IMG/VR virus record: IMGVR_UViG_3300040801_001224 | Coordinates: 124,001 to 188,000 of that record | Direction: 5' to 3' (one strand) | DNA length: 64,000 nt | Part shown: positions 1 to 64,000 of the stretch, piece after piece | Numbering within the stretch: position 1 is the first letter of the stretch | How the letters are laid out: each line of letters begins with the position of its first letter | The notes under the pieces: model-generated | What the model saw: only the letters and a program-made list of their open reading frames with translations | Databases searched by the model: none | What the model was told of the DNA's origin: nothing | Position numbers and translations under genes: made by a program

Positions 1-69
1 ATGAGAGAATTTATAGAAGAAAGTAGCCTTTCGGAAGAATACCGAAAGCATAAGATGGTAAATACCTTA

Positions 70-457
70 AAGAAATAAGGCGTTCGGATAAGGGCTGGTA
101 TCCCGGAGAACTCACTGGCTGAAGAAGCTATAGACCTCCTTAAGTGCCATTGCGTAAAGCATAAATCAGTTCGCCGTTTTAATTCGATGAAGTAATTTAA
201 TGATACTGTGGACGCCAGTTCGAATCTGGCCATCTCCACCAAATCTATGGGGATGAATTAGGTTTCGACAGGGTATACTGAGAATTATGGAGAATCAGTC
301 AATGCTAAAGGCTGTGAGGATTGGGAGTAACACCTTTAATGGTGCTCGGTCGAAGAAGCAAAAAAATAATTGAAAATGATGAAATTTTCGCATTAGCGGC
401 ATAGACCGTTAACGGGGTTTTACACCGTCTTCCTTGTTATCAAAAGACGGTGTCTTT
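70..457 (+). ncRNA. ssrA: Circularly permuted (two-piece) tmRNA; the 5' boundary is uncertain and the well-supported core is about 192-457
   Basis: T-arm GCCAG-TTCGAAT-CTGGC, then CATCTCC-A-CCA ending at 241; 7-nt spacer; GGGGATG at 249 pairs with CATCTCC, giving the G3:U alanine identity pair; D-loop AATTAGGTTTCGAC; tag ORF; terminal hairpin 422-453. Confidence 0.92.
372..404 (+). other. tmRNA proteolysis tag reading frame (A)ENDEIFALAA*
   Basis: AAATAATT context, then GAA AAT GAT GAA ATT TTC GCA TTA GCG GCA TAG; resembles ANDENYALAA. Confidence 0.9.
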
Positions 458-1096
458 ATGTATGCTATAGTGTTGGCGTAACCCGTTCACTGACTTTTCT
501 TCTCCGCAAATAATACAAGAACATTTTATTCTGCTACTATTATTTTTAGAAATTTTTTCTCTGGTAGTTTTGGATAATTTTCTTCCCTTCCCTTGCCCAG
601 TGCGATCTATGTTTCTTATCTTCGGGTCATGCATTGGGTTGTTGTTTTTTAATCGTTCCGAAGCTTGCCGGCGTTGTTCGTTAGTCCATTCGTACCCTCC
701 ACCACCTGGTCTAGATACTCCTTTATTTGACTCAGATATTTTTCTTTTGTGTTCTTCAGAAAAAGATCGTCCAGTATTGGCCTGACTTATTGTTTTTTTG
801 TGTTCGTCAGATATTACCCTCGGTCCACCATCTGTTCCGTTTTCTATAGCAAGATTTGCCCATTCTTTTGATTCTACGATTTGGTTTAGCTTTGAAAAAA
901 GTGTAGAAAATCTTTTTAGCTTTTCTAAGCTTTTGAATTCCTTATACCACAAGGTATCGATAAATTTGCCGTGTTTCTTGATGTGACGTAACCAGTATTT
1001 GCCCGATCCGGCATATTTAGTCGGCTCATTTTTTGTCTTGCCGAAATATTTGAGCCCGGTTTTCTGGTGCTGTTTTATATATAGATAAATACTCAT
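440..1096 (-). CDS. Free-standing GIY-YIG homing endonuclease with NUMOD3 repeats
   Basis: IYLYIKQH...LKYFGKT...YAGSGKYW; repeated SEEHKRKISES; AGGAG RBS places the start at 1096 rather than 1138. Confidence 0.85.
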   Translation of the reverse strand: MSIYLYIKQHQKTGLKYFGKTKNEPTKYAGSGKYWLRHIKKHGKFIDTLWYKEFKSLEKLKRFSTLFSKLNQIVESKEWANLAIENGTDGGPRVISDEHKKTISQANTGRSFSEEHKRKISESNKGVSRPGGGGYEWTNEQRRQASERLKNNNPMHDPKIRNIDRTGQGKGRKLSKTTREKISKNNSSRIKCSCIICGEEKSVNGLRQHYSIHKDTVF

Positions 1097-1164
1097 GCTG
1101 ATACTCCTATTCAGTATTAGAGTAGTCGGATACGCCAATATCGCGGACTACATTTTTATTTATC
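1097..1164 (-). promoter_or_regulatory. Late promoter plus two-hairpin leader of the endonuclease gene
   Basis: GATAAATA on - strand at 1157-1164; stems GTAGTC/GACTAC and CTAATACT/AGTATCAG, the second overlapping the AGGAG RBS. Confidence 0.6.
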
Positions 1165-1171
1165 ATTTTAC

Positions 1172-1200
1172 TTGACATTTAACGATTTCATTGCTATAAT
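1172..1200 (+). promoter_or_regulatory. sigma70 promoter (leaderless start at 1207)
   Basis: TTGACA-17-TATAAT. Confidence 0.85.
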
Positions 1201-1206
1201 AGATCT

Positions 1207-1470
1207 ATGACTGATAAAATTTTTTATATGACCGAAATAGAGCCCCATGGATGGATAGTTACTTCTACAAAAGATGACCTCTTAGAAATAGACTACGAAA
1301 TGTCTAAAGATGGCAGAGGCTTTAGTAACACCCCAGCAGTTGAAGTTCGTCGTAGACCAGGGCATAGCATACCGGATAAATACAAACGGGCATTCTTTGA
1401 ATTAGATATTCTTTATTCTAGGTTTATTTATATTGCAGAAAACTGTGTTCCGTGGTTGGAAAAAGTTTAA
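1207..1470 (+). CDS. Hypothetical protein
   Basis: 87-aa ORF 6 nt after a consensus -10 box. Confidence 0.7.
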   Translation: MTDKIFYMTEIEPHGWIVTSTKDDLLEIDYEMSKDGRGFSNTPAVEVRRRPGHSIPDKYKRAFFELDILYSRFIYIAENCVPWLEKV

Positions 1471-1521
1471 CATGCTTTAGCGGGGTTTCAAGGGCACCTG
1501 GCAACAGAAGCCCTTTCTTTT
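1471..1521 (+). repeat. Second, displaced copy of a tmRNA coding-piece 3' tail
   Basis: CGGGGTTT + stem AAGGGC/GCCCTT with loop ACCTGGCAACAGAA parallels CGGGGTTT + stem with loop CCTTGTTATCAA at 413-453. Confidence 0.6.
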
Positions 1522-1555
1522 ATAAAGGAAGATAAATACTATTAACGTTTATTTT

Positions 1556-1581
1556 AATAGGGCGTTACGCCCTATTTTTTT
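1556..1581 (+). terminator. Rho-independent terminator-like hairpin
   Basis: AATAGGGCG-TTA-CGCCCTATT followed by a T run. Confidence 0.6.
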
Positions 1582-1592
1582 AAGGAAACATT

Positions 1593-2045
1593 ATGAGACT
1601 CAATGAATTAAAGGGCCAAACAATTCACCAAAAAGTAGACAATTTTATAACATCTGTTAGTGAACAGTATGGCACATCATGGTTATTTGACACACACGTA
1701 TCTAATAGAATGTGGACACGTGGTGATGGCAAACGTTATAAAGAATTATCGAGAATTACGTCATTTTTCAATACTGACCAAATAAAGACCAGAGCGCCTA
1801 AAGATTTAAAGGATCTACCAGATGAAATACAAGATACGCCGGGTGTTATAGACTTACTTTGGAAAGAAATCGAATCTAAAGGCAAGCACGTAGGTCAGTT
1901 GTCAGACGAGTTTCCAAGTATCCCACGTGGTGATTGCTATGTATTAGATAAGGTGTTATATGTACGTAGAGGTGGTATAGACATCATACAGTATGGTTCA
2001 CTTGGACGCCTTAAAAATTCTGAAGTTTGGAATACTAAAAAATGA
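1593..2045 (+). CDS. Putative head-internal protein (MRLNEL tag)
   Basis: Late promoter at 1531; shared N-terminal motif. Confidence 0.7.
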   Translation: MRLNELKGQTIHQKVDNFITSVSEQYGTSWLFDTHVSNRMWTRGDGKRYKELSRITSFFNTDQIKTRAPKDLKDLPDEIQDTPGVIDLLWKEIESKGKHVGQLSDEFPSIPRGDCYVLDKVLYVRRGGIDIIQYGSLGRLKNSEVWNTKK

Positions 2046-3145
2046 GGCTATTTGAACTAACAAATCCACCAGCTAAAACTAAGACTATTACATTCACCTT
2101 TGGTAGAATGAATCCGCCCACGGTAGGTCACGGTAAGTTAATTCAAAAAGTAATGGACGTTGCGGGCGGTGAAGAATTTGTTATCATCCCAACAAAGACT
2201 CAAGACAAGAAAAAGAACCCATTATCATTTGAACAAAAAGTTCACTTCCTTAATGAAATGTTTCCATTAGTTGAAGGTCACATTGCTTTAGACTCAAACA
2301 TTAAAACTGTATTTGACGCAATGAAATCATTTGATGCGGCAGGTGTTAAGCAAGTGACGATGGTTGTAGGTGATGATCGTGTAGCACAGTTTGATAAACT
2401 ACTAAATAGCTACAACGGTAAAGAATACAACTTTGACGCCATCAACATTGTGTCAGCAGGACAACGTGATCCAGACAGTGATGGCGTAGAAGGTATGTCA
2501 GCATCTAAAATGCGTGAAGCGGCTGTTAACGATGATTACGAAACATTCCAACAAGGCTTACCACAAGGCTTCGACGGACAGGAAATGTTCCAGGCAGTAA
2601 AGCAAGGCATGGGACTTACGGAAGGATATAAGGAAGAACCAACGCCACCGAAAGGCGGTAGAACAGGCCCGACAAACTCCACTGTTGCCAAACGTCAAAT
2701 GGCATATAAAGATGGCAAACTATCTAAAGGCTCCGGCTTAACGAAAGGCTGGACTCCTGAAGCAAAAGCTGAAAAAGCCGGATACCCACCTTCAAGCCCA
2801 CTGTATAAATATTTCTTACAAGGATTAAATGAAGCAGAAGAACATTGTAAAACATGTGGTGGCGAAGGCGTTGTATATTGGGATTATGACGATCCTGAAG
2901 TAGGCACTACAGTCAAAGCAACGGCACCATGCCCAGCTTGCTCTGTTACGGAAGCTAAAAAGCCAGTAAAATTAACAAAGCGTGAAAAAGACGCAATTGC
3001 CGACTGTAAGCGTCATGGCGTACCACTGCCTAGCTGGTTACATGACAAAGTAAAATCATTAGAAGAAGACGCAGACAACAAAGAAGCAGACCAGTATCGC
3101 AACTGGGGTCTTAAAGGAAAATTCATCTATTCCGGTTGGGGCTAA
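2042..3145 (+). CDS. HxGH-class cytidylyl/adenylyltransferase-like protein with appended small modules
   Basis: FGRMNPPTVGH, VVGDDR, SAGQRDPD, MSASKMR; MRLFEL N-terminus; CxxC..CPxC module near the C-terminus. Confidence 0.85.
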   Translation: MRLFELTNPPAKTKTITFTFGRMNPPTVGHGKLIQKVMDVAGGEEFVIIPTKTQDKKKNPLSFEQKVHFLNEMFPLVEGHIALDSNIKTVFDAMKSFDAAGVKQVTMVVGDDRVAQFDKLLNSYNGKEYNFDAINIVSAGQRDPDSDGVEGMSASKMREAAVNDDYETFQQGLPQGFDGQEMFQAVKQGMGLTEGYKEEPTPPKGGRTGPTNSTVAKRQMAYKDGKLSKGSGLTKGWTPEAKAEKAGYPPSSPLYKYFLQGLNEAEEHCKTCGGEGVVYWDYDDPEVGTTVKATAPCPACSVTEAKKPVKLTKREKDAIADCKRHGVPLPSWLHDKVKSLEEDADNKEADQYRNWGLKGKFIYSGWG

Positions 3146-3154
3146 AATAAAAGG

Positions 3155-3183
3155 TTGACACTACCACATTTATCCTGTATACT
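3155..3183 (+). promoter_or_regulatory. sigma70 promoter
   Basis: TTGACA-17-TATACT. Confidence 0.8.
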
Positions 3184-3211
3184 GTAACACACTATAGTAA
3201 CGGAGGGATAA

Positions 3212-3757
3212 ATGAATACACCCAAGCAAGAAAACATTGTTAATACAGTACTCAGAGTACGCAATCCCGAGGGTCTAAAGGACCTGCAACAAAACATTGA
3301 TATCGCAATCCATAATATTTATGAAAACCGGGCGGTTATGGTTGCCGATTTCCGTAAAGAATTATTCGCAAATAAAGTAAGTAATGAATATTTTAGTAAC
3401 TGGAACATGTCTGAAGATGGCACTGTGACGGTAAAACAGAAAAGTCCAAAGAAGCCACCATCTAGTGGCCCATTTAATGCTGTGACACAAGATTATAGCT
3501 ATGACATAAAAGAATATAATAATTTAATACGCTATGCTTATAGAAAGGTGATAGGCAACTTACAAAACGCAAAGCGTTCAGTTGATATGGCAATTAAATA
3601 TGACGGTGAAGTAGATATCCCTGGTGATGTGCTAAATAACATTGAGTTCTTTGGAAACGAACCAGAGAGCAGAAAGAAAGTGAAAGATTTCGGTGAGAGA
3701 GCCGTAAGTAAATTTTTTAAGAATCGTACTAATAGAAATAAAACCCAAGCTTGGTAA
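3212..3757 (+). CDS. Hypothetical protein
   Basis: 181-aa ORF with GGAGG RBS. Confidence 0.75.
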   Translation: MNTPKQENIVNTVLRVRNPEGLKDLQQNIDIAIHNIYENRAVMVADFRKELFANKVSNEYFSNWNMSEDGTVTVKQKSPKKPPSSGPFNAVTQDYSYDIKEYNNLIRYAYRKVIGNLQNAKRSVDMAIKYDGEVDIPGDVLNNIEFFGNEPESRKKVKDFGERAVSKFFKNRTNRNKTQAW

Positions 3758-3767
3758 GGAAAATATA

Positions 3768-4901
3768 ATGGCTAAGGCTAAAGCAAAACGAGTTAAATTA
3801 ACCAACGCATTCCGTTGTGATAACTTAAAGTTGGATAGCAAAACATACGACTTTGACTTAGAAACGGCATTGTATAAGATCCACTATAACATGTCCAACA
3901 AAGACATCACTAAGGAAGCAGTCACTTATGCCAAGCAGATGAAAGAGTATAAGAAAGTGCCTTTCAGCATGGTTAGTGATTATGACTTCCGGGTTGTGGG
4001 AAAATATTTAACTGTCCTTAACCGTGGTGGGGAACTCAAGCCAGACACACTTGAGCGTATCCTTAAGATGCTTGCCGAACTTGCGGAAAAAGCAAAGCGA
4101 ATTTCAGCAGAGAAGAAAGCGGCAGAAAAGGCGGCAGAAGAAGCCAAGGGTAAAGTGAAGGTGCTCAGTATTCAGGATCGCCTACGTATGCGAGCTGAAG
4201 AAGTTGCCGGTGAAGAATTCGAAGGCTTAGTTGATGAATTAGTGACTGATCCCAAGTCCTTTGATCTTAAAAAGTTTGACCCAGTTGGCAAGATGCACCT
4301 GAATGAACTCAAGCAAGGACACTTGCGCTACATAATTAAAATGTATGAACCTCAGATTAAAGAGCTTGAAGAATTCCTGGAAGGCAATGATCCTGACTTA
4401 AAAGAAGGCTATTCATACTTGGGCAGAACTGGTGCTAAGAAGCTTATCAAGTTTTATCAAGCTATTGCTGATGGCGCAAACATGATTATCACTAAGTCCA
4501 AAGCCACACGTAAGCCACGCAAGAAAGCGGCAAAGCCGGCTGATAAAGTTATTGAGAAACTAAAGTATAAGAAGGATGATCAAGCACTCAAGATCGCAAG
4601 TGTCAATCCTATTGACATACTTGGCGCCAAAGAAGTCTGGGTTTATAACACCAAACAACGCAAGGTTGGGGTATATAAGGCTTTTGATGAAACTGGCTTG
4701 TATGTTAAGGGAACATCAATTACAAACTTTTCCAAAGACAATAGTAAGCAGAGAACGCTACGCAAACCACAAACACAGTTGCGTGAATTCAAAGGTACCA
4801 CTGCCAAATTAAATAAGGCGTTCAACGCTATCACAACAGTTGATACGAAATTGACTGGTCGAATGAATGATCAGATCATTATATTGAGGATATTCAAATG
4901 A
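3768..4901 (+). CDS. Conserved phage hypothetical protein (basic)
   Basis: 377 aa; C-terminal WVYNTKQRK..VKGTSI..RTLRKP..GRMN pattern seen in T4-like phages. Confidence 0.75.
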   Translation: MAKAKAKRVKLTNAFRCDNLKLDSKTYDFDLETALYKIHYNMSNKDITKEAVTYAKQMKEYKKVPFSMVSDYDFRVVGKYLTVLNRGGELKPDTLERILKMLAELAEKAKRISAEKKAAEKAAEEAKGKVKVLSIQDRLRMRAEEVAGEEFEGLVDELVTDPKSFDLKKFDPVGKMHLNELKQGHLRYIIKMYEPQIKELEEFLEGNDPDLKEGYSYLGRTGAKKLIKFYQAIADGANMIITKSKATRKPRKKAAKPADKVIEKLKYKKDDQALKIASVNPIDILGAKEVWVYNTKQRKVGVYKAFDETGLYVKGTSITNFSKDNSKQRTLRKPQTQLREFKGTTAKLNKAFNAITTVDTKLTGRMNDQIIILRIFK

Positions 4902-5176
4902 GCAATGATTTAGACGATCTTTCTAAGGCTATTGCTCGTGGAATCTCCGGTGGCGTTATGGGTGTACTGTTTGTCTTTGGTATAGCTTTTCTCATCATTG
5001 GCGTTATTTCCAGTATGTTTACGTCTTATGATTCCACTGACGATGAACGCAACGGTGTTCGGTCTGGCTTAGTACTACACATAGATCACGGTACTGGCTG
5101 TCAATATTTGAGTAAACCAGGCGCAGGTTTGACCCCACGATTAGATGATCGTGGCGAACAGATCTGTGATAAATAA
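4898..5176 (+). CDS. Small membrane-anchored protein
   Basis: One TM helix; DHGTGCQYL...GLTPRLD motif. Confidence 0.7.
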   Translation: MSNDLDDLSKAIARGISGGVMGVLFVFGIAFLIIGVISSMFTSYDSTDDERNGVRSGLVLHIDHGTGCQYLSKPGAGLTPRLDDRGEQICDK

Positions 5177-5182
5177 TTTGCT

Positions 5183-5302
5183 ATGGATATATTTGGAATA
5201 ATATTAATGTCAATAATTTTGTCTGTTCTTGTTGTAGGGCTGTGGTGGTCTTTATACGAGATGGGTAAACTGGAAAAGGACGATAATTCTTCAGAAGAGT
5301 AG
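5183..5302 (+). CDS. 39-aa membrane peptide (absent from the ORF track)
   Basis: MDIFGIILMSIILSVLVVGLWWSLYEMGK..., 7 nt after GATAAATA at 5168. Confidence 0.55.
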   Translation: MDIFGIILMSIILSVLVVGLWWSLYEMGKLEKDDNSSEE

Positions 5303-5328
5303 ATAAATACTACAAACGGAGAATTATT

Positions 5329-6081
5329 ATGTCAGCAACACCAGAGCCAAGAACAGAGATTATTAATCAGGTCAAACTGCTATTAGCAGATCAGATGATT
5401 GATCTAGAAGCAGATCCTGAACACTACAATCTTGCTATTGACATGGCTATTGAAAAGCTACGTCAAGCATCTGACGGAGCAAACGAAGAAGCAAATCTAT
5501 TCTTCACTCTTCAGCCAGAACAGACAGAGTACACATTGCCGGACGAAGTACAAAACATCAGACGTCTATACAGACGCGGTGTAGGTGCTAATACTACTGG
5601 CGGCACAAACTTTGATCCATTCGAAGCGGCATTTAGTAACATATATTTGCTACAGGCTGGACGTACCGGTGGCCTTGCTACGTGGGATTTATTTGCCCAG
5701 TTCCAGGAGTCAATTGGTCGTGTGTTTGGATCTGAAATTAATTTTACGTGGAACCCTTCAACTAAAAAGCTAAAGATTATACGTCGAATTCAACATGAAG
5801 AAGATATTAGTATTTTAGCATACATACAAAAGCCAGAACATGTAATGATACGTGACCCTTACATGCGTCCCTGGATACGTGATTACGCTAAAGCACAAGT
5901 TAAAATGATGGTTGGTGAAGCACGTAGCAAGTTCACAGGCGGTTTACCAGGACCAAACGGCAACGTAATCCTTAATGGTGCTGACTTAAAGAACGAAGCC
6001 ATCCAAGAAATTGAAGTATTAGAACAACAACTAAGAGATATTGTAACTGGTGATGCAGGTTACGCATTCTTAATAGGATAA
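5329..6081 (+). CDS. Neck/head-tail connector protein (T4 gp13-like)
   Basis: WIRDYAKA..K..GEARSKF..LPGPNG.V.LNG..LK.EA..E pattern; late promoter at 5302. Confidence 0.8.
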   Translation: MSATPEPRTEIINQVKLLLADQMIDLEADPEHYNLAIDMAIEKLRQASDGANEEANLFFTLQPEQTEYTLPDEVQNIRRLYRRGVGANTTGGTNFDPFEAAFSNIYLLQAGRTGGLATWDLFAQFQESIGRVFGSEINFTWNPSTKKLKIIRRIQHEEDISILAYIQKPEHVMIRDPYMRPWIRDYAKAQVKMMVGEARSKFTGGLPGPNGNVILNGADLKNEAIQEIEVLEQQLRDIVTGDAGYAFLIG

Positions 6082-6087
6082 AATGTT

Positions 6088-6555
6088 ATGACGCCTTTCG
6101 AAATAGTAATGGTAATATTAGGCGTAATTGGTGCTATAGCAACAATTGTTAACCTTTATATTGCGTGGCAAAGACGCCAGAAAGACTGGATTAAAAAGAA
6201 TTATATCTCTGTTGAAGATTTCAATAAATTCACAGATAGCTATGTTAGTAAAGAGGAATATGAAGATAATCGTCGTGTAGACCAACGCGATATTAAACGT
6301 AACGCATATGACATTGCTAAATTAGAACAGGGTGAATATATAGCAAGCCAAGTAATCGACTACCAAGATGTTGATTTAACTGAAAAAAGCCAACAAGAAG
6401 ATGTTGCTATACTGAACCGCAATATGCGAGTAGCAGAACATGAATTCGTAATTGCTCAAAGTAAATTGAAGGATCACGAAACAGAAAAAGCACAGAAACA
6501 GTATGCTAAGAACATAGCAACTGAATTCAAGAAAGTTTGGCCTGACGCCGAATAA
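6088..6555 (+). CDS. N-terminal TM plus coiled-coil protein
   Basis: Hydrophobic first 27 aa, then helical charged region. Confidence 0.65.
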   Translation: MTPFEIVMVILGVIGAIATIVNLYIAWQRRQKDWIKKNYISVEDFNKFTDSYVSKEEYEDNRRVDQRDIKRNAYDIAKLEQGEYIASQVIDYQDVDLTEKSQQEDVAILNRNMRVAEHEFVIAQSKLKDHETEKAQKQYAKNIATEFKKVWPDAE

Positions 6556-6584
6556 AATAACACAGCAAAAGGACACAGTAACCG

Positions 6585-6905
6585 ATGATAACATTAACGG
6601 AAACTGCGATTGAAAAAGCTAAAGAACATTTGGAAGGCCGTGGTAACGGAGTGGGTATACGTTTCGGTGTCACTACCACTGGCTGTTCAGGTTTGGCGTA
6701 TATTATTGAGTTTTGTGATTCTGTACTTGATACTGATGTAGTACAAGAACAGGACGGCTTAAAACTTGTGATAGACAAGAAACACCTTGCGTACATTGAG
6801 GGTTCTAACGTCGACTACGTAAAAGAAGGCTTAAACGAAGGCTTCGAATTCTCTAACCCAAACATGAAAGCCGAGTGTGGCTGTGGAGAATCATTCACGG
6901 TATGA
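6585..6905 (+). CDS. iscA: A-type Fe-S cluster carrier IscA
   Basis: GCSGLAY and CGCGESF motifs. Confidence 0.95.
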   Translation: MITLTETAIEKAKEHLEGRGNGVGIRFGVTTTGCSGLAYIIEFCDSVLDTDVVQEQDGLKLVIDKKHLAYIEGSNVDYVKEGLNEGFEFSNPNMKAECGCGESFTV

Positions 6906-7555
6906 GATTACGAGAATTAATTACTGAAGGAAAAAATCACCCTGTCATCGTTGTAGACGTACAGCCTGAATATTCAGGAATCAATGATGGCTATGAAAAT
7001 CCTGTATTCGAGGAAATTATACAATTCGTAACCAATCAAACAGGCTCTGTTCTTATGTTTGTTAACGCAGAAGAAACGGGCGTATCAGGTGATACTATAG
7101 ACGGTATTAGGCAATACTGGGAAGATACGCTATGTGATCCAGATGATATGTACGATCCAGAAACAGACGAGTATCAAGAGTGCGATGCTATTAACTGGTC
7201 ACGCTTCGACATAGTAGACAAAGGCTACGGCTACTTCAGATCATATATGGATCAAGGTGTAAATGAAAAACACATTATTCGTCTTATCCGAAGTATGTAT
7301 CAGAACAAAGTATCTGACATTCGAGAGCTATACGAAACTGAAGAAGAGTTACAGGAATTCTTCGGTGACGCATATGAAGACTGGATGCCAGGAGAATCAT
7401 TTTCTGTAGAATGGACATCGGTAGCACAACTCAAAAAATTCAACGGAGCATACATAGTGGGTGGCGGAAGAACCGAATGCCTGCGAGAAGTAGAACTGCT
7501 CATGAATGCCTTTAATATCAAATACAAAAGAATAGATTCATTAGTCTACGGATAA
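6902..7555 (+). CDS. Isochorismatase/nicotinamidase-family cysteine hydrolase with MRLRELITE tag
   Basis: VIVVDVQ (Asp), DKGYG (Lys), GGGRTECL (Cys); ATGA overlap with iscA sets the start at 6902. Confidence 0.65.
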   Translation: MRLRELITEGKNHPVIVVDVQPEYSGINDGYENPVFEEIIQFVTNQTGSVLMFVNAEETGVSGDTIDGIRQYWEDTLCDPDDMYDPETDEYQECDAINWSRFDIVDKGYGYFRSYMDQGVNEKHIIRLIRSMYQNKVSDIRELYETEEELQEFFGDAYEDWMPGESFSVEWTSVAQLKKFNGAYIVGGGRTECLREVELLMNAFNIKYKRIDSLVYG

Positions 7556-7562
7556 AAATCAC

Positions 7563-7591
7563 TTGACATTTTCCTCCCTTTTTGCTATAAT
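7563..7591 (+). promoter_or_regulatory. sigma70 promoter
   Basis: TTGACA-17-TATAAT. Confidence 0.85.
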
Positions 7592-7620
7592 ATAGAATCT
7601 ATAAAAGGAGAATAATATCT

Positions 7621-8259
7621 ATGATCGTAGGAATACTTGGTCTCAAAGGCGCTGGCAAGGATACAATAGGCGATTATCTTGTTGAAAATTATGGTTTTGA
7701 AAAAGTAAGTTTTGCCTCAGCTCTTAAAGATGCCACTGCCGCCATTTTTGGTTGGGACAGAGATATGTTAGAAGGGAATACACCTGAAGCACGTGAACAG
7801 AGAGAACAACCTGACGAGTTTTGGTCAGAGAAGTTAGGATATGATTTTACACCACGTTACGCCTTACAGTACATTGGCACAGACGTAATGCGTAAGAACT
7901 TTTATGATGGTATTTGGATTGCGGCACTTGAAAAGAAACTATCAAACCCAGACAAAGACTATGTAATTACAGATGTGCGTTTCCCAAATGAAGTAACCTT
8001 ATTGAAGAATTTGGGTGCGACATTAGTGGAAGTACAGCGTGGTGAACAACCAGAATGGATGGAGTTAGCATCTAAAGCAAACGCTGGTGATAAAGACGCT
8101 CAGCATCAGATGTATATGAATTTCAAGGATGTTCACATCTCAGAATGGGCATGGGCCGGTTCAGACGTCAATGTTGTTATTCCCAATGATGAAACGTTTG
8201 AAGAATTATATGATAAAATTGAGGTTCAAGTTAAAGAGCCATTCTTTAACCAAGCGTAA
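7621..8259 (+). CDS. Deoxynucleoside monophosphate kinase
   Basis: GLKGAGKDT P-loop; PRYALQYIGTDVMR; ITDVRFPNE. Confidence 0.93.
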   Translation: MIVGILGLKGAGKDTIGDYLVENYGFEKVSFASALKDATAAIFGWDRDMLEGNTPEAREQREQPDEFWSEKLGYDFTPRYALQYIGTDVMRKNFYDGIWIAALEKKLSNPDKDYVITDVRFPNEVTLLKNLGATLVEVQRGEQPEWMELASKANAGDKDAQHQMYMNFKDVHISEWAWAGSDVNVVIPNDETFEELYDKIEVQVKEPFFNQA

Positions 8260-8474
8260 ACAGTTTTAGTCGTTACACCATATTTGACGGCAATATCTTT
8301 TACAGATAGGCCGTCATTTCTATCTTGTATAGCAGAATCCCTATCACCTTTTCTATTCTTTAAATTAGGCTTCCCCGTCTTAGAATCACTGATTTTTTTC
8401 TTAGTGACATCAGAATGTTTGCGACCAGCAAAGCCACTTGGTATTTTTTGTATGATAATAGGTTTTATATCCAT
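8226..8474 (-). CDS. NUMOD3 plus HTH DNA-binding protein with no nuclease domain
   Basis: GRKHSDVTKKKISDSKTG; LSVKDIAVKYGVTTKTVYAWL; late motif on - strand at 8483-8490. Confidence 0.65.
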   Translation of the reverse strand: MDIKPIIIQKIPSGFAGRKHSDVTKKKISDSKTGKPNLKNRKGDRDSAIQDRNDGLSVKDIAVKYGVTTKTVYAWLKNGSLT

Positions 8475-8604
8475 GTCATATTTATTTATCTTGATAAATA
8501 ATAAGAACAAACGGGTTTTATTTATCATCAGGCTCAAATTTTAACCATTAACGTTATACGAGTGTATGGGTGAATAAGAAGAATTAGAAACAGGAGATTA
8601 TACT

Positions 8605-10962
8605 ATGCCATTAGTTAGCCCAGGTATTAATGTTACTGTAACAGACGAAAGCTTTTACGTATCGGCTGGTCCAGGAACAGTTCCATTAATCATGATTGCT
8701 ACAGAGCAAGACAAATTATCTTCAGCAGGTGATTCAATCGCTGAGGGTACAACAGCGGCAAACGCAGGTAAGTTATACTTAATGACTTCACAGCGTGAGC
8801 TATTAGAGACGTTTGGTGTTCCAAACTTCAACAACGTTGGCGGTTCAAGCCAACACGGTAACGAATTAAACGAGTACGGTTTACTAGCGGCATACTCTTA
8901 CTTGGGTAACGCTAACCGTGCTTATGTCCTACGTGCAGACGTAGATTTAGCACAACTTCAGCCACGTTCAATTGCTCCAGCTGGTGACCCAGTTGATGGC
9001 ACTTACTGGGTTGACACAAACGCTATGGATTTTGGTATCCATATCTGGCAAACAGGCGGTTGGGCAAAAGTAGAGCCAAAGTACATTGTTAGTGATGCGG
9101 CTGACTTACCACCAACTCCAGCATTAGGCAACTTCTTCCAGGGCGATTTCGCAGTAGAGGTTACTAGTAACGCAATTACAATTTACCGCTACAGTGGTTC
9201 TTGGATTGAAGTAACAGCTTCAGCAGGTGCTTGGGATTACCAAGTAAAGAAAGTATATCCAACAACTCAATTTGCGGGCGGTCTATTAGACGACACTAAC
9301 CCAGAAGATGCGTGGATCAACGCTAACCAAGTTGATTTCGGTATCAAGGTATGGGACGCAGACATCGGCGCATTCATTTCAGAAACAGCTCCAGCATTCC
9401 TAGATGACGCTTCAGCAGAAGCATTCTACGGTTCAGCACTTTCAGACGGTGATTTATACATCCGTTACGGTGAAGTAAGTGAAGAGTTTGTGATCTACCG
9501 TTATGACCTAGCACAGGGCATTTGGGAGCCACTAGTATACCAAGCTGGTTCAACTGCTCCAACCACTGCTACAGAAGCAGGTACATTATGGTATAACAAC
9601 GATGTATTAGTTGACCTAATGATACACGACGGCACAGATTGGATTGAGTTTGCTGGCACATTATCACTACAGTCAAGTGAACCAAGCGCACCAGCTACTG
9701 GTGATATTTGGGTTGATACTGACCAGTTAGATGAATACCCAGTAATCTACCAATACGATGGTAGCGCATGGATACAACGTGACAACACGGACCAGACAAC
9801 TCCAAACGGTGTTGTATTTGGTGATGCTCGTACAGCTCCACTAGAAGCACTAGACGCAGATGCTCCAGACGCAAGCTTCTACCCAGAAGGCATGTTACTG
9901 TGGAACACACGTTACAGCTCAATGAACGTTAAGAAATGGGTACCTAACTACGTATTCGAAGGCGTTCTTGTTGGTGATCGTTGGGTTTCAGAATCAGGCA
10001 ATGACTTCGACGGTTCACTACTAGCAGGACGCAAAGCACAGCGTCAGGTAGTTGTTGAAGCACTAGCGGCAAGCATCCAGAGCAACGAAGAAATTCGCGC
10101 AGAAGCAGTTGTATTCAACCTAATGTCAGCTCCAGGCTACATTGAATTAACTGATGAACTAATTGCTCTTAACGCAGACCGTAAAGAGAAAGGTTTCATT
10201 ATTGCTGACGCTCCAATGCGCCTTGCTCCAAGTGGTACAGATCTACAAGCATGGGCTACAAACTCTAACAACTCACCAGTTAACGGTGAAGATGGCCTAA
10301 TTGCTTCAGACGCATACGTTGGTGTTTATTACCCAGCATGTCTAGCAACAAACGTTGACGGTGAGTCAGTTGTTCAACCAGCATCTCACATCATGCTACG
10401 TACTATGGCATACAACGACCAGGTAGCTTACCAATGGTTTGCTCCAGCAGGTCTACAGCGTGGTACAGTACAAAACGCAGAGTCAGTTGGTTACCTAGAC
10501 AGTGAAGGCGAATACGTAAGTGTTCAATTAAACGAAGGACAACGTGATGTTCTTTACACTAACAACATCAACCCAATAGCATTTATCCCAGGTTCTGGTT
10601 TAATTGTTTATGGTCAGAAGACACGTTATGGCGCAGAATCTGCTCTAGATCGCATTAATGTTGCTCGTTTAATCAACTACATACGTTATCAGTCAGAGCA
10701 GTTAGCACGTCCGTTCTTATTCGAACCAAACGATCAGCTAACTCGCGCAAACGTACAGGATGCGTTCGACCGTTTCCTAGCAGAGTTAATTACTCTACGT
10801 GGACTAAACGACTTCCTAGTTGTTTGTGATGAGAGTAACAATACTCCAGCACGTATTGACCGTAACGAACTATGGATTGACATTGCGATTCAGCCAATTA
10901 AGGCGATTGAATTCATTAATATTCCAATCCGTATCCGTAACACGGGCGCAGATTTATCGTAA
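8605..10962 (+). CDS. Contractile tail sheath protein
   Basis: LVSPGINV; WFAPAGLQRG; RDVLYTNNINPI; ALDRINVARL; FLFEPND; CDESNNTP. Confidence 0.96.
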   Translation: MPLVSPGINVTVTDESFYVSAGPGTVPLIMIATEQDKLSSAGDSIAEGTTAANAGKLYLMTSQRELLETFGVPNFNNVGGSSQHGNELNEYGLLAAYSYLGNANRAYVLRADVDLAQLQPRSIAPAGDPVDGTYWVDTNAMDFGIHIWQTGGWAKVEPKYIVSDAADLPPTPALGNFFQGDFAVEVTSNAITIYRYSGSWIEVTASAGAWDYQVKKVYPTTQFAGGLLDDTNPEDAWINANQVDFGIKVWDADIGAFISETAPAFLDDASAEAFYGSALSDGDLYIRYGEVSEEFVIYRYDLAQGIWEPLVYQAGSTAPTTATEAGTLWYNNDVLVDLMIHDGTDWIEFAGTLSLQSSEPSAPATGDIWVDTDQLDEYPVIYQYDGSAWIQRDNTDQTTPNGVVFGDARTAPLEALDADAPDASFYPEGMLLWNTRYSSMNVKKWVPNYVFEGVLVGDRWVSESGNDFDGSLLAGRKAQRQVVVEALAASIQSNEEIRAEAVVFNLMSAPGYIELTDELIALNADRKEKGFIIADAPMRLAPSGTDLQAWATNSNNSPVNGEDGLIASDAYVGVYYPACLATNVDGESVVQPASHIMLRTMAYNDQVAYQWFAPAGLQRGTVQNAESVGYLDSEGEYVSVQLNEGQRDVLYTNNINPIAFIPGSGLIVYGQKTRYGAESALDRINVARLINYIRYQSEQLARPFLFEPNDQLTRANVQDAFDRFLAELITLRGLNDFLVVCDESNNTPARIDRNELWIDIAIQPIKAIEFINIPIRIRNTGADLS

Positions 10963-10991
10963 TAATAATAAGGAAAGCGATAAAAACTTTG

Positions 10992-11016
10992 GGGCTACTT
11001 CGGTAGCCCTTTTTTT
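10992..11016 (+). terminator. Rho-independent terminator
   Basis: GGGCTAC-TTCG-GTAGCCC followed by a T run. Confidence 0.9.
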
Positions 11017-11290
11017 ATCTTAATTTTTTGCGTTTGAATTTAATGATTGGAAGCTCTAAATTGAGCCTTCTAAGATGGGAATATGCGGCACAGTTTTCTT
11101 TAATGTTGTCATTTAAGATAGTAGAATATATTTTATCGTCTATTCTGTATATTTCAATTAGTTCATATATTGACTGTGCTTCCTGGTCAACAGAATCCAT
11201 TATGCCAGTGAGCAAATGAGTGGCATTCGTTTCTAATAAATCCTTTGATTCCCTTGATAGGTCGCCTAATCTTCTGAATATAACATACAT
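11015..11290 (-). CDS. Hypothetical protein (leaderless, late)
   Basis: ATG 5 nt after GATAAATA on - strand (11296-11303). Confidence 0.6.
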   Translation of the reverse strand: MYVIFRRLGDLSRESKDLLETNATHLLTGIMDSVDQEAQSIYELIEIYRIDDKIYSTILNDNIKENCAAYSHLRRLNLELPIIKFKRKKLR

Positions 11291-11322
11291 GTCTATATTT
11301 ATCTTAACTGATAAATAGTGTT

Positions 11323-11823
11323 ATGAAGATAAGCGAGATACATACAACTAGTCCACAAGGGAGAGACTTTAATAAATGGGATAAGAACGAGTATTCAGAC
11401 AGGACTCCTTTTAACCCAGAGGATAAGAAAGACTTCCAGTATGTTGGCAAGAAAGGTCAACTGAGTGTATGGCACGACAGAGAGAACCCAGGTATATTCA
11501 CAGCATTCTCTGGTAAGAAATGGGCGATGGCTGTGACTACTAAAAAGACTAAATTTGGTAGACAGATTGCCACAACAACTAGCAGTCCAGAGTTTCGTGG
11601 ATTCAAGATGGCGCAATTTCTGTATAAACTTATCGCAAAAAAGACGGGAAGTCTAGCAAGCGACTCAATACTATCACCAGTAGCCAACAGTATGTGGCAG
11701 AGTTTTGAAGGTGACTCACAGGTAGAGTTAGAAGTAGTTGACAGAAACACAGGCAAATCTCGTCCATACGAAGGAGATTTAGATGATACTGTGTCCTTTG
11801 TTTATCGCATCATTCCAAACTAA
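11323..11823 (+). CDS. GNAT-fold acetyltransferase-like protein with MKISEI tag
   Basis: SPEFRGFKMAQFLY...LASDSILSPVANSMWQSF resembles the GNAT acetyl-CoA loop and downstream helix. Confidence 0.6.
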   Translation: MKISEIHTTSPQGRDFNKWDKNEYSDRTPFNPEDKKDFQYVGKKGQLSVWHDRENPGIFTAFSGKKWAMAVTTKKTKFGRQIATTTSSPEFRGFKMAQFLYKLIAKKTGSLASDSILSPVANSMWQSFEGDSQVELEVVDRNTGKSRPYEGDLDDTVSFVYRIIPN

Positions 11824-11891
11824 GCATTGAAAATTTTTCTGACATAAATGATAAATACATATAACAATGTATATTCAGATAGGAGTATAAA

Positions 11892-12500
11892 ATGGCAGAA
11901 ACATTAAGTAAATTCGGCGTACCATTAGACGGTAGTCGTTTAGGTATATTACACCCAAAGCAATCGTACCGTTTCCGTGTTCTTTTCAAGAACTTCGGTG
12001 TTCAGGGTGCTGACTTAAAAGAACTAACAGCGGGTGTTAAGACTGTTACTCGTCCACAAATTTCAAGCACTAATGATGTTATGTTACATTCTTACAACTC
12101 AATTGGTAAGATTGCTGGCAAGCATGAGTGGGGTGACATGACATTAACTGTTCGTGACGACTTAACTTCAGCAGTAGCAAAGCACGTTGGCGCACAGATG
12201 CAGAAGCAATTCAACTTTTTCGAGCAGACTTCAGCAGTAGCAGGTATTAACTACAAGTTCAGCATGGAAGTCCAGATGTTAGATGGTACAGATAACGAAG
12301 CTCTAGAAGCGTGGGTATGTGAAGGTTGCTACCTAAAAGGCGTTGAGTACGGTGAACACGATTACGAAAGCTCAGAGTCAATGATGATTTCAATGACTAT
12401 TTCAATCGACAACGCTACCCATATCGCTGGTCCAGCCGGAACAGTAGATCCAATGGTACCTGAAGGCGTTGCAGGAATCGACGGACGTACTTTCGGTTAA
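11892..12500 (+). CDS. Tail tube protein (gp19-like)
   Basis: Follows the sheath; YRFRV, KIAGKHEWGDMTLTVRDD, W.CEGCY; late promoter at 11850. Confidence 0.9.
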   Translation: MAETLSKFGVPLDGSRLGILHPKQSYRFRVLFKNFGVQGADLKELTAGVKTVTRPQISSTNDVMLHSYNSIGKIAGKHEWGDMTLTVRDDLTSAVAKHVGAQMQKQFNFFEQTSAVAGINYKFSMEVQMLDGTDNEALEAWVCEGCYLKGVEYGEHDYESSESMMISMTISIDNATHIAGPAGTVDPMVPEGVAGIDGRTFG

Positions 12501-12518
12501 TAACGGAGCCATAGCATA

Positions 12519-13832
12519 ATGGCCGTTACCAGAATAACTAACGATGAAAACATTTTTGTGCGTGGCCCAGCCCACGCACAGAATGTCTTTGGCCTCAACA
12601 ATCAGTTCTTATTAAAAGCTCCTAAACTACAGTTTGAAAATTTCATACGCTTTAATTTTACTGAAAACGCAATTGTACAAAACCACGTTAAAAATTATTT
12701 CCCAGACACCAAGGATATGTTGTCTAGAGTAGGCGCCTATGTTAAAACTGCTACATATCCGGGTATGGAAATTGATTCAGAAGTATTTAACCAATATAAC
12801 AAAAAACGTGTAGTGCAAAAAAGCATCAAGTTTGATCCTATCACTGTTACGATGCACGACATTGCTGATGGTTTGACATTAAGATTCTGGGAATTGTACT
12901 ACACGTGGTTCTTTAAAGATGGAAACAAAGACGTGTTTGTGGGAAACACTGGCCAAGCCCGCTTGGCTGAAAACAAGAATATTACGCCTAGTGATTTTAT
13001 AAGTTCAGAACCCGCCGCCCCAGAAAATGGATACGGAATTATCAGTCAGAACATGGAATCACATAATGAATATGGTTTTAACGTACATTATGCCCAGCAA
13101 CAATTACTTGAAAGTATTGAAATATTTTATTCTCGTGGCAAAGTATACAGTAAGGTTATTTTAGTTAACCCAAAAATCACAGCGTTTAAGCATGACACAT
13201 TAAACTATGAAGGCGTATCTAACGCCATGGAATTAACATTCACCATTGAGTATGAAAATGTCATATATGGCAACAATAACTTTGAATTGACAGTCGGGAA
13301 CAATCCACGTAATGAAAACGACATAAGACTGAGACCAAAACCAACTATGCCCACACAGTCACCTGGTATAATTGATCCGATAGTTGATAGACGTAATCTT
13401 TCCTTAGATACGAGCGGAGCAATTCCGACTAATGATGTTGATTCAAACTCGTTACAAGGCGGCATTACTGATCTAGCTTCAAGTATATTTGGTAATGAAT
13501 TTGGCGGAGCCATTGCAGGCACAATAAACAATCAAATTACCAATGTAGAAAGCCAGCTAGGCAACATTGTTGGTAATATAGGAAACGATGTAGCTAATTC
13601 AGTTATACGTGGGATACAAACAGGCGACTTCAGCTTACAACCCAACCCAATTGAATCAGCAAGAAGTGTAGTTAGGAATGCTGGTAGAAACATACTTGCT
13701 GGCGCAGAACAACAGGCAACTGACTTTGTCATTGGTGCTGTATCAGATGGCGTCAACGCAGGCGTTAATGCTATTATTGACAGTTTTAACAACTCAGGAC
13801 AATCAGGTTCAAGTGATCCAGGAGATCCATAA
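12519..13832 (+). CDS. Tube-fold baseplate/tail-tube initiator protein (gp48/gp54-like)
   Basis: NQYNKKRVVQKSIKFDPITVTMHD...LTFTIEYE tube-like pattern. Confidence 0.65.
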   Translation: MAVTRITNDENIFVRGPAHAQNVFGLNNQFLLKAPKLQFENFIRFNFTENAIVQNHVKNYFPDTKDMLSRVGAYVKTATYPGMEIDSEVFNQYNKKRVVQKSIKFDPITVTMHDIADGLTLRFWELYYTWFFKDGNKDVFVGNTGQARLAENKNITPSDFISSEPAAPENGYGIISQNMESHNEYGFNVHYAQQQLLESIEIFYSRGKVYSKVILVNPKITAFKHDTLNYEGVSNAMELTFTIEYENVIYGNNNFELTVGNNPRNENDIRLRPKPTMPTQSPGIIDPIVDRRNLSLDTSGAIPTNDVDSNSLQGGITDLASSIFGNEFGGAIAGTINNQITNVESQLGNIVGNIGNDVANSVIRGIQTGDFSLQPNPIESARSVVRNAGRNILAGAEQQATDFVIGAVSDGVNAGVNAIIDSFNNSGQSGSSDPGDP

Positions 13833-14266
13833 TGGCACAACGTAACAGTAGTCTAGCTAAATCATATCGTGGTCAAGACATTAAGACTACCCTTAACAAC
13901 GGTGGCTACACTACATCTTACGCACCAGAAAAAGGAACACCCGCAGAAGTTTCAAAGCTTATAGGCGAAGCAACGATACCGGCGAGTGTGAAACCAATCG
14001 AATTCAACGTAATCAAAGCATATTACGAACGCAAGGGAGCATCCGCAAAAAACGCAACGACCCTATCACTATTAACTATTGATGCGGCAAGAATAAATGA
14101 CGTGTCACCAATGTCATTACTGAGGCCATTCGACAATACTGAAGTAGCATTGGATGAATTTATATTATACACACTAAACAAGCTAGGTAACACGACATCA
14201 CTACTAGCAACAGCACAAGTAAAGGACAACAGTCAGAGTTACAAAGCTGATTATATTAAGGCCTAG
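13832..14266 (+). CDS. Probable virion structural protein
   Basis: Translationally coupled in the tail operon. Confidence 0.6.
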   Translation: MAQRNSSLAKSYRGQDIKTTLNNGGYTTSYAPEKGTPAEVSKLIGEATIPASVKPIEFNVIKAYYERKGASAKNATTLSLLTIDAARINDVSPMSLLRPFDNTEVALDEFILYTLNKLGNTTSLLATAQVKDNSQSYKADYIKA

Positions 14267-14268
14267 CT

Positions 14269-14715
14269 ATGCGTAGAACACACAAAGGTTACTTCACACC
14301 TAAAAACCCACATAAGCTCCTAAGTAATAAGCGAATTATTTTCCGTAGTTCCTGGGAAAAGAAATTTTGTGAATTCTGCGATACACACCCTAATATCATA
14401 CAGTGGGCAAGTGAGCATGAAGATATAAAAATACCTTATTTTAATCCCTTACAGAATAAATATACAGTGTATGTTCCAGATTTCTTTGTGGTATATCAGA
14501 CAAAGAATGGAAAAAAGAAAATAGAACTAATTGAAATTAAGCCTGCGGCAGAAACGTATATTAGTGAAGCAAAAACAAATAGACACAAAGCCGCTTTAGC
14601 AGTCAATGTGGCCAAATGGAAAGCCGCACAAGAATGGTGCGAAAGAAAAGGAATCACATTTCGTGTTGTCACAGAACATGAAATATTCCGTAACCCAAAA
14701 AAGAAGAAACGATAA
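14269..14715 (+). CDS. Head completion nuclease (T4 gp4-like, TnsA-like PD-(D/E)XK)
   Basis: FRSSWE..FC..CD.HP.I.QWASE; YVPDF; LIEIKP; KWKAA. Confidence 0.92.
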   Translation: MRRTHKGYFTPKNPHKLLSNKRIIFRSSWEKKFCEFCDTHPNIIQWASEHEDIKIPYFNPLQNKYTVYVPDFFVVYQTKNGKKKIELIEIKPAAETYISEAKTNRHKAALAVNVAKWKAAQEWCERKGITFRVVTEHEIFRNPKKKKR

Positions 14716-14912
14716 TGGAAAGATCACATCTAGAAGAAGTCAACGAAGGATACTTCAAACATATGTTTAATTCATTGAAGTATTTTGTAAAATTCTTACA
14801 AGCGGCACTGGCATGTTTAATTCATGCTTTCCTCCCGAACACGTTTAAGAGTACAGCCAGCGTAATAGCCAGTGATGTAGTATATGACGTGGAAAAAAGA
14901 AAGCAAAAATAG
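14715..14912 (+). CDS. Small hypothetical protein
   Basis: HLEEVNEGYFKH...ACLIHAFLP pattern. Confidence 0.65.
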   Translation: MERSHLEEVNEGYFKHMFNSLKYFVKFLQAALACLIHAFLPNTFKSTASVIASDVVYDVEKRKQK

Positions 14913-14986
14913 TCATTATTTGAGCACCTTCTGATATCTGAAAAGGTAAATAAGCGGTCACATGGGGTGGCACTATTTTCTAGAGG

Positions 14987-15247
14987 ATGAAGGTAATGAA
15001 AAAGTCAAACAAGAAGTATACTTTCCAGATGCCATGGGGTTCTGCTGGTTCAAACGATTTCGATATTGCTGGTACTAAGTGTTTAGTGAACCACGATTAC
15101 GAGATTGTTAAAGTCAAGTCCATCAAAGGCGTGGTTAAAGGGCAACCAGACAAGAAAGTACGTATTGTTGTGCGTAAATGTAAAAAGTGTGGTCATGAGC
15201 AATCAATGATGATGCGCGGCAATTTACGTAAAGCAAACCGCAAGTAA
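14987..15247 (+). CDS. Small basic Zn-ribbon-like protein
   Basis: C..NH...CKKCG; GGTAAATA at 14945. Confidence 0.6.
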   Translation: MKVMKKSNKKYTFQMPWGSAGSNDFDIAGTKCLVNHDYEIVKVKSIKGVVKGQPDKKVRIVVRKCKKCGHEQSMMMRGNLRKANRK

Positions 15248-15269
15248 GTATATACTAACACAAATTCCT

Positions 15270-15297
15270 AAAGGCCAACCAAAACGGTTGGTCTTTC
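15270..15297 (+). terminator. Terminator hairpin
   Basis: AAGGCCAACC-AAAAC-GGTTGGTCTTT. Confidence 0.7.
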
Positions 15298-15322
15298 TGT
15301 CATCTGATGATAAATAAAAAAT

Positions 15323-15703
15323 ATGGCATACTCAGATAAAGTTATTGATCATTATGAAAATCCACGTAACGTCGGCTTTATTGAAGAAGACGGCGATGGC
15401 ATTGTTGGTACTGGCATGGTCGGTGCCCCGGCCTGTGGTGACGTAATGAAATTGCAGATCAAAGTAGACAACGATGGTATCGTCAAAGACGCAAAGTTCA
15501 AAACCTATGGCTGTGGCTCAGCAATCGCATCCAGTTCATTAGTCACAGAATGGGTAAAAGGAAAACCGGTAGACGAAGTAGCTGAAATTAAAAATACCCA
15601 AATAGCTGAAGAGTTATGTCTCCCACCAGTCAAAATACACTGCTCAGTACTCGCAGAAGACGCAATTAAATCAGCAATTAGCGATTATAAGTCAAAACTA
15701 TAA
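15323..15703 (+). CDS. iscU: Fe-S scaffold IscU
   Basis: YSDKVIDHYENPRNVG, GAPACGDVM, YGCGSAIASSS, LPPVKIHCS. Confidence 0.97.
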   Translation: MAYSDKVIDHYENPRNVGFIEEDGDGIVGTGMVGAPACGDVMKLQIKVDNDGIVKDAKFKTYGCGSAIASSSLVTEWVKGKPVDEVAEIKNTQIAEELCLPPVKIHCSVLAEDAIKSAISDYKSKL

Positions 15704-15705
15704 AT

Positions 15706-15734
15706 TTGACATAACCACTATTTTCCTGTATAAT
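15706..15734 (+). promoter_or_regulatory. sigma70 promoter (leaderless start at 15741)
   Basis: TTGACA-17-TATAAT. Confidence 0.85.
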
Positions 15735-15740
15735 ACGTTT

Positions 15741-15980
15741 ATGAAAGATAGACTTAACCAAGAAGTAATTGTGGGTGACTACGTGTGTACGATAACAAAA
15801 GGTTATCGTGATCTTGTGTTCTGTAAGGTAATTGCTCTAACACCAAAGAAGATCAAGGTTGAATACAATCACCCAAACATTAAAAATCACATGATAGAAA
15901 CTACAGTGTTTCCAGAGCAAGCTGTAAAAATTGATGAGGAACTGGCAATGGCATACTTGTTGGGAGCAGGAGCTGAGTGA
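15741..15980 (+). CDS. Small SH3/KOW-like hypothetical protein
   Basis: MKDRLNQEVIVGDYV..KVIALTPKKIKV. Confidence 0.7.
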   Translation: MKDRLNQEVIVGDYVCTITKGYRDLVFCKVIALTPKKIKVEYNHPNIKNHMIETTVFPEQAVKIDEELAMAYLLGAGAE

Positions 15981-16300
15981 TGACTAAGGCAGTCTACAAC
16001 ATATTGGAAAACAACAAAGACTACATATTGCTTCAAGACGTAGGCGAAAAGCACGATCGTAGTCTTACCAACGATATGGAAAAAGTTATTGTTGATTTGT
16101 TTTTGTCTGGAAAACTAAAAGAAGGAAAGGAACTATACTACATTGATTCACTGTACAGCTATACCCAAGTGATATATGAAACATACAACCGAGGCTGGAT
16201 AGAAAAAGGCGATGTACATATTAGATCATGGGAATATGCTGGTGAGAATTATGCGGAATTCCAGGAATATAGACTAATGAAGGTATTGGCACATGGATAG
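15977..16300 (+). CDS. Hypothetical protein
   Basis: Coupled ORF; SLTNDMEKVI motif. Confidence 0.7.
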   Translation: MMTKAVYNILENNKDYILLQDVGEKHDRSLTNDMEKVIVDLFLSGKLKEGKELYYIDSLYSYTQVIYETYNRGWIEKGDVHIRSWEYAGENYAEFQEYRLMKVLAHG

Positions 16301-16601
16301 ATTGCTAATAATATTCTTTGACGACTATGGTGTTGAGCAGTTACACGACATTACAGGTTATGAGCAAGACGAACAGGAAAAAATGTTTGCTGTTCTAGCA
16401 GGACAGGAATATGAAGGTAGAGAAATAGATTTTAATTATATGCGCCTGCGAGCTCGATATAATACTCCACGTAACTATCACCTCATTGGAATAAAACTAT
16501 CAGAAGATGTGACAGATGAAATTATATACGATTCCCTGTCATCAGGCGAAAACAACACATTACGCAAACTCATCATTAAACATGGTATAGACCTATCGTA
16601 G
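16293..16601 (+). CDS. Hypothetical protein
   Basis: Coupled ORF; MRLRARYNTPRNY motif. Confidence 0.7.
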   Translation: MDRLLIIFFDDYGVEQLHDITGYEQDEQEKMFAVLAGQEYEGREIDFNYMRLRARYNTPRNYHLIGIKLSEDVTDEIIYDSLSSGENNTLRKLIIKHGIDLS

Positions 16602-16683
16602 GTAAATACACATAACTAATCCAAGGAGGTATTCATAATGACGACCCTATAACGCTGAAGAAGCATACTTAAGGAGAATCATT

Positions 16684-17049
16684 ATGAATAGAACATACTT
16701 AGAGCGTCAGCATCTGACTGAACGCTACCAAGCACGACAAGCAAATACCCATAAGATATTCTATGGGCCATATCAAGACCCAGATCGCAGGCCAGAATTT
16801 CAGTTCCTGTGCGCTATTAGTGACGGCAGTCAATTCCCATATCGACTAAACTACAATCCCACTAAAAGAGAACTAGGACACTGGCGTAAGCACACACCTT
16901 TCGGCTGCTCATGCCATATGTGTAGATCTGTAAGAGCGTGGGAGAAAGCATCTGATACTAACTGGGATAATCCCCGTCGAAGAAAAATCCGCAAAGAAGA
17001 GCTGGCTTATCAGGAAGGCCTAGAAGAGTATTATTCTGATGATAAATAG
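16684..17049 (+). CDS. Arg-rich CSCxxC protein
   Basis: AAGGAG RBS; TPFGCSCHMCR; PRRRKIRK. Confidence 0.7.
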   Translation: MNRTYLERQHLTERYQARQANTHKIFYGPYQDPDRRPEFQFLCAISDGSQFPYRLNYNPTKRELGHWRKHTPFGCSCHMCRSVRAWEKASDTNWDNPRRRKIRKEELAYQEGLEEYYSDDK

Positions 17050-17053
17050 TAGT

Positions 17054-17548
17054 ATGACAAAAAAATTAGAAGAGTTCTTCGATTTAGATTCCGCAGATGA
17101 AGAAACTGTAGAAGAAGAATCATTAGAAGATATAATAGAACACGCTAAGGAAGAGCGTACTGAGTTAATGACAGCACTCACCAACTCAGAAAAAATCAAT
17201 CAGGCACTACCTGCTATAGGTAGTATTGACGAGCATGATACTGAAATGGATGATATTGCTAAAATGGCAATCGATACCTTCCATGAGCTTCATGATATTG
17301 GTATGAACGTGAGTGATGCCCATACTGGCAAGGTATTTGAGGTGGCGGCAACACTGCTAAAGACCGCACTGGACGCCAGAGATGCTAAGGTTAACAGAAA
17401 GTTAAAGCAGATTGAGTTAATGATTAAAAAGCAGAAGCTGGATGCCGATACAGGTGAAATAGATTCACCGCAAGGTGAAGAATTTGACAGAAATGAACTA
17501 CTAAAAGCGTTTCTTGATAACAAAAATAATCAGGAAAGTGATAAATAG
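17054..17548 (+). CDS. Probable terminase small subunit (gp16-like)
   Basis: Helical; KVFEVAATLLKTALDA...FDRNELLK; leaderless start MTKKLEE after GATAAATA at 17041; upstream of terL. Confidence 0.6.
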   Translation: MTKKLEEFFDLDSADEETVEEESLEDIIEHAKEERTELMTALTNSEKINQALPAIGSIDEHDTEMDDIAKMAIDTFHELHDIGMNVSDAHTGKVFEVAATLLKTALDARDAKVNRKLKQIELMIKKQKLDADTGEIDSPQGEEFDRNELLKAFLDNKNNQESDK

Positions 17549-17578
17549 TTGTAACTATATTCAAAAGGGTTTTACAAA

Positions 17579-18184
17579 ATGTCAACATTTTTAGAAATAC
17601 TACAAGAAAATCAAAAGGAATATGCTTTCACAGTTAAGATCGCATGTCCAGACGTAACAGACGAGATGCTAGATTGTATGGAAGATTGTTTATCACGATA
17701 CGACCTTGTGTCAGCATCAAAGTTTAAGAAATCTCCACTACAAAAGAATCCATTAGACTTCCCGAGAGTTGAAAATTCAGAAGTACACACTTCAGATATC
17801 GTAACTCAGTATCCATTTACATCGGATATGCTGGAAGTTCAGCTATGTAAGGCATTGGATATTCCACGTACACACCTAGTTGTTTACTCAGAAAATGATC
17901 CACGTGCGGCATACAATGAAGAGAATGCTCCGCAAGGAGAGTACACAGCGAGAATTGGTACAGTAGTAGACGCAAGCGAAGAAGAAGATGCTTCAGAACT
18001 AGGCGGACAAGCGCAAGTTGACAGCGCAATTGAAGATGCCCTGGAGAAGCGTAAAGATCGTCGTATAGATCGTGTCATTAATGACTTATCGCACGAAGAA
18101 GCGTTTGACGATGCAGAATTTGAGTTTGCTGACCGTGATGGCGAAAACACACGCTCAGTATTCTTTGGTAGAGTAAAGGATTAA
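17579..18184 (+). CDS. Probable head-internal/structural protein
   Basis: MSTFLEILQE N-terminus, similar to T4 capsid-targeting sequences; late promoter at 17540. Confidence 0.65.
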   Translation: MSTFLEILQENQKEYAFTVKIACPDVTDEMLDCMEDCLSRYDLVSASKFKKSPLQKNPLDFPRVENSEVHTSDIVTQYPFTSDMLEVQLCKALDIPRTHLVVYSENDPRAAYNEENAPQGEYTARIGTVVDASEEEDASELGGQAQVDSAIEDALEKRKDRRIDRVINDLSHEEAFDDAEFEFADRDGENTRSVFFGRVKD

Positions 18185-18188
18185 TAAC

Positions 18189-19445
18189 ATGGAAATTAAA
18201 GCAGACGAATTAGCAGAATTATTAAAGTTAGCAGGCGTTCAAGCACAACCAGAAATGGATGCGATGCCAGCAGAAGAGCCGGCGACGGTTGAATTACCGG
18301 TAATGGACGTTGAAATGCCAGGTGACGAAGGTCCTTGTTTTGATGATCAGGAAGCTGAAGTTGTAATGCGTGAAGAATATGATGAACATCTACATGATAT
18401 GTACATCGATGCTATTGAAGACGCAATCATGAAACGTTATGGTGATTGGTGGGACCAGGGCATTTATGATGAGCAACACTTACATGACCTAGCAGACGGA
18501 ATGATTGAAGCATGGAAAACATTTGGTGATAATGAGTTCGGTGAGTTTATTGAATACGATTACGCTACTGACACGGGTTCGTCTGTTGCCGTTGTTCCAG
18601 GCGAAGCATTTGAAATGTTCTTCGGAATGGCATCAAACAAAATATCAGAAAAAGAAATGGAAGACGATGATGATTGGGTTGCTCAAAAGAACGCAGACGA
18701 GCGTTACGGCCCAGTAGAAGAAGATGAAGATCCAGCACAGGGTGACATGGAACTAGACAACGGGTACACTGGTTCACATGAAGTTGCGTTAGACAAGACA
18801 AACGACAACCCATCAGGTGATGACAAAGACGAATTTACAATGGACGAGCCTAAAGGCTACCGTGCTGTTAAGATGGAAAACTGTGAAGAAACAAAAGCAA
18901 TTCACGAAAACCTAGTAAGCAAGTACGCAGAATTCATTAAAGAGTCTGAAGAAGTTGAAGAAGGTCGTGGTGGCGCAATGGCAAGAGCAGGCCAGAAAAT
19001 GAAGATGGACAAAGATAAAGGACGTTCATTAGATCACAGTTCAGAAGAGTTCAAAGCACTAGCGGCAATGTACCAGAAAAAAGCACAAGAACGTGATGCT
19101 GATAAAGCACAGGTTTTTGGCGAAGCTGGTGAAGTACATGGTGCTACATACACGGCAGACCAACAAGAAATGCTTTCATACCTAGCGAATTTTATCGGTG
19201 AAATGTTTGGTACTGGTGAAGAAACTGATGACATCGCACTACATGTTCTGGATGAACTTCCATACGAAACATTGGAAGACATGGAAGAAGCTGATTATGA
19301 CGGTACACTGGCTGACGAAGTTCAATACCACGTTGAAGCATACCAATCAGGCCCAGATCCCGAAGATGTAGCATATCAAGCAGACCAACAAGCATGGGAC
19401 GACTCAGCTGAAATGGATGAACTACGAGGATTAGCAGGTATCTAA
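18189..19445 (+). CDS. Acidic modular head-internal (prohead core-like) protein
   Basis: Very Glu/Asp-rich; LKLAGV and LRGLAGI motifs at the two ends. Confidence 0.65.
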   Translation: MEIKADELAELLKLAGVQAQPEMDAMPAEEPATVELPVMDVEMPGDEGPCFDDQEAEVVMREEYDEHLHDMYIDAIEDAIMKRYGDWWDQGIYDEQHLHDLADGMIEAWKTFGDNEFGEFIEYDYATDTGSSVAVVPGEAFEMFFGMASNKISEKEMEDDDDWVAQKNADERYGPVEEDEDPAQGDMELDNGYTGSHEVALDKTNDNPSGDDKDEFTMDEPKGYRAVKMENCEETKAIHENLVSKYAEFIKESEEVEEGRGGAMARAGQKMKMDKDKGRSLDHSSEEFKALAAMYQKKAQERDADKAQVFGEAGEVHGATYTADQQEMLSYLANFIGEMFGTGEETDDIALHVLDELPYETLEDMEEADYDGTLADEVQYHVEAYQSGPDPEDVAYQADQQAWDDSAEMDELRGLAGI

Positions 19446-19472
19446 ACTTGCTAATTCTTTTAGGAGAATTCA

Positions 19473-21038
19473 ATGGATGAATCGTTAGTCAAAAAAGCCT
19501 TTAAGAAAGTACGGTATACACCACAACAACTAGAAGAATTAAAAAAATGTATGCACCCGGACACTGGTCCGATGTACTTCATGGAAACGTTCATGAAGAT
19601 ACAGCATCCTACCAAAGGTGAAATCCCTTTTGAGCCATTCGAATACCAACATGAACTAGTAGAATCTTATCACAAGTTTAAATACTCAATCGCTATGATT
19701 GGTAGACAGCTAGGTAAAACTACGGTTGCGGCAGGCTACTTACTGTGGTATGCGATGTTTGTGAACGACAGTCATATACTTATTGCGGCACACAAATATG
19801 ATGGTGCTCTAGAGATTATGGATCGTGTACGCTTTGCTTATGAAGGATTGCCAGATCATATCCGTGCTGGTGTGCGTGAATACAACAAAAAATCATTAAA
19901 GTTTGATAACGGTTCAGTTATTGAATCACAAGCAACAACAACAAACACTGGGCGTGGTAAATCTCTTTCATTAATATACTTGGACGAGTTTGCGTTCGTG
20001 GAGCCCCGTATTGCGAAAGAATTCTGGACAGCGATATCACCGACACTAAGTACTGGTGGTAAGTGTATGATTACTTCAACGCCAAACACTGACGAAGATC
20101 AGTTCGCACATATCTGGTTTGAAGCATTAAAAGTTACTGATGAGTATGGAAACAAGATACGTAACGTTGGTAAGAATAATTTTAAAGCATTCCACGCCAC
20201 ATGGGAAGCCCACCCGGATCGTGATGAAGAATGGGCTGAAATAGAACGAAGTAAAATTGGCGAGGATCGTTTCAAAAGGGAACATGAATGTGAATTTATT
20301 TCATTCGAAGAGACTCTAATTAATCCAGTTAAATTAGCAAAGCTTGACGCAAAACAACCCATCTATGTTGACGGACATGTGCGTTGGTATAAAGAGATAG
20401 ATCCAAACAAAACATATGTTGTTGGACTAGACCCAAGTATGGGTACTGGTGGTGACAATTCAGCAATACAAGTATTAGAAGTTCCCACAATGGAACAAGT
20501 AGGTGAATGGCAACATAATAAAACACCAGTAGAAGGACAGGTCCGTGTTCTTAAACAGGTATGTAATAAGCTACATAATGCTGGCGTAAGTGATATATAC
20601 TGGTCAGTAGAATCCAATACCCTAGGCGAAGCAATCCTTGTGATCATACGAGACACCGGCGAGGAAACAATACCAGGAACGTTCCTTCACGATCAACGCA
20701 GAGACTTAGGCATGAAGCACAGACGCAAAGGCTTCATCACAACACACAAATCAAAGCTAGAAGCATGTGCTAGATTGAAATCATGGCTAGAGAGTGATAA
20801 GCTAAAAATTAGCTCACAAAACCTATTACAAGAATTAAAAATGTTTGTTGCTAAAGGCAACAGCTATGAAGCAAAGACAGGTGAGAAAGACGACCTAGTG
20901 ATGTCAATGATACTTGTAATACGTATGGCCATAGCAATCGCAACGTTCGATGACAGAGCATATAACGCCATTAATTCAAATATTGACTATGATGAAGATG
21001 GTGAATACTCAGCACCCATGCCAATAGTAATGATATAA
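19473..21038 (+). CDS. terL: Terminase large subunit (gp17-like)
   Basis: GRQLGKTT, LIYLDEFAF, ITSTPN, GLDPSMG, KDDLVMS. Confidence 0.97.
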   Translation: MDESLVKKAFKKVRYTPQQLEELKKCMHPDTGPMYFMETFMKIQHPTKGEIPFEPFEYQHELVESYHKFKYSIAMIGRQLGKTTVAAGYLLWYAMFVNDSHILIAAHKYDGALEIMDRVRFAYEGLPDHIRAGVREYNKKSLKFDNGSVIESQATTTNTGRGKSLSLIYLDEFAFVEPRIAKEFWTAISPTLSTGGKCMITSTPNTDEDQFAHIWFEALKVTDEYGNKIRNVGKNNFKAFHATWEAHPDRDEEWAEIERSKIGEDRFKREHECEFISFEETLINPVKLAKLDAKQPIYVDGHVRWYKEIDPNKTYVVGLDPSMGTGGDNSAIQVLEVPTMEQVGEWQHNKTPVEGQVRVLKQVCNKLHNAGVSDIYWSVESNTLGEAILVIIRDTGEETIPGTFLHDQRRDLGMKHRRKGFITTHKSKLEACARLKSWLESDKLKISSQNLLQELKMFVAKGNSYEAKTGEKDDLVMSMILVIRMAIAIATFDDRAYNAINSNIDYDEDGEYSAPMPIVMI

Positions 21039-21073
21039 CATTAATGTGATAAATACATTAAAGGAGTAAGGGC

Positions 21074-23197
21074 ATGATCAAACATTCAAAACTAGCCACA
21101 TCAGTATACCAGATCCTAAAGGGTCACGGTTCATTGCCTACTATGTTTACACGGGAAGGTCAAGAAACAGTTGACCCAGCTGAAGCACAGTATATGTGGG
21201 TAAATGATCCAAACATTATGATTGCTATAGATCCAATGGATGGTACAATCCGTTTTGAAAAGAGTGACACATTGCCACTAGAAAAAATTGATAAGCTACG
21301 TAAGCAGTTACGCAAATTAGCAAACGACAACGCCCTAAATTTCCAATTCAAAATTATTGGTGGTGAGATTACTCCAAAGGATTATTCTGCAGAAACTAAA
21401 AGACAGGAAAAAACAATGGAAAGTATTATATTAGAAGGTTTTTCAAAACTAAGAGGTTCAACTAAAACTAGCTATCAGATGTTAGAAAACGCACGTCTAG
21501 TTATTAAACACCGCCTACCGGTAAACGAAGAAATTCGTGGCGCACGTAGCCGTAACATTCAGGCGATATTTATTGAGAGCAATGGCGAACGCTTCCGCTT
21601 CCCAGTAAATAACCTAGCAGGTGCTCGAGCGGCACTACGCCACGTTGTAGAAGGCGGTAAGATTGATGATCAGATTGGCAACTATATTGTTGAGTCTACA
21701 AAGAAGTTAATTAAGATGCGTGAGTTTGTTCGTTACGCACGTACCAACAAGCTTATCAACGAGGATACAGCAGAAGCAGTTGACCTAGTTAAAGAAAATA
21801 TCCAAGTAATAGCTTCCGAAATCCACAAGATCACAGGTAAGAAAACTTACGAGTCGATTAAAACACGTATTGAAGAATCAAACAATGAAGTACTAGAAGA
21901 GAACGATATTGATGAACTGAAAGACATGTTCACTATTAAGCGTTTTGACGAGAAGTTCCTAGACCTACTTCCCGATGTTAAGCAGATGGTCAGCGAACGC
22001 CAATCATTCCTACGTAGAATTGAAGAAGCGTCAGAGCAAGAAATCAAATTAGACGAAACCAAATATGTTTCGGATACAATTATTGAGCATACCACACGTG
22101 AAGGTGAATTGAGTTCACGTTTACAGATGGTAGCGGCATCAATAATGGAAAATGAAGAACTAGCTAGTTATGTTAGCTCACTAGCAGGCAAGCTAGTAGA
22201 AGGCGAGCTAAATGCTTTTGAAAGTTCTGTGCTAGGTAATGTCCTACGTAATGCGAAAATCCAAGAAAGCGTGGATGCTGATCTATTAGACTTTGCTAGG
22301 CAGTACTGCCAGATGTCAGGTATTGACATTCACTTACCCGGTGTTACCGAAGAAGAGCGCATCAAGTGTGCCCAGGAATTCATCGACCGCACAGGCGTTA
22401 GCTCAGCAGATGAGCTAGAAGCGTACATTGAAGGCCAGGAATCATATGTTGCGGCTATGATGCAGGACATATTCCAGTCAGCAGGCGATGACAGAATGTT
22501 TGGCGAAGCTGTCCAAGATATGGAACACTTTGATCTAGGCCAAATGAAAGATCGTATCCGTTCAATGTCAGACGAAGAACTATCAGGTTGGATCGGCCAT
22601 CAGCCACCGGAAGACGCAGTAGGCGGCCGTTACTTCATGAAAATTGTTGGTCACGAACTTAAGAAGCGTGGCTTAGACGAAGGCTACACAGTATTACCTC
22701 AAATGTCAGACGAAGACCAAGCACGTTACCAAGAGCGTGATGGTTTAGAAGGTCCATTTAGAGCAAGAAGCGGTAAAGTTTACTACTATGACCCAAGTGA
22801 AGGCAAGTACTATGATCCAGATACAGACTTTTACATCAGTGATGAAGAGTTCATGAAGCATGATCAATATGGTTTAACACAAGAAGGCTTCGGTGACTTC
22901 GTTAAAGGAATGGCCCGAAAAGGTGTTAACGCACTAGACAGAAAAGCAGTTGACCAAATATTCAAAGCAATTGATATGACAGGTTCATGGTTAATGGTAG
23001 CAAGTGAAATTTCAGATCTAGATGAAAAGAAGAAAGCTAACATGCTACGCTCAATGCGTGACTTCTGTGAACACAACCCAGACGATATGCGTTGTGACAC
23101 GTTGAAGAAAATGATACAGTTCATAGAACCAGAAATGAAAGAAGCGCAACAGTTAGAAGAGTCATTAAATAAATTTGACCCAAAGTTTCTTTTTTAA
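21074..23197 (+). CDS. Large head-internal/core protein with appended modules, including an OCRE-like YYYDP repeat
   Basis: RSRNIQAIFIESNGERFRFP..LAGARA..RHV core; VYYYDPSEGKYYDPDTDFY; late promoter at 21048. Confidence 0.7.
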   Translation: MIKHSKLATSVYQILKGHGSLPTMFTREGQETVDPAEAQYMWVNDPNIMIAIDPMDGTIRFEKSDTLPLEKIDKLRKQLRKLANDNALNFQFKIIGGEITPKDYSAETKRQEKTMESIILEGFSKLRGSTKTSYQMLENARLVIKHRLPVNEEIRGARSRNIQAIFIESNGERFRFPVNNLAGARAALRHVVEGGKIDDQIGNYIVESTKKLIKMREFVRYARTNKLINEDTAEAVDLVKENIQVIASEIHKITGKKTYESIKTRIEESNNEVLEENDIDELKDMFTIKRFDEKFLDLLPDVKQMVSERQSFLRRIEEASEQEIKLDETKYVSDTIIEHTTREGELSSRLQMVAASIMENEELASYVSSLAGKLVEGELNAFESSVLGNVLRNAKIQESVDADLLDFARQYCQMSGIDIHLPGVTEEERIKCAQEFIDRTGVSSADELEAYIEGQESYVAAMMQDIFQSAGDDRMFGEAVQDMEHFDLGQMKDRIRSMSDEELSGWIGHQPPEDAVGGRYFMKIVGHELKKRGLDEGYTVLPQMSDEDQARYQERDGLEGPFRARSGKVYYYDPSEGKYYDPDTDFYISDEEFMKHDQYGLTQEGFGDFVKGMARKGVNALDRKAVDQIFKAIDMTGSWLMVASEISDLDEKKKANMLRSMRDFCEHNPDDMRCDTLKKMIQFIEPEMKEAQQLEESLNKFDPKFLF

Positions 23198-23217
23198 CCT
23201 ACCTTTTATAAGGAGCA

Positions 23218-23244
23218 AGCCGGTGTAAAAACCGGCTCTTTTTT
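23218..23244 (+). terminator. Rho-independent terminator
   Basis: AGCCGGT-GTAAAA-ACCGGCT-CTTTTTT. Confidence 0.85.
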
Positions 23245-23270
23245 CACTTTAAATAACCCAAAAAAAGTTC

Positions 23271-23299
23271 TTGACATAAATACAAATACAGTGTATAAT
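23271..23299 (+). promoter_or_regulatory. sigma70 promoter with a nested late-like CATAAATA
   Basis: TTGACA-17-TATAAT. Confidence 0.85.
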
Positions 23300-23438
23300 G
23301 TCTGTACATGTTAAGCATGTTATGGATTTTATGCTGTACTCGCCTGTATTTATGCGGATACAGGATCGAGTTCGACTAAGTAACACACGGGAGTGTTACT
23401 TGACAGGGATACGCATCAATATTAAGGAGAATTATATT

Positions 23439-24416
23439 ATGACAAGTCTAGCGGACATTCGTGCCAAGCTACAAAAACTCGAAAACAGAAAATCAGGAAC
23501 TACTACAAACTCAGGTGATGGAACAACATATCCATTCTGGAATATTAATCCAGATGAGTCTACAACAGTACGCTTCCTTCCAGACGGTAACCCAGATAAC
23601 ACATTCTTCTGGGTCGAACGTCAAGTAATTAAACTTCCTTTCCCAGGCATCAAAGGCCAAGACGAGGACAAGGAAGTAACAGTTCAAGTACCATGTGTTG
23701 AAATGTGGAACGACACGTGCCCAGTTCATGCGGAAATTCGTCCATGGTTTGAAGATCCATCTCTAGAAGATATGGCTCGCAAATACTGGAAGAAGCGCAC
23801 ATACTTTTTCCAGGGTTTCGTTCAAGACTCACCTCTTAACGAAGACGCACCGGAAAATCCAATCCGCAAATTTAACATCTCTCCACAGTTGTTTAAGATC
23901 ATTAAGGCGGCACTTATGGATCCAGATATGGAAGAACTTCCAACTGATTACCTAAACGGTGTTGACTTTAAGATTGTTAAGACAAAAGACGGCCAATACG
24001 CTAACTACACTACATCTAACTACTCACGTAAGAACACAGCTCTTACTGAAGAACAGTTAGAAGCTATTGATGAGTATGGTTTACAGAATTTGTCTGATTA
24101 CCTACCCAAGCGTCCTACTGAAGAAGAAGTTGACATTATCTTTGAAATGTTCCAGGCTTCTCTAGAAGGCGAACTTTACGATCCAGAGCGTTGGGCGAAA
24201 TACTTCCGTCCATGGGGTCTTGAGTACAATGATGATTCAGCAAAGACAGAGTCTAAGCCAGCACCTGCTCCAAAGGCAGAAGTTAAAGCTGAAACTCCAG
24301 TAGCTGAAGTTAAGGAAGAAGTCGTTGAAGAGAAGGAAGAAGAAACTTCAACTTCAAGTGGCGACAACCAGTCAGTACAAGACATTCTAGCTCTAGTTAA
24401 AAGCCGTAATAAGTAA
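23439..24416 (+). CDS. Single-stranded DNA-binding protein (T4 gp32-like)
   Basis: VRFLPDG, CVEMW..TCPV, YWKKR, DYLNGVDFKIVKT..YANY; acidic tail; AAGGAG RBS gives start 23439. Confidence 0.92.
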   Translation: MTSLADIRAKLQKLENRKSGTTTNSGDGTTYPFWNINPDESTTVRFLPDGNPDNTFFWVERQVIKLPFPGIKGQDEDKEVTVQVPCVEMWNDTCPVHAEIRPWFEDPSLEDMARKYWKKRTYFFQGFVQDSPLNEDAPENPIRKFNISPQLFKIIKAALMDPDMEELPTDYLNGVDFKIVKTKDGQYANYTTSNYSRKNTALTEEQLEAIDEYGLQNLSDYLPKRPTEEEVDIIFEMFQASLEGELYDPERWAKYFRPWGLEYNDDSAKTESKPAPAPKAEVKAETPVAEVKEEVVEEKEEETSTSSGDNQSVQDILALVKSRNK

Positions 24417-24485
24417 TCATTACTCGCTAACAAGGTGTGTATAGTCTTTATACACACCTTACACAAAACACAGGAGAATAACGGA

Positions 24486-25574
24486 ATGCCAAAGACTTTC
24501 GACGTTTCGAAGTTTCGAAACAATCTAACAAAAAATATAGCGGGTATTAGTACCGGCTTTCACGATCCACAAACATGGATTAGCACAGGCAACTATTGCC
24601 TAAATTATTTAATCAGCGGTGACTTCAATGGTGGCGTGCCACTAGGCAAAGTTACTGTGTTTGCTGGTGAATCAGGCTCAGGTAAATCTTATATCTGTTC
24701 TGGTAACCTAGTAAAAAACGCCCAGGATCAAGGCATCTTTGTAGTACTTATGGACTCAGAGAACGCCCTTGATGAAGCATGGTTACATGCTATTGGTGTC
24801 GACACAAGTGAAGACAAATTGTTGCGTATGAACGTATCAATGATTGATGATGTTGCTAAGGCAGTATCTACATTTATGATTGACTTTAAGAAGGAATATG
24901 AAGGCGAGAAGCTTGAAGACATTCCTAAAGTTTTATTTGTAGTTGATTCACTTGGTATGTTATTGACGCCAACTGACGTTGACCAATTCCAGAAAGGTGA
25001 TATGAAAGGTGACATGGGACGTAAGCCAAAAGCATTAACAGCATTGGTTCGTAACACTGTAAACTTAATTGCTCCTTTTGACGTTGGTTTAGTTGCTACT
25101 AACCACACTTACGCTTCACAGGATATGTTCGACCCAGATGACAAGATTTCCGGTGGCCAAGGCTTTATTTACGCATCTTCAATTGTTGTAGCAATGAAGA
25201 AGAAAAAGCTTAAAGAGAAGGACTTGGTTTCAGGTGGCGGAGCATCTGTTAAAGGCATTAAGGCCGCATGTAAGGTAATGAAATCACGCTACTCAAAGCC
25301 ATTTGAATCAGTAGACGTGTTCATTCCATACGATGAGGGGATGCACCCTTACTCAGGATTATTTGATTTATTTGAAAAGACAGGCCTATTAGAACGTTCA
25401 GGTAACAAGTATATCTACGTTTCTAAAGAGACTGGCGAAGAGATCAAAGAGTTCCGTAAAGCATGGGAATCAAACACCGACTTACTAGATTTGGTTATGT
25501 CAGAATTTAAGATGGACGATTTAGTTCTACAGGCCGAAGTAATCGAAGAAGTCGATGAAGTTGAAGTAGATTAA
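24486..25574 (+). CDS. uvsX: RecA-like recombinase UvsX
   Basis: AGESGSGKS, DSENALD, VDSLGML, TNHTY, ISGGQG. Confidence 0.95.
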   Translation: MPKTFDVSKFRNNLTKNIAGISTGFHDPQTWISTGNYCLNYLISGDFNGGVPLGKVTVFAGESGSGKSYICSGNLVKNAQDQGIFVVLMDSENALDEAWLHAIGVDTSEDKLLRMNVSMIDDVAKAVSTFMIDFKKEYEGEKLEDIPKVLFVVDSLGMLLTPTDVDQFQKGDMKGDMGRKPKALTALVRNTVNLIAPFDVGLVATNHTYASQDMFDPDDKISGGQGFIYASSIVVAMKKKKLKEKDLVSGGGASVKGIKAACKVMKSRYSKPFESVDVFIPYDEGMHPYSGLFDLFEKTGLLERSGNKYIYVSKETGEEIKEFRKAWESNTDLLDLVMSEFKMDDLVLQAEVIEEVDEVEVD

Positions 25575-25590
25575 ATAAATAGAGTGTCGA

Positions 25591-25743
25591 ATGAAAATAT
25601 TATTTGATGAAGTTATGAATAAATATTATGTCTTGAAGAAAGAAATGATATATATTGGTAAGCTTAATTGGATAATAGACAGAAAGTTCGACACTCACGC
25701 TGAAGCATCCAATTATATAAAAACAAGGAGCAATAATGGATAG
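25591..25743 (+). CDS. 50-aa hypothetical protein (absent from the ORF track)
   Basis: MKILFDEVMNKYYVLKK...FDTHAEASNYIK; fills the gap. Confidence 0.45.
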   Translation: MKILFDEVMNKYYVLKKEMIYIGKLNWIIDRKFDTHAEASNYIKTRSNNG

Positions 25744-25948
25744 TGATTTTTTAATTGAGTTATGGGAAACCCTAAAGCCTTACATCAACAGTAAGGACAA
25801 ACTACATGCGGCAGATGAGCTAATTGCGTTGTGTGACGCACATGGCTATGATGAGATCGCTGATGTGGTGGATCTACCCGCAGATCTAAAAGCGGCAGTA
25901 GTAACACACTACGATTTAGATGAAGAAGATGAGGATGAAGAATGGTAA
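25736..25948 (+). CDS. Small acidic conserved protein
   Basis: AAGGAG RBS; lies between uvsX and uvsY. Confidence 0.75.
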   Translation: MDSDFLIELWETLKPYINSKDKLHAADELIALCDAHGYDEIADVVDLPADLKAAVVTHYDLDEEDEDEEW

Positions 25949-26241
25949 ATTTAGTCGACGAGCTACGTGAACGCACTAATGCTGGTGACGCTTATGGTTC
26001 TTTAGAAACACTGGAAAAGATTGAAATAGAGATTCGAACTAATCCAGAGTTACTGAAAGAAATATTGAGTCCACCGGTTCTTACAGAGTTACATGAAACA
26101 CTGGAAGAAAAATTGGGCGTGAATCGTAGGCATATGCAGGTTCGTAAAAGAGTAACACAACCAAAAACACGTGGTATGTTATTCGTGAAAGCAATGATTG
26201 TCGGAGTAAAGCACAGTGAGTCAATGGTATCGAAAGGTTAG
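25942..26241 (+). CDS. Hypothetical protein
   Basis: Coupled 99-aa ORF. Confidence 0.6.
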   Translation: MVNLVDELRERTNAGDAYGSLETLEKIEIEIRTNPELLKEILSPPVLTELHETLEEKLGVNRRHMQVRKRVTQPKTRGMLFVKAMIVGVKHSESMVSKG

Positions 26242-26680
26242 TGATAACTTAGCAAACCTGCCAGCTTGTATTGATCATTACGAGGATGAACTAGAAGAAG
26301 CCCGTAACGAACTTTCCATGAAAGGCAAGACCATTGAAAAGCATGAATCTGAACTTCCAGGTATCATGGAGTATCGCTTTAATCAGCTACAAGAGATTGA
26401 GGCGATACTTGAACATTTAAACTTGGAACTCAGAAAGCTTTCAACGGCAAAGTTCAAGAAATTCCTTGAACATTACAACAGGCAACTAACGTCAGCAGAT
26501 GCTAAGAAGTATGCTGAGGGAGATCCAGAGGTTGTCGATTTACAGATATTAATTAACGAATTTGCCCTAGTACGCAACAAATTCTTGGGCATAATGAAGG
26601 GATTAGACACAAAGAATTGGATGTTGGGCCACGTAACTAAATTACGTGTATCTGGATTAGATGACGCCATTATCCAATAG
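26216..26680 (+). CDS. uvsY: Recombination mediator UvsY-like
   Basis: Helical; AKKYAEGDPEV...KGLDTKNWML; context with uvsX and uvsW. Confidence 0.75.
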   Translation: MSQWYRKVSDNLANLPACIDHYEDELEEARNELSMKGKTIEKHESELPGIMEYRFNQLQEIEAILEHLNLELRKLSTAKFKKFLEHYNRQLTSADAKKYAEGDPEVVDLQILINEFALVRNKFLGIMKGLDTKNWMLGHVTKLRVSGLDDAIIQ

Positions 26681-26688
26681 GAGGCAAT

Positions 26689-26853
26689 ATGCGTATTGAA
26701 AACAAATTCAGAAAGCACAACGAAGCTAAAACTTATTATAGAGTTTATATTGAAATGAGCGATGGTGAGCGATTGCCACTGTTGATGACCCACCGTGAAG
26801 TATTACGTGCCGCAGAAAGAGCGGGTAAGAATCCAGAAGATACAAAAGGTTGA
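26689..26853 (+). CDS. 54-aa hypothetical protein (absent from the ORF track)
   Basis: AGGAGG RBS; MRIENKFRKHNEAKTYYRV...ERAGKNPED. Confidence 0.65.
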   Translation: MRIENKFRKHNEAKTYYRVYIEMSDGERLPLLMTHREVLRAAERAGKNPEDTKG

Positions 26854-26878
26854 CATAACCACTTTTCTTTGTTATAAT
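26850..26878 (+). promoter_or_regulatory. sigma70 promoter
   Basis: TTGACA-17-TATAAT. Confidence 0.85.
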
Positions 26879-26911
26879 AGTTCTGTTGTTGGGAATTACC
26901 GGAGATAATAA

Positions 26912-27445
26912 ATGACAGATCTTATCACAAGAGCAAGAGAATTTGCTATCACAGCACACGAGTCGATTGGCCAAAAGCGCAAGTACAGTGATGACCCATA
27001 CTGGGTTCATCCTGAGCGAGTTGCGGCTATGGTTGCTGATTTCGGTGGAACTCCGGAAATGGTTGCGGCCGCCTGGTTACATGACACAGTCGAGGACACG
27101 CCTGTTACAATTGAAGAAATTGAGGCAGAGTTTGGTTCAGAGGTCATGGCTCTAGTTGACGATTTAACCGACGTTAGCCAGCCAGAAGACGGCAATCGAG
27201 CATTCCGTAAAGCAATGGACCGAGACCACACTGCTCAGGCATCAGCTGATGCTCAGACAGTCAAGTTGTGTGACTTAATCGACAACACTGCCAGCATTGT
27301 TGAGCATGACGTCAAGTTTGCTAGGGTTTACCTGAGAGAGAAGAAGCTCTCACTTGAAGTCCTTACAAAAGGCGACAAGCGTTTGCAGACACTTGCTTGG
27401 GGCAAATTACGAGAAGGTGCGAAGCAAATTGGCCTCGAACTGTAA
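26912..27445 (+). CDS. SpoT/Mesh1-like HD hydrolase (small alarmone hydrolase-like)
   Basis: AH..GQKRKY..DPY.VHP..VA; AAWLHDTVEDT; VKLCDLIDN. Confidence 0.88.
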   Translation: MTDLITRAREFAITAHESIGQKRKYSDDPYWVHPERVAAMVADFGGTPEMVAAAWLHDTVEDTPVTIEEIEAEFGSEVMALVDDLTDVSQPEDGNRAFRKAMDRDHTAQASADAQTVKLCDLIDNTASIVEHDVKFARVYLREKKLSLEVLTKGDKRLQTLAWGKLREGAKQIGLEL

Positions 27446-27614
27446 ACAAAAACTTTTATTTTGGAGGGTACTGTCAGCTGTGCTGGCAGTCACTCTTGTC
27501 TTGATGCAGACGAAACTTATATCTAATGATCGTTGTGCTATGATATTAGACCAAAAAATCACACCCAAACAACTTGTGAAGATTGTTGAAATCATTGAGT
27601 CTAAAGATGATTGA
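27429..27614 (+). CDS. Small membrane protein (start uncertain)
   Basis: TM segment LLFWRVLSAVLAVTLVL. Confidence 0.45.
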   Translation: MASNCKQKLLFWRVLSAVLAVTLVLMQTKLISNDRCAMILDQKITPKQLVKIVEIIESKDD

Positions 27615-28209
27615 TTACAGTATTCCAGAAGATGAATTAGAAAGGCTTTACCTTAGCACCCACTTGGACCGGGAAGGCATTACGATCCTATGGAAACAAT
27701 TTATAAACTACACAAACGTAGTTCGGAAGAAATCTTTCACACTACGGAAAAAGCCCAAGGCGACCTTTGAGCATTTCGTGATATACAACGCCTTGCGTGG
27801 AAAACCACTGTTCAATGGTATTGATGGTAAACGTGAAATGGAATACTTTCGAGCTAGATTAGAAGGCAACACGGTACAATCGCATCCATATATGAATCAT
27901 TATTATAATCTTGCTCGCATGGAAGTCAAGATGGAAAGGATGTTAAATACGACTGCTTCTGCTTTTGAATCGCCGAACACTATTTCTGGGGTCAAGGCCT
28001 TAAATAACGTACTGGGTAATTGGCTCAATTGGTTGGATTATAGTTTCGGTGGGTTGGGTCCGGGTAACCGAAAACACATTCATGTTCACAACAGAGACAA
28101 GCGCATGTATGTTAGATTGCTTCATAAGCATATTAAAATATACAGAGAAATGATTATGGAACAACTAAAAGCAGAAAATCATATTGTTCATAATTATTAT
28201 ATTCCTTGA
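27607..28209 (+). CDS. Hypothetical protein
   Basis: About 200-aa ORF; HFVIYNALRGKP motif. Confidence 0.7.
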   Translation: MIDYSIPEDELERLYLSTHLDREGITILWKQFINYTNVVRKKSFTLRKKPKATFEHFVIYNALRGKPLFNGIDGKREMEYFRARLEGNTVQSHPYMNHYYNLARMEVKMERMLNTTASAFESPNTISGVKALNNVLGNWLNWLDYSFGGLGPGNRKHIHVHNRDKRMYVRLLHKHIKIYREMIMEQLKAENHIVHNYYIP

Positions 28210-28234
28210 CAAACCCGTCAAAGTTTGTTATAAT
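28206..28234 (+). promoter_or_regulatory. sigma70 promoter
   Basis: TTGACA-17-TATAAT. Confidence 0.85.
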
Positions 28235-28257
28235 ATAAAACTAAGTAAAGGATTACT

Positions 28258-29709
28258 ATGGTTAAAAAATGTACACTTGAAATTAGGGATGAAGTGAATA
28301 TTAAGTTTTCAGGACTTGATGTAATCACACGTCGAAAACTGGCAGACGAAGTTAAGTTTTTTTTACCTTATGCTCGACACGTACCCGCGTACAAATTAGG
28401 TAGATGGGATGGCATGATGAGGTTCTGTGACATAGGTGGCAGGAGTTACTTTCACATCTTGGATAGACTATTGCCAATTGTAGTCGGTGCCGGCTATGAA
28501 CTTGATATACAAGATGATCGCATTCCACACGAGTTTGAATTTGATCACATAAATGAACAAAGCTATTCGCATATAACCTGGCCAGAAGGACATCCAGTTG
28601 AAGGTCAACCCATTGTTTTGCGTGACTATCAAGTGGACGTAATCAACAAGTATCTAGAAAACCCACAGAGTTTACAGGAAATATCTACAGGCGCAGGCAA
28701 GACGTTAATCACTGCGGTATTGTCACATCAAGTAGAAAAGTACGGCCGATCAATTGTAATTGTTCCAAGTAAGGATCTAGTGACTCAGACAGAAGAAGAT
28801 TATATTAACATGGGGTTAGATGTTGGTGTATTTTTTGGTGATAGAAAAGAATATGGCAAGACGCATACGATATGTACGTGGCAGTCGTTAGAGTCATTGG
28901 ATAAGAAAAGCAAAAAGTATGATAGTGAAGTCAGTGTAGAAAGTTTTATTGAAGATGTTGTGTGCGTAATGGTTGACGAAGCACATTCATCTAAGGCAGA
29001 CGTATTAAAGAAATTACTTACAACACATTTTAGGAATTGTCCAATTCGTTGGGGGATGACGGGCACTATTCCAAAGGAAGAACACTTTGCTATGGGTTTA
29101 CAGGTATGTTTAGGTCCAGTTGTAAATCGGGTTAAAGCAAAGGACTTGCAGGAAAAAGGTGTCCTGTCTAACCTTCATGTTCACGTACAGCAATTAGTAG
29201 ATCCGCCATTAGGTTTCAAAGATTATGCGTCAGAGCTTAAATGGCTAACAAGTGACCGCAACAGAGTACAAAAGATAGCAGAGATGATTGAAGAAGTAGA
29301 AGGCAATAGTCTTATACTTGTGACACGCATTGATACTGGAAACTTATTACAAGAGATGATTCCAGACTCAGTGTTCATTAAGGGTGATGTGAAATCAAAA
29401 GATAGAAAAGCTGAGTACAAGGACGTTAATACCGCAGATAATAAGGTAGTTATAGCGACATTTGGTGTTGCCGCAGTTGGCATTAATATTCCACGCATAT
29501 TTAATTTGTTCATGATTGAACCAGGCAAAAGCTTTGTGAGGGTGATACAGAGTATTGGACGTGGCATTAGAACGGCCAAGGATAAGGATTACGTTGATAT
29601 TTACGACATAACATCGACATGTAAATACTCAAAGCGACATTTAACGGAAAGAAAACGCTATTACAAAGAGGCCGAATATCCTTTTAAGGTTACAAAGATA
29701 AAGTACTAA
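28258..29709 (+). CDS. uvsW: SF2 DNA helicase UvsW
   Basis: LRDYQ, STGAGKT, VDEAH, GMTGT, QSIGRGIR. Confidence 0.95.
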   Translation: MVKKCTLEIRDEVNIKFSGLDVITRRKLADEVKFFLPYARHVPAYKLGRWDGMMRFCDIGGRSYFHILDRLLPIVVGAGYELDIQDDRIPHEFEFDHINEQSYSHITWPEGHPVEGQPIVLRDYQVDVINKYLENPQSLQEISTGAGKTLITAVLSHQVEKYGRSIVIVPSKDLVTQTEEDYINMGLDVGVFFGDRKEYGKTHTICTWQSLESLDKKSKKYDSEVSVESFIEDVVCVMVDEAHSSKADVLKKLLTTHFRNCPIRWGMTGTIPKEEHFAMGLQVCLGPVVNRVKAKDLQEKGVLSNLHVHVQQLVDPPLGFKDYASELKWLTSDRNRVQKIAEMIEEVEGNSLILVTRIDTGNLLQEMIPDSVFIKGDVKSKDRKAEYKDVNTADNKVVIATFGVAAVGINIPRIFNLFMIEPGKSFVRVIQSIGRGIRTAKDKDYVDIYDITSTCKYSKRHLTERKRYYKEAEYPFKVTKIKY

Positions 29710-30293
29710 TGAAAACATTTAAGGTAGATTCTAGGTTTTGGAGAAAGCTAAACACACAGACGAATGTTGGCTCTTTCCTCGATCACATGTATGGTCTAAA
29801 GAAAATAAATGACGATGGCGAGCAGACTACTCTACTAATGGAGTGGGATAAAATACCAATGAAAAATAATTCATATGGTACTGCGATTAACGCAATCGCT
29901 AAGGTGTGCGATCCAATTGTGATGCTTGAGTTGTTGGATGCTTCATATAGAAAAGAATCTACTATATATGCGTTCAAGAGATTTACACAGGACGATTCAG
30001 ATAATCTGATTATCTACCCATGTGCGACGCCTAAAATTATGAATATAATGCCAGAATATTGTGAGAAACATTACCCTGGTAAATATGACTTTGAGTTTAC
30101 TTCTGAAAATGGACTCAGATCATATAACGCAATTATATACCTTGACGCAGTGTCGTCTATCATGGAGGATTTATCGTTTCTATTATTACAAGACGCAGAC
30201 GCACACGCACTATACGAATATAAAATAAAAAACGATATTAAATTAGAAGAATACGTTGATTATACAGAATTAAAAGAGAAGGAACTCATATGA
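29709..30293 (+). CDS. Hypothetical protein
   Basis: Coupled 194-aa ORF. Confidence 0.7.
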   Translation: MKTFKVDSRFWRKLNTQTNVGSFLDHMYGLKKINDDGEQTTLLMEWDKIPMKNNSYGTAINAIAKVCDPIVMLELLDASYRKESTIYAFKRFTQDDSDNLIIYPCATPKIMNIMPEYCEKHYPGKYDFEFTSENGLRSYNAIIYLDAVSSIMEDLSFLLLQDADAHALYEYKIKNDIKLEEYVDYTELKEKELI

Positions 30294-30817
30294 ACTTACT
30301 AATAGCAAATGAAGAAGTAGTTGACAAATTGGAAACACAAGTGTATAATTTAGATTGTGTCCCTAATGAAGAAGTCGACTTACGTTATTGTATAATGGAT
30401 TGTACAGACAAAACGGATATTGATTACTTTTTTGTGCCACTTATATTTTTGGAATCATTCTACGCACCAGCAATTGTGCTAAACATTGCGGGCAAGAAAA
30501 TCCAGATGCCAATTGACTGGTCAATGATGGTATGTGATGAACATTTTAATGATGTAGAAATTATTCCGCTAACACAGTTAAATGATCGTGGATTTAAGAC
30601 ACCAGTTTACAACCCAATGTCACATATGGTGCCGGAATCATTAGATGTAGAGATTACTAATGTATACGCAGAAGTCAAATGGTTCTTTCCAAAGTTAAAG
30701 AACGGATATATGTTGCCTGTTCCGTTAGACAATGGTCCAGATCCACGATGTGTGATGTTTGTTAAAGAAGCAAACAAGATACCAGACCCGTTAGATGCGG
30801 CACAATTGTTCTCATAG
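30290..30817 (+). CDS. Conserved protein, possibly a degenerate Hint-fold
   Basis: IVLNIAGKKIQMPIDWSMMV..IIPLTQLN..VEITNV pattern. Confidence 0.6.
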   Translation: MNLLIANEEVVDKLETQVYNLDCVPNEEVDLRYCIMDCTDKTDIDYFFVPLIFLESFYAPAIVLNIAGKKIQMPIDWSMMVCDEHFNDVEIIPLTQLNDRGFKTPVYNPMSHMVPESLDVEITNVYAEVKWFFPKLKNGYMLPVPLDNGPDPRCVMFVKEANKIPDPLDAAQLFS

Positions 30818-30825
30818 GATAAACA

Positions 30826-31296
30826 ATGGCAAAGGCTAAGAAAGCAAAGATTCCATTAAACGAAATACTCGGTGCGATGGACAGAAATAACTGGGAGTAT
30901 TATAGGAACCTCCCAGAAGAATTACAGGAGGAGTTTTCACCTTTTGTAATGATGCGGTATGCCAGTAATGTTAGGAGTAAAGAGTTTTACGGACATTATA
31001 TTACAATGGTTAACGACTTATGTAATGTGAATTTCGATGTACTCAGTAAGCACCCAGAGCTTTTTTGGCAGTTGCTATCACTATCTGGTGTGGGCAAATC
31101 ACAGTTCCATGCTTGGTTGCCACCTGGCAAGAAGGCAAAGAAGAGTAAAGTTCAAGAGTTTTTGTATAAGATGCACCCAACGTATAAGTTAGAAGATTTA
31201 GAAATGCTGGAAAGTATAAACACCAAAGAACAAATACAAGACATGATGCGTGAATATGGTTATGACGACAAAGAGATTAAGGAAATATTCAAATGA
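30826..31296 (+). CDS. Probable clamp-loader small subunit (gp62-like)
   Basis: FSPFVMMRYAS...N...KHPELFWQLL...FHAWL; replication cluster. Confidence 0.55.
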   Translation: MAKAKKAKIPLNEILGAMDRNNWEYYRNLPEELQEEFSPFVMMRYASNVRSKEFYGHYITMVNDLCNVNFDVLSKHPELFWQLLSLSGVGKSQFHAWLPPGKKAKKSKVQEFLYKMHPTYKLEDLEMLESINTKEQIQDMMREYGYDDKEIKEIFK

Positions 31297-31805
31297 AAAT
31301 AAATCACGAATTTGTATTCCAGGTTATGCGTTATATGGCGGAAGAAGAATTATATGAAGACATCCAATGGACTGCAGATTTGAAATTCTACATTAACTGC
31401 GGTGATGTGTTCTTCTGGGGCTGTGCTGATGCCGAAGATTTAACTGAAGATAACTTCCAATTGTTTGTAGACACATATAATGATTGTATAGAAGCGTTAA
31501 AGGATAGCAAAGATGGCGAATACGCATACCTAAACTGGGCACCGACATTATTTTGTGCTAGGTCTCGAAATATGAGGCCGCAAGGTGCGTTGTATAAAAA
31601 CATGCCCGAAGAACTGATCCCATTATTTAATGAATGTGGTGAAGAACGTGAAGTAAATTTTGGAAATCCTTACACAACACCCAAAACTATCGGAGATAAG
31701 CCAGTGTACGCATACCAATCGGAGTATGTGAACCAAAAAATATCATTAGCTGATAAATTAGAATCAGCTTTTAACAAATTCAAAGGATTATTTAAGAGTG
31801 TATAA
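31293..31805 (+). CDS. Hypothetical protein
   Basis: INCGDVFFWGCADAE; LFCARSRNMRPQGALY. Confidence 0.75.
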   Translation: MKINHEFVFQVMRYMAEEELYEDIQWTADLKFYINCGDVFFWGCADAEDLTEDNFQLFVDTYNDCIEALKDSKDGEYAYLNWAPTLFCARSRNMRPQGALYKNMPEELIPLFNECGEEREVNFGNPYTTPKTIGDKPVYAYQSEYVNQKISLADKLESAFNKFKGLFKSV

Positions 31806-32469
31806 GTGTAAATACTGTCATAAAAGTTTTACTCGTGAATCCACGCTTTCTTCACATATGTGCCCGAAGAAAAAACGCATGGCAGAAAAGAACACACTAT
31901 CATCAAGGCTTGGTTTTAGGGTGTTTCAGAGGTTTTATGAACTCACTACAACGCAAAAAAACCCAAAAACGTTTGAAGATTTTGTTGGAAGCCAGTACTA
32001 TAAAGATTTTGTTAAATTTGGACGTTACCTGGGTCAACGTGATGCCATAGACACTGAAAAATTTACAGATTTTGTCATTACCAATGGTGTGAAGTTGCGT
32101 GATTGGACAAAACCGCACGTATATGAAACGTTTTTACAGGATTTAATGAAGAAAGAACCGGCTGAACGAGCATTAGAGCGCACAATCATTACCTTAAATG
32201 AATGGGCTGAAGAAAACAATACGACATTTAACAAATTTTTTGAAGAAGTGACAACAACAGAAGCGACACATATAATACAGGCAGGTAGAATTAGTCCCTG
32301 GGTGCTGTATTTGTCAGAAGAAGCAGGAAAATTGCTTGGAAGAATGAATAGAGAGCAGGGAAATTTAATATCAGCGGTAATTGATCCAAACATATGGAAA
32401 GTACGGTTTGCTAACAGGCCAGATGATGTGGATTTTGTAATTGATGTGTTAGATAAGGCAGGATTATGA
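31798..32469 (+). CDS. Zn-finger-containing conserved replication-cluster protein
   Basis: YKCKYCHKSFTRESTLSSHMC; GRISPWVL. Confidence 0.75.
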   Translation: MYKCKYCHKSFTRESTLSSHMCPKKKRMAEKNTLSSRLGFRVFQRFYELTTTQKNPKTFEDFVGSQYYKDFVKFGRYLGQRDAIDTEKFTDFVITNGVKLRDWTKPHVYETFLQDLMKKEPAERALERTIITLNEWAEENNTTFNKFFEEVTTTEATHIIQAGRISPWVLYLSEEAGKLLGRMNREQGNLISAVIDPNIWKVRFANRPDDVDFVIDVLDKAGL

Positions 32470-33044
32470 GAGTACAAACGGATATTGATATTGACGTGGC
32501 GAACAGGGATGATATTATTTCTAAATTGAAGTGTAGAACTGGCCGTATTGATCGTGAAGGCGACAATTATGACAAACATAACACTGGCGTATACTTTCAG
32601 GACATTCCTTATGATCCATTTACAAACATTTCAACAATAGATCACAAAGTAGCTGAAGAATTAGGCTATTTTAAAGTTGATTTGCTTAATGTACACTTTT
32701 ATAAAGACATACGTAACGAAGAACACTTAAATGAGCTCGTTAATCGTGAGCCACTGTGGCAATTATTGGAACATGAGCAAGTAGTTTCTAAATTATTTCA
32801 GATACACAAGCACTTTGATCTTGTAAACTACCATAAACCCAAATCTGTTGAAGAGATAGCAATGCTTATCGCTATACTACGTCCAGGCAAAGCATATTTA
32901 CAGCGAAAGTCATGGGATGATATTAGAAAGGAAGTTTGGGTCAAGCCTTCAAACAATGAGTACTGGTTTAAAAAAGCCCACGCATTTTCTTACGCAATGG
33001 TCATTGTGGCACAATTAAACTTATTGGCGGAGCAAGCAGAATGA
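32466..33044 (+). CDS. Minimal DNA polymerase III alpha (DnaE)-like catalytic protein
   Basis: TDIDID, KHNTGV, GYFKVDLL, AILRPG, FKKAHAFSY correspond to DnaE PDIDxD, HAxG, GLxKxDFL, ALxRPG, FNKSHAxxY. Confidence 0.85.
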   Translation: MRVQTDIDIDVANRDDIISKLKCRTGRIDREGDNYDKHNTGVYFQDIPYDPFTNISTIDHKVAEELGYFKVDLLNVHFYKDIRNEEHLNELVNREPLWQLLEHEQVVSKLFQIHKHFDLVNYHKPKSVEEIAMLIAILRPGKAYLQRKSWDDIRKEVWVKPSNNEYWFKKAHAFSYAMVIVAQLNLLAEQAE

Positions 33045-33391
33045 ATCATTGGATGTGGGATACATACGGAAAAGTAGAAGAAAGAGTATACGATCATGGG
33101 AATGGCTGGCAGGAAATTGATATGCCATGCGTTTACACGTTTCATTATGACGGAAGAGTGTTATCTCTGAAAAAAGATTGCCTAGGAGACTATTCGTTTG
33201 TACAGCATGAAATAAGTGTTGCCAAACACATGGGTGGCTGGAACCATATATGGAAAATGGGGAGACCGTCATCGTGGCGTATTAGGTTATCGAAGAAAAA
33301 CTTTTTTCTATTGGAACTGACACGCGATTTTAATATGCTTGCTGAAGCTGTCAATGCTAATCCTGATAATTTTGAGAGTGTTACGATTTAA
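33041..33391 (+). CDS. Hypothetical protein
   Basis: Coupled ORF. Confidence 0.6.
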   Translation: MNHWMWDTYGKVEERVYDHGNGWQEIDMPCVYTFHYDGRVLSLKKDCLGDYSFVQHEISVAKHMGGWNHIWKMGRPSSWRIRLSKKNFFLLELTRDFNMLAEAVNANPDNFESVTI

Positions 33392-33764
33392 CTACTAATT
33401 TTATTTGACGTCTTTTGATTCTTTTAGTGACTAGACTGTTGAGTGATGTGATTGGACCGAATATTACTTCTACTTCTTTTGTTTTAAACGTTTGTAGGTA
33501 TTGAGAGAACGGTTTCATTTGCCCCTGCATAAATATATTGATGGGCAACAAGCGATTGGACTCATTCCACCAGTTATCGCCATATTGAAGAAATAACTTT
33601 TTCTCTTCAGGGGTGCGAATAGAGTCAAAGTCATAAAAACTTAAGACCTTATCGTCAGTATTTTGTATAATACCAAGCATTTCGTTCTCTTGCCATACGA
33701 TACACGTTAAGAATGGGTAGGCACTGGCGATTTTGTCTTGGTCATCGCTTATTTTTATTTCCAT
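33381..33764 (-). CDS. Conserved hypothetical protein (leaderless, late)
   Basis: YPFLT..GIIQN..WWNESNRLLPINIF; TATAAATA on - strand 5 nt before ATG. Confidence 0.75.
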   Translation of the reverse strand: MEIKISDDQDKIASAYPFLTCIVWQENEMLGIIQNTDDKVLSFYDFDSIRTPEEKKLFLQYGDNWWNESNRLLPINIFMQGQMKPFSQYLQTFKTKEVEVIFGPITSLNSLVTKRIKRRQIKLVVKS

Positions 33765-33840
33765 AGTTGTATTTATACCACTTTGCGGATCAACTCACAG
33801 AAAACTGAAATAGTGATAAATACATGAAAAGGAACTGTAC

Positions 33841-34677
33841 ATGCACCATAAAATTTACACATATGATGATTCAATTCATTTAGTTTATGACGATGACTTG
33901 GCCATGTGCATCAAAACGGATAATCGCAATATGAATGATAGAATAATTAAAGTTCACAAAGGTGTTGATAACACTATTAGCTTCAAGGTTTATAATAGAG
34001 ACCGAAAGCCACAAGCAGTGAGTCATTTACAAATCAGAACACGTTTAGTTAACCCGCTCAACAACGAAGTTATGCTTGAGCGTTATGCTACTGCTACAAG
34101 TGAGAAGGGTGTTATTAAGTTAAAAGTATTAGAGGGTGACTTATTAAGTATTCCAGAAGGATACTATAACCTAATCGTCACAGGTGGTGAAGAACTCTTA
34201 CCAAACCAAGCAGGACAGATTATTCAAACACCATTCTTCTCAGATACAGGCAACAATGTCACCATTAAGGTGGAAGTTACTGGCCAAGCACAAGCGGCAC
34301 CACAGCCAACACAAGAAATACTGCCAGATGACTGGATGATACTTTCAGCACGATTTGAACCAACAGTTTATCATACAGGCGCATACCCGGCGGGTCGCAT
34401 CCGCAATACAACAACGTCAGTTCACACAATGGCGGTTTATACGACAAATTATTCAGGTAATTTTAAAATTTACGGGTCGTTAGAAGATGTCCCTTCAGAA
34501 CGTTTAGAATCTTGGTTTCCGGTTAACGTAGATCAGCTGGGTAACGAACTAATATTTAATGAACAAACCGGTGTGTTCCCGATTGTATTCCAAGCCAACT
34601 ATCTATGGCTTAAATTCACATATGAGCCATCAAGTACTAACGAAGGCACATTAGATAAGGTCCAAATCAGAAATTAA
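33841..34677 (+). CDS. Virion structural protein (Ig-like/baseplate-upper-like beta domains)
   Basis: KVHKGVDNTISFKVYNRDRKP; late promoter at 33815. Confidence 0.65.
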   Translation: MHHKIYTYDDSIHLVYDDDLAMCIKTDNRNMNDRIIKVHKGVDNTISFKVYNRDRKPQAVSHLQIRTRLVNPLNNEVMLERYATATSEKGVIKLKVLEGDLLSIPEGYYNLIVTGGEELLPNQAGQIIQTPFFSDTGNNVTIKVEVTGQAQAAPQPTQEILPDDWMILSARFEPTVYHTGAYPAGRIRNTTTSVHTMAVYTTNYSGNFKIYGSLEDVPSERLESWFPVNVDQLGNELIFNEQTGVFPIVFQANYLWLKFTYEPSSTNEGTLDKVQIRN

Positions 34678-34681
34678 ACAC

Positions 34682-34710
34682 TTGACAAATAGCTCATACT
34701 CCTGTATAAT
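34682..34710 (+). promoter_or_regulatory. sigma70 promoter inside an RBS-sequestering inverted repeat
   Basis: TTGACA-17-TATAAT; CTCATACTCC/GGAGTATGAG. Confidence 0.85.
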
Positions 34711-34727
34711 AACAAAATATATGGAGT

Positions 34728-35768
34728 ATGAGTTTGGTTACAGAACAAGAAATAGCTGACAGAATACACAGGGAAGTACTAGGGCTACTAGGTCCACTCA
34801 AATCAGTACCTTCAGGTTGGCAAAAGCAAAATTGTAAATTATGTCATCATCGCGGTCATGGACATGACAAGCGTGAACGATTCGGTGTGATTAGACATAA
34901 CGATGGCTCTGTAGTTGTGAATTGCTTTAACTGTGGCTTCAGCAGTAGTTGGACACCAGGCAAAACCCTATCTAAGTCTTTTAAATGGTTTTTAGAAACA
35001 ATTGGCATGAGCAAGTATGATGTCAAACGTTTAGACTTTGAGTTATATAAGCTACGTAACAACATGAAGACTGGCTCCACTCTAAAGATGTCACGTGATG
35101 TCACAAAGGAATGGAAAGAAGTTGAGCTACCCAAAGGTTCTAAGACTATTAGGGAATGGGCTGAAGAAGGCTGTACAGACGAAAACTTTTTAGGTGTAGT
35201 ACAGTACCTAGTTGACAGGGACTTGCTCTATCCTGACACGTTCTATTGGACACCTAAAGACTTAATGTATAAGAACAGAGCTACCTATCCATTTATATAT
35301 GATGGCAAGATAGTAGGTTATACTGGACGTTATGTTAAAGAAATAAAAGACAAGAAGATGCCCAAGTATCACGCTGAAACACCAGAAAGCTTTTTAACTA
35401 ACCTGGATAGACAAAAGCGTGAAGACAAGAAGTTTGTAATACTTACGGAAGGTGTGTTTGACGCACATGTTGTAGATGGTGTTGCCGTTCTTGGAAATAA
35501 CCTAACTGCTGACCAGATAAGTATTATTGAACGACTAGGTAAAGAAATCATTGTAGTGCCTGACAAAGACAAAGACGGGCAATTATTATTTGACACAGCT
35601 ATAGAACATGGCTGGACAATTAGTACGCCAGACTGGGGGGCAGGTGTTAAAGACCCAGCAGGTGCTGTAGAAAAATATGGACGTATTTTAACAGTACAGA
35701 GCATTATTGAATCAAGGGACAAGAACGCCTTTGCGGCAAAACTCAAAAGGAAATTGGATAAGTTTTAA
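34728..35768 (+). CDS. DNA primase (gp61-like)
   Basis: Zn finger CKLC..CFNC; TOPRIM LTEGVFDA, VPDKDKDG, KDP. Confidence 0.93.
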   Translation: MSLVTEQEIADRIHREVLGLLGPLKSVPSGWQKQNCKLCHHRGHGHDKRERFGVIRHNDGSVVVNCFNCGFSSSWTPGKTLSKSFKWFLETIGMSKYDVKRLDFELYKLRNNMKTGSTLKMSRDVTKEWKEVELPKGSKTIREWAEEGCTDENFLGVVQYLVDRDLLYPDTFYWTPKDLMYKNRATYPFIYDGKIVGYTGRYVKEIKDKKMPKYHAETPESFLTNLDRQKREDKKFVILTEGVFDAHVVDGVAVLGNNLTADQISIIERLGKEIIVVPDKDKDGQLLFDTAIEHGWTISTPDWGAGVKDPAGAVEKYGRILTVQSIIESRDKNAFAAKLKRKLDKF

Positions 35769-37168
35769 TGGCTGAAATAACAGAATATACACAAGAGATT
35801 GAAAATCTATTTATTGACTTTTTATTTAATGATCCAGAACTATATGTGAGATGTAAGGGCATTATTGACCCACACTTCTTTGAGTCTAACAAGAACTCAG
35901 ACACGATCAAGTTTATGAACCAACATTATTTGGATCATTCGGATTTGCCTACACGTGAGCAGATAAAATCTGTAGTAGGTAAAGATATTAACGAGTTAGA
36001 AAAGATGCACGACAGTCATAGAGACTGGTTCCTTGATGAGTTTGAAACTTTCTGTCGTCACAAAGGACTGGAACATGAGATTCTACAGTCTACGACCTTG
36101 CTTGAAAAGAAGCGTTATGGTGAAGTAGAAGATAGAATTAAGAAAGCAGTACAGATTGGTCTAGTAAAGGACTTGGGCACAAATTACTTTGACAAGCCAC
36201 ATGAACGTCTAGAAGATTTACGTGATAACAGTAACCTTGTAAGCACAGGCTGGAAAGACATTGACCGAAAGCTTTATGGTGGTTTTGAGAAAGGCGGCTT
36301 AAATATATTTGCAGGACAGTCAGGATCAGGTAAGTCATTATTCTTACAGAATTTAGCCATTAACTGGGCGCAAGCAGGTATGAATGTTGTTTACATATCC
36401 TTAGAATTAAGTGAAAAGCTATGTAGTATGCGACTAGACGCAATGATTTCAAATTACGCTACAAACGAAGTATTAAAGAATATTGATGATGTATCTATGA
36501 GAGTGGGAACCTTTAAGAAAAAGTTTAAAGGCAACATGGTTATTAAGCAAATGCCAAACGGTTGTACCGCAAACGATATTAGAGCGTATATTAAAGAATT
36601 AGAAATACAATCAGGAAACAGAGTAGACGCAATATTGCTTGATTACCTAGATCTTTGTATGCCAATGAGCGTTAAGGTTAGCCCAAGTGACATGTTTGTC
36701 AAGGACAAGTACGTATCAGAAGAATTACGTAACCTAGCAATGGACTTGGATATTATGTTCTGTACTGCTTCGCAGTTAAACAGAGCGTCACACGAAGAAA
36801 TAGAATTTGATCACTCACATATCTCAGGCGGTATATCTAAAATTAATACCGCTGATAACGTGATGGGTATTTTCGTAACACCTACTATGAAAGAAAACGG
36901 ACGTTATCAAATACAGTTCTTAAAGACTCGTAGTTCTAGTGGTGTGGGCAGTAAGGTAGACTTGAAGTTCAACGTTAAGAGCTTACGTATTGAAGATTTA
37001 GATGAGGATGAAGCATCAGCAACAGAAGTATCGACAGCTAGTATGATTGATCAACTAAAAAAGAAATCTGTGTTAAACAACAAAACAGAGTCGGAAAAAG
37101 TTGAAGATTCAGGTGATGATGTGCTACAGGCGTCGGCAGATCTCAGAGCTCTTCTAAAACGTAAATAG
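35768..37168 (+). CDS. Replicative DnaB-like helicase (gp41-like)
   Basis: AGQSGSGKS, YISLELSE, LDYLDL, TASQLNR, KTRSS. Confidence 0.95.
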   Translation: MAEITEYTQEIENLFIDFLFNDPELYVRCKGIIDPHFFESNKNSDTIKFMNQHYLDHSDLPTREQIKSVVGKDINELEKMHDSHRDWFLDEFETFCRHKGLEHEILQSTTLLEKKRYGEVEDRIKKAVQIGLVKDLGTNYFDKPHERLEDLRDNSNLVSTGWKDIDRKLYGGFEKGGLNIFAGQSGSGKSLFLQNLAINWAQAGMNVVYISLELSEKLCSMRLDAMISNYATNEVLKNIDDVSMRVGTFKKKFKGNMVIKQMPNGCTANDIRAYIKELEIQSGNRVDAILLDYLDLCMPMSVKVSPSDMFVKDKYVSEELRNLAMDLDIMFCTASQLNRASHEEIEFDHSHISGGISKINTADNVMGIFVTPTMKENGRYQIQFLKTRSSSGVGSKVDLKFNVKSLRIEDLDEDEASATEVSTASMIDQLKKKSVLNNKTESEKVEDSGDDVLQASADLRALLKRK

Positions 37169-37216
37169 ATTACCATTTATTTGATAAATACACTAAAGCA
37201 TTAAAGGGAGTCTGTT

Positions 37217-37465
37217 GTGACACGTAAGAGTTTATTTGAAGAATTAAATGAATTGGCGCCTGTTTCTACTAGGGAAGTGGTTTTAGAAAGCCGAGCAACT
37301 CATGCCATTTCATCAATAATTAATTTATTCGAATATATTGAAGATAACTTTGCCGAAGAAGAAGCTATAAATTTACAACGTAGATTGATCAGCAGTATCA
37401 AAGGCAAAGATCCAAAACGTTTTTCACGTGCTTTAGCTAAGATCACCAAAGGCGACACAGAGTAA
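37217..37465 (+). CDS. Small conserved late protein
   Basis: GTG start with GGGAG RBS; late promoter at 37183. Confidence 0.7.
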   Translation: MTRKSLFEELNELAPVSTREVVLESRATHAISSIINLFEYIEDNFAEEEAINLQRRLISSIKGKDPKRFSRALAKITKGDTE

Positions 37466-38925
37466 TGAGGCTAGACCAAATCCGCCCGCTTAAAGAACGA
37501 GCAGGCGGTATCACACACATCGAAGATTTGGCCATTGATGAGCTAATATCAGCACTTAGAAATTTTGAAGAATATGAAATTTCAGAAAAAATTGATGGAT
37601 CAAACCTACAATTCGGATACGACGGTGACGGGTTTTATACTAGTCGTGAGTCGAAAGCCGGAGATGAAAGAATGCGCTCTGTGGACGACTATCCAATACA
37701 ATACAGCACCACATTTCAAAGATCAGCACACCTAGCACTAGAAAAAGTTATGCCACTCATCATACGTAGTGAATTTTTTACTACTGGTGACGCAGTTGAA
37801 GTTGAAGTATTATTTGGTAAGCTACCGAACGCTGTGCCATATAACGACGATGCGAACCGCATCATATTCTTACGCCCCATATCAGGAAACCCAGACATTG
37901 AGGGGTTAAGCGATCTATTGGAAGGGCAACGAATTCGAGTTGAAGTAGATGCGCCATTCAGTTTAAATGGCAAAACTATGGATATTCGTCCAGAACGTCA
38001 TGTTTGGGAATTTGCCCAGACGCCAACAGTTAATGGTAATGAAGTTGTCAAGGGTGAAGCCAAACAGGAACTAGAATCCAAACTAGATGAAATAGAGACA
38101 TTTTTGAAACAGCCGAGTGGCATTGGTGGTTTCAGTAATGCTGAAGCTATTTCATTGCCGTTGAATAAGCGTCCGGAAGGAATCAGTACTTCTGAATGGA
38201 AAGAAGCAAAAGAAGCGATAAAGTCACTACGTAAGAAATTTTACGATGTTTCTGATGATGGAACTCCTACTGGATTCAAGCAGGATATCAAGGAGTTTCT
38301 ATTAAAGCGTTTAGTTAGGACTATAGGCAGTGCCTTTGGCCCAGAAGTTTCAGACGGTGGCTGGATTGAGGGTGTCGTGTTCCGTCACAAAGACACTAAC
38401 CAAATGTTTAAGGTTGTTGATAAGGATATGTTTACTGCCGTTAAGAAATTCATATGGAAAGTTAGAGATGAGTTAAGTGAAAAGCCAAAAAGTGTCAACA
38501 CCATTAGCTCCTTTATGGGTAAGGTCCTAGTGGGATTGGGGACGTCACTTGGTATCCCCGAGTTAGGAACTTTCCAGGCTAAACGAGCACTCAAAAAACA
38601 CGGCAGTACACGGGAAGAAATACTGTCAAATCTCAGTAAGGAAATAGACTTTGACAACACTAAATCTTATTGGGAAAAATTTATCACTGATCAACAAGAG
38701 AAGTTTAACAAAGAGTTAGATAAATACATAAAAGGCAGAAAAGACCTGTCATTCACCGCAAACGATCGAACGTTTAAATATGACGATGAAGTCCATGCTA
38801 GAACACTTCAAGTATTTGAGAGTGTTAATAGAATACTAAAAGGCTTTTTAGAAAATACTAGAAAAGCCAAGTCGGCAGAAGACCTAATAATGCTATTGGT
38901 TGGTCGACAATTACAGGACATATAA
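37465..38925 (+). CDS. ATP-dependent RNA-ligase-superfamily nucleotidyltransferase with MRLDQI tag
   Basis: Motif I EKIDGSN, motif III EVEVLF, motif IV EGVVFR, motif V FKVVDK. Confidence 0.75.
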   Translation: MRLDQIRPLKERAGGITHIEDLAIDELISALRNFEEYEISEKIDGSNLQFGYDGDGFYTSRESKAGDERMRSVDDYPIQYSTTFQRSAHLALEKVMPLIIRSEFFTTGDAVEVEVLFGKLPNAVPYNDDANRIIFLRPISGNPDIEGLSDLLEGQRIRVEVDAPFSLNGKTMDIRPERHVWEFAQTPTVNGNEVVKGEAKQELESKLDEIETFLKQPSGIGGFSNAEAISLPLNKRPEGISTSEWKEAKEAIKSLRKKFYDVSDDGTPTGFKQDIKEFLLKRLVRTIGSAFGPEVSDGGWIEGVVFRHKDTNQMFKVVDKDMFTAVKKFIWKVRDELSEKPKSVNTISSFMGKVLVGLGTSLGIPELGTFQAKRALKKHGSTREEILSNLSKEIDFDNTKSYWEKFITDQQEKFNKELDKYIKGRKDLSFTANDRTFKYDDEVHARTLQVFESVNRILKGFLENTRKAKSAEDLIMLLVGRQLQDI

Positions 38926-38927
38926 TA

Positions 38928-40019
38928 ATGAACTTAAGAGAACAGTTTGACAAATTTAAATTAGATGAAAGGGCATTGAGTGATATGTCTACTTATCGAC
39001 AAGCCATGTCTATTTTAAATCAGCGAGCCAAAGCTGGTGATTCTCAAGCAATCTCTCTTAAAAACAAAGTTCTTAAAATGATTGGCGATAAGGGCATCTC
39101 ACACAAATCTGTTATTGGCATGATGAACACTCTTCCGCAGTTTACCCTTAAAGAAGGCGGCAATGCTGTAGAAGGTGTTGGCCCAATAAACCAAGAAAAT
39201 GTCGAAGCTACCATGGCAGTAATCTATAAAGAATTATTGCCGGCGCTAGGATTGTCCAAATCAGACACAGCATCATTGGGTAGTACAGGAAAGAAAGGTC
39301 CTGGCCAGCAGAGCGGTGATATTGATCTTGCGGTTAGTGTTCAGGCATTGACCAAAAACAATAATATCGAAACGCCAGCAGACTTATATACATTCATCGA
39401 GCAAACACTTCAAAAGTTTACTGATAGAACTAGAATCATGGGTGGAATTGGCATTGTCACTTGTGCGTGGCCAATCAGTAACACCGACGGCAAGCAGGAA
39501 GGTGAATTTGTCCAGTTGGATATAATGACTGTTGACAGTGTTGATTGGGCTCGTTGGGCATTCTTTGCGCCATCATTTGATCAGTCACCATATAAAGGAT
39601 TGTATAGGAACGAAATACTATATGCGATTGCTCGGTATATGGATTATGAGTCGTTAGAAACAGCACTAGATAAAGAAGGCGTTGAGGTAGATGCTCGTTG
39701 GAAACGTAAGTTTTATGACTTAGGAAAAGGCATCTTATCAGGCGAGCAGTCACGTATGGGCAAGAAGGGAATTGTTAAGACAGTTAAAACACTGAATAAA
39801 GAAATATTGTCTCAGAATCCAGAAGAAGCTGTGACAATGTTTTTCGGCCCAGACTTCAAGCCAAATGATATGTTGACGTGGGAGCAAGCCTTTGCCGCAA
39901 TTATGGACAGCGATTTCATACATGCTGATCATAGACAAGAAATATTGCAGATGACAAAGCAGGGTATACTCAATAAAGGCTACCCTATTCCACCAGAACT
40001 AGATGAGGTGACAGCATGA
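38928..40019 (+). CDS. Pol-beta-superfamily nucleotidyltransferase
   Basis: LGSTGKK...SGDIDLAV (GS...DxD) and third Asp in VQLDIM; domain begins at LKE|GGNA. Confidence 0.78.
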   Translation: MNLREQFDKFKLDERALSDMSTYRQAMSILNQRAKAGDSQAISLKNKVLKMIGDKGISHKSVIGMMNTLPQFTLKEGGNAVEGVGPINQENVEATMAVIYKELLPALGLSKSDTASLGSTGKKGPGQQSGDIDLAVSVQALTKNNNIETPADLYTFIEQTLQKFTDRTRIMGGIGIVTCAWPISNTDGKQEGEFVQLDIMTVDSVDWARWAFFAPSFDQSPYKGLYRNEILYAIARYMDYESLETALDKEGVEVDARWKRKFYDLGKGILSGEQSRMGKKGIVKTVKTLNKEILSQNPEEAVTMFFGPDFKPNDMLTWEQAFAAIMDSDFIHADHRQEILQMTKQGILNKGYPIPPELDEVTA

Positions 40020-40603
40020 GACTAGATGAAATAGCACAAACGCCAGTAGAAGAAACGGCGGGTGACTTAGTAAGACCAGAAGATGAAAGAATGGGTGATG
40101 ACAAAACAACACACCTAGTCTATGATGATGGCGACTTTAAAGTATGGTGGACACCTGCCAAAGATATGTTTGAGATTACAGAAATGCAGGAAGATGGCTG
40201 GGTAGAAGGCCGGTTTAAAGCTAAAGCGTTTAGTGTAACAAAAGCAGAACAAATCGCTGAAAAGTACATGACGACAAAATGGTACGAAGGCATTGACGAA
40301 AGCGTTACAGAAGAAGCAAATGAGTTAAACATTGAAGTCCACCAAACAGATCAGTGGACTGACGAAGGCAACCCAGAATATTATGAGCCAGATGTAGAAA
40401 ATACACAATACGAAGTAAATATTGGTGGCGAATTAGTGGGTGAAATGACATACGACAATTACTTTGGCTACTTAGCTGGTAACATTGGCAATCGCACGGT
40501 GCAACTGGAAATGAGATACGAAGAATCTGCTGAAGATTGTGTTAAGCGTTATTTCGCAACACCAACAGGTCAAAAGCATCTTAAAGTAATGGGATTCGCA
40601 TAA
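40016..40603 (+). CDS. Putative head-internal modular protein (MRLDEI tag)
   Basis: Two modules separated by IDE|SVTEE|. Confidence 0.65.
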   Translation: MRLDEIAQTPVEETAGDLVRPEDERMGDDKTTHLVYDDGDFKVWWTPAKDMFEITEMQEDGWVEGRFKAKAFSVTKAEQIAEKYMTTKWYEGIDESVTEEANELNIEVHQTDQWTDEGNPEYYEPDVENTQYEVNIGGELVGEMTYDNYFGYLAGNIGNRTVQLEMRYEESAEDCVKRYFATPTGQKHLKVMGFA

Positions 40604-40878
40604 TGTTTGAAATAGTATTAGATATATTTTTAATAACACTTATGGTGGCAGGTATTTTTTGTACACTACTAGGTCTATTAACAGTATTCTATTGGTTCAA
40701 GCCTGCCGAACCACCAGCAGACACAAGCAACAGAATAAATAATATTACGTCGTGGTGGACTGGTTTAACACGTACAAATGTAATGGCAAAAGAATATAAG
40801 TTTTTTCGTCAAGACGTGATGGACAATATAAATGATGTTGAAACACAAGACGAAGTAAATAGACACAGGGAAAAATAA
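40603..40878 (+). CDS. Small membrane protein
   Basis: About 30-aa hydrophobic N-terminus. Confidence 0.65.
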   Translation: MFEIVLDIFLITLMVAGIFCTLLGLLTVFYWFKPAEPPADTSNRINNITSWWTGLTRTNVMAKEYKFFRQDVMDNINDVETQDEVNRHREK

Positions 40879-41609
40879 TGACTGAACACAGTAAACAATG
40901 GCCATTCACAAAAGAAGATGATGGAGACTTTTCATTCTTTCGTGAATTAAATGAGAACAAAGTATTCCGTAATAAATCTGATTTACAGAGAATATCTCAT
41001 GACACGTCAAAAGAATTGCTATACCTGAGTATTTTAGCTACAATAGCATTGTCACAAGAATCTAATACAGCAGACGAAGCGCAGGACCTAGCGTCACGTA
41101 CTGCTACATTTAATAACTTTGACACGTTTAAAGTGGCACTTCCAGACCTATATAACTTGTCACATATGCACTTTGGTGATACAAGTTATGATGATCTGGG
41201 TGTTGAAACGCAGTGGAAAAAGAATGCTACTAAGCCATTAAAAGGATTATACATTAGACTGTTACGTAGTATCGGCCACGGCACAATGCGTGATGCAGAA
41301 GCGTCACAATTTCTACTAAAGTTAGAACGTGCGTTAGATATTGATAATGGTGTTTACAAGCAAATACGAAGAGTTGTTTCCAATTGGAATAGAAATGACA
41401 GCAAAGAAAAGTCATCTACATTCAAGCGTTTGTATCGTTACATTAGAGCATTGAGTCCACGTAGTGAAATGCTACCAATCATAAAGAAACAGACTGGTAC
41501 GGTAGGCGCAATGACTAACACACAGAAGGCGGCACTTGGTGTTGGTATATTTGGCGCAGGCGTTTTAGCTGGTTATAAAATGACTAGAAATCCAAAAGGA
41601 AAGAAGTAA
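40878..41609 (+). CDS. Conserved late (probable virion) protein
   Basis: FFRELNE| junction; C-terminal GVGIFGAGVLAGY hydrophobic tail. Confidence 0.7.
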   Translation: MTEHSKQWPFTKEDDGDFSFFRELNENKVFRNKSDLQRISHDTSKELLYLSILATIALSQESNTADEAQDLASRTATFNNFDTFKVALPDLYNLSHMHFGDTSYDDLGVETQWKKNATKPLKGLYIRLLRSIGHGTMRDAEASQFLLKLERALDIDNGVYKQIRRVVSNWNRNDSKEKSSTFKRLYRYIRALSPRSEMLPIIKKQTGTVGAMTNTQKAALGVGIFGAGVLAGYKMTRNPKGKK

Positions 41610-42619
41610 TGTTAGTGAGCGAAGTCCTGTTTGAACATTATATTAGTGATAAGGACATCATGCACATCTTCAAACGAGCTGTTGAGCTCGTAGACCAAAC
41701 TGGCAAAAATAAAACCAGTGTCGGAAGAATAGTTACGCCTACTAAAAAGCCAATCACACCTGATGATAGTGACGAAAAACTTGAGTCTTTAGCACATTCC
41801 GATATAACCCACGCCATATCTGAAGGGCCATTTGATCGCATCAAAACGCTTGGCGGTAATCTCGCCAATAAAGTCACTTTAGACAAACTGCTGAAGAGGT
41901 GGCAGAAATATGGATCAGACAATGATTCGGCAGTAGTTCTAGCAGTGCTAAGAAACAGCGATGTTCCAGATGAAATTATTTCACAGTTACAGAAAGAAAC
42001 CACGTTAGGAAAAGATGTATCATCAGATAGCGATAAAGGCGGCATCAATAACGGTGAGCAGATCAATAAGAACAGAGCAGACGGTGATATAATTAAAGGC
42101 GATAAAGAAGAAGCAGTTGACGGCATCAAAACGTCTATGAGTTACATGTCAAACTGGGGCAAACAAGGCCAAGATATTGGTGATAATTATAATGTGACGA
42201 TGAAGTCAATAGACAATTCGGAATCACTAAGTGATGACGAGAAGGAAACCGCAAAAGGCGCAGTAAACCAATACGCACAAGCTACTGAGTTTAGAGAAAA
42301 GACTGAATTACTATATAGTCAATACCAGGAAGCCATCCGACGAGTATATCAGCAGGACAATGAGGGTGAAGCTAATTCCCATGGCGATCCACGTATGCTC
42401 GCAAAATTCTTATTAAATAGGTCAACTGACTTCTCTAAAGAAGAATATTTAGCAATGCCTGACGAAGAAAAAGCTAGAGTAGACAATTTACAGGCTAAGA
42501 TAGAAAGATTGCGTAAAGATTTTGGCAATAAGACATCCGGTGCTAAAGGAGATGACCTAAAATATGCCATCGAAAAATTGTGGAAAAAGCAACCAAAAAT
42601 CGTTAAGAGTGATAAATAA
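41609..42619 (+). CDS. Putative head-internal protein (MLVSEVLFE tag)
   Basis: Tag, plus ISE|GPFDRIK junction. Confidence 0.65.
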   Translation: MLVSEVLFEHYISDKDIMHIFKRAVELVDQTGKNKTSVGRIVTPTKKPITPDDSDEKLESLAHSDITHAISEGPFDRIKTLGGNLANKVTLDKLLKRWQKYGSDNDSAVVLAVLRNSDVPDEIISQLQKETTLGKDVSSDSDKGGINNGEQINKNRADGDIIKGDKEEAVDGIKTSMSYMSNWGKQGQDIGDNYNVTMKSIDNSESLSDDEKETAKGAVNQYAQATEFREKTELLYSQYQEAIRRVYQQDNEGEANSHGDPRMLAKFLLNRSTDFSKEEYLAMPDEEKARVDNLQAKIERLRKDFGNKTSGAKGDDLKYAIEKLWKKQPKIVKSDK

Positions 42620-42673
42620 ATGTAACGCAGTAATATATTACTAGCGAAATAAATTAACAAGGAGAATATTACA

Positions 42674-42952
42674 ATGGTAGAGAAGGTTCACGGTTTAGTA
42701 CCAGAGCAAGGCACATGGTCAGAAGGTCCATTAACTTTTGTTTCAATCGCGGCGGCAGACGATGCGGCTCTTGATGCGGCAGTTAAATTAGCAGGTCAAT
42801 TTGCTACAATTCTAGGCATCAACGTTGTTGGTGGTGTTGCACACATGATCCTAGGTTATGCGGCAAACGACGGTGTTGATGGCGATCTAGCTCCACAAAC
42901 TGGTCTAGAAGATGCTGGTTTCACAGTTTACGCTGGCTTCCAGGGTGTTTAA
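42674..42952 (+). CDS. Small virion structural protein (MVEKVHG)
   Basis: Own late promoter at 42611, strong RBS, own terminator. Confidence 0.7.
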   Translation: MVEKVHGLVPEQGTWSEGPLTFVSIAAADDAALDAAVKLAGQFATILGINVVGGVAHMILGYAANDGVDGDLAPQTGLEDAGFTVYAGFQGV

Positions 42953-42979
42953 TAGCTAAGTACTAACACACTATTATTG

Positions 42980-43004
42980 AAAAACCGCCTTAGGGCGGTT
43001 TTTT
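42980..43004 (+). terminator. Bidirectional terminator
   Basis: AAAAACCGCC-TTAG-GGCGGTTTTTT. Confidence 0.9.
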
Positions 43005-43085
43005 ATTGACTCCACATTCTGTAATAATCTTGTTATCACAAAACAATGATAAATACGATTAATATAATAATGGAGAATAACCACA

Positions 43086-43547
43086 ATGGTACAAAGAATT
43101 CACGGTGCGGCAACCGCAATGCAGAATTTGACAGAGAATATTACCTACTACAAAGTGTATGCTCTATCAATAGGCGCAACTACAGACCCTTTAACAGCTG
43201 GCCAGGTTAATATCCATCAGACAGGCAACATTCAAGACGAAAGCCAAAAGAATTTTGAAGTACTAATACAGAGCATCGCTTTACGTGCCATGCCTGTAGT
43301 TATGAACGCACCGGTTGCTGTTTCAAATGTGGCTAATGAAGGGGCGGCAGAAATGAGCGGTGAAGGATATGTGTGGAAATTCGCTGTTGAACGTTCGGAC
43401 TATTTTACAAATGACGGCCCAAATGGAACTTTAGGTCCGGTTGGTTTCTTAGTTGATGAAATTGATGGCATTGTGTTGCCAAACGCAACAGTGTTAAGCA
43501 CGAGTGGAGCAGACCAGAACATTGAGTTTCAGGTATCGGAGTTTTAA
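43086..43547 (+). CDS. Virion structural protein (MVQRIHG)
   Basis: Late promoter at 43048; N-terminus similar to the previous gene. Confidence 0.7.
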   Translation: MVQRIHGAATAMQNLTENITYYKVYALSIGATTDPLTAGQVNIHQTGNIQDESQKNFEVLIQSIALRAMPVVMNAPVAVSNVANEGAAEMSGEGYVWKFAVERSDYFTNDGPNGTLGPVGFLVDEIDGIVLPNATVLSTSGADQNIEFQVSEF

Positions 43548-43548
43548 T

Positions 43549-43782
43549 ATGAGATTAATAGAAATAGCTGAAAGTGTGCCGGTGTATAAAGGCGATCCTA
43601 TATATGATGAGAGATTCATTACAAGAAGACTCCATGATAATATTCTTGCTCGGCTACAACAGGACTATCCTGATGCGGTACTAACAAAAATTGGTCCACT
43701 TGATGACGGCGGTGTTATAGCTTTTATTGAACCAGACGAAGGTTTTATATTTCATAAGGAATATGTTGAGGCTAACAAATGA
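43549..43782 (+). CDS. Small putative head-internal protein (MRLIEIAE tag)
   Basis: Start reassigned to 43549, just after the upstream stop. Confidence 0.6.
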   Translation: MRLIEIAESVPVYKGDPIYDERFITRRLHDNILARLQQDYPDAVLTKIGPLDDGGVIAFIEPDEGFIFHKEYVEANK

Positions 43783-44066
43783 AGATAACAGAGATTATTA
43801 TAGAACAAAAAGAAGAAGAAGTTTGCGAAGCTAGGATGGCTTGGGCTAGAAAAGGCAACAAAGTTGTTCGTAAGTACCGCTGTACTTCAGGCCCACGCAA
43901 AGGTAGAGTTGTATCAAATCCAACACAATGTTCAAAGCCAATTGACATAAAGAAGCGCATGAATTTAAAAAGAACAAAAGCGGCAAACGCTACACGAATT
44001 AAACGTAAGACAGCTAGGACAAAACGCTTAAACCCAGCGTCTAAAATGCTAAAGAGGTTAAACTAA
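43779..44066 (+). CDS. Basic prohead core/DNA-binding-like protein (MKITEIIIE tag)
   Basis: Acidic leader then a K/R-rich body with RCTSGPRKGRVV..C. Confidence 0.7.
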   Translation: MKITEIIIEQKEEEVCEARMAWARKGNKVVRKYRCTSGPRKGRVVSNPTQCSKPIDIKKRMNLKRTKAANATRIKRKTARTKRLNPASKMLKRLN

Positions 44067-44623
44067 TGATAAGAAAATTAAACGAGACTATGCAGATGTT
44101 ATCTGAAGAATCACTAGCAGACAAGCTACAAAAGGAAATGGGCATTGAAGCCACTGAAGAAGTTAAAGAGTTGGGATTCACAGAATATTTGGAAGTTGCT
44201 TCTGCCCTAGAAGCCGGTGATGAAATGATGGTGCGTGACCTGCTTGGATTGGGTCTTGAAGAAGACTACACGAAAGCTAAAGTAACTGATGTGCGTCCGG
44301 GACAAGAATTAACATATCAGGATGACAAGGGTCGTGAGACGAAAGTTGATTTGCGTGATCCAGATCATGAACTAGGTTTAGCAGTATTGGATATGACAGG
44401 AAACCGACCAGCATTGGACGATCGTGGCGAAGATGTTACGCCAAATGCCAAAGAGATTGAACGTGGTGACGAGTTTATGATTGATCTAGAAGAAATGAAA
44501 AAATTGGCTGGCATTGAAGATGAAGATGGCGCTGAAGAGGAAGTTGAAGAAACAACCTCAGCAGGCGGAATCGCAGTAGCGGCACAGCCAATGGGAAAGA
44601 TGATAAAACGTAAGAAGAAGTAA
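44066..44623 (+). CDS. Acidic head-internal modular protein
   Basis: LSEE|, LEE|, EMKKLAGI, VEE|TTSAGGIA...MIKRKKK. Confidence 0.65.
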   Translation: MIRKLNETMQMLSEESLADKLQKEMGIEATEEVKELGFTEYLEVASALEAGDEMMVRDLLGLGLEEDYTKAKVTDVRPGQELTYQDDKGRETKVDLRDPDHELGLAVLDMTGNRPALDDRGEDVTPNAKEIERGDEFMIDLEEMKKLAGIEDEDGAEEEVEETTSAGGIAVAAQPMGKMIKRKKK

Positions 44624-45057
44624 TGGACTATAAGTTAAAGAATAAATTTAAACGAATAGTTAATCGAGTTGCAGAGGATGTAACTAAAAAATATCTTATT
44701 GAAAAAATATCTGATCATACATTCAAATACCACAGTTTTATAATTGAAAAGCGTGGTACTAATGATTATGTGTGTAAAAAAGGAAAGAAAGTAATCTTTG
44801 AGGGCATATGTAACCTAAGACTCGCAACAATGTTCTGCTATAGTTACTTGTATAAGAATACAAAAGGTGTCAGACAAGAACTCAACAAGTTGAACAACGC
44901 AGTCCAGAAGAATAGACAGGATGTGCTGTTTTATAGACACTATGTTAAAGAAAGCCCAGATCAAGACCTATCGCACATATACGCTAGGATAACTGAGAGC
45001 AATTTAGTGTACGAAAAGCTTAAGGAAGATATACGAATTCTTTCAACGTCGATATAA
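44623..45057 (+). CDS. Hypothetical protein
   Basis: Coupled 144-aa ORF. Confidence 0.7.
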   Translation: MDYKLKNKFKRIVNRVAEDVTKKYLIEKISDHTFKYHSFIIEKRGTNDYVCKKGKKVIFEGICNLRLATMFCYSYLYKNTKGVRQELNKLNNAVQKNRQDVLFYRHYVKESPDQDLSHIYARITESNLVYEKLKEDIRILSTSI

Positions 45058-45105
45058 TTTGAGAACTCTGATAAATATAACAAATACACTAGGGAAATTA
45101 CAACT

Positions 45106-46020
45106 ATGTTATTAAATGAATTTAACCGTTCAGACGCTAAAAATGAGTATAAAAGCTCTGTCCGTTTATTAGAATCTACTTATGGTGTAAAGATTAAAGA
45201 AACTGACGACCTTCATAACCTATTTGTAGCCGCTTCTAAAGCTGGCGCAATCATGGAGAACTTACGTTTACAGAACCGCACTATTGAAGACAAAGAGTAT
45301 TCAAAGTACGCCTTAATCAAGGAAGCCATTACTTCTAAAATTGACGCCATATATGAGGAGCGTGTTCAAAACTTACTAGAGTTTGAAGGCATTCCATCAG
45401 TCAACACTGGTTCTGCTAAGTTCCGCAGAATATTAGACGCTACAGTAGCTCGTGCTATTGAGCAATACGATTCAGGTATGGATCTAGAAGATGTTACACG
45501 TAATGCTGTTTACGCATTCCGTAACACACCGGGTATCGTTATTCCAAGCGAAATCTTCAAAATTGAATTTGAAAAAGCATTCTTACAGAAGCTATACTTC
45601 TCGGGACGTGAGCCAGAAATGAGTCAAGCTCCAAGCTATAGTGACACAGAGCGTCCAGCGGCTACATTGCTAGATAGTATCACAGAAGAAGAACTAGCCG
45701 AAGCACTAGCTAACATGGAAGCAGTTATTGAAGGTAAGCTAACAGAAGATTCAGATGTTGACCAAGCACGTTTACAGGAAATTGCTGAAGCTATTATTAA
45801 TGAAGGTGACTTTTACAGTAGCAAAGACAAGAAAGGTAACGCTATTGGCAAGCAACAAGCAGACGTAGCAAGTAAGTACCTAGACTTTTTAGGTAGTGAT
45901 TTAAAATTAGATGGTGAAGAAGAGCCAATCGAAGTTAAATTTGGTAAAGACAAAGCAATGTCTCCAGCAGACAAAGCTAAAATAGCAAGAATTAAAAAAG
46001 CCGCGGCGGCTCAAAAATAA
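45106..46020 (+). CDS. Prohead core/scaffold-like protein (MLLNEF)
   Basis: Late promoter at 45070; repeated LLE, LTE and INE junctions. Confidence 0.6.
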   Translation: MLLNEFNRSDAKNEYKSSVRLLESTYGVKIKETDDLHNLFVAASKAGAIMENLRLQNRTIEDKEYSKYALIKEAITSKIDAIYEERVQNLLEFEGIPSVNTGSAKFRRILDATVARAIEQYDSGMDLEDVTRNAVYAFRNTPGIVIPSEIFKIEFEKAFLQKLYFSGREPEMSQAPSYSDTERPAATLLDSITEEELAEALANMEAVIEGKLTEDSDVDQARLQEIAEAIINEGDFYSSKDKKGNAIGKQQADVASKYLDFLGSDLKLDGEEEPIEVKFGKDKAMSPADKAKIARIKKAAAAQK

Positions 46021-46030
46021 AGGAAATATT

Positions 46031-46579
46031 ATGAACAAAAATTACGTTAAAACAGTAAGAACATTACTAGAAAGCGAAATTGAGCAGGCTGAGGTAATCA
46101 TTGCCGCTAAAGGCTTTGCACAAGAGCTTCAAAACATGATCGAGAAAGTTGGTCGTTTAATGAACGAAGACTTGGGTCCAGTTGTTGACCAGATGCGTGA
46201 AGCATATGGCAATGAAGTGTCAGCAAACTTTGGTGAAATGATGGGTTCTCAGATGCAGGAAGTTATTGACGAACTACGCATTTCTAAAGACAAGATTGAC
46301 GATTCAGTTGACGCTATTGCTTCAGGCCAGATGCCAAGCAATGACGTTGACATGGATGCTGATCTAGACATGGGCGGCGACGATTTAGATTTAGACGCAG
46401 AACTAGAACTAGGTGACGATGACATGGACGGTGATTTAGAAGCTGATCTAGACATGGACGCAGAGCTAGAGCTAGATGACGAACCACAGTTAGGTCGTGA
46501 AACTAAAGAATCTAAAATCGAAGAACTACGCAACAAAATGCGTATGATGGAAGACAAGATCGCAAAAGCTAAGGCATAA
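46031..46579 (+). CDS. Prohead core/scaffold-like protein with acidic low-complexity repeat
   Basis: LLE|SEIEQAEVIIAAK; DMDADLD repeats; LGRETKE. Confidence 0.65.
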   Translation: MNKNYVKTVRTLLESEIEQAEVIIAAKGFAQELQNMIEKVGRLMNEDLGPVVDQMREAYGNEVSANFGEMMGSQMQEVIDELRISKDKIDDSVDAIASGQMPSNDVDMDADLDMGGDDLDLDAELELGDDDMDGDLEADLDMDAELELDDEPQLGRETKESKIEELRNKMRMMEDKIAKAKA

Positions 46580-46580
46580 T

Positions 46581-46919
46581 ATGCGCCTAAGCGAACTAGT
46601 ACTAGAGAGCGATGTAGCTCATGACATAGAAGGCGCCCTAGACAGCCTTCTTATGTCAGTACGTGCTAATGATATTAGCTCAATTGCTACAGATAAAATT
46701 GTTGACCAGTTACGTCAGCAAGGATATAGTGTTTCGACATCATCTTTAATAAACTTTATCGAAGGCAATCCCCTAGTACAAAACGCTACAGTTGATAACA
46801 TCACTTTCAAACATGCAGACAATTATGCTGTTAGTGGTGATGCAGAATCAGCAGAAAAGAATAAAGAAAAAGTCCACAGCATGGCTAAGAAAGCGGCTAT
46901 GAAGGGCATTAAACAGTAG
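46581..46919 (+). CDS. Putative head-internal protein (MRLSELVLE tag)
   Basis: Tag; C-terminal VHSMAKKA. Confidence 0.7.
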   Translation: MRLSELVLESDVAHDIEGALDSLLMSVRANDISSIATDKIVDQLRQQGYSVSTSSLINFIEGNPLVQNATVDNITFKHADNYAVSGDAESAEKNKEKVHSMAKKAAMKGIKQ

Positions 46920-46929
46920 AGGTTAGGTA

Positions 46930-48009
46930 ATGGCATCATGTAATAATAGCACTTGCTTTATCACAGCTAGTGAAGCAAGATCAAACGCAAGAAACAACTC
47001 CCTAGTGTTTCAGGAAATATGTGCTATACAGCAGGCTATTTTAGCGGCTATAGACGCACATCAGTTTGATGTTGTTATTGCGGATGGCACGCCAATGACT
47101 TCTGTAAACGAAATTCAAAGCGTAGTAGTTACTAACCCAGGTAGTGGCTACTCAACATTTACCGCAACAGCTTCAGTTGTACACCCAAACGGCACAGGCG
47201 CAATTATTTCACCAATTATATCAGGCACAACAGTTTCTGGGTTCACAGTTATTGATGGTGGTTCAGGATATGAGCCTATACTAGCGTCAGCAGATGCTTC
47301 AGGCATTGGTAACGGTGACGCAGTAATACAGGTTATTGCGGCAAACGATGGAATCGCAGAAGCAAATATTCTAGTTCCGGGCACAAACTACAACGTAGGA
47401 TTCACAATCCCAGTTACTCACCCTACTGGCGTTAACGCAGTTGTTACAATTTCACAAGTTGACTTAAATGGCGCAATTACAGAATTAACAATTGATAACC
47501 CAGGTACAGGATACGATCCGATAGTAGGTTCTATTGATGTGGTTCACCCAACTGGCGTGGGCTTTGATGCTATTCCAGTTGTGCTAGGTGGAGTCGTAAC
47601 TGATGTGTTCATTAATTACGGTGGTGAAGGCTATGGTGACCTAAAGCCTACTGCTACACTAGTTAATCCTACAGGCGCAGGCGCAGAATTTGATGTTACA
47701 CTATCAGCTGATCAGATAGCAAGTGTTGAAGTTGTAAATGGTGGCGCAGGCTACTCAGACCCAACAGATATTGTTATTAACGACATTCCAGGTGGCACAG
47801 GGACAGGTGCTACAGCTCTTACAGTTGTTGATGCTAGTGAATATTCAAGCACAGACTATTATAATGTATGGCAGGGCCTTGTTACTGATCCAGCAATCCA
47901 GGATCAGTTAGACAGCGTTATCTCATATTATCAGAAGCTAGGTTACAATATACGTATTGAAACTAATACCAACACCTCTGATACTATACAATGGCATATT
48001 TTCTGGTAA
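46930..48009 (+). CDS. Virion structural protein with G-x-G-Y beta repeats
   Basis: NPGSGY, DGGSGY, NPGTGY, YGGEGY, NGGAGY. Confidence 0.75.
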   Translation: MASCNNSTCFITASEARSNARNNSLVFQEICAIQQAILAAIDAHQFDVVIADGTPMTSVNEIQSVVVTNPGSGYSTFTATASVVHPNGTGAIISPIISGTTVSGFTVIDGGSGYEPILASADASGIGNGDAVIQVIAANDGIAEANILVPGTNYNVGFTIPVTHPTGVNAVVTISQVDLNGAITELTIDNPGTGYDPIVGSIDVVHPTGVGFDAIPVVLGGVVTDVFINYGGEGYGDLKPTATLVNPTGAGAEFDVTLSADQIASVEVVNGGAGYSDPTDIVINDIPGGTGTGATALTVVDASEYSSTDYYNVWQGLVTDPAIQDQLDSVISYYQKLGYNIRIETNTNTSDTIQWHIFW

Positions 48010-48014
48010 ACTAC

Positions 48015-48043
48015 TTGACATAAACCCCATATAGTGCTATAAT
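48015..48043 (+). promoter_or_regulatory. sigma70 promoter (leaderless start at 48049)
   Basis: TTGACA-17-TATAAT. Confidence 0.85.
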
Positions 48044-48048
48044 GCGCT

Positions 48049-48726
48049 ATGAAGTTAAACGTTAGATACGAATACAAATCCCTAAAACAGATAAATTCTA
48101 AGACTGGGCCTAGAGTCTATGACGTTGGTGAAGATCGCAAACTTCCTAGCGTAACCACAATCTTATCTGCCACAAAGCCCAAGGAAGATCTACAGGCACT
48201 TAAAGACTGGCGTAAGCGTGTTGGTGATGAAGAAGCCAACCGAGTTACCAAGCAGTCTACGAGCATGGGATCTGACATGCACGATAACCTGGAGAAGTAC
48301 ATCCTCACAGAAGGCAAAGCTGATCTCAAAGGCGTTATGCTTGCTAAGATGATGACCAAGCTGGTCATTAAAAATGGATTATCAAAAGTAGATGAGGTAT
48401 GGGGGACAGAAGCACAACTCTATTACCCAGAACTCTACGCCGGTACAACGGACTTAGTTGGAATATGGAACGGTAAACCAGCCATAATGGATTTTAAGAA
48501 TAGTCGCAAGACAAAGAAAGAAGAATGGATTGAAGACTACAAGTATCAGCTAGTTGCTTACGCAATGGCCCACAATGAACTATTTGGTACTGATATCAAA
48601 ACCGGTGTTATTATGATGGCAACCCATGGATTGGAATATCAGGAGTTTGTTTTAGAAGGTAAGGAATTTGATAAGTATAAGCAGTTATGGTTAAATCGTG
48701 TCTATCAATACTATGAAAATGCGTAA
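48049..48726 (+). CDS. PD-(D/E)XK exonuclease (Cas4/RecB-like)
   Basis: LPSVTTIL, YAGTTDLV, IMDFKNS, QLVAYAMA. Confidence 0.9.
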   Translation: MKLNVRYEYKSLKQINSKTGPRVYDVGEDRKLPSVTTILSATKPKEDLQALKDWRKRVGDEEANRVTKQSTSMGSDMHDNLEKYILTEGKADLKGVMLAKMMTKLVIKNGLSKVDEVWGTEAQLYYPELYAGTTDLVGIWNGKPAIMDFKNSRKTKKEEWIEDYKYQLVAYAMAHNELFGTDIKTGVIMMATHGLEYQEFVLEGKEFDKYKQLWLNRVYQYYENA

Positions 48727-48768
48727 ATAATAGATAAATATAACATAATAAGCTCAAAGGAATGAACG

Positions 48769-49761
48769 ATGGCAATATCAGACGTATCTGTAGAAAGAAT
48801 ACAAAATAGACGTGGTTTAAAAATTAACTTACCACAGCCTCTAAGACCTGGTGAATACGGCTTTTGTACTGACACAAGGGAACTATTCATTGGTATAGAC
48901 CCAGAACAAATGAACGCCCCTGCTATACAGATTTATAGCGGCCAGGTTAACGTAGCAGATACTATCATGACAAATCAAATTGTCATTGGTGATACAAACA
49001 CAGTTCCTACAGATACTAACATCAGTGACTTAAATACTGCTCTAGGCATTAACCCGCTTACAGATTCAGCAGAAGGCAACGTTTATTATATCCCTGAAAC
49101 AGGCTTATTATACGTTGGTGGTGACCTAGCACAAATAGGTGATATCTCAGCAACAGTTACGGCTCAACCCTGGGTTGACAGTGTAACGACCGATCTAAAC
49201 AAGACAATTGATGCGAACGGTGGTGTTTTATTCACATACCACTCAGAAGCAAACGCAGTTGCGGCTATCTTAAATGGTGTATCAAACGATCCAGTGGCAA
49301 CTACGAAATTAAACATTGAAATACTAACAGAAGAATCGGACCTAGACGGTTCAGAGATATTAGATCCAGTCGTAACAACCCTACCTAGTGTATTAGGGTT
49401 TACGTCTATTCCAGAGTTAGTATATGAAGCAGAAGAAACAGAAACGTTTGTTATTGATTATAGCATACACGTATATGACACTTTGGACATCCCAAGTCCA
49501 ACACAGTCGTCATATGTTTCTTCAGGTAGTATGACAATCACGACAAACGTTCATACACAAGAATCATTATTGAATGAAGAAAGCACCGTTATAGCTGACG
49601 CAGGTTGGTCAGACGGTGGTGTAGATTTCCAAGCAGTGTTTACACCAGGCGGAAGTCCATTAACAGGCACAGTTGAAATACAGTACTTCCATAGTATTCC
49701 TGTAAGCCCAACAAAAGAAGTAGTATTTAAGACAAACACAAAACGCTGGTCGAGCTTCTAA
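48769..49761 (+). CDS. Tail/baseplate-associated structural protein
   Basis: IQNRRG..LPQPLRPGEYGFCTDTRELFIG fibre-attachment-type N-terminus; late promoter at 48733. Confidence 0.7.
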   Translation: MAISDVSVERIQNRRGLKINLPQPLRPGEYGFCTDTRELFIGIDPEQMNAPAIQIYSGQVNVADTIMTNQIVIGDTNTVPTDTNISDLNTALGINPLTDSAEGNVYYIPETGLLYVGGDLAQIGDISATVTAQPWVDSVTTDLNKTIDANGGVLFTYHSEANAVAAILNGVSNDPVATTKLNIEILTEESDLDGSEILDPVVTTLPSVLGFTSIPELVYEAEETETFVIDYSIHVYDTLDIPSPTQSSYVSSGSMTITTNVHTQESLLNEESTVIADAGWSDGGVDFQAVFTPGGSPLTGTVEIQYFHSIPVSPTKEVVFKTNTKRWSSF

Positions 49762-50199
49762 TTGAAAAACTGGAACAACTTACATCATACCGCTCGTATG
49801 CTAGAGTGGGGCGACTTTAGATCTGATATTAGTGGAGACACACTTTTCGAGCAGATTGAAGCCATTGCTGACTATTTTAAGGATGTACCTATAGCCTCCA
49901 GGCAGTTGGATTACTACACTCCTGGATCATGGCCATCTCCCTGGGAGATATTACACTATGGTCAGATGTGTCCTAGTAGTGTGTCACTATTAATGGCATA
50001 TACATTACTACTTAATGGGCAGGCAGACTTTAAATTATTATTGATTGACGATAACATAGATTATTATTTAGTCCCTTTAATAGAAGGGCAGTATATATTG
50101 AACTATATCCTAGGTGAAGTAGTCAACCTAGATACTATCAGAAATGATATCAAGGTTAAACACACATACAATCCTTCGGATTTAAAAGATATATACTAA
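49762..50199 (+). CDS. Transglutaminase-like (BTLCP-like) fold protein
   Basis: WPSPWEILHYGQMC..SVSLLMAYTL; TTG start. Confidence 0.5.
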   Translation: MKNWNNLHHTARMLEWGDFRSDISGDTLFEQIEAIADYFKDVPIASRQLDYYTPGSWPSPWEILHYGQMCPSSVSLLMAYTLLLNGQADFKLLLIDDNIDYYLVPLIEGQYILNYILGEVVNLDTIRNDIKVKHTYNPSDLKDIY

Positions 50200-50228
50200 C
50201 ACATACATAGAAAATTGGAGAATAATAA

Positions 50229-51221
50229 ATGGCAGTTCAAATGAAAACCTATAAGGAAGCCTACGTCTATGACTATGACGTACCGGTGGAAATGGCCAAA
50301 CAACAGAATGAAGTTTTTTGGTTAGCAGATGAAATTAAAGTAGAAAAAGACGTACAGGACATCATGGTAAACATGACAGAGTCTGAGCGTCACGGTGTTA
50401 TCACAGTGTTAAAACTGTTTACACTATACGAGTTAGTTATTGGCAAGGAATACTGGGGCAACCGTGTGATGAAGACATTCCCTCGCCCAGACATACAGAT
50501 GATGGCAAGTGCGTTCTCATACTTTGAGTTAAACGTTCACGCACCATTCTATAACAAACTAAACGAAGCCCTTCACCTTAACACTGAAGAGTTTTATACA
50601 TCTTACGTTGACGATCCAGTTCTTAAAGAGCGTATGCGTTTCGTAGAGAAGTCTGTTATCAGCAAGAAAGATCTTGTTTCTGTTGGTGCATTTTCACTTA
50701 TCGAAGGTGCTGTACTGTATTCTGCATTTGCTTTCTTAAAGCACTTCCAGTCAGTGGGCAAAAACAAGTTATTAAACGTGGTACGTGGTATTAACTTCTC
50801 AGTGCGTGACGAAAACCTACACTGCCTAGGTGGAGCATGGATTTACAATCAGCTAAAGAAAGAAATGATTGAAGCAGGTGAAGAAGATGAGCAATACTTC
50901 AAAGACGTTGAAGAAGAAATCCGTGCAGTAGCATCTAAGATTTACGAACACGAAGCACGTATCGTTGACATGATCTTTGAAGAAGGTCCAATGGATGGTA
51001 TTACAGATATCCAGATGAAGCGTTTCATTGAATCACGCATTAACATCTGTCTGAAGAACTTAGAAATCAAGCCAATCTTTGAATCAACATACAATCCTAT
51101 TGCGGATTGGTTCTACGACGGAATCAACGCATATCAGATGAACGACTTCTTCACAGGAGTTGGTAACAGTTATAACAGAAACTGGTCAGAAGACAGTTTC
51201 TCATGGGGGCAAGTAGAATGA
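50229..51221 (+). CDS. nrdB: Ribonucleotide reductase class I beta subunit
   Basis: FWLADEI, ELNVHAPFY, EGAVLYSAF, RDENLH. Confidence 0.95.
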   Translation: MAVQMKTYKEAYVYDYDVPVEMAKQQNEVFWLADEIKVEKDVQDIMVNMTESERHGVITVLKLFTLYELVIGKEYWGNRVMKTFPRPDIQMMASAFSYFELNVHAPFYNKLNEALHLNTEEFYTSYVDDPVLKERMRFVEKSVISKKDLVSVGAFSLIEGAVLYSAFAFLKHFQSVGKNKLLNVVRGINFSVRDENLHCLGGAWIYNQLKKEMIEAGEEDEQYFKDVEEEIRAVASKIYEHEARIVDMIFEEGPMDGITDIQMKRFIESRINICLKNLEIKPIFESTYNPIADWFYDGINAYQMNDFFTGVGNSYNRNWSEDSFSWGQVE

Positions 51222-52951
51222 ACAAACCAAAGTCAGATATTAGTTTAGATCCAATGATGGATAAAAACTTATTACAGCAGTTTTCAGAAGAACGCAAAGC
51301 AGGCCAGGAAAGCGGTGACATTCCAGAGTGGATGACTACTGGCGGCTATCAGATGTTTAAGACAAAATACTCTTACAATGGTAGCACAGTTAAAGAATCA
51401 TTTGAACGTATTGCCCGAGCGGCCGCAGAACACACACCAAAACGCCAGGTATGGGAAGAACGCTTTTTTGACATCATGTGGAAAGGCTGGTTAGCGTGTA
51501 GCTCACCAGTACTAGCAAACATGGGTACAGAGCGTGGGTGTCCAGTATCTTGTTCAGGCGGTTATGTTGGTGACTCTATTTACAATTTTTATGATTCGCA
51601 ATTAGAAACAGCTATGTTAACTAAGAACGGCTTCGGCACATCATCTTACCTAGGTGATTTGCGTGAACGTGGCGCAGAAATTGCTACAGGCGGTCATGCT
51701 TCTGGTGTTGTCCCAGTATTTAATGACTTTGTTCAAGTATCACGTGACGTAAGCCAGGGAAACACACGACGTGGCGCCTGGGCAGGATACCTAGACATTG
51801 ACCATGATGATTTTTATGAGCTAGTAGACGATTTAATGGCAGAGCCAGATGATAAGAACATTGGTTGGATTGTTACAGACGCATTCATTGAGCGAATGGA
51901 TGCTGGTGATCAAGATGCTATAGAACGCTACCAACGTGCTATGAAGGCAAAATGTGTTACGGGTAAAGGCTACTTTTTCTTCAAGGACAAAGTGAACCGC
52001 ATGAACCCAGAATGCTATAAGCAAAACGAACTAGACGTCAAAGCATCAAACCTATGTACTGAAATTACTCTATTCTCAGACCACCAGCATACATTCACTT
52101 GCGTATTAAGCTCAATGAACCTGGCTAAGTGGGATGAATGGAAAGATACTGACGCAGTATTTTGGGCAACGGTATTCTTAGATTGTATCGCAGAAGAATT
52201 CATTCACATGGGACGTAAGATTCGTGGTCTAGACAAAGCAGTACGTATGACTGAGAAAGGTCGCGCATTAGGCTTAGGTACATTAGGTTTCCATACATTG
52301 CTACAAAAGAAAATGTTACCATTTGACAGCTTCGACACATTCCAATTAAATGCGGAAATCTTCCGTCACATGGACAGAGAATCAATGAGAGCAACTAAAT
52401 GGATGGCTGAAGCATACGGTGAGCCAGAATGGTGTAAAGGATTCGGTATCCATAACACACATCGTCTAGCAGTTGCGCCAAATACTAGTTCAGCATTAAT
52501 GTGCGGTGGCGTATCACAAGGCATTGAGCCAATTGTACAAAACGTCTATAATCAGCCAACAGCGGCAGGTGAAATAGAACGCATTAATCCACAGCTATTA
52601 GAGATAATGAAAAAGCGTGGTAAGCACACTAAGGCTGTCAAGAAAGACATTATTGATAACAACGGTTCAGTACAGCACGTTGATTGGTTAAGTGATGAAG
52701 AAAAACTTGTTTTCAGAACAGCATTTGAGATTGATCAGGGTGCTATTATTCGTTTAGCAAGCCAACGTCAGAAGTGGATTGACCAAGCACAGTCAATTAA
52801 CTTGTTCTTTGATGCTAACGAAGATGAAGCGTACATTTCAAAGATTCACGAACAAGCGTTCAAGGATCCAAACATTAAATCACTATACTATATGCGTAGT
52901 ATGGCAGGCATTCAAGCGGCTAAAGATGAATGTCAAGCATGTGAAGGCTGA
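51218..52951 (+). CDS. nrdA: Ribonucleotide reductase class I alpha subunit (short, no ATP cone)
   Basis: SNLCTEI, APNTSS, QSINLF, KSLYYMRS, C-terminal CQACEG. Confidence 0.95.
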   Translation: MNKPKSDISLDPMMDKNLLQQFSEERKAGQESGDIPEWMTTGGYQMFKTKYSYNGSTVKESFERIARAAAEHTPKRQVWEERFFDIMWKGWLACSSPVLANMGTERGCPVSCSGGYVGDSIYNFYDSQLETAMLTKNGFGTSSYLGDLRERGAEIATGGHASGVVPVFNDFVQVSRDVSQGNTRRGAWAGYLDIDHDDFYELVDDLMAEPDDKNIGWIVTDAFIERMDAGDQDAIERYQRAMKAKCVTGKGYFFFKDKVNRMNPECYKQNELDVKASNLCTEITLFSDHQHTFTCVLSSMNLAKWDEWKDTDAVFWATVFLDCIAEEFIHMGRKIRGLDKAVRMTEKGRALGLGTLGFHTLLQKKMLPFDSFDTFQLNAEIFRHMDRESMRATKWMAEAYGEPEWCKGFGIHNTHRLAVAPNTSSALMCGGVSQGIEPIVQNVYNQPTAAGEIERINPQLLEIMKKRGKHTKAVKKDIIDNNGSVQHVDWLSDEEKLVFRTAFEIDQGAIIRLASQRQKWIDQAQSINLFFDANEDEAYISKIHEQAFKDPNIKSLYYMRSMAGIQAAKDECQACEG

Positions 52952-52973
52952 TTAACTTAAGAGGAAAACACAG

Positions 52974-53315
52974 ATGTTACAGACAGACAAATTATCAAAA
53001 GACACGGTGTATACTTTTAAACTAGCAACTGGCGAAGAAATGGTAGCAAAATTTCTTCGCAGTGAAGATGGTAACTACTATGTTAGCCATCCCTTAGTTT
53101 TGGGTATGCAACAGGTACAAAATCCTGAAACTGGACAGGTTGGACAGCAGATTGGCTTCATGCCGTTTGCTGTTACACTCAACCCAGACATTATTAAGGA
53201 GATTCCGATAAATATTAGCAATATTGTAACGTACTTTGAACCACCTAAAGATATCAGTGATGGGTACTTACAGCAAACATCGGGTATACAGTTAGCAACC
53301 GCCGGAAGTGTGTAA
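52974..53315 (+). CDS. Small Sm-like-fold phage protein
   Basis: FKLATGEEMVAK..HPLVL..YLQQTSGIQL. Confidence 0.65.
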   Translation: MLQTDKLSKDTVYTFKLATGEEMVAKFLRSEDGNYYVSHPLVLGMQQVQNPETGQVGQQIGFMPFAVTLNPDIIKEIPINISNIVTYFEPPKDISDGYLQQTSGIQLATAGSV

Positions 53316-53355
53316 TACACTTCCAGGCTTATTTTTATAGGGATATAATAACAAA

Positions 53356-53547
53356 ATGTCAGCACATAAGACACCTTACGAAATTAGATTAAATCTATTA
53401 GAACTAGCTCAGAAGATTGAGAGCGAGAGAATGGCCGCTGAAAGCGTAAAATCAGGCAGTGACAAGATTGATCAAGCACCATCAGTATCAGACGTTGTTG
53501 ACGCGGCAGAAGAATTAAACAAGTTTGTTTCAAAACCAAACTCATAA
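53356..53547 (+). CDS. Small conserved phage protein
   Basis: KTPYEIRLNLLELA...AEELNKFVS. Confidence 0.75.
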   Translation: MSAHKTPYEIRLNLLELAQKIESERMAAESVKSGSDKIDQAPSVSDVVDAAEELNKFVSKPNS

Positions 53548-53550
53548 CAC

Positions 53551-53579
53551 TTGACAAACGCAAGCATATGTAGTATAAT
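53551..53579 (+). promoter_or_regulatory. sigma70 promoter (leaderless start at 53586)
   Basis: TTGACA-17-TATAAT. Confidence 0.85.
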
Positions 53580-53585
53580 ACGCAT

Positions 53586-54287
53586 ATGTTTGATAATCTT
53601 AAAAAATGGTGGAATTACGAGCCACCCGATTACGCCACTTCAGAAGAATGGAATGCTCACGACCGGTCTTTTAGAGAAAATGCTCCCATTAGATATTTCT
53701 TAAATGAGACCCTAAGTAAGTATTACATGCGCTATTGTTACCATCCTATTGTTAGCCCAGTGAAAGACAGGGTACACAAAATAATGTGTCGCATATTACC
53801 CTGGCGACAACATAATGTTATTAGAATAAAAACCCATGGAGCCACATGGCATGACAAGGATTATGTTATGCTCCATGGCATGTTTGCTCTCCTTGTTGAT
53901 TTTGTGGAAGTTGAAAAAGCTTGGATGGAGTGTCTCTCAGATGAGGGTAAACTGCGAAAAATGCCCTGGTACAAGCGGCCGTTCTTTCGTTCACGTGAAC
54001 TTGGCCTAAAATATCTTGATGATGAAGCAATGCTTGATCAAGATCCACAGAGCCAATTGTATGGTAATCCGGCATGGGATGCCGATGGTAATCCCAGTCA
54101 AGCAGAAAGCGCACGACAGCAGAGACGATTGTATCTATGGTGGAAGGATGATTACCTAAAGCGTGTTGATCCGTATGAGATGGAGCTCACAACGGCAGAA
54201 CTATTAAAACTGGAAACCGAGCGATTTAATGAAGAGCAAGAAGCTCTCCAAATGCTAGTTAAGATACGAGCTCACCTTTGGACTTGA
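53586..54287 (+). CDS. Conserved hypothetical protein
   Basis: WHDKD..LH..F.LLVDFVEVE; LYLWWK; KIRAHLWT. Confidence 0.8.
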   Translation: MFDNLKKWWNYEPPDYATSEEWNAHDRSFRENAPIRYFLNETLSKYYMRYCYHPIVSPVKDRVHKIMCRILPWRQHNVIRIKTHGATWHDKDYVMLHGMFALLVDFVEVEKAWMECLSDEGKLRKMPWYKRPFFRSRELGLKYLDDEAMLDQDPQSQLYGNPAWDADGNPSQAESARQQRRLYLWWKDDYLKRVDPYEMELTTAELLKLETERFNEEQEALQMLVKIRAHLWT

Positions 54288-54312
54288 CAAACCCACCATT
54301 CTATAGTATAAT
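54284..54312 (+). promoter_or_regulatory. sigma70 promoter (leaderless start at 54319)
   Basis: TTGACA-17-TATAAT. Confidence 0.85.
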
Positions 54313-54318
54313 AACATT

Positions 54319-55095
54319 ATGAAATTACGCATACTATCAGATCTACACATGGAGTTCGGACCGTTCGAGGTGCCGGTATTGCCTGATGATCCAGAAACCA
54401 CATTGGTCTTAGCTGGAGATATAAATGTGGGTACAATGGCATACAAGTTTGTAGAAGAGATGTGTGAACGTTTCTATGAAGTTATCTATTGCCCTGGCAA
54501 TCACGAGTACTATAACCAAGACATGGACCACATTAGAGAATGGTGGGCAGATCACACTATTGGCAATCTAACGTTTCTTGATGACACCGCAACAGTACTC
54601 GCTGATAACGACGACGATGTTCTAATTGTAGGTGGCACATTGTGGACAGACTTCATGATAGATGGCAAAGATAGTGAATGGTTTTCTAAATTTAGGGCAA
54701 AACAGGGTATGAATGATTACCATGCTATAGTTCAAAACGGTGTTCTAATTACGCCCGATGATACGGTCGAGTACCATAACAAAACTAAAGAATTTATTAT
54801 TGAACAATTGAATGCTGTGAATACTGAAAAGAAGATCGTAATAACACACCACTTGCCACACCCAATTTGTATAGATCCCAAGTTTAAGAATAGCCCTCTT
54901 AATGCGGCGTTTGCGAGTGATCTAACAGAAATATTTGAAATGGACAATGCTCCTGATTTATGGATACATGGCCATACGCACACACCAGTGGATGTCATGG
55001 TGAATAATACCCGTATACTATGTAACCCAGGTGGCTACCCTACTCGCGAACGAGCGAACAATAATCATAACCCAATTTTAACGGTGGAAATATAA
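54319..55095 (+). CDS. Calcineurin-like metallophosphoesterase
   Basis: SDLH, AGDI, GNHEYY, THH, HGHTH. Confidence 0.93.
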   Translation: MKLRILSDLHMEFGPFEVPVLPDDPETTLVLAGDINVGTMAYKFVEEMCERFYEVIYCPGNHEYYNQDMDHIREWWADHTIGNLTFLDDTATVLADNDDDVLIVGGTLWTDFMIDGKDSEWFSKFRAKQGMNDYHAIVQNGVLITPDDTVEYHNKTKEFIIEQLNAVNTEKKIVITHHLPHPICIDPKFKNSPLNAAFASDLTEIFEMDNAPDLWIHGHTHTPVDVMVNNTRILCNPGGYPTRERANNNHNPILTVEI

Positions 55096-55349
55096 TGCAC
55101 TTACACGAAGTACAAATACTAATAGGCGAAAACTTTAAATGGGATGATTATCTTGAAATGCGTAAATGGTGCGTAGAGAACGTTGATTCAGAAAACTTTT
55201 ACGTTCACCCACCAAAAGAAATTATGGAGAAACCGGCACGTTTCCAGTTTGCCAAGGAATCTGACGAGTTCGCATTTAAGATGACATTTGGAGTACATGA
55301 CATAGATGATACGTTTGAAAGTCGCACGATCGACATTAACATTCAGTAA
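55095..55349 (+). CDS. Small hypothetical protein (F-x-x-E-x-[DS]-x-x-x-F-[KC]-[LM] family)
   Basis: EMRKWC...FQFAKESDEFAFKMTF. Confidence 0.7.
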   Translation: MHLHEVQILIGENFKWDDYLEMRKWCVENVDSENFYVHPPKEIMEKPARFQFAKESDEFAFKMTFGVHDIDDTFESRTIDINIQ

Positions 55350-55536
55350 AAGACAGGAAATGAAAAATTGGTGCGCTGAGAACGGCGGCCACTATCGTGC
55401 TGGAAAAATTGAGGATGATTTCAAGGGATTGAAGTCAGGATTTATTTTTAGTTTTTTTGATGAAGAAAGTGCTATGGCATTTTGTTTAACATTTAATATA
55501 GATCCGAAACAAATAACACAAGGAATTAAACGGTGA
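55306..55536 (+). CDS. Small hypothetical protein, paralogue of the previous gene
   Basis: EMKNWC...FSFFDEESAMAFCLTF. Confidence 0.65.
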   Translation: MIRLKVARSTLTFSKRQEMKNWCAENGGHYRAGKIEDDFKGLKSGFIFSFFDEESAMAFCLTFNIDPKQITQGIKR

Positions 55537-56279
55537 AAGATTATATTATTAATTGGATTAAGGATTACGCAGAAAAAGGAAACTTCAAGCTAGTGATAGG
55601 TGTTTCTGGTGGCGTCGATTCAGGCACAGTATCAACATTATGTGCTAACACTGGTATTGAAACACACATTGTGACAATGCCTATATATCAGAATGAAGAA
55701 CAGCTTAAATTAGCAAGAGAGCATATGACTGATTTACAGTCAAAATTTCCAACTACAGTACATACACATGAGTATGATTTAACCCATGCGTTTGATTCAT
55801 TACGTGGATCTCTGCCAGGCCTGGACGATGAATTAGGCTGGGCAAACACACGAAGTCGTTTACGTATGATAACACTGTATCAAATAGCACATCGTTTTGG
55901 TGGCATTGTTGTGGGCACCGGAAATAAGGTAGAAGATTTTGGTGTTGGCTTCTATACTAAGTATGGCGACGGTGGTGTTGATATTGCCCCTATCGCAGAC
56001 TTAAGTAAAACTGAGGTGCGTGAACTAGCTAAAGAATTAGGCGTGATCCAGGGTATTGTTGATGCTAAGCCAACCGACGGACTCTGGGATGATGACCGAA
56101 CTGATGAAGATCAGATTGGCGCATCTTACGAAGAATTAGAATGGGCAATGGATTTTAAAGAAGACCCAAAAGTCTTGACAGGTAGAGAGAAAGAAGTGTA
56201 TAATATATACATGGACTTCCACAGACAGAATAAACATAAAATGGAGCCAATTCCAATTTGTAAACCACCGAGGGGTTAA
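55533..56279 (+). CDS. nadE: NH3-dependent NAD+ synthetase
   Basis: GVSGGVDS, NTRSRLRM, GTGNKVE, YTKYGDG, PTDGLW..DEDQIG. Confidence 0.95.
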   Translation: MKDYIINWIKDYAEKGNFKLVIGVSGGVDSGTVSTLCANTGIETHIVTMPIYQNEEQLKLAREHMTDLQSKFPTTVHTHEYDLTHAFDSLRGSLPGLDDELGWANTRSRLRMITLYQIAHRFGGIVVGTGNKVEDFGVGFYTKYGDGGVDIAPIADLSKTEVRELAKELGVIQGIVDAKPTDGLWDDDRTDEDQIGASYEELEWAMDFKEDPKVLTGREKEVYNIYMDFHRQNKHKMEPIPICKPPRG

Positions 56280-56280
56280 A

Positions 56281-56496
56281 ATGAGAGAGTACGTAAGAAC
56301 TAGTGATTCTAGTAACATTGAGAGCGTAGCATACGATAAAGACGATAGCATGTTACTTGTCAGATTCCAAACAGGATCTGAATACGCATATTATAATGTG
56401 CCAGAAGACAAGTATCAAAACTTATTGGAAGCCGAAAGCAAGGGCAAATTCTTTGTTAAAGAAATTAAGCCAGAATACGAGTATAAAAAAATATGA
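56281..56496 (+). CDS. KTSC-domain protein
   Basis: SSNIESVAYD..L.V.F..GSEY.YYNVP...LL.AESKGKFF. Confidence 0.9.
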   Translation: MREYVRTSDSSNIESVAYDKDDSMLLVRFQTGSEYAYYNVPEDKYQNLLEAESKGKFFVKEIKPEYEYKKI

Positions 56497-56849
56497 CCAT
56501 GGTTTATGACAATAGGGTTTATGAGAAACTACAGACCGTCGATAGGGTAGTACATCTCTTACTCGAAGACCCGGTTGTCCAGGATCGATTTAAGGAACTG
56601 GCAACATTTGATAAATTAGGTGGTGATACTGATGATGCTGAGATGCTAACGAGTCAGATGTATCAAGCATTGAATCATATATCAAACTATATAGATGGCA
56701 CTCGTTATGATTTGAGTAACTTTCTCATGTATATGAAAGAATTCATGCAATTGCATCAAGATCAAGTAAATGGTTTTACTACGGGTTCTGAATACGCACA
56801 ACGGCTGACGGTCATTAAAATGAATATAGATAATTTACACTTCATGTGA
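56493..56849 (+). CDS. Hypothetical protein
   Basis: Coupled ORF. Confidence 0.65.
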   Translation: MTMVYDNRVYEKLQTVDRVVHLLLEDPVVQDRFKELATFDKLGGDTDDAEMLTSQMYQALNHISNYIDGTRYDLSNFLMYMKEFMQLHQDQVNGFTTGSEYAQRLTVIKMNIDNLHFM

Positions 56850-56922
56850 CAAGGAATGGTAAATAAGACTGTGCGTAGCAAAAGGTTACGTAACAGTCAA
56901 ATAATATTTCAGGAGGAAATAC

Positions 56923-57600
56923 ATGTCATTAAACAAGCAAAAAACTGATCCGGAATTAGGATTACAGATACGTGAACATTTAATTAAAGTAGGTTTAGAA
57001 ACACCATTAAACCCGGACAATAAATTGAGCGTAAAACAGAAAGTATCTCGCATTGAGAAAAAGTTCACAGACATTATGAACATATTAGGTTTAGATCTAA
57101 CAGACGACAGTCTAGCAGACACACCGAATCGTGTAGCAAAGATGTATGTTAATGAAATTTTTTATGGCTTAGACTATGAAAATTTTCCAAAGTGTACAGC
57201 AGTAGATAACAAGATGAAGTATGATGAAATGGTAGTTGAGAAGAACATTAATGTTCAATCAAACTGCGAGCACCATTTCGTCGTTATTGACGGTGTTGCT
57301 ACAGTGGGCTATATTCCAGAAGATAAAGTATTAGGACTATCTAAAATGAACCGCATTGTCGAATACTTCGCAAAACGTCCACAGATCCAGGAACGTTTAA
57401 CATCACAGATATTCCACGCCATGTCTTATATCCTGGGTACTGAAAATGTAGCAGTGACAATTGATGCGACACACTATTGCGTTAAGTCACGAGGTGTAGA
57501 AGATACAGGCTCAAGCACAGTGACTTCACACTTGGGTGGCGCATTTAAGACAGACCCAGCATTGCGTCAGGAATTCTTAGCACTAGCACGTAACTGCTAA
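56923..57600 (+). CDS. folE: GTP cyclohydrolase I
   Basis: [37 protein letters not shown]. Confidence 0.97.
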
Positions 57601-57604
57601 AACA

Positions 57605-57877
57605 ATGAATCTGCAATATATTTTATATGTGGGTGATATAGTCACCCTACATGATAATACTAGAAACGCATTGCGATACTATGTATCTAAATATATTGTT
57701 GAGTGTTCGTTATTTGAGGATAAGTATTTAGAATTTGATAGTGAAGAAGACTTCATGAAGTTTAAGTTGTCTTTTGATCTAGATCATTTTAATAGATGTA
57801 AGTTTGATATATTCAATCAAATGCAGGATGACGCATTAGAAAATGTAATTGAACACGCAAATAAATTAAATTGGTAA
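57605..57877 (+). CDS. Small hypothetical protein (same family as 55095 and 55306)
   Basis: LEFDSEEDFMKFKLSF. Confidence 0.65.
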   Translation: MNLQYILYVGDIVTLHDNTRNALRYYVSKYIVECSLFEDKYLEFDSEEDFMKFKLSFDLDHFNRCKFDIFNQMQDDALENVIEHANKLNW

Positions 57878-57886
57878 GGAGAAGAA

Positions 57887-58378
57887 ATGTACGTATCAAC
57901 CAAAAGTTATGGGCCAAGTGAAGGCTTCGCTGTTTGTTATAGACAATGGAAGGCAGACAGAAAAGAAGGTGGTTCAGGCCCATATCCACACAATGAGATT
58001 CCAGGATGCTGTGCCTTACATGGCTACGCCCTAAGTTTTTATTTCGAGTTTGAATGTGAAACACTCGACGCACGTAACTGGGTCGTAGATTTTGGTGGCT
58101 TGAGATCATTTAAAGAATTTCTTAAAGAAACCTTTGATCACACAATGCTTGTGGCTGAAGATGATCCAGAGTTCGAAACATTCCAGTTATTACACGATAA
58201 AGCAATGGCTAAAATGGTTGTAGTTGAAAAGACTGGCTGTGAAGCATTAGCTGAGTTTTTGGTAAACTATCTGAACGAAATCTGGCTTCCAGAGAATTAT
58301 GGTAACAGAACTGATATTCGTTGCCGTAAAGCGGAAGTCCGTGAAACACCGAGTAACTCTGCATTTTATGAGCTTTAA
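57887..58378 (+). CDS. queD: 6-pyruvoyl-tetrahydropterin synthase / QueD
   Basis: C..LHGY, WVVDFG, FDHT, GCEALA, VRET..NSA. Confidence 0.88.
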   Translation: MYVSTKSYGPSEGFAVCYRQWKADRKEGGSGPYPHNEIPGCCALHGYALSFYFEFECETLDARNWVVDFGGLRSFKEFLKETFDHTMLVAEDDPEFETFQLLHDKAMAKMVVVEKTGCEALAEFLVNYLNEIWLPENYGNRTDIRCRKAEVRETPSNSAFYEL

Positions 58379-58784
58379 AGAAGACAGACCGTTTGTATGC
58401 GCTCAGACATTATTGTATGATGCCATGCTCAAACACCCAACAGTGACCAGGTATATATCTGAGGATCAGTTCTGTAAGGATATATACTCGTCACTGACTA
58501 ACTCTAATGTGATCTTAGACTTGGACAAAATGGACCTGTCTGAAGAAGATCGCAAGGAAATGTTTAGTCAAGTTATTAAATATGAAGATGGGTTAGACGC
58601 AAGTATGAGTTTCAGGAGTGCCGGTGGATTCGTTGCTGGACTACGCAATGAGTTGATTGGCACCAATGAGGACTATATGGACTGGTATTGTTCACAGGGT
58701 GAAGGATACTTATCAGCAACAATAGAAGTCATATATGACGAGTTTGGCATTAAATGGTCAGAATGGCGAGATTATCGCCCATAA
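58368..58784 (+). CDS. Conserved hypothetical protein
   Basis: SFRSAGGFVAGLR...DYMDWYCS..EG. Confidence 0.75.
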   Translation: MSFKEDRPFVCAQTLLYDAMLKHPTVTRYISEDQFCKDIYSSLTNSNVILDLDKMDLSEEDRKEMFSQVIKYEDGLDASMSFRSAGGFVAGLRNELIGTNEDYMDWYCSQGEGYLSATIEVIYDEFGIKWSEWRDYRP

Positions 58785-58805
58785 TTCATGGTAAATACTT
58801 AAACT

Positions 58806-60215
58806 ATGTTATTTGTTTTATTAGTATTTGTGGTCGCACTGTTTGTCGCAATAACTGCGGCATGGTTCAGTATTATTGGTTTAATGGCAATTTTTGCTGG
58901 TTCAGCAATATCCATTGCTGTCATGGCTGGTGGTTTAGAAGCCGCCAAACTACTAACAGCAAGTTGGTTGTATAGGAACTGGGATGAATCTCCAGGAGCA
59001 TTAAAATATCCACTTACCGCTATGACTGTGATATTGATGATTATCACAAGCTTGGGTATATTTGGATTCTTGTCCAAAGCACATATTGAGCAAGGTGCGC
59101 CGGTTGGCAACAATATTGCTAAGATTGAACGTCTCGACCAGAGAATAGCAAGAGAGCAAAAAATTGTTGACGATGCCACTTCTGTTGTGTTACAATTAGA
59201 CGATGCTGTAAAAACTCTTATTGAATACGATAGAATACGTGGGCCTAACGGTAGCATTGCGGTACGTGAATCTCAGAAAGAGGAACGTGCCACATTAAGT
59301 GCTACGATAGACGAGGCGCAGGATAACATAGATAAACTTACTGATGAAAAGTTTGCCCTGCAAAGTGAAGTTAGAGCGTTTGAGGTTGAAGTAGGACCAA
59401 TTAAATATGTAGCTGATATTATATACGGTCCTGATGCTGGTAAGACAGCAATCGAATCAGCGGTTCAGTGGTTGATTATAATTATTATATTTGTATTTGA
59501 CCCTTTAGCTATTTTGCTATTGATTGCGGCCAACTATTCATTAATTGATTATGGATTAAAGTTGAGACCAAAAGATGAACGTGAAAAGATCAGGCAGAAG
59601 TACTCTAATAAATCTGGTGATGAAACTAAACCGAATGGAGAGAATCCAAAGGAAATTAGGCAACAAGCCCAACATGTTGATGACCAAGAGGAATCATCAG
59701 TTAGCGAAGCTGACGGATTGGAAAAATCAGGAGTGGTATTAGATGAGACAGAAAGTTTGGATACATCCGTCAGTACAAGTGAAACTGGACCACTTGAACA
59801 TGAAGGCGGCCTGGAGAAGGATACAGAGGCGGGAACAGAAGCTGGAGAAAGTTCAGAGCAAGATGCCAGTGAAAGCGGAGAGAGTGAAGTCACTAATGAG
59901 GGAACCATCACCAATCAGGATGACAAACCTGATAGCGAATGGGATGGATATGATGAACAAGAAGCAGAAGAAAGAATGAACATCATAGCCCAGAACGGTA
60001 ATGATGGGCTACACTATGATGAAGTTGAAGAACCAACTGAAGACGTTCGAGAAAAAATGAGAGACGCAGTTGAACGTCTAAAGAAGAAACAAGAAAAGCC
60101 ACCAGTTATAGGGGGTGGCGTTGTGTTAAGTAAAACCGACGACAAAGTTATAGACAACCAGCCGAGAGGCATAAGAGGCTGGTTATTATCAGACAAACAA
60201 CATAAGGAAGACTAA
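58806..60215 (+). CDS. Multi-pass membrane protein with coiled coil and acidic disordered tail
   Basis: 3 N-terminal TM segments, GIFGFLSKAH, EVGPIKY, IIFVFDPLA. Confidence 0.8.
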   Translation: MLFVLLVFVVALFVAITAAWFSIIGLMAIFAGSAISIAVMAGGLEAAKLLTASWLYRNWDESPGALKYPLTAMTVILMIITSLGIFGFLSKAHIEQGAPVGNNIAKIERLDQRIAREQKIVDDATSVVLQLDDAVKTLIEYDRIRGPNGSIAVRESQKEERATLSATIDEAQDNIDKLTDEKFALQSEVRAFEVEVGPIKYVADIIYGPDAGKTAIESAVQWLIIIIIFVFDPLAILLLIAANYSLIDYGLKLRPKDEREKIRQKYSNKSGDETKPNGENPKEIRQQAQHVDDQEESSVSEADGLEKSGVVLDETESLDTSVSTSETGPLEHEGGLEKDTEAGTEAGESSEQDASESGESEVTNEGTITNQDDKPDSEWDGYDEQEAEERMNIIAQNGNDGLHYDEVEEPTEDVREKMRDAVERLKKKQEKPPVIGGGVVLSKTDDKVIDNQPRGIRGWLLSDKQHKED

Positions 60216-61445
60216 ATGCCAACAAAAGACATTCATTGTTCTTTTTGCTCGCAATCCAGACATCAAGTCAAAAAGATGATTGAAGGCCCTGTAATTAAAG
60301 GTGTTCAGATTTATATTTGTGACGAATGTGTTGACGCAAGCCATTCAGCAATTCACGGAAGCATATCTGTTAAGCGTGAAAAGAAAATACCAACATTTAC
60401 CCCCAGTGAAATACACTCACATTTGGATGATTATGTAGTAGGACAGGATGACGCCAAGCGTACTTTGTCAGTAGCCATCTATAACCACTATAAGCGTATT
60501 AATGATTTAATTGAGGGTGACGTCGAGACTGAATTACAGAAGTCCAATGTTTTGATTATCGGTCCGTCAGGCACTGGCAAAACGTTACTTGCTTCAAGTG
60601 TGGCACGTATTATGAATTTACCATTTGCTATTGGTGATGCCACAACGCTAACGGAGTCAGGTTATGTGGGTGATGATGTAGAAAAGTTAGTTGAGCGTTT
60701 ACTTCAATCAGCAGATGGCGACGTAGAAGCGGCAGAGCGTGGCATTATATTTATTGACGAGATTGACAAGAAGTCACGCAAAGGCGCCAGCGCAAGCGTT
60801 AAGGACGTATCTGGTGAAGGCGTACAGCAAGCACTATTAAAGTTAGTGGAAGGCACGACAGTTAAGGTACGTTACCAGCATGATTCATATGATATCGACA
60901 CAAGTAACATACTGTTTGTTATTGGTGGTGCGTTTGTGGGACTTAGTGAAATCGTTAAGAAGTCACAGCAAGGAAAGAGCTCAATGGGTTTCGGTGCTGA
61001 GATTAAAGATGCTGAAAAAGACAGCGAACTATTTAAACTGGCGTCACCAGATGATTTGACTAAATATGGGCTAATACCAGAATTTGTGGGACGTTTCCCA
61101 GTGACAGTAGCTTTGGATAGTTTAAGCGAAGAAACGATGGTGAGGATCCTAAAGGAGCCAAAACACAGCATTATTCAGCAGTATCAACGACTGTTTCAGA
61201 TTGATGGTGTCACCCTTACCTTTGCTGATAAATACATTGAGAATATAGCCAAGCAAGGATTTAAGCAGAAAACTGGAGCTCGTGGACTGAGAGCTATTAT
61301 AGAGAAAGACCTAGCAGATATCCAGTTTAACTTGCCTGACTTGGCTAAAGAAGGATTTAAGCACGTATTAGTGCAGGACGACGGAACAATAAAACAAACA
61401 AAACGGAAGCCAAGAACCCAAAACAAGGAGAGAGCGAATGGGTAA
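60216..61445 (+). CDS. clpX: ClpX ATPase/unfoldase
   Basis: CSFC..ICDEC Zn domain, GPSGTGKT, GYVGDDV, IFIDEIDK, DVSGEGVQQ, MGF loop, TGARGLR. Confidence 0.95.
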   Translation: MPTKDIHCSFCSQSRHQVKKMIEGPVIKGVQIYICDECVDASHSAIHGSISVKREKKIPTFTPSEIHSHLDDYVVGQDDAKRTLSVAIYNHYKRINDLIEGDVETELQKSNVLIIGPSGTGKTLLASSVARIMNLPFAIGDATTLTESGYVGDDVEKLVERLLQSADGDVEAAERGIIFIDEIDKKSRKGASASVKDVSGEGVQQALLKLVEGTTVKVRYQHDSYDIDTSNILFVIGGAFVGLSEIVKKSQQGKSSMGFGAEIKDAEKDSELFKLASPDDLTKYGLIPEFVGRFPVTVALDSLSEETMVRILKEPKHSIIQQYQRLFQIDGVTLTFADKYIENIAKQGFKQKTGARGLRAIIEKDLADIQFNLPDLAKEGFKHVLVQDDGTIKQTKRKPRTQNKERANG

Positions 61446-61710
61446 GCGATTTGATCGTAACAGTAACTATCAAGATATAGATTCATCAAAGATTGTACAA
61501 CGTGGTGTACAGGTTAGAGGTGATGACCAACGTGCATTTGAAAAAGCATTTCGCACATTCAATAAAAAATGTCAGAACTTGGGCATTGTCAAAGAAGTGC
61601 GTGACCGCCAGTACTATGTCAAGCCAAGTGAAAAGAAGCGTTTAGCAAAGAAAGCGGCCGTAAACAAAACTCGTCGCGAAAAAGTTACAGAGCGCAAACC
61701 ACAGTATTAA
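61438..61710 (+). CDS. rpsU: Ribosomal protein bS21 with N-terminal extension
   Basis: FEKAFRTFNKKCQNLGIVKEVRDRQYYVKPSEKKR. Confidence 0.9.
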   Translation: MGKRFDRNSNYQDIDSSKIVQRGVQVRGDDQRAFEKAFRTFNKKCQNLGIVKEVRDRQYYVKPSEKKRLAKKAAVNKTRREKVTERKPQY

Positions 61711-61747
61711 AGAAATAAGAAAGATAAATAAATATAGCACCAGGCAG

Positions 61748-61776
61748 TTGACAATCAATGCCAGCGGTGCTATAAT
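61748..61776 (+). promoter_or_regulatory. sigma70 promoter of hsp20 within an inverted repeat
   Basis: TTGACA-17-TATAAT; TATAGCACC/GGTGCTATA. Confidence 0.8.
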
Positions 61777-61782
61777 AAAAAT

Positions 61783-61866
61783 ACGGTGTGCGGAATAGGT
61801 CCGGCACTGTTTATAGATACGCACAATAGTGGTATCGACAATCTTGCTTTTTAAAGGAGAACTATT
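61783..61866 (+). promoter_or_regulatory. ROSE-like RNA thermometer 5' UTR
   Basis: Two hairpins, then TCTTGCTTT pairing with AAAGGAGA with a bulged G. Confidence 0.6.
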
Positions 61867-62307
61867 ATGACAAGCAGAAACCTACCTGCGGAATTTGACC
61901 GCATTCATACTGGCCTACTAAAGAACTTTTTAGGCATCCCAAGTAACCTTGGCGAAACATTTTACAGTAGTACTACAAACTATCCACCATACGACATCAT
62001 TCAGTCTGAAGATGAGTCTTTAATTGAGTTACGCCTAGCATTAGCTGGCTGGTCCAAAGATGATCTTGAAGTTGAAGTTGAAAAAGATCAACTAAAGATT
62101 TCTGGATCTAAGACAAAAGAAGTCGAAGGTGAAGAAGAAACTACATTCTTACACAAGGGAATTTCAAACAAAGCATTTACACGCACATTCACGTTAGGTG
62201 CTGGCGTTGAAGTAACTGATGTTAAGTACATAGATGGCATACTAACGGTATTCATGGAGAAAGTAATACCTGAAGAAGAGAAGCCACGCTTAATTAAAAT
62301 TAAATAA
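61867..62307 (+). CDS. Small heat-shock protein (Hsp20/IbpA-like)
   Basis: NYPPYDI, ALAGW, LHKGISNKAFTRTF, DGIL, IPEEEKPRLIKI. Confidence 0.95.
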   Translation: MTSRNLPAEFDRIHTGLLKNFLGIPSNLGETFYSSTTNYPPYDIIQSEDESLIELRLALAGWSKDDLEVEVEKDQLKISGSKTKEVEGEEETTFLHKGISNKAFTRTFTLGAGVEVTDVKYIDGILTVFMEKVIPEEEKPRLIKIK

Positions 62308-62315
62308 AAAAGTAG

Positions 62316-62354
62316 GTGGGGGTGCTTGACATCCCCACTTTTTTGTGTTATAAT
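62316..62354 (+). terminator. Terminator with an overlapping sigma70 promoter
   Basis: GTGGGGGTG-CTTGA-CATCCCCAC-TTTTTT; TTGACA 62326, 17-nt spacer, TATAAT 62349. Confidence 0.8.
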
Positions 62355-62395
62355 TCGGGTTATGTAACAGTACTGTATTGTATGAAGGATATTGA

Positions 62396-62704
62396 ATGAG
62401 TGCCACTGACGTAATCGAAAAAACTGAAGCAAAAGAAGAAGTTGAAGTAAAAGAGCCTGGAAAATATAAGGTTGTTCTACACAATGATGACAAGACAACA
62501 TTCGACTTTGTTATCTTTATATTAACTGAAGTATTTAATAAGTCAATGAAAGAAGCGGCTGAAATAACCATGTTTGTCCACGAAAAAGGCCAAGCAGTCG
62601 CAGGTATTTACACGTATCAGATTGCAGAGATGAAAATTGACGAGTCGATTACCCTGGCAAGACGTGCCGGATTCCCACTCACACTGACCGCTGAAGAGCT
62701 CTAA
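62396..62704 (+). CDS. clpS: N-end-rule adaptor ClpS
   Basis: YKVVLHNDD.T..DFV..IL..VF; VHEKGQAVAG.Y...IAE.K; FPL. Confidence 0.93.
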   Translation: MSATDVIEKTEAKEEVEVKEPGKYKVVLHNDDKTTFDFVIFILTEVFNKSMKEAAEITMFVHEKGQAVAGIYTYQIAEMKIDESITLARRAGFPLTLTAEEL

Positions 62705-62756
62705 AACGATCACCGACCGGTAAATAATATTAGCACTACCTAAAAGGAGTGGTAAT

Positions 62757-62825
62757 ATGCGAATACAACACACTTCCCTCATCACCCAAATTCTGGTAAC
62801 CCAGAGTAACACCAATCAAAAATAA
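62757..62825 (+). CDS. 22-aa short ORF
   Basis: GGTAAATA at 62719 and AAGGAG RBS; MRIQHTSLITQILVTQSNTNQK. Confidence 0.4.
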   Translation: MRIQHTSLITQILVTQSNTNQK

Positions 62826-62836
62826 AAAGGACAGTT

Positions 62837-63148
62837 ATGAATATAATAGATTTAATGGAATTAGGAACTGAATTGGATGTATACAAATCAGGCAAGAGAC
62901 TTGGCACAATATTAGTAATTCAGTATGAAGACTTAATTCATGAAACAATTGGTGAGTATGATGATCGATTTGAATCATATGCAGAGTATATGATGGAGCT
63001 ACATGCCCGCATCAAAGATCACGTATCATGCCCGTATAATATCACATGGTATACCCTACCGAATACCGAAACTCTTGATATTAATGACGTAGCAACACAA
63101 ACAGTACGTGAAGGCAATAATATAGTGGTCGTGGAATATCTTGACTAA
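62837..63148 (+). CDS. Hypothetical protein
   Basis: AAGGA RBS, 103 aa. Confidence 0.7.
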   Translation: MNIIDLMELGTELDVYKSGKRLGTILVIQYEDLIHETIGEYDDRFESYAEYMMELHARIKDHVSCPYNITWYTLPNTETLDINDVATQTVREGNNIVVVEYLD

Positions 63149-63198
63149 ACCACTTTTTTAACGTATAATTGTAAGCAGACAAACTAATAGGAGTATTT

Positions 63199-63465
63199 AT
63201 GAAACTTACGCAGCCTTGTCTGCTTATGACAATTGCTGACCAAGAAGTCGATTGGGCGATGCTTGTTGCCCCTGGGGAGGAATGGACTGAAGAGACCGTA
63301 TCCAATTATTGTGACACACTTAATACTGACGGTATATATGGATACCCAGTTATGATGGATGACCCGCGCCTCAAAAATGGCATTGTAAATCGAATTATTG
63401 AATCTTTAAACTCAGCACTCGTTGAGTACAAACCACTTGAAATTCCAGGAGTATTTAAACTATGA
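63199..63465 (+). CDS. Hypothetical protein
   Basis: AGGAG RBS; TTGACT...TATAAT upstream. Confidence 0.7.
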   Translation: MKLTQPCLLMTIADQEVDWAMLVAPGEEWTEETVSNYCDTLNTDGIYGYPVMMDDPRLKNGIVNRIIESLNSALVEYKPLEIPGVFKL

Positions 63466-63572
63466 TGACATTTGAACCAAGCATGACTTTTGGTGAAGCT
63501 GTATTAAATTTAGAAATTACTACGGTTGAATATACCTCTACCGGTGTAAATATCCGCTTAAGTTTTTCATAA
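63462..63572 (+). CDS. 36-aa short ORF
   Basis: AGGAG RBS, ATGA coupling. Confidence 0.45.
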   Translation: MMTFEPSMTFGEAVLNLEITTVEYTSTGVNIRLSFS

Positions 63573-63660
63573 AGATGGGGCGGGCTTTGCCCGCTTCTTT
63601 TCCACTACCCAAATGCCCAACAATAGATAAATACTAATATTATTTAGTAGGAGATTTATT

Positions 63661-64000
63661 ATGTCAGACATGAAGAAATGGTTGAAGCTAATGGAAGATG
63701 CGGCGCCATCAAGCCCAAAAGCAGACCTATCCAAGCCTGAATCACCAATGGACGATGATCCAGAATTTACAAATGAAAAGGGTGAAGACAGCGTTGTTAC
63801 ACACATGGCCGAAGATGGCATGGAAGATTACGTTGAAGACACAAGTTTTGAAGAATGGTTAATGGATCCAGCAAACGAAGGCAAATCAATGCCGGTAGAA
63901 ATGATGATTGCTGACATTAACGAACACGGTCCAGATGCTACTGCGGCATATTGGATGGCAACAGAAGAGCAAATCCAATCCTGGATTGATGCTGGTAAAA
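63661..64000 (+). CDS. Acidic head-internal-like protein, truncated by the window end
   Basis: Late promoter at 63626, AGGAG RBS; MSDMKKWLKLME|DAAP; open to the end. Confidence 0.7.
   Translation, partial: MSDMKKWLKLMEDAAPSSPKADLSKPESPMDDDPEFTNEKGEDSVVTHMAEDGMEDYVEDTSFEEWLMDPANEGKSMPVEMMIADINEHGPDATAAYWMATEEQIQSWIDAGK

What the first reader, a model, noticed from the sequence alone, without database searches (positions are those of the whole stretch)
402..1521. Homing-endonuclease cassette appears to have replaced the tmRNA 3' tail, leaving the old tail 1 kb downstream
Seen: the layout stop codon, short stem, CGGGGTTT, long stem with a CCT-containing loop, T run occurs twice: after the tag (402-457, loop CCTTGTTATCAA) and after the stop of ORF 1207-1470 (1468-1521, loop ACCTGGCAACAGAA). 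The second loop matches my recollection of alphaproteobacterial two-piece tmRNA ends. Between the copies lie a GIY-YIG/NUMOD3 nuclease and a divergent ORF, and the nuclease's last codons are the antisense of the tmRNA terminal stem. Inference: intronless homing into an RNA gene with tail replacement, so the new tail would resist cleavage.
Basis: partly seen in the sequence, partly recalled or inferred. Interest (0 to 1): 0.62.

Follow-up and report, generated by a model that had tools for sequence, protein, structure and literature searches.

The report
Phage tmRNA, homing nuclease, spare tail
A 328-kb phage carries a complete two-piece tmRNA gene, then a mobile homing-nuclease cassette, then a second, orphan copy of the tmRNA's 3' pseudoknot 1 kb downstream; this looks like a recombination scar at a nuclease-marked RNA gene, but no relatives exist to prove how it arose.

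Summary
Window 140-458 is a permuted (two-piece) tmRNA gene with tag ENDEIFALAA and its own 3' pseudoknot, PK2a (413-453). A second, intact PK2-type module, PK2b (1481-1515, U-run to 1521), follows the stop of ORF 1207-1470. PK2b is the best match in the window, and the only hit at E <= 1 in the whole 328-kb genome, to a model built from 71 other phage tmRNA tails. It also matches the 3' end of Rfam alpha_tmRNA.

Between the two copies lies a minus-strand nuclease (440-1096) with a GIY-YIG fold, NUMOD3 motifs and a zinc finger. Its stop codon sits in the PK2a loop. It has a conserved leader shared with three other homing-endonuclease genes (HEGs) in this genome. An outward consensus promoter is placed to start transcription at the ATG of an 87-codon ORF with no relatives (ORF87).

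No nuclease-free relative exists in any collection searched, so "tag joins old tail" could not be tested. The narrow version, a new tail grafted at the stop codon, gets no support. A homing event that co-converted the donor's tmRNA 3' part and ended illegitimately is the best fit (about 0.45). Rivals are a relic of a second tmRNA gene, or a PK2-like terminator belonging to ORF87. The closest precedents are T4 SegB and the mORF-mediated 3'-end replacements in fungal mitochondria.

The parts
140..458 (+). Permuted (two-piece) tmRNA gene. Acceptor piece ends in CCA at 239-241. A 7-nt intervening segment occupies 242-248. The coding piece starts at GGGG 249-252. The tag frame 372-404 encodes ENDEIFALAA, with stop TAG at 402-404.
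   Evidence: ARAGORN. Rfam tmRNA_permuted 181-404, 95.6 bits; beta_tmRNA 140-458, 66.3 bits. The body alone (140-404) is still best matched by beta_tmRNA, 55.5 bits.
413..453 (+). PK2a, the 3' pseudoknot attached to the tmRNA. G-run 414-417 pairs with CCUU 432-435. Stem 422-431/444-453. Loop CCTTGTTATCAA.
   Evidence: Sequence; inverted repeat I15; beta_tmRNA tail alignment. The same loop occurs in tmRNA tails in 24 viral-contig loci; a 25th pattern hit, L351, is a chance match. Pseudoknot covariation across 71 tails.
440..1096 (-). Free-standing homing endonuclease gene, 218 aa. Domains: N-terminal GIY-YIG fold, NUMOD3 repeats, C-terminal C2H2-like zinc finger ending at His213 (458-460). The last five codons and the stop (440-457) read into the PK2a 3' arm and loop.
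   Evidence: Pfam NUMOD3, E 2.5e-6. PHROG 314 homing endonuclease. AF2 model, pLDDT 78. Best PDB match I-TevI catalytic domain, Z 6.6, followed by other GIY-YIG proteins. At least 167 relatives in viral contigs, with homology ending near residue 209-211. Codon use is atypical for this genome.
1097..1166 (-). Conserved HEG leader, read on the minus strand: late-promoter-like TGATAAATA (1157-1165), hairpin (1122-1127/1146-1151), CUCU anti-SD (1119-1122), SD GGAG (1104-1107), then ATG. On the + strand the hairpin followed by a T-rich run looks like a terminator for tmRNA read-through.
   Evidence: Four copies in the genome, each directly upstream of a minus-strand HEG from one of three nuclease families. 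A homologous leader, with compensatory stem changes, precedes the L191 HEG.
1172..1200 (+). Outward-facing consensus sigma-70 promoter (TTGACA, 17 nt, TATAAT). The predicted +1 is about 1207, the A of the ORF87 ATG.
   Evidence: 12 of 12 match. A homologous promoter follows the c305 HEG cassette.
1207..1470 (+). ORF87, an 87-codon ORF with no relatives. It has no Shine-Dalgarno sequence and is probably leaderless. Function unknown.
   Evidence: No relative except itself among 5.8 billion proteins. No Pfam or PHROG hit. ESM model pLDDT 0.38. In-frame codon score 0.147, above the 95th percentile of off-frame windows.
1481..1521 (+). PK2b, an orphan tmRNA-type 3' pseudoknot of the alpha-like subtype. 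G-run 1482-1485. Stem 1490-1495/1510-1515. Loop ACCTGGCAACAGAA. U-run 1514-1521. Homology to tmRNA tails starts at about 1475-1477, just after the ORF87 stop.
   Evidence: Rfam alpha_tmRNA 3' end, E 5e-9. R1 21.3 bits, E 1.2e-5; unique in the genome at E <= 1. Extended tag-plus-tail HMM. The same loop core occurs at the ends of many alpha-type tmRNAs.
1556..1581 (+). Canonical intrinsic terminator (9-bp GC-rich stem plus T run) closing the unit before ORF150.
   Evidence: Terminator scan; inverted repeat I19.

Best explanation
The locus is a mosaic made by homing-endonuclease-associated recombination at a phage-borne two-piece tmRNA gene.

Shown:
- The tmRNA (140-458) is complete and uses PK2a as its 3' pseudoknot.
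- A Seg-like GIY-YIG/NUMOD3/zinc-finger HEG cassette sits convergently against it. The cassette comprises the HEG ORF, a conserved late-type leader and an outward promoter.
- The promoter is placed to start transcription at the ATG of ORF87.
- The ORF87 stop is followed at once by PK2b, an intact PK2 of another tmRNA lineage, and then by a canonical terminator.

Inferred:
- In a mixed infection the nuclease cut an HEG-less phage in or near its tmRNA gene.
- The left end was repaired by homologous copying of the donor's tmRNA 3' part, at least tag plus PK2a, and possibly the whole beta-like gene.
- Copying ran on through the HEG, the promoter and ORF87.
- For lack of homology on the right, the event was resolved illegitimately at the stop/PK2 boundary of the recipient.
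- The recipient's own PK2b and terminator were thereby stranded 1 kb downstream, where they now serve as the 3' end of the ORF87 transcript.

This step may have happened in this genome or in the cassette's previous host.
For: - Two rare features coincide at one locus. Among the other viral-contig permuted-tmRNA loci fetched (L083-L201), none has a second tail, and only one lineage has a relative of this HEG within its fetched locus.
- That lineage's HEG (34% identity) carries a homologous leader and directly abuts another permuted tmRNA. This suggests the family resides at tmRNA genes.
- PK2b is not decayed. It has a consensus loop, stem and G-run, and is the best hit in the genome. It is followed by a terminator, as many phage tmRNA genes are.
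- PK2a and PK2b differ throughout the stem and at 5 of 12 loop positions. They are therefore different alleles, not a recent duplication.
- HEG codon use is foreign (-0.03, against 0.32 +/- 0.15 for resident genes), and the ORF is intact. The arrival was probably recent.
- The cassette promoter is placed so that the predicted +1 is the A of the ORF87 ATG. ORF87 therefore travels with the promoter, and the right edge of the block lies at PK2b.
- Homology of PK2b to tmRNA tails begins right after the ORF87 stop.
- There is a precedent for the architecture (new 3' end, then endonuclease, then native 3' end about 1 kb downstream) in fungal mitochondrial genes (PMC3630166). T4 SegB homes next to tRNA genes and recognises the T-psi-C motif (PMC2330249).
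Against: - No HEG-free relative or donor was found, so no junction is demonstrated.
- The 80 closest HEG relatives are not next to tmRNAs.
- The other three HEG cassettes in this genome are clean insertions without target duplication.
- ORF87 has moderately native codon use.
- An orphan PK2-like tail follows a protein gene in a phage record with no permuted tmRNA match and no sign of an HEG. Such tails can therefore exist without this mechanism.
- Phages with two different tmRNA genes exist (L138).
- Neither the tree of tmRNA bodies nor the helix-5 test tells which tail is native.
Confidence: 0.45

Rival explanations
1. The HEG is a simple intergenic insertion just downstream of a resident, intact tmRNA, as at the other HEG sites in this genome. 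PK2b is an older relic of a second, alpha-type tmRNA gene. The body of that gene was deleted or overwritten (now ORF87), independently of this nuclease.
For: - The HEG/hairpin junction (stop codon in the loop of the upstream gene's terminal hairpin) recurs at two ordinary terminators in the genome.
- Those cassettes are clean insertions.
- Body and PK2a are both beta-like.
- A phage contig with two different permuted tmRNAs, one of each loop subtype, exists (L138).
Against: - No trace of a tmRNA body or tag remains upstream of PK2b.
- A functionless relic should have decayed, yet PK2b is a near-consensus match.
- This account needs coincidence of two rare features at one locus.
- The precise leaderless fit of ORF87 to the cassette promoter is left unexplained.
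Confidence: 0.25
2. PK2b is a functional PK2-like terminator or 3'-end stabiliser that belongs to the ORF87 transcription unit (promoter, leaderless ORF, pseudoknot with U-run). It was co-opted from tmRNA at some earlier time. Its closeness to the tmRNA is incidental, or reflects the cassette's history at tmRNA loci.
For: - L319/L322 carry a perfect PK2-like hairpin plus T run 4 nt after the stop of a 412-aa DUF2828/DUF7788 gene.
- The corresponding 106.8-kb record (89% complete) gave no permuted tmRNA match.
- PK2b has its own U-run and is intact.
- ORF87 scores as coding.
Against: - Such orphans are very rare: none in about 1.5 Mb of other phage loci and only one in this genome, 1 kb from the tmRNA.
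- A second, canonical terminator follows 35 nt later, so PK2b is not needed for termination.
- No function of PK2 outside tmRNA is known.
Confidence: 0.2
3. The second copy is a chance resemblance: an ordinary terminator hairpin that happens to look like a tmRNA tail.
For: The element is short, at about 40 nt. The Rfam score is below the family gathering threshold, because only the tail of the model is matched.
Against: - E 5e-9 against Rfam alpha_tmRNA.
- E 1e-5 against an independent phage-tail model, and a unique hit in 328 kb.
- All three signature parts are present: G-run, stem and a 14-nt consensus loop.
- No hit in 1.5 Mb of control phage DNA.
Confidence: 0.03

Closest known systems
Phage T4 SegB, a free-standing GIY-YIG homing endonuclease in the tRNA gene cluster (PMC2330249)
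   Same: Both are free-standing (intron-less) GIY-YIG HEGs in a T4-like phage, lying beside genes for small structured RNAs with a T-psi-C arm. Homing of SegB carries flanking RNA genes along (co-conversion).
   Different: Here the neighbour is a permuted tmRNA. The HEG is convergent and overlaps the RNA's terminal hairpin. A spare copy of the RNA's 3' module lies downstream. Cleavage and homing have not been tested here. Sequence similarity to Seg proteins was not measured.
mORF-mediated 3'-end replacement in fungal mitochondrial genes: Allomyces atp6; Glomus atp6, atp9, cox2, nad3 (PMC3630166)
   Same: The order of parts is the same: gene body, then a foreign 3' end, then an endonuclease ORF, then the native 3' end displaced about 1 kb downstream. 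The two 3' ends are strongly diverged from each other.
   Different: Those cases are protein-coding genes in mitochondria, with the endonuclease ORF usually in frame and on the same strand, and with close relatives that prove which end is native. Here the gene encodes an RNA in a phage, the HEG is on the opposite strand, an extra ORF lies between, and no relative is available.
[quoted passage not shown]
   Same: This is the only previously catalogued link between homing endonucleases and tmRNA genes.
   Different: Those are intron-borne LAGLIDADG enzymes inside standard one-piece tmRNA genes. Here there is no intron, the enzyme is GIY-YIG type, and it lies outside a permuted gene.
Two-piece tmRNA of alpha- and beta-proteobacteria and of phages (Rfam RF01849, RF01850, RF04321; PMC3985003)
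   Same: The gene is permuted. The coding piece has PK1, the tag and PK2. The PK2 loops match the beta-type (copy 1) and alpha-type (copy 2) consensus.
   Different: The resume codon is GAA rather than GCA. The intervening segment is very short (7 nt). The beta_tmRNA score is below that family's gathering score. A second PK2 is detached from any tmRNA body.

Membership tests
Permuted (two-piece) tmRNA | tRNA-like domain in permuted order: acceptor 3' strand with CCA lies upstream of the 5' strand; T arm present | tested here: met
   Rfam RF04321 full-length match at 181-404, 95.6 bits against a gathering score of 47. ARAGORN also calls a permuted tmRNA.
Permuted (two-piece) tmRNA | Tag reading frame ending in a hydrophobic ALAA-type degron followed by a stop | tested here: met
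   ENDEIFALAA followed by a stop, 372-404. It aligns to the beta-type ANDE.FA.AA consensus.
Permuted (two-piece) tmRNA | PK2 directly 3' of the tag | tested here: met
   PK2a at 413-453. The pseudoknot helix covaries across 71 phage tails: the central pair is GC 57, AU 5, CG 4, GU 2, UG 1, with 2 unpaired.
Permuted (two-piece) tmRNA | Expression, processing into two pieces, alanylation, tagging activity | not testable with these tools
   Only DNA contigs were available and no RNA run holds the locus.
tmRNA PK2 module (for the orphan copy 1481-1515) | G-run, stem, and a CCU...AACAGAA loop able to pair with the G-run | tested here: met
   R1 21.3 bits, E 1.2e-5. Rfam alpha_tmRNA tail, E 5e-9. 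GGGU 1483-1486 can pair with ACCU 1497-1500.
tmRNA PK2 module (for the orphan copy 1481-1515) | Attached to a tmRNA coding piece (tag immediately upstream) | tested here: not met
   The upstream sequence is ORF87. No tag or tmRNA-body homology was found.
GIY-YIG homing endonuclease (Seg-like, free-standing) | GIY-YIG catalytic domain | tested here: inconclusive
   No Pfam GIY-YIG hit even at E <= 10, and a profile search against PDB was blank. The AF2 N-domain best matches the I-TevI catalytic domain (Z 6.6, rmsd 3.2 A, 83 residues), and eight of the next nine rows are GIY-YIG proteins. Z below 8 is only moderate. The motif reading (YLY...YFG...R.H...E...N) rests on my own knowledge.
GIY-YIG homing endonuclease (Seg-like, free-standing) | Modular DNA-binding region (NUMOD repeats, zinc finger) | tested here: met
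   NUMOD3 with 3 stretches, E 2.5e-6. A weak C2H2-type pattern at 193-213. PHROG 314 homing endonuclease.
GIY-YIG homing endonuclease (Seg-like, free-standing) | Sporadic distribution or mobility: present in some genomes at a site and absent in relatives | tested here: inconclusive
   The family is scattered over at least 167 viral contigs at varied sites. Codon use is foreign. The leader module is shared between unrelated HEGs. No HEG-less allele of this site was found.
GIY-YIG homing endonuclease (Seg-like, free-standing) | Site-specific cleavage of the HEG-less allele and preferential inheritance | not testable with these tools
   This needs purified protein and phage crosses.
HEG-mediated 3'-end replacement (mORF type) | The downstream copy is the native one: closest to the HEG-free relatives | not testable with these tools
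   No relatives were found. The tree of tmRNA bodies cannot assign the tail type, which changes at least 9 times.
HEG-mediated 3'-end replacement (mORF type) | The two copies are strongly diverged (foreign versus native) and flank the endonuclease | tested here: met
   The stems are unrelated and the loops match at 7 of 12 positions. One copy is beta-like and the other alpha-like. Both flank the HEG, but ORF87 also lies between them.

The most novel reading that the evidence does not exclude
A family of free-standing GIY-YIG endonucleases homes into phage-borne two-piece tmRNA genes and spreads by swapping the gene's 3' part (tag plus PK2) for its own linked allele, stranding the victim's PK2. 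This would be the first intron-less homing into a tmRNA gene, and the RNA-gene counterpart of the mitochondrial mORF 3'-end replacements. It implies that phage tmRNA alleles are shuffled by nuclease drive.
Probability: 0.4. Interest if true: 0.65.

Novelty: new variant of a known kind. Interest (0 to 1): 0.48.

Why it matters
Phage-encoded tmRNAs are poorly understood. A 2025 census lists 79 unique phage sequences, yet one pattern scan here returned 119 viral-contig loci, 104 of which ARAGORN called as carrying a tmRNA.

If a homing nuclease drives exchange of tmRNA modules between co-infecting phages, three things follow. It would explain why PK2 loop subtypes are scattered over the phage tmRNA tree. 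It would add an RNA gene to the list of genes remodelled by 3'-end replacement. And it would give a tractable system, nuclease plus two PK2 alleles, for asking what PK2 does in two-piece tmRNA.

The shared leader on HEGs of three nuclease families is a separate lead on how a jumbo phage controls its selfish genes.

Tried and rejected
Searches for relatives that led nowhere:
- ORF150 and ORF87 have no relatives other than themselves among 5.8 billion proteins or in viral contigs.
- The other contigs encoding ORF150 are near-identical fragments of the same phage.
- Loci related through the cytidylyltransferase gene carry no tmRNA.
- A lineage-specific tmRNA pattern found only distant genes in viral and metagenome contigs.
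- Reads: three runs from one microbial-mat sample, available as contigs only at 3-4x depth, show no cassette-free joint.

Tests of which tail is native:
- Tree of 80 tmRNA bodies. The window groups with L114 (AACAGAA loop) and L170 (TTAnCAA loop), and the loop type changes at least 9 times. Uninformative.
- Helix-5 compatibility of the present tag with each post-stop segment: -6.8 against -7.0 kcal/mol. About 30% of random tag/tail pairings do as well. Inconclusive.
- Search for a donor carrying a near-identical tail 1 next to an HEG: none.

Other checks:
- Remnants of a tmRNA body or tag, or of an HEG, inside ORF87: none.
- ORF87 function: blank in Pfam, PHROGs and the ESM atlas.
- RNAalifold gave no consensus pairs on the MAFFT tail alignment, so model R1 scores sequence only. 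The stem register differs by one column between rows, which lowers the paired percentage.
- Profile search of the HEG against PDB sequences: blank.
- One search failed because I gave wrong coordinates. Sharkady and Williams 2004 is not held in the library.

Rejected: chance resemblance of copy 2, and a recent tandem duplication of the tail, because the copies are too different.
Full report
**Setting**

The window is bases 124001-188000 of a 328,096-bp virus record with direct terminal repeats. GC content is about 40% and nearly all genes lie on the + strand. The only nucleotide matches to known phages are to cytidylyltransferase genes of marine pelagiphage and cyanomyoviruses. Runs holding the sequence come from one microbial-mat metagenome.

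**The tmRNA**

ARAGORN calls a permuted tmRNA at 149-495 with tag ENDEIFALAA. Rfam tmRNA_permuted matches 181-404 at 95.6 bits. Beta_tmRNA matches 140-458 at 66.3 bits, and that match includes the hairpin after the tag. The body alone (140-404) is still best matched by the beta model, at 55.5 bits.

Two-piece tmRNA coding pieces carry PK1, the tag and PK2 (PMC3985003).

A pattern scan returned 119 viral-contig loci, 104 of which ARAGORN called as carrying a tmRNA. Nearly all have the same module after the stop codon: a G-run, a stem, a loop reading CCUnGnAACAGAA or CCUUGUUAnCCAA, and the closing stem. On 71 distinct tails, the G-run pairs with the CCU of the loop. The central pair is GC 57, AU 5, CG 4, GU 2, UG 1, with 2 unpaired.

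**The two copies**

- Copy 1 (PK2a, 413-453) follows the tag stop.
- Copy 2 (PK2b, 1481-1515, with a U-run to 1521) follows the stop of ORF 1207-1470.

Evidence that PK2b is real:
- It matches the 3' end of Rfam alpha_tmRNA (E 5e-9).
- Model R1, built from the 71 foreign tails, ranks PK2b first in the window (21.3 bits, E 1.2e-5).
- PK2b is the only R1 hit at E <= 1 in the whole genome.

PK2a scores lower with R1 (8.8 bits) because R1 is dominated by the other loop subtype. Its loop does recur in tmRNA tails in 24 viral-contig loci.

About 1.5 Mb of other phage loci contain no such element. None of the other phage tmRNA loci has a second tail. The copies share only CGGGGTTT and 7 of 12 loop positions, so they are different alleles rather than a fresh duplication. 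A canonical terminator follows at 1556-1581.

**The nuclease**

The minus-strand ORF 440-1096 (218 aa) has NUMOD3 repeats and matches PHROG 314, annotated as homing endonuclease. Pfam does not detect a GIY-YIG domain.

An AlphaFold model built on 30 homologues has mean pLDDT 78. Its best structural match is the I-TevI catalytic domain (Z 6.6, rmsd 3.2 A over 83 residues). Eight of the next nine rows are other GIY-YIG proteins.

The C-terminal C2H2-like zinc finger ends at His213 (458-460). The last five codons (KDTVF, 443-457) and the stop (440-442) are antisense to the PK2a 3' arm and loop. Homology to relatives stops near residue 209-211.

**A shared cassette architecture**

The 70 nt upstream of the HEG start (1097-1166) occur four times in the genome. 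Each copy lies directly upstream of a minus-strand HEG:
- this GIY-YIG-like gene;
- two HNH+NUMOD3 genes;
- a DUF7487/PD-(D/E)XK-like gene.

Read on the minus strand, the element is TGATAAATA (resembling a T4 late promoter, by my own knowledge), a hairpin, CUCUAA (complementary to the SD), GGAG, and then ATG. In the window and at the genome-305.8-kb copy it is followed on the + strand by a homologous consensus promoter.

At two of the other three HEGs the stop codon also lies in the loop of the terminator hairpin of the upstream + strand gene. So the junction at PK2a is the usual way HEGs are packed in this genome. Those other cassettes are clean insertions with no duplicated target.

The conserved cassette here spans about 459-1200. 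HEG codon use is foreign (-0.03, against 0.32 +/- 0.15 for resident genes).

**ORF87**

ORF87 has no relatives. It has no family match, and no confident fold. Its in-frame codon score of 0.147 lies above the 95th percentile of off-frame windows, so it is probably coding.

It has no Shine-Dalgarno sequence. The TATAAT box ends at 1200, which places the expected start at about 1207, the A of its ATG. This is a leaderless arrangement that ties ORF87 to the cassette promoter. Homology of PK2b to tmRNA tails starts right after its stop. No tmRNA body, tag or HEG remnant lies inside ORF87.

**A link between this HEG family and tmRNA**

The 80 nearest relatives of the nuclease are not near a tmRNA or tail.

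Among the viral tmRNA loci, one lineage (L112, L113, L117, L191; tag ANDNGNLALAA) has a 34%-identical homologue immediately upstream of its permuted tmRNA. That homologue has a recognisably homologous leader, with compensatory changes in the hairpin. No other HEG of this genome has relatives beside tmRNAs.

**Which tail is native?**

This could not be decided.
- No HEG-free relative or donor was found.
- On a tree of 80 tmRNA bodies the window groups with one gene of each loop subtype, and the subtype changes at least 9 times.
- The present tag end can form helix 5 with either post-stop segment (-6.8 and -7.0 kcal/mol). About 30% of random pairings do as well.

Two facts favour rival accounts:
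- Contig L138 carries two different permuted tmRNAs.
- L319/L322 carry a perfect PK2-like hairpin plus T run right after a 412-aa DUF2828/DUF7788 gene, and the corresponding 106.8-kb record gave no permuted tmRNA match.

**Interpretation**

It gets no specific support: body, tag and PK2a are concordant.

A broader version fits best. Homing from a donor co-converted the tmRNA 3' part along with the HEG, the promoter and ORF87. The event ended illegitimately, stranding the recipient's PK2b and terminator. Five points support this:
- The HEG and the orphan PK2 are each rare, yet they occur together at one locus.
- PK2b is undecayed.
- The HEG looks recently arrived.
- The block's right edge lies exactly at PK2b.
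- A related HEG resides at another tmRNA gene.

Known precedents are T4 SegB, which homes beside tRNA genes and recognises the T-psi-C motif (PMC2330249), and the mitochondrial mORF elements that insert a foreign 3' end and leave the native one about 1 kb downstream (PMC3630166). The only catalogued HEG-tmRNA link is intron-borne LAGLIDADG genes in the T loop (PMC11915505).

I put this account at about 0.45. The alternatives are a relic of a second tmRNA gene (0.25), a co-opted PK2-like terminator of ORF87 (0.2), and chance (0.03). The claim that the new tail resists cleavage is untested.

**Verdict**

This is a real and unusual locus, and a new variant of known kinds (free-standing HEG beside an RNA gene; 3'-end duplication around an HEG). 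It is moderately interesting. The mechanism is unproven because no relatives are available.

No alternative genetic code was used. Read laying was given 2,400 letters.

Noticed in passing
L082:7543-9072 (genome 119543-121072), about 3 kb upstream of the tmRNA: The phage encodes a 271-aa flagellin (Pfam Flagellin_N and Flagellin_C), a FlaG-family protein and a third 116-aa ORF in a row. Flagellar filament genes in a jumbo phage are unusual.
   Followed up: partly
window 1097-1166; L289:1764-1845; L290:1372-1445; L291:1247-1320; L191:2155-2240: An HEG leader of about 70 nt is shared by four HEGs of three nuclease families in this genome and by a related HEG in another phage. It comprises a TATAAATA-like box, a hairpin with compensatory changes, a CUCU anti-SD, GGAG and ATG. 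This suggests a portable expression-control module for selfish genes.
   Followed up: partly
L289:768-790, L291:536-556 and window 432-443: In three of the four HEGs the stop codon lies inside the loop of the terminal hairpin of the convergent upstream gene, so the last codons are antisense to the hairpin's 3' arm.
   Followed up: yes
L322:1246-1300 and L319:400-460: An orphan PK2-like pseudoknot plus T run lies 4 nt after the stop of a DUF2828/DUF7788 gene. The corresponding 106.8-kb phage record (89% complete) gave no permuted tmRNA match.
   Followed up: partly
L138:579-877 and L138:6532-6902: One viral contig carries two different permuted tmRNA genes (tags ANDEVYDLAIAA and ANDDIYSLAA), one of each PK2 loop subtype.
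   Followed up: no
window 372-374: The resume codon is GAA (Glu) where the family consensus has GCA (Ala), giving the tag ENDEIFALAA.
   Followed up: no
L330:4153-4512 and L352:7487-7844: Standard (one-piece) phage tmRNAs carry the same PK2 loop (CCTTGTTATCAAA) as the window's PK2a.
   Followed up: no
L101, L118, L128, L129, L131, L146, L162 (about 5 nt after the tail): In several phage tmRNA loci the PK2 hairpin is followed at once by a near-consensus TTGAC...TATAAT promoter rather than by a terminator.
   Followed up: no
L082:11445-12078 (window -555 to 78): Three adjacent small ORFs (95, 58 and 63 aa) just upstream of the tmRNA share a C-terminal EESSL(T/S)EE(F/Y)..YK motif. They are apparently tandem paralogues.
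   Followed up: no
window 21779-21813: A weak hit to the tail model R1 (11.3 bits, E 0.019), with no G-run and no obvious stem. Probably chance.
   Followed up: no
L308:5040-5110: A sub-threshold Rfam YrlA (Y RNA-like) match lies about 1.1 kb from an alpha-type tmRNA and near a tRNA in a viral contig.
   Followed up: no

What the first reader, a model, noticed from the sequence alone, without database searches (positions are those of the whole stretch)
1593..46919. Shared N-terminal packaging tag marks a dispersed set of enzymes as virion cargo (candidate injected enzyme kit)
Seen: unrelated ORFs in late-promoter operons begin MRLNEL (1593), MRLFEL (2042), MRLRELITE (6902), MKISEI (11323), MRLDQI..LKE (37465), MNLREQF..LDE (38928), MRLDEI (40016), MLVSEVLFE (41609), MRLIEIAE (43549), MKITEIIIE (43779), MLLNEF (45106), MRLSELVLE (46581) and the variant MSTFLEILQE (17579). 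I saw no such start among the sigma70-driven genes. Known: T4 internal proteins use a roughly 10-aa capsid-targeting sequence removed by the gp21 protease after [LI]-x-E. Inference: five tagged proteins are enzymes (HxGH nucleotidyltransferase, Asp-Lys-Cys hydrolase, GNAT, RNA-ligase-like, Pol-beta NTase). They would be co-ejected with the DNA and act before any phage transcription, forming a modular address-tag system for counter-defence or host takeover.
Basis: partly seen in the sequence, partly recalled or inferred. Interest (0 to 1): 0.82.

Follow-up and report, generated by a model that had tools for sequence, protein, structure and literature searches.

The report
Phage head-packaging tag on many proteins
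Thirteen unrelated late proteins of this uncultured jumbo phage start with the same short peptide, which looks like a local version of phage T4's known capsid-targeting sequence, so the phage probably loads several enzymes into its head; this extends a known mechanism rather than revealing a new one.

Summary
All 13 quoted N-termini exist. The strict motif M-[RK]-[LI]-x-E-[LI] opens 8 of 89 genes against about 0.014 expected. Its codons vary synonymously. All 13 tagged genes sit in T4-type late-promoter operons and none in sigma70-type ones.

The tag is a one-residue-shorter dialect of the T4 capsid-targeting sequence (CTS). Three cargo families (HxGH cytidylyltransferase, a DUF6267 Pol-beta-like nucleotidyltransferase, and the 6902 family) carry the window-type tag in close relatives. 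The first two carry a near-canonical T4 CTS (MKxFKxFLxE) in distant relatives. In all three the leader lies directly before the conserved domain. The clade encodes the T4 gp21-family protease (Peptidase_S77). Relatives put the tag on Alt-like ADP-ribosyltransferases and on the small protein after the portal gene. The cytidylyltransferase family was detected by others in purified cyanophage virions.

Not shown here: packaging, cleavage or ejection in this phage, its own protease gene (outside the window), and any counter-defence role.

The enzyme claims hold for two proteins, are leads for two (GNAT, ligase-like), and are unresolved for one. I rate it a new variant of a known kind, of moderate-to-high interest.

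The parts
1593..2045 (+). Tagged ORF (150 aa), MRLNEL...; function unknown. First gene behind the late promoter at 1531.
   Evidence: No Pfam or PHROG hit. Atlas search uninformative.
2042..3145 (+). Tagged ORF (367 aa), MRLFEL...; HxGH cytidylyltransferase-like enzyme. The tag lies 20 residues before the Rossmann core FTFGRMNPPTVGH.
   Evidence: Pfam CTP_transf_like 24.1 bits (cut-off 21). PHROG cytidyltransferase 1.7e-60. Close homologs start M[RK]L[FY]ELT; distant ones carry a T4-type CTS. Family detected in S-SM1 virions (PMC3037559).
6902..7555 (+). Tagged ORF (217 aa), MRLRELITE|G...; conserved alpha/beta protein with invariant D19, K107, C193.
   Evidence: 89 of 120 homologs are tagged, with consensus MRAxEFITE-G and E9 invariant. 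AF2 pLDDT is 55 for the first 10 residues and 94 for the next 10. No significant PDB fold match.
11323..11823 (+). Tagged ORF (166 aa), MKISEI...; GNAT-like acetyltransferase (lead only). Own late promoter 13 nt upstream.
   Evidence: Atlas: viral N-acetyltransferase clusters, score 0.96, TM about 0.7.
17579..18184 (+). Variant tag of full T4 length, MSTFLEILQE|N; acidic virion protein two genes upstream of the large terminase gene.
   Evidence: phrog_14802 'virion structural protein'. Orthologs CBB_210 (MNKLQKILTE|L) and PA5oct gp202 are MS-verified. 0 internal [LIV]xE against 3.9 expected.
37465..38925 (+). Tagged ORF (486 aa), MRLDQIRPLKE|R; ligase-like, with KxDG motif EKIDGSN.
   Evidence: Pfam RNA_ligase 22.7 bits, below the 27 cut-off. 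Sequence. PA5oct ortholog gp228 (MNIAEI) has no ESI-MS/MS flag.
38928..40019 (+). Tagged ORF (363 aa), MNLREQ...KLDE..., with a long leader of about 75 aa ending FTLKE|GGNA; Pol-beta-like nucleotidyltransferase whose relatives hit DUF6267.
   Evidence: 115 homologs have leaders ending [LIV]xE before GGNA. E76 is at least 90% conserved; G118, S119, D131, D133, D198 are invariant. AF2 pLDDT 89.9 overall but low for residues 1-75. Foldseek matches Pol beta/lambda, E 3e-5.
40016..40603 (+). Tagged ORF (195 aa), MRLDEIAQTPVEE; acidic, function unknown.
   Evidence: The positional counterpart in PA5oct, gp230 (MRLDEIQSKTPV), carries the ESI-MS/MS flag.
41609..42619 (+). Tagged ORF (336 aa), MLVSEVLFE|H; function unknown.
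   Evidence: 1 internal [LIV]xE against 4.4 expected.
43549..43782 (+). Tagged small ORF (77 aa), MRLIEIAE|S.
43779..44066 (+). Tagged small, very basic protein (95 aa, pI 11.2), MKITEIIIE|Q; resembles T4 internal proteins.
   Evidence: 43 homologs in related loci keep M-x-[LI]-x-[ED]-[LIV]. pI.
45106..46020 (+). Tagged ORF (304 aa), MLLNEF...; acidic and rich in internal [LIV]xE sites, so probably a scaffold or core protein.
   Evidence: 13 sites against 6.6 expected, P = 0.005. In relatives a tagged N-terminal part is fused to the phrog_14154 domain: tagged L019:7263, and MS-positive PA5oct gp237 whose C-terminal part matches w46031.
46581..46919 (+). Tagged ORF (112 aa), MRLSELVLE|S; virion protein family.
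   Evidence: phrog_15050 'virion structural protein', aligned from residue 1. Orthologs start MR[ALIFY]x[EQ][LI]. PA5oct gp238 (VKIKDILVE|S) is MS-positive.
37183..37190 (+). T4-type late-promoter motif heading the operon 37217-42619, which holds four tagged genes. Similar motifs lie at 1531, 5302, 11310, 17540, 43048 and 45070.

Best explanation
The shared N-terminus is this lineage's version of the phage T4 capsid-targeting sequence (CTS). It is a short amphipathic leader of the form M-[RK]-hydrophobic-x-E-hydrophobic-hydrophobic-x-E. The leader would bind the scaffolding core while the prohead assembles, so whatever protein follows it is built into the head. The T4 gp21-type prohead protease (Peptidase_S77) would then clip it after a hydrophobic-x-Glu site, either at residue 9 or at a later site in longer leaders, and release the mature protein among the DNA. 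Shown here: the motif, its restriction to late genes, its conservation, its interchangeability with the canonical T4 CTS in the same families, the protease family in the clade, and the virion presence of several family members in other phages. Inferred: physical packaging and cleavage in this phage. Inferred by analogy with T4 Alt and IPI: ejection of the enzymes (cytidylyltransferase, Pol-beta-like NTase, probable GNAT, ligase-like protein) with the DNA.
For: (1) The motif is extreme in frequency and occurs only in late genes. (2) With a one-residue gap it aligns with the T4 leaders fetched here: IPII/III MKTYQEFIAE, gp24 MAKINELLRE, Alt MELITELFDE. T4 CTS positions 4 and 7 (targeting) and 8 and 10 (processing) (PMC9026906) map to hydrophobic residues 3 and 6 in 12 of 13 tags and to hydrophobic-x-E at 7-9 in 5 of them. 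The 17579 variant has the full T4 length and fits both pairs at the T4 positions. (3) Three families switch or keep the leader at one position. DUF6267: MRLDELKQPLKE|GGN against MKTFKQFLKE|GGNA. Cytidylyltransferase: MRLFELT... against MKSFKQYVSE|AP, and Syn9 gp184 MKKFSAFLSE. The 6902 family: MRAxEFITE|G with the Glu invariant. (4) The tag moves to the new N-terminus when a domain is fused in front, and some entries start exactly at the predicted cleavage point. (5) In a T4-like phage (L222) the equivalent post-helicase module has at least 8 proteins with the T4-type CTS, including an ART-PolyVal enzyme. (6) In relative L130, four tagged proteins, two of them ART-PolyVal (the enzyme class of T4 Alt), sit between the portal and scaffold genes. 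(7) The small ORF after the portal gene (the T4 gp67 position) carries the tag across the clade, and the major capsid proteins begin MSxxLFE. (8) The protease is Peptidase_S77 in PA5oct, L096 and L130. (9) Virion mass spectrometry: 5 of 7 motif-starting PA5oct proteins are flagged against a 20% baseline (Fisher P = 0.0045); the CBB_210 ortholog is flagged; and 'citidylyltransferase T4-GC190' was found in purified S-SM1 virions (PMC3037559). (10) AF2 gives low confidence to the leaders and high confidence to the domains.
Against: There is no direct evidence of packaging, cleavage or ejection for any protein of this phage. Its own portal, protease and capsid genes lie outside the window and could not be fetched. 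PA5oct orthologs of the ligase-like and cytidylyltransferase proteins have no ESI-MS/MS flag, and the PA5oct virion list also contains obvious non-structural proteins, so it is noisy. Several tags (2042, 11323, 1593, 45106) have only the first hydrophobic-x-E at residues 3-5, and cleavage there is not established. The expected depletion of internal [LIV]xE sites in cargo is only suggestive (ratio 0.78 against about 1.12 in controls, P about 0.09). The strict motif is rare in 80 capsid-centred loci beyond the post-portal protein.
Confidence: 0.75

Rival explanations
1. The tag marks prohead-core or scaffold components only. These proteins would help build the head and then be cleaved and largely expelled, so there would be no injected enzyme kit.
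For: w45106 is enriched in internal [LIV]xE sites (13 against 6.6), as is T4 gp22. The post-portal small protein occupies the gp67 (core protein) position. T4 core proteins gp67, gp68 and gp22 have similar N-termini. Several tagged proteins are acidic with no enzyme signature.
Against: At least two tagged proteins are enzyme folds with intact catalytic motifs, and a third is a GNAT-like lead. ART-PolyVal enzymes carry the tag in relatives. The cytidylyltransferase is found in mature virions. w17579 and w41609 have few or no internal sites.
Confidence: 0.12
2. The N-terminus is a recognition signal for the phage's own Clp machinery (ClpX at 60216, ClpS at 62396). On this view it is a degron or adaptor tag that times the stability of late proteins and is unrelated to the capsid.
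For: The phage encodes ClpX and ClpS, and PA5oct also encodes ClpA and ClpP. From established knowledge of ClpX substrates, some N-terminal ClpX motifs begin Met-basic-hydrophobic.
Against: This does not explain interchange with the T4 CTS, in a phage where no Clp genes were annotated. Nor does it explain the invariant Glu at the domain boundary, the placement in head modules, or the virion detection of tagged proteins.
Confidence: 0.04
3. The pattern is an mRNA or translation-initiation feature of late genes: AT-rich early codons or a downstream-box-like element.
For: The tag codons are A/T-rich, and many tagged genes are translationally coupled (ATGA overlaps).
Against: The conserved residues use several synonymous and non-synonymous codon families. 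The most highly expressed late genes (sheath, tube) lack the motif. The motif is defined by amino-acid class with a free position 4 and persists at 30-60% protein identity.
Confidence: 0.02
4. The pattern reflects chance or shared ancestry: the tagged genes are paralogs that inherited one N-terminus.
For: 43549 and 43779 are adjacent small genes, and some relatives carry tandem copies.
Against: Tagged proteins fall into at least 20 clusters with no detectable similarity and different folds. The chance expectation is 0.014.
Confidence: 0.01

Closest known systems
[quoted passage not shown]
   Same: It sits at the extreme N-terminus, is about 10 residues long, and has hydrophobic residues at the two targeting positions and hydrophobic-x-Glu at the processing positions. 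It is attached to unrelated proteins expressed late. The clade has a protease of the same family (Peptidase_S77). Its cargo includes small basic proteins and, in relatives, ADP-ribosyltransferases. [quoted passage not shown]
   Different: The consensus is one residue shorter and uses Leu/Ile where T4 has Tyr/Phe (M-R-L-x-E-L against M-K-T-Y-Q-E-F). There is an extra hydrophobic-x-Glu at residues 3-5. The tagged genes are far more numerous (13 in 64 kb, about 30% of the late genes here). They are dispersed over several operons rather than grouped in IP loci. Several are sizeable enzymes. Nothing has been tested experimentally in this lineage.
Ejection (E) proteins and N-terminal propeptides of phiKZ-like giant phages (phiKZ, 201phi2-1, SPN3US)
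   Same: These are jumbo myoviruses that pack many proteins into the head. A gp21-related protease cuts after Glu and removes N-terminal propeptides (PMC10052503).
   Different: Those phages use an [A/S/G]-x-E motif and mostly long propeptides (20 to 254 residues), with no short shared leader. The present clade is T4/Rak2/PA5oct-like, not chimallivirus-like.
Cyanomyovirus core 'cytitidyltransferase' (T4-GC190; Syn9 gp184)
   Same: It belongs to the same protein family as w2042. It carries an N-terminal CTS-type leader (Syn9 gp184, MKKFSAFLSE). It was detected in purified S-SM1 virions (PMC3037559).
   Different: It carries the T4-type rather than the MRLxEL-type leader. The cited paper treats it as a virion protein of unknown role and never uses the terms 'capsid targeting' or 'internal protein'.

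Membership tests
T4-type capsid-targeting sequence / gp21-cleaved N-terminal propeptide | Located at the extreme N-terminus of the precursor and about 10 (7-19) residues long | tested here: met
   All 13 tags start at Met-1. The tag moves to the new N-terminus in domain fusions.
T4-type capsid-targeting sequence / gp21-cleaved N-terminal propeptide | Hydrophobic residues at the two targeting positions (T4 IPIII residues 4 and 7) | tested here: met
   12 of 13 tags have hydrophobic residues at the equivalent positions 3 and 6, or 4 and 7 in w17579. The positions are defined in PMC9026906.
T4-type capsid-targeting sequence / gp21-cleaved N-terminal propeptide | Ends in a hydrophobic-x-Glu cleavage motif at the boundary with the mature domain | tested here: met
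   E9 is invariant in the 6902 family. E76 before GGNA is at least 90% conserved in DUF6267. 6 of 13 window tags have hydrophobic-x-E ending at residue 9 or 10, and the others have sites at residue 5 and/or residues 8-24. This is sequence-level evidence only.
T4-type capsid-targeting sequence / gp21-cleaved N-terminal propeptide | The phage encodes a gp21-family (Peptidase_S77) prohead protease | tested here: inconclusive
   Met in relatives PA5oct, L096 and L130. The head module of this contig lies outside the window and was not recovered.
T4-type capsid-targeting sequence / gp21-cleaved N-terminal propeptide | Sequence similarity to the T4 consensus MKT[YF]xEF[IT]xE | tested here: inconclusive
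   w17579 (MSTFLEILQE) matches in length and pattern. The main tag matches only with a one-residue gap and aliphatic residues in place of aromatic ones. Homologous families bridge the two forms.
T4-type capsid-targeting sequence / gp21-cleaved N-terminal propeptide | The tagged protein is physically inside the capsid and the leader is removed | not testable with these tools
   Indirect evidence only: PA5oct ESI-MS/MS flags, CBB_210, and the S-SM1 virion cytidylyltransferase. No peptide-level data were available.
T4-type capsid-targeting sequence / gp21-cleaved N-terminal propeptide | The leader is sufficient to target a foreign protein into the head | not testable with these tools
   Natural domain fusions keep the tag at the N-terminus, which is consistent with this but is not a test.
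Ejected early effectors (like T4 Alt and IPI) | The protein leaves the capsid with the DNA and acts in the newly infected cell | not testable with these tools
   Rests on analogy only. ART-PolyVal enzymes carry the tag or a CTS in relatives.

The most novel reading that the evidence does not exclude
CTS dialects (MRLxEL here, MKxFKxFLxE elsewhere) may be a readable code across the T4 superfamily. If so, the injected proteome of thousands of uncultured phages could be predicted from sequence alone. Enzymes long filed as 'auxiliary metabolic genes' (the cyanophage cytidylyltransferase, the DUF6267 Pol-beta-like NTase, GNAT, ligase-like proteins) would then be pre-loaded effectors that act on host or phage nucleotides or nucleic acids before any phage gene is transcribed. 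A further speculation concerns cleavage at the first site (L-x-E|L/F). It would expose an N-terminal Leu or Phe, a bacterial N-degron read by ClpS. The phage encodes ClpS, so ejected enzymes could have a built-in lifetime.
Probability: 0.2. Interest if true: 0.8.

Novelty: new variant of a known kind. Interest (0 to 1): 0.6.

Why it matters
If the tag works as inferred, head cargo can be read from genome sequence in a very large and mostly uncultured clade; more than 600 capsid-gene relatives turned up in IMG/VR alone. It would show that these phages deliver whole enzymes at the moment of infection: nucleotidyltransferases, an acetyltransferase, and ADP-ribosyltransferases in relatives. That would reclassify some widespread 'metabolic' phage genes as virion-borne effectors. 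It would also supply alternative CTS sequences for protein-packaging applications, which today rely on the T4 CTS. The tag gives a short, concrete list of candidates for early host take-over or counter-defence factors in jumbo phages such as PA5oct.

Tried and rejected
- Near-identity DNA search of the phage collection found nothing. tblastn of w46581 also found nothing.
- Two attempts to fetch this contig's own head module failed. I used the PA5oct portal and then an 11-sequence capsid-protein alignment as queries. The clade is too populous, and only the best 48 and 80 loci came back.
- No peptide-level PA5oct MS data could be used, because no supplement is held. The PA5oct, RaK2 and CBB papers say nothing about N-terminal leaders.
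- I tested whether tagged proteins are depleted of internal [LIV]xE sites, as protease-exposed cargo should be. With composition-matched shuffles the result is only suggestive (ratio 0.78, P about 0.09), so I do not use it as evidence.
- The fold search for w6902 gave no significant match. phmmer of w37465 against PDB sequences gave nothing. The Atlas search of w1593 gave nothing.
- I considered and rejected paralogy, a codon-level signal, and chance.
- The generic regex M.{0,2}[LIV].E[LIVF] run on T4 also picks gp48 and gp54, which I know of no evidence are gp21 substrates. Loose versions of the motif are therefore not specific on their own.

Full report
**What the window is.** The window is part of a 328-kb uncultured viral contig, IMGVR_UViG_3300040801_001224. 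Almost all genes are on the + strand. By tail-sheath similarity its nearest cultured relatives are the jumbo myoviruses PA5oct (about 53%), Atu_ph07 and the Rak2-like phages. It is syntenic with PA5oct from the neck genes to the ribonucleotide reductase genes. The window holds neck, sheath, tube, large terminase, gp32, UvsX, primase, helicase and RNR genes. It does not hold the portal, prohead protease or major capsid genes.

**Is the motif conserved?** In 207 related metagenomic loci (2.3 Mb) the motif opens 119 sense-strand ORFs and no antisense ORF, always within a few codons of the upstream stop. These ORFs form at least 20 mutually unrelated protein clusters. Orthologs of w43779 and w46581 keep the motif while the rest of the protein diverges to 30-57% identity.

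**What it is.** The decisive evidence came from homologs of three tagged proteins.

- For w38928, 115 homologs all have a short leader ending hydrophobic-x-Glu immediately before the conserved domain start GGNA. Close relatives read MRLDELKQPLKE|GGN and distant ones read MKTFKQFLKE|GGNA. Some database entries begin at MGGNA. The Glu is at least 90% conserved.
- For w2042, close relatives begin M[RK]L[FY]ELT. Nearly all others begin with forms such as MKSFKQYVSE, MKHFKEYLKE or MINSFKNYLTEE, placed just ahead of the FTFGRFNPPTxGH core.
- For w6902, 89 of 120 homologs begin with the tag (consensus MRAxEFITE|G, Glu-9 invariant). A few start at the predicted cut. When another domain is fused in front, the tag appears at the new N-terminus.

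The 'distant' leader is essentially the T4 capsid-targeting sequence. The T4 record gives IPII/IPIII MKTYQEFIAE, IPI MKTFKEF, gp24 MAKINELLRE, Alt MELITELFDE and gp67 MEGLIEA. In T4, residues 4 and 7 of the CTS drive targeting to the core and residues 8 and 10 drive processing. The first 10 residues suffice to package foreign proteins (PMC9026906). With a one-residue gap these positions map to residues 3, 6, 7 and 9 of the window tag. Twelve of 13 tags have the hydrophobic targeting pair. Five have the hydrophobic-x-E processing pair at 7-9, and the w17579 variant has it at the T4 positions 8-10.

**Context that ties the tag to the head.** The clade's protease is Peptidase_S77, the gp21 family. 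Across 48 head modules, the small ORF after the portal gene (the position of T4 core protein gp67) begins MRADEL, MKATEL, MILNEI, MKLNEL or, in PA5oct, MKINDIITE. The capsid proteins begin MSxxLFE. In one relative (L130), four tagged proteins lie between the portal and scaffold genes, and two of them are ART-PolyVal ADP-ribosyltransferases. That is the enzyme class of T4 Alt, which is packaged, clipped and ejected (PMC9026906). In a T4-like phage (L222) the module after the helicase gene, equivalent to window 37-48 kb, has at least eight proteins with T4-type leaders, including the DUF6267 protein and an ART-PolyVal enzyme. AF2 models give low confidence to the leaders and high confidence to the domains behind them.

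**Experimental anchors from others.**

- PA5oct's GenBank record flags MS-detected virion proteins. Five of seven proteins that start with the motif are flagged, against a 20% baseline (P = 0.0045). They include gp230 and gp238, which I matched to w40016 and w46581 by gene order and N-terminal similarity (gp238 also through phrog_15050). That list also contains gp32, UvsX and RNR, so it is noisy.
- CBB_210, the MS-verified ortholog of w17579, has a leader of the same length ending ILTE.
- Most usefully, Sullivan et al. 2010 detected the putative 'citidylyltransferase (T4-GC190)' in purified S-SM1 virions (PMC3037559). This is the family of w2042. Its Syn9 member gp184 starts MKKFSAFLSE.

**The enzyme claims.**

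- HxGH nucleotidyltransferase (w2042): supported.
- Pol-beta NTase (w38928): supported at fold level. The model has pLDDT 89.9, Foldseek matches Pol beta/lambda at E 3e-5, and G118, S119, D131, D133 and D198 are invariant. A relative hits DUF6267.
- GNAT (w11323): a good lead from the Atlas (score 0.96, TM about 0.7).
- Ligase-like (w37465): weak. A KxDG motif is present, but the Pfam score is below the cut-off.
- Asp-Lys-Cys hydrolase (w6902): unresolved. D19, K107 and C193 are invariant, but there is no significant fold match; a cysteine hydrolase appears at probability 0.51.

Other tagged proteins look structural. w43779 is a 95-aa protein of pI 11.2, like the T4 internal proteins. w45106 is rich in internal cleavage motifs, like a scaffold protein.

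**What is not shown.** No protein of this phage has been shown to be packaged, cut or ejected. Its own protease gene was not seen. PA5oct orthologs of the ligase-like and cytidylyltransferase proteins were not flagged in virions. The counter-defence role rests only on analogy with T4 IPI and Alt.

**Comparison and novelty.** The principle, a short portable N-terminal address shared by diverse head-internal proteins, is established for T-even phages (PMC3012670; PMC9026906). What is new is a distinct and more stereotyped dialect in a large jumbo-phage clade, and its scale and dispersal (13 genes in 64 kb). Also new is the link, through shared cargo families, between that dialect and the canonical CTS in cyanophages and other uncultured T4-like phages. 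The cargo is rich in nucleotide-handling enzymes. None of the papers I could read on this clade mention it. I therefore rate it a new variant of a known kind. My confidence is about 0.75 that the tag is a CTS-type propeptide, and lower (about 0.4-0.5) that the enzymes are ejected effectors.

Noticed in passing
window 6585-6905 and 15323-15703: The phage encodes Fe-S cluster assembly proteins: an IscA/HesB-like protein (Pfam Fe-S_biosyn, 3e-18) and an IscU (NifU_N, 1e-52). The IscU gene has its own late-type promoter 14 nt upstream. The IscA-like gene is translationally coupled to tagged w6902.
   Followed up: partly
window 61438-61710: A phage-encoded ribosomal protein bS21 homolog (Pfam Ribosomal_S21, 6e-14) overlaps the end of the ClpX gene by 8 bases. 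PA5oct has the same arrangement.
   Followed up: partly
window 60216-61445 and 62396-62704: The phage encodes ClpX (with zinc finger) and ClpS. This may matter if cleavage at L-x-E|L exposes N-terminal Leu or Phe on cargo.
   Followed up: no
window 55533-56279, 56923-57600, 57887-58378: NAD synthase, GTP cyclohydrolase I and a QueD-like PTPS. The last two suggest 7-deazaguanine (queuosine-type) precursor synthesis, as annotated in PA5oct.
   Followed up: no
window 45106-46020 and 46031-46579: In relatives (PA5oct gp237, 395 aa; L019:7263-8198) a tagged N-terminal part is fused to the phrog_14154 domain, which here is the separate gene 46031. In this phage the unit may therefore be split in two, with only the first half tagged. 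Homology between w45106 and those N-terminal parts was not detected.
   Followed up: partly
window 38928-40019: The leader of this DUF6267 protein is about 60 residues longer than in all but one of the listed homologs (about 75 aa against 10-14 aa). The extra part is helical with low model confidence.
   Followed up: partly
window 11015-11290 (-), 33381-33764 (-), 8226-8537 (-): These are three of the few minus-strand ORFs. Two have late-promoter-like ATAAATA motifs just upstream on their own strand. They may be real antisense-oriented late genes or may be spurious.
   Followed up: no
window 37217-37465, 18189-19445, 44066-44623: These untagged late genes have offset hydrophobic-x-E leaders (MTRKSLFEELNE, MEIKADELAELL, MIRKLNETMQMLSEE). 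They may be further CTS-like propeptides that the strict motif misses.
   Followed up: no
L221 and L222, 15635-16837 (-): An IS605-type OrfB/TnpB (Cas12f1-like) gene is inserted in the cargo module of a T4-like phage. In L221 UvsX carries a faint intein-splicing hit, and in L222 the DnaB helicase gene is split by a minus-strand ORF.
   Followed up: no
L219 12320-17579: A 370-kb phage contig carries an NAD salvage cluster (NMNAT-Nudix, NAMPT, NAD kinase, with NAD synthase at the locus edge) a few kb from its DUF6267 gene.
   Followed up: no
PA5oct record MK797984 (L081-L086): The 93 'ESI-MS/MS' virion proteins include gp32, UvsX, RNR subunits, thymidylate synthase, FtsH and ClpP. The list therefore mixes true virion parts with abundant contaminants or unusual cargo.
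   Followed up: partly

What the first reader, a model, noticed from the sequence alone, without database searches (positions are those of the whole stretch)
3155..58811. Systematic promoter-inside-a-hairpin design that blocks translation from read-through transcripts in both temporal classes
Seen: at module boundaries an inverted repeat has its left arm in or upstream of the promoter and its right arm over the RBS/ATG. sigma70 cases: CATTTATCC 3167/GGATAAATG 3206; CTCCCTTTT 7574/AAAAGGAG 7603; CTCATACTCC 34693/GGAGTATGAG 34723 (primase); ATAGTGC 48031/GCGCTAT 48044; CAAGCATATG 53561/CATATGTTTG 53583. Late cases: ATAATTCTTC 5283/GGAGAATTAT 5318; TGTCAT/ATGGCA (iscU); CATGCC 21017/GGCATG 21071 with inner TTAATGT/ACATTAA; CTCCA/TGGAG before 43086; CATGGT/ACTATG before 58806. 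Known: T4 uses this design for a few late genes (e, soc, 49, I-TevI). Inference: here it also works in reverse, silencing early genes on late read-through RNA, which lets early and late modules interleave on one strand with few terminators.
Basis: partly seen in the sequence, partly recalled or inferred. Interest (0 to 1): 0.72.

Follow-up and report, generated by a model that had tools for sequence, protein, structure and literature searches.

The report
Promoter-in-hairpin and leaderless translational insulators
In this uncultured 328-kb jumbo phage, three gene junctions in the window (eight genome-wide) hide the ribosome-binding site in read-through RNA but not in RNA started at the gene's own promoter, as in phage T4; the design is not systematic, and many more junctions instead place the start codon at the predicted transcription start (leaderless).

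Summary
Only three of the ten junctions beat the controls: 3155 (sigma70-type), 34682 (sigma70-type, primase) and 5302 (late-type, gp13-like neck/adaptor).

At these three, opening the translation start costs 12-17 kcal/mol in read-through RNA. It costs 0.5-3 kcal/mol in RNA started at the predicted own start site. Metagenomic relatives keep the occlusion at all three orthologous junctions, although the arms have changed.

Genome-wide, 8 of 133 SD-led promoter junctions have this switch, against 0 of 218 promoterless junctions. Neither promoter class shows a shift as a whole, so "systematic" is not supported.

Junctions 7563, 21048, 43048, 58806 and iscU (15323) are at chance level. Junctions 48015 and 53551 have no RBS; their ATG lies 5-6 nt after the -10 element, which is leaderless geometry.

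Leaderless geometry is the commoner device: 21 sigma70-type and 33 late-type junctions genome-wide. Primase is hairpin-controlled here and in relatives of 53-68% identity. It is leaderless in more distant relatives and in PA5oct.

Best reading: a T4 gene-e-type insulator used in both temporal directions at a few junctions, alongside widespread leaderless starts. Start sites and timing are inferred; no RNA data exist.

The parts
3155..3214 (+). Sigma70-type promoter inside a hairpin (junction A). -35 at 3155-3160; 5' arm 3167-3175 in the spacer; -10 TATACT at 3178-3183; predicted start site ~3190; SD 3202-3206; 3' arm 3206-3214, which includes ATG 3212. Controls a 181-aa gene of unknown function.
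   Evidence: z -3.45. Orthologous junctions in L064, L065 and L066 keep read-through-specific occlusion (combined p 0.006). The upstream gene 2042-3145 ends 10 nt before the -35 with no terminator.
5283..5331 (+). Late-type promoter inside a hairpin (junction B). 5' arm 5283-5292; late motif GATAAATA 5302-5309; predicted start site ~5315; 3' arm 5318-5327 over the SD; ATG 5329. Controls the gp13-like neck/head-tail adaptor gene.
   Evidence: z -4.50. PHROG/Pfam: adaptor, Phage_T4_gp13 in orthologs. Orthologs keep occlusion through different arms (combined p 0.0016). One pair in the helix is G-U, which works only in RNA.
34682..34736 (+). Sigma70-type promoter inside a hairpin, upstream of DNA primase. 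-35 at 34682-34687; 5' arm 34693-34702 in the spacer; -10 at 34705-34710; predicted start site ~34717; 3' arm 34723-34732 covering SD GGAG and ATG 34728; conserved TTG at 34734 is the likelier true start.
   Evidence: z -5.32. Six relatives of 53-68% identity keep an anti-SD arm in the spacer, extended differently in each lineage. The upstream gene 33841-34677 is a late-motif virion structural gene ending 5 nt before the -35.
48015..48051 (+). Sigma70-type promoter with leaderless geometry. -10 at 48038-48043, ATG 48049 five nt later (exonuclease). A small 7-8 bp hairpin has the -10 in its loop.
   Evidence: (z -2.98). No SD; the ATG is the first start in the ORF.
53551..53588 (+). Sigma70-type promoter with leaderless geometry. 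-10 at 53574-53579, ATG 53586 six nt later. A local hairpin joins the spacer to the ATG region.
   Evidence: opening 9.0 vs 4.1+/-2.0; z -3.65.
54284..54321 (+). Sigma70-type promoter with leaderless geometry, ATG 54319 (metallophosphoesterase).
15706..15743 (+). Sigma70-type promoter with leaderless geometry, ATG 15741 (79 aa).
1172..1209 (+). Sigma70-type promoter with leaderless geometry, ATG 1207 (87 aa).
11310..11325 (+). Late motif followed by 5 nt and ATG 11323 (late-type leaderless geometry). A mirror-image copy on the minus strand (motif 11303-11296) serves ATG 11290.
15309..15325 (+). Late motif followed by 6 nt and ATG 15323 (NifU/IscU-like). No occluding hairpin.
   Evidence: (opening 1.1 vs 4.3).
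17041..17056 (+). Late motif followed by 5 nt and ATG 17054 (late-type leaderless geometry).
58790..58808 (+). Late-like motif GGTAAATA followed by 8 nt and ATG 58806. No SD and no occluding hairpin. Possibly leaderless, but the spacing is atypical.
   Evidence: opening 1.9 vs 4.1; z -0.60.
7563..7623 (+). Sigma70-type promoter of the dNMP kinase gene. The claimed 8-bp pairing is no better than chance.
   Evidence: -8.1 kcal/mol, mid-rank; opening 7.2 vs 4.8+/-1.0; z -0.08.
21017..21076 (+). Late-type promoter of a virion structural gene. The claimed pairing is at chance level.
   Evidence: opening 7.5 vs 6.0+/-2.5; z -1.68.
43048..43088 (+). Late-type promoter before 43086. The claimed 5-bp pairing is at chance level.
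   Evidence: z -0.29.

Best explanation
The window belongs to a 328-kb uncultured jumbo phage distantly related to Pseudomonas phage PA5oct. It has about 100 sigma70-type promoters and about 90 T4-late-like promoters (tGATAAATA). These are interleaved mostly on one strand, with few terminators.

Hairpin device. At a minority of junctions (3155, 5302 and 34682 in the window; five more elsewhere, including rIIA and the tail sheath gene) an RNA helix of 10-17 bp joins two segments. One lies upstream of the gene's own start site; the other is its SD and start codon. RNA read through from the upstream gene contains both arms and should be poorly translated. RNA started at the gene's own promoter lacks the 5' arm and has an open start. 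This is the mechanism shown for T4 genes e and I-TevI. Here it also operates with sigma70-type promoters that sit downstream of late-type modules.

Leaderless device. A larger set of junctions (54 genome-wide) places ATG at the predicted +1. A 5'-terminal AUG can then be used only on the gene's own transcript. This would give the same dependence on the own promoter without any hairpin.

Shown here: the sequences, the predicted energetics, the specificity to promoter junctions, and conservation in relatives.

Inferred: start-site positions, the temporal classes, and the effect on translation.
For: - Own-versus-cross pairing: 4 of 73 sigma70 junctions reach -20 kcal/mol or lower, where the cross-pair frequency is 2e-4.
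- Opening energy in read-through RNA is 12-18 kcal/mol against 0.5-4 in the own transcript, for eight junctions.
- Such switches occur at 8 of 133 promoter junctions and 0 of 218 promoterless junctions, p = 0.0004.
- There are no terminators at the three window junctions.
- Primase junction: all seven lineages (this phage plus six relatives of 53-68% identity) have the helix, with lineage-specific arm extensions and one C:G to U:A exchange. Own arms pair better than swapped arms (p about 0.01). In 6 of 7 lineages no shuffle out of 100 reached the observed value.
- Junctions A and B: occlusion is retained in three relatives each through different arms (combined p 0.006 and 0.0016).
- G-U pairs in the helices point to RNA rather than DNA.
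- Gene functions fit the temporal classes. Late motif: gp13-like adaptor, tail tube, tail sheath, structural proteins, terminase operon. Sigma70-type: primase, rIIA, SSB, dNMP kinase, exonuclease.
- Leaderless geometry: ATG falls exactly 6 nt after TATAAT in 16 cases and none fall at 8-15 nt. ATG falls exactly 5 nt after GATAAATA in 27 of 125 motifs.
- 35 of the 54 leaderless ATGs are the first start in their ORF. One has an upstream SD-led alternative and five have a downstream one.
- The consensus T-A-T at the seventh base after the -10 marks the start site.
- Primase is leaderless in about 25 more distant relatives and in PA5oct.
- Hairpin or leaderless sigma70 junctions preferentially follow late-type promoters (p 0.0006; 0.008 without the early gene cluster).
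Against: - No RNA data exist for this phage. Only DNA runs from a microbial mat hold it, so start sites and timing come from motif geometry.
- No sigma region-2 homologue that could serve late promoters was found.
- Counting covariation in a fixed register is not significant with 7 sequences; the helix core is invariant.
- Late-type hairpin and leaderless junctions show no preference for following sigma70 promoters (p = 1).
- A-U-rich -10 elements just upstream of an internal AUG might still allow some SD-independent initiation on read-through RNA.
- PA5oct itself has few leaderless-geometry junctions, so the prevalence is specific to this lineage.
- Gene starts came from a home-made ORF caller.
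Confidence: 0.6

Rival explanations
1. One reading: every module boundary in both temporal classes is built as a promoter inside a hairpin that masks the RBS.
For: All quoted strings exist. Three of the cases are strong.
Against: There is no class-wide shift. Only 8 of 133 junctions switch. Five quoted cases are at chance level and two have no RBS.
Confidence: 0.05
2. By-product of composition. Promoter spacers are pyrimidine-rich (CCAC followed by a T-run) and SD regions are purine-rich, so pairing arises without selection or function.
For: The spacer consensus is G-poor and T/C-rich. Cross pairs average -7.3 kcal/mol, close to own pairs at -8.0. Most junctions are indistinguishable from chimeras.
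Against: The eight outliers lie far outside the cross distribution. Switches are absent from 218 promoterless junctions. Occlusion persists at orthologous junctions after the arms have turned over.
Confidence: 0.12
3. The helices are RNA processing or stability elements (for example RNase III sites, or 3'-end protectors of the upstream message), or weak terminators, rather than translational masks.
For: They sit at cistron boundaries of read-through RNA. T7 uses RNase III sites at comparable places (general knowledge).
Against: The 3' arm always covers the SD or start codon. Stems of 10-17 bp are short for RNase III. No consistent U-tract follows them in the seven primase lineages.
Confidence: 0.1
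4. DNA-level element: a palindromic operator for a regulator that overlaps the promoter.
For: The inverted repeats overlap the promoters.
Against: Arms share no sequence between junctions. They always match their own translation start. They shift register between relatives. They include G-U pairs. Arm spacing of 8-30 nt is variable.
Confidence: 0.03

Closest known systems
T4 gene e (lysozyme), I-TevI, soc, gene 49, and Aeh1 mobE: a late promoter embedded in a hairpin that masks the RBS (review PMC3014915, read)
   Same: The 5' arm lies upstream of the proximal start site and the 3' arm lies over the SD and AUG. The upstream gene is co-directional with no terminator. The late promoter is TATAAATA-like. 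Junction 5302 (gp13-like gene) and genome junctions 117852 and 98799 fit this pattern directly.
   Different: Five of the eight cases have a sigma70-type promoter inside the hairpin (primase, rIIA and others), mostly downstream of late-type modules. This is the opposite temporal polarity. I know of no description of it, and my limited literature searches turned up none. The late motif is GATAAATA rather than TATAAATA. Nothing here has been tested experimentally.
Leaderless mRNAs such as lambda cI from PRM; ribosomes recognise a 5'-terminal AUG (Brock et al. 2008, cited in PMC5312081)
   Same: ATG falls at the predicted +1. There is no SD. The 54 leaderless starts are ATG; one low-confidence sigma70 case has an alternative GTG at offset 4.
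   Different: The scale is much larger: about 54 junctions, or 30% of promoter-proximal genes, spread across two promoter classes in one phage. No such prevalence is reported for PA5oct, whose paper does not mention leaderless mRNAs. phiKZ had no leaderless transcripts (PMC8244752).
Pseudomonas phage PA5oct (Arenbergviridae), the closest cultured relative
   Same: Helicase is 59% identical. The order structural gene, sigma70 promoter, primase, helicase is the same. Transcription depends on host RNA polymerase, with TTGAC/TATAATA promoters and interleaved temporal regions (PMC7318152).
   Different: PA5oct primase has leaderless geometry (GTG 6 nt after the -10) and no hairpin. PA5oct has only a handful of leaderless-geometry junctions.

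Membership tests
T4 gene-e-type promoter-in-hairpin translational control | Inverted repeat whose 3' arm covers the SD and/or start codon | tested here: met
   Met for 3155, 5302 and 34682, and for five junctions outside the window. Not met for 7563, 21048, 43048, 58806 and 15323.
T4 gene-e-type promoter-in-hairpin translational control | The proximal promoter fires downstream of the 5' arm, so the gene's own transcript lacks that arm | tested here: inconclusive
   Promoter geometry puts the 5' arms upstream of the predicted +1, and the own-transcript opening cost is 0.5-3 kcal/mol. No start site has been mapped, because no RNA runs exist.
T4 gene-e-type promoter-in-hairpin translational control | Read-through from an upstream co-directional gene of another temporal class | tested here: inconclusive
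   No terminator is predicted at the three junctions. The upstream promoters are of the other motif class. Temporal classes are inferred only from motifs and gene functions.
T4 gene-e-type promoter-in-hairpin translational control | Translation reduced on long transcripts compared with short ones | not testable with these tools
   This needs reporter assays or ribosome profiling.
T4 gene-e-type promoter-in-hairpin translational control | Structure conserved among relatives | tested here: met
   All seven primase lineages keep it (this phage plus six relatives), as do three relatives each for junctions A and B. Fixed-register covariation alone is not significant.
T4-type late transcription (gp55/gp33-dependent TATAAATA promoters) | A TATAAATA-like -10 element, with no -35, upstream of structural genes | tested here: met
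   tGATAAATA lies upstream of the adaptor, tail tube, tail sheath and structural genes.
T4-type late transcription (gp55/gp33-dependent TATAAATA promoters) | A phage-encoded gp55-like sigma factor | tested here: inconclusive
   Pfam Sigma70_r2 gives no match in the genome, but gp55 is too divergent for that model. No gp55-specific profile was searched.
Leaderless mRNA | Start site coincides with the A of the start codon | tested here: inconclusive
   There is a sharp positional peak: 16 ATGs at +6 after TATAAT and 27 at +5 after GATAAATA, with none at 8-15 nt after TATAAT and only one between 9 and 13 nt after the late motif. The consensus A at that position in SD-led promoters agrees. No 5'-end data exist.
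Leaderless mRNA | No SD, and AUG as the start codon | tested here: met
   The 54 leaderless starts are ATG, apart from one low-confidence sigma70 case with an alternative GTG at offset 4. The -10 element occupies the SD position. One of the 54 has an upstream SD-led in-frame start and five have a downstream one.

The most novel reading that the evidence does not exclude
Start-site choice licenses translation across this phage lineage. About a third of promoter-proximal genes (8 hairpin plus 54 leaderless, of 181) would be translatable only from their own promoter. Hairpin and leaderless solutions would be interchangeable over evolution, as at primase. This would let early and late genes be mosaically interleaved on one strand almost without terminators, and in particular would silence early and replication genes on late read-through RNA.
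Probability: 0.35. Interest if true: 0.75.

Novelty: new variant of a known kind. Interest (0 to 1): 0.55.

Why it matters
Phage genomes are usually described as having temporal modules separated by promoters and terminators. Here early-type and late-type promoters alternate every few kilobases on one strand, with few terminators, so late RNA must run through early genes and early RNA through late genes.

The data suggest that translation, rather than transcription termination, keeps the classes apart. Two devices appear to do this: a T4-style hairpin, used in both directions, and leaderless starts. Both tie translation to the promoter that made the RNA.

If confirmed, this would extend a textbook T4 curiosity to early genes. 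It would give a functional reason for abundant leaderless genes in a phage. It would also supply compact, portable parts for synthetic biology that are translated only from their own promoter.

There is a practical consequence for annotation. Gene callers that require an SD will mis-start dozens of genes in such phages. The primase start here is an example.

Tried and rejected
- Megablast of 8 kb against phage records found nothing.
- Metagenome and viral scans with the 377-aa neighbour protein found no relatives, or only 34%-identical ones.
- Scans with primase gave only relatives of about 42-47% identity. Those were useful solely for showing leaderless primase.
- The run search found only DNA runs from one microbial-mat sample. 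Laying their contigs on 2001-8000 showed the same phage at 3-5x depth with no variants in any arm, so they give no covariation evidence.
- Fixed-register pair counting on seven primase junctions was not significant.
- I tested whether plain SD junctions are insulated by terminators instead. Predicted terminators precede only 5-20% of junctions in every class, with no difference between classes.
- Sigma70_r2 search for a late sigma factor gave no match.
- Genome-wide leaderless geometry in PA5oct amounts to only a few cases, so the prevalence is not a family-wide trait.
- An outer helix between the late motif and codons 2-4 of the homing-endonuclease-like genes was suggested by the alignment fold. 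It appears in the MFE of only one of four copies and is not better than shuffles.
- The inverted repeat around the -35 element (AGTGG/CCACT) was considered as the real systematic hairpin. Stems of 6 bp or more occur in about 20 of 94 promoters, mostly paralogous early cassettes, so this was not pursued.

Full report
**What the window is.** The window is bases 124001-188000 of a single 328,096-bp virus contig with direct terminal repeats. It has no near relative among deposited phages. Its DnaB-like helicase is 59% identical to that of Pseudomonas jumbo phage PA5oct. Only DNA runs from one microbial-mat sample hold the sequence. The phage is therefore uncultured, and no RNA data exist for it. 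GC content is about 40%, and almost all genes in the window are on the + strand.

**Promoter inventory.**
- A scan for TTGACA-N16-18-TATAAT with at most one mismatch gives 109 sites, 101 of them on the + strand.
- These share an extended consensus: CCAC followed by a T-rich, G-poor spacer, and T-A-T centred on the seventh base after the -10 element, which marks the likely +1.
- A second motif, tGATAAATA(c), resembles the T4 late promoter TATAAATA. It precedes the gp13-like adaptor, tail tube, tail sheath and virion structural genes, and the operon that holds the large terminase.
- The sigma70-type promoters precede primase, rIIA, SSB, dNMP kinase, an exonuclease and a metallophosphoesterase.
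- I therefore call the two classes early/middle and late. This is an inference from motif and gene function.
- The two classes alternate along the + strand of the window.
- Convincing intrinsic terminators are rare, about seven in the 64 kb.

**Checking the observation.** All ten pairs of strings are at the coordinates given. Exact 9-nt inverted repeats with 8-70-nt loops occur 101 times in the genome and 71-95 times in Markov-simulated sequence. What matters is therefore position and strength, not the existence of a match. I used four controls.

1. *Duplex energy.* I computed pairing between each promoter region (everything upstream of the predicted +1) and each translation start, comparing own with cross pairs. 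Among 73 SD-led sigma70 junctions, four reach -20 kcal/mol or lower, where cross pairs do so at a frequency of 2e-4. One of the four is the primase junction at 34682. Junction 3155 follows at -14.1. The remaining junctions, including 7563, lie inside the cross distribution. Among 60 SD-led late junctions none falls outside the cross distribution; 5302 ranks best against its own cross pairs.

2. *Ensemble cost of opening the start (-13 to +3).* Read-through RNA was compared with the own transcript and with chimeras carrying other promoters of the same class. Neither class shifts as a whole (Wilcoxon p 0.26 and 0.63). Eight junctions stand out, at 12-18 kcal/mol in read-through RNA against 0.5-4 in the own transcript:
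   - sigma70-type: 17866, 115632 (rIIA), 127155 (window 3155), 158682 (window 34682), 286662;
   - late-type: 98799 (tail sheath, minus strand), 117852, 129302 (window 5302).

3. *Promoterless SD-led junctions.* None of 218 shows such a switch, against 8 of 133 promoter junctions (Fisher p = 0.0004).

4. *Dinucleotide-shuffle z-scores from the folding tool.*

| Stretch folded | z-score |
|---|---|
| 3160-3225 | -3.45 |
| 34688-34740 | -5.32 |
| 5278-5340 | -4.50 |
| 53556-53598 | -3.65 |
| 48025-48062 | -2.98 |
| 7568-7630 | -0.08 |
| 21012-21082 | -1.68 |
| 43030-43095 | -0.29 |
| 58775-58815 | -0.60 |

The iscU case is the NifU-like gene at 15323. It shows no occlusion.

Overall, three of the ten cases are solid. 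Two are small hairpins around a -10 element. Five are at chance level.

**Leaderless geometry.**
- At 48015 and 53551 there is no RBS to mask. The ATG lies 5-6 nt after the -10 hexamer, that is, at the predicted +1.
- This is general. For the strong sigma70 promoters, the first ATG that opens an ORF of at least 40 codons falls at offset 6 in 16 cases and at offsets 4-7 in 21-22 cases. None falls at offsets 8-15.
- For the late motif, an ATG opening at least 45 codons follows after exactly 5 nt in 27 of 125 occurrences. That is the same geometry if ATAAAT is read as the -10 hexamer.
- In 35 of the 54 cases this ATG is the first possible start in its ORF. Only one has an upstream in-frame start with an SD and five have a downstream one. 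The 54 starts are ATG, apart from one low-confidence sigma70 case with an alternative GTG at offset 4.
- PHROG alignments for the exonuclease, phosphoesterase and NifU-like proteins begin at residues 1-7.
- Window examples, sigma70-type: 1172, 15706, 48015, 53551, 54284.
- Window examples, late-type: 11310, 15309, 17041, possibly 58790, and 11303 and 8490 on the minus strand.
- Genome-wide the 181 promoter-gene junctions divide as follows: sigma70-type 68 SD, 21 leaderless, 5 hairpin; late-type 51 SD, 33 leaderless, 3 hairpin.

**Comparative evidence.** Protein searches found closer metagenomic relatives than the DNA scans had.

*Primase junction.*
- Six contigs with 53-68% identical primase all have TTGACA-N17-TATAAT, with the anti-SD string ATACTCC in the spacer pairing with GGAGTAT at the SD.
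- The helix is extended differently in each lineage: outward in this phage and in L060, L058 and L061; with a C:G to U:A exchange and wobble pairs in L059; inward into the -10 element in L056; and with the arm moved next to the -35 element in L062.
- Opening cost in read-through RNA is 13.6-20 kcal/mol, against 2.5-5.3 in the own transcript. In six of the seven lineages no shuffle out of 100 reached the observed value.
- Own arms pair better than arms swapped between lineages (about 1% of derangements do as well).
- Counting covariation in one fixed register is not significant, because the core is invariant and the registers differ.
- A TTG that aligns in five of the seven lineages (GTG in L061; L062 starts at an ATG), 6-8 nt after GGAG, is probably the true primase start (34734). 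The ATG at 34728 lies only one base after the SD.
- In the next relative (47% identity, L063), in about 25 more distant ones and in PA5oct, primase instead starts 6-7 nt after the -10 element. The upstream structural gene ends at or inside the promoter.
- The same junction is thus solved by a hairpin in one clade and by a leaderless start in its relatives.

*Junctions 3155 and 5302.*
- Three contigs whose neighbour protein is 86%, 69% and 60% identical keep the gene order and both promoters.
- Their arms differ. In L064 the start region pairs with the -10 element itself. In L065 the 5' arm lies upstream of the -35 element.
- Read-through-specific occlusion persists: 9.2, 11.6 and 13.6 kcal/mol for junction A, and 8.1, 10.0 and 9.1 for junction B, against 0.7-3.5 in the own transcripts. 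Combined p values are 0.006 and 0.0016.

**Context.**
- At 3155 the upstream gene ends 10 nt before the -35 element. At 34682 it ends 5 nt before. No terminator is predicted at any of the three junctions.
- Window region 1531-6081 reads late-type, then sigma70-type with hairpin, then late-type with hairpin.
- The same arrangement recurs around rIIA at genome 114.9-118.7 kb.
- Sigma70 junctions with a hairpin or a leaderless start are preceded by a late-type promoter in 18 of 24 cases, against 21 of 64 for plain SD junctions (p = 0.0006; 0.008 without the paralogous early cluster).
- Late junctions show no such bias.

**Mechanism.**
- The three window hairpins fit the mechanism established for T4 e and I-TevI (PMC3014915). 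Long RNA masks the start; RNA from the embedded promoter does not.
- G-U pairs and register turnover argue for RNA rather than a DNA operator.
- The absence of a consistent U-tract and the short stems argue against terminators or RNase III sites.
- What goes beyond T4 is the polarity. Sigma70-type promoters inside hairpins would keep primase, rIIA and others silent on late read-through RNA.
- Leaderless starts should have the same effect, because a 5'-terminal AUG is required for that initiation mode (Brock et al. 2008, cited in PMC5312081). That this is why they are so common here is my inference.

**Limits.**
- Start sites, timing and translation effects are all predicted.
- Gene starts come from a simple ORF caller.
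- The host is unknown.
- No gp55-like factor was identified.
- PA5oct has few leaderless-geometry junctions. Its paper does not mention leaderless mRNAs or hairpins.

**Verdict.** The design is real, conserved and bidirectional at three window junctions. It is not systematic, and the commoner device is the leaderless start.

Noticed in passing
window 34728-34736: The primase start is probably TTG at 34734, not ATG at 34728. The TTG aligns in five of the seven lineages and lies 7 nt after GGAG, whereas the ATG lies only 1 nt after the SD.
   Followed up: partly
window 1084-1168 (- strand); copies at G000 15025-15125, 230352-230452, 305745-305845: Four minus-strand singleton genes share a late motif and a conserved leader of about 55 nt, with a GTAGTC/GACTAC stem-loop and an ATACT/AGTAT hairpin at the SD. 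The window copy (440-1138) carries a NUMOD3 motif and so resembles a homing endonuclease. An outer helix between the late motif and codons 2-4 was suggested by the alignment fold but is not better than shuffles.
   Followed up: partly
sigma70-type promoters genome-wide; window example 62314-62340: Promoter spacers carry a conserved CCAC plus a T-run at about -26 to -15. About 20 promoters also have AGTGG just 5' of the -35 element, forming a stem with the -35 in its loop. At 62314-62340 this is a strong terminator-like hairpin (-16.8 kcal/mol) fused to the promoter. It is unclear whether CCAC is a promoter element or a terminator arm.
   Followed up: partly
window 16630-16690: A 12-nt perfect inverted repeat pairs a strong-SD mini-ORF (ATG plus three codons, then a stop) with the start region of gene 16684. 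Both arms lie downstream of a late-like motif at 16602. This may be a leader-peptide or translational-coupling switch.
   Followed up: no
G000 115593-115700 (outside the window): At the rIIA junction a second 12-bp repeat (starting at 115593) crosses the promoter-to-start helix in the order L1 < L2 < R1 < R2. The two are therefore either alternative structures or a pseudoknot.
   Followed up: no
window 1531-1593: A strong terminator-like hairpin (1556-1576 plus a T-run) lies between the late motif at 1531 and the gene start at 1593. Either this motif is not a promoter or its transcript is attenuated.
   Followed up: no
window 11296-11317: Two late motifs lie back to back on opposite strands, 6 bp apart. 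Each is followed after 5 nt by an ATG (11290 on the minus strand, 11323 on the plus strand), giving divergent leaderless late genes.
   Followed up: no
window 23275-23354: A 10-nt perfect inverted repeat has its left arm overlapping the -35 element and spacer of the SSB promoter (23271). Its right arm lies about 25-50 nt inside the SSB coding region, with a 60-nt loop. My start-region tests did not assess it.
   Followed up: no
L038 1478-1490 and 2356-2387 (PA5oct NC_071039.1): In PA5oct the proteomics-confirmed structural gene gp262 starts 5 nt after TATAAATA, and primase gp261 starts (GTG) 6 nt after TATAAT. The -35 element of that promoter overlaps the gp262 stop codon. This leaderless geometry is not discussed in the PA5oct paper.
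   Followed up: partly
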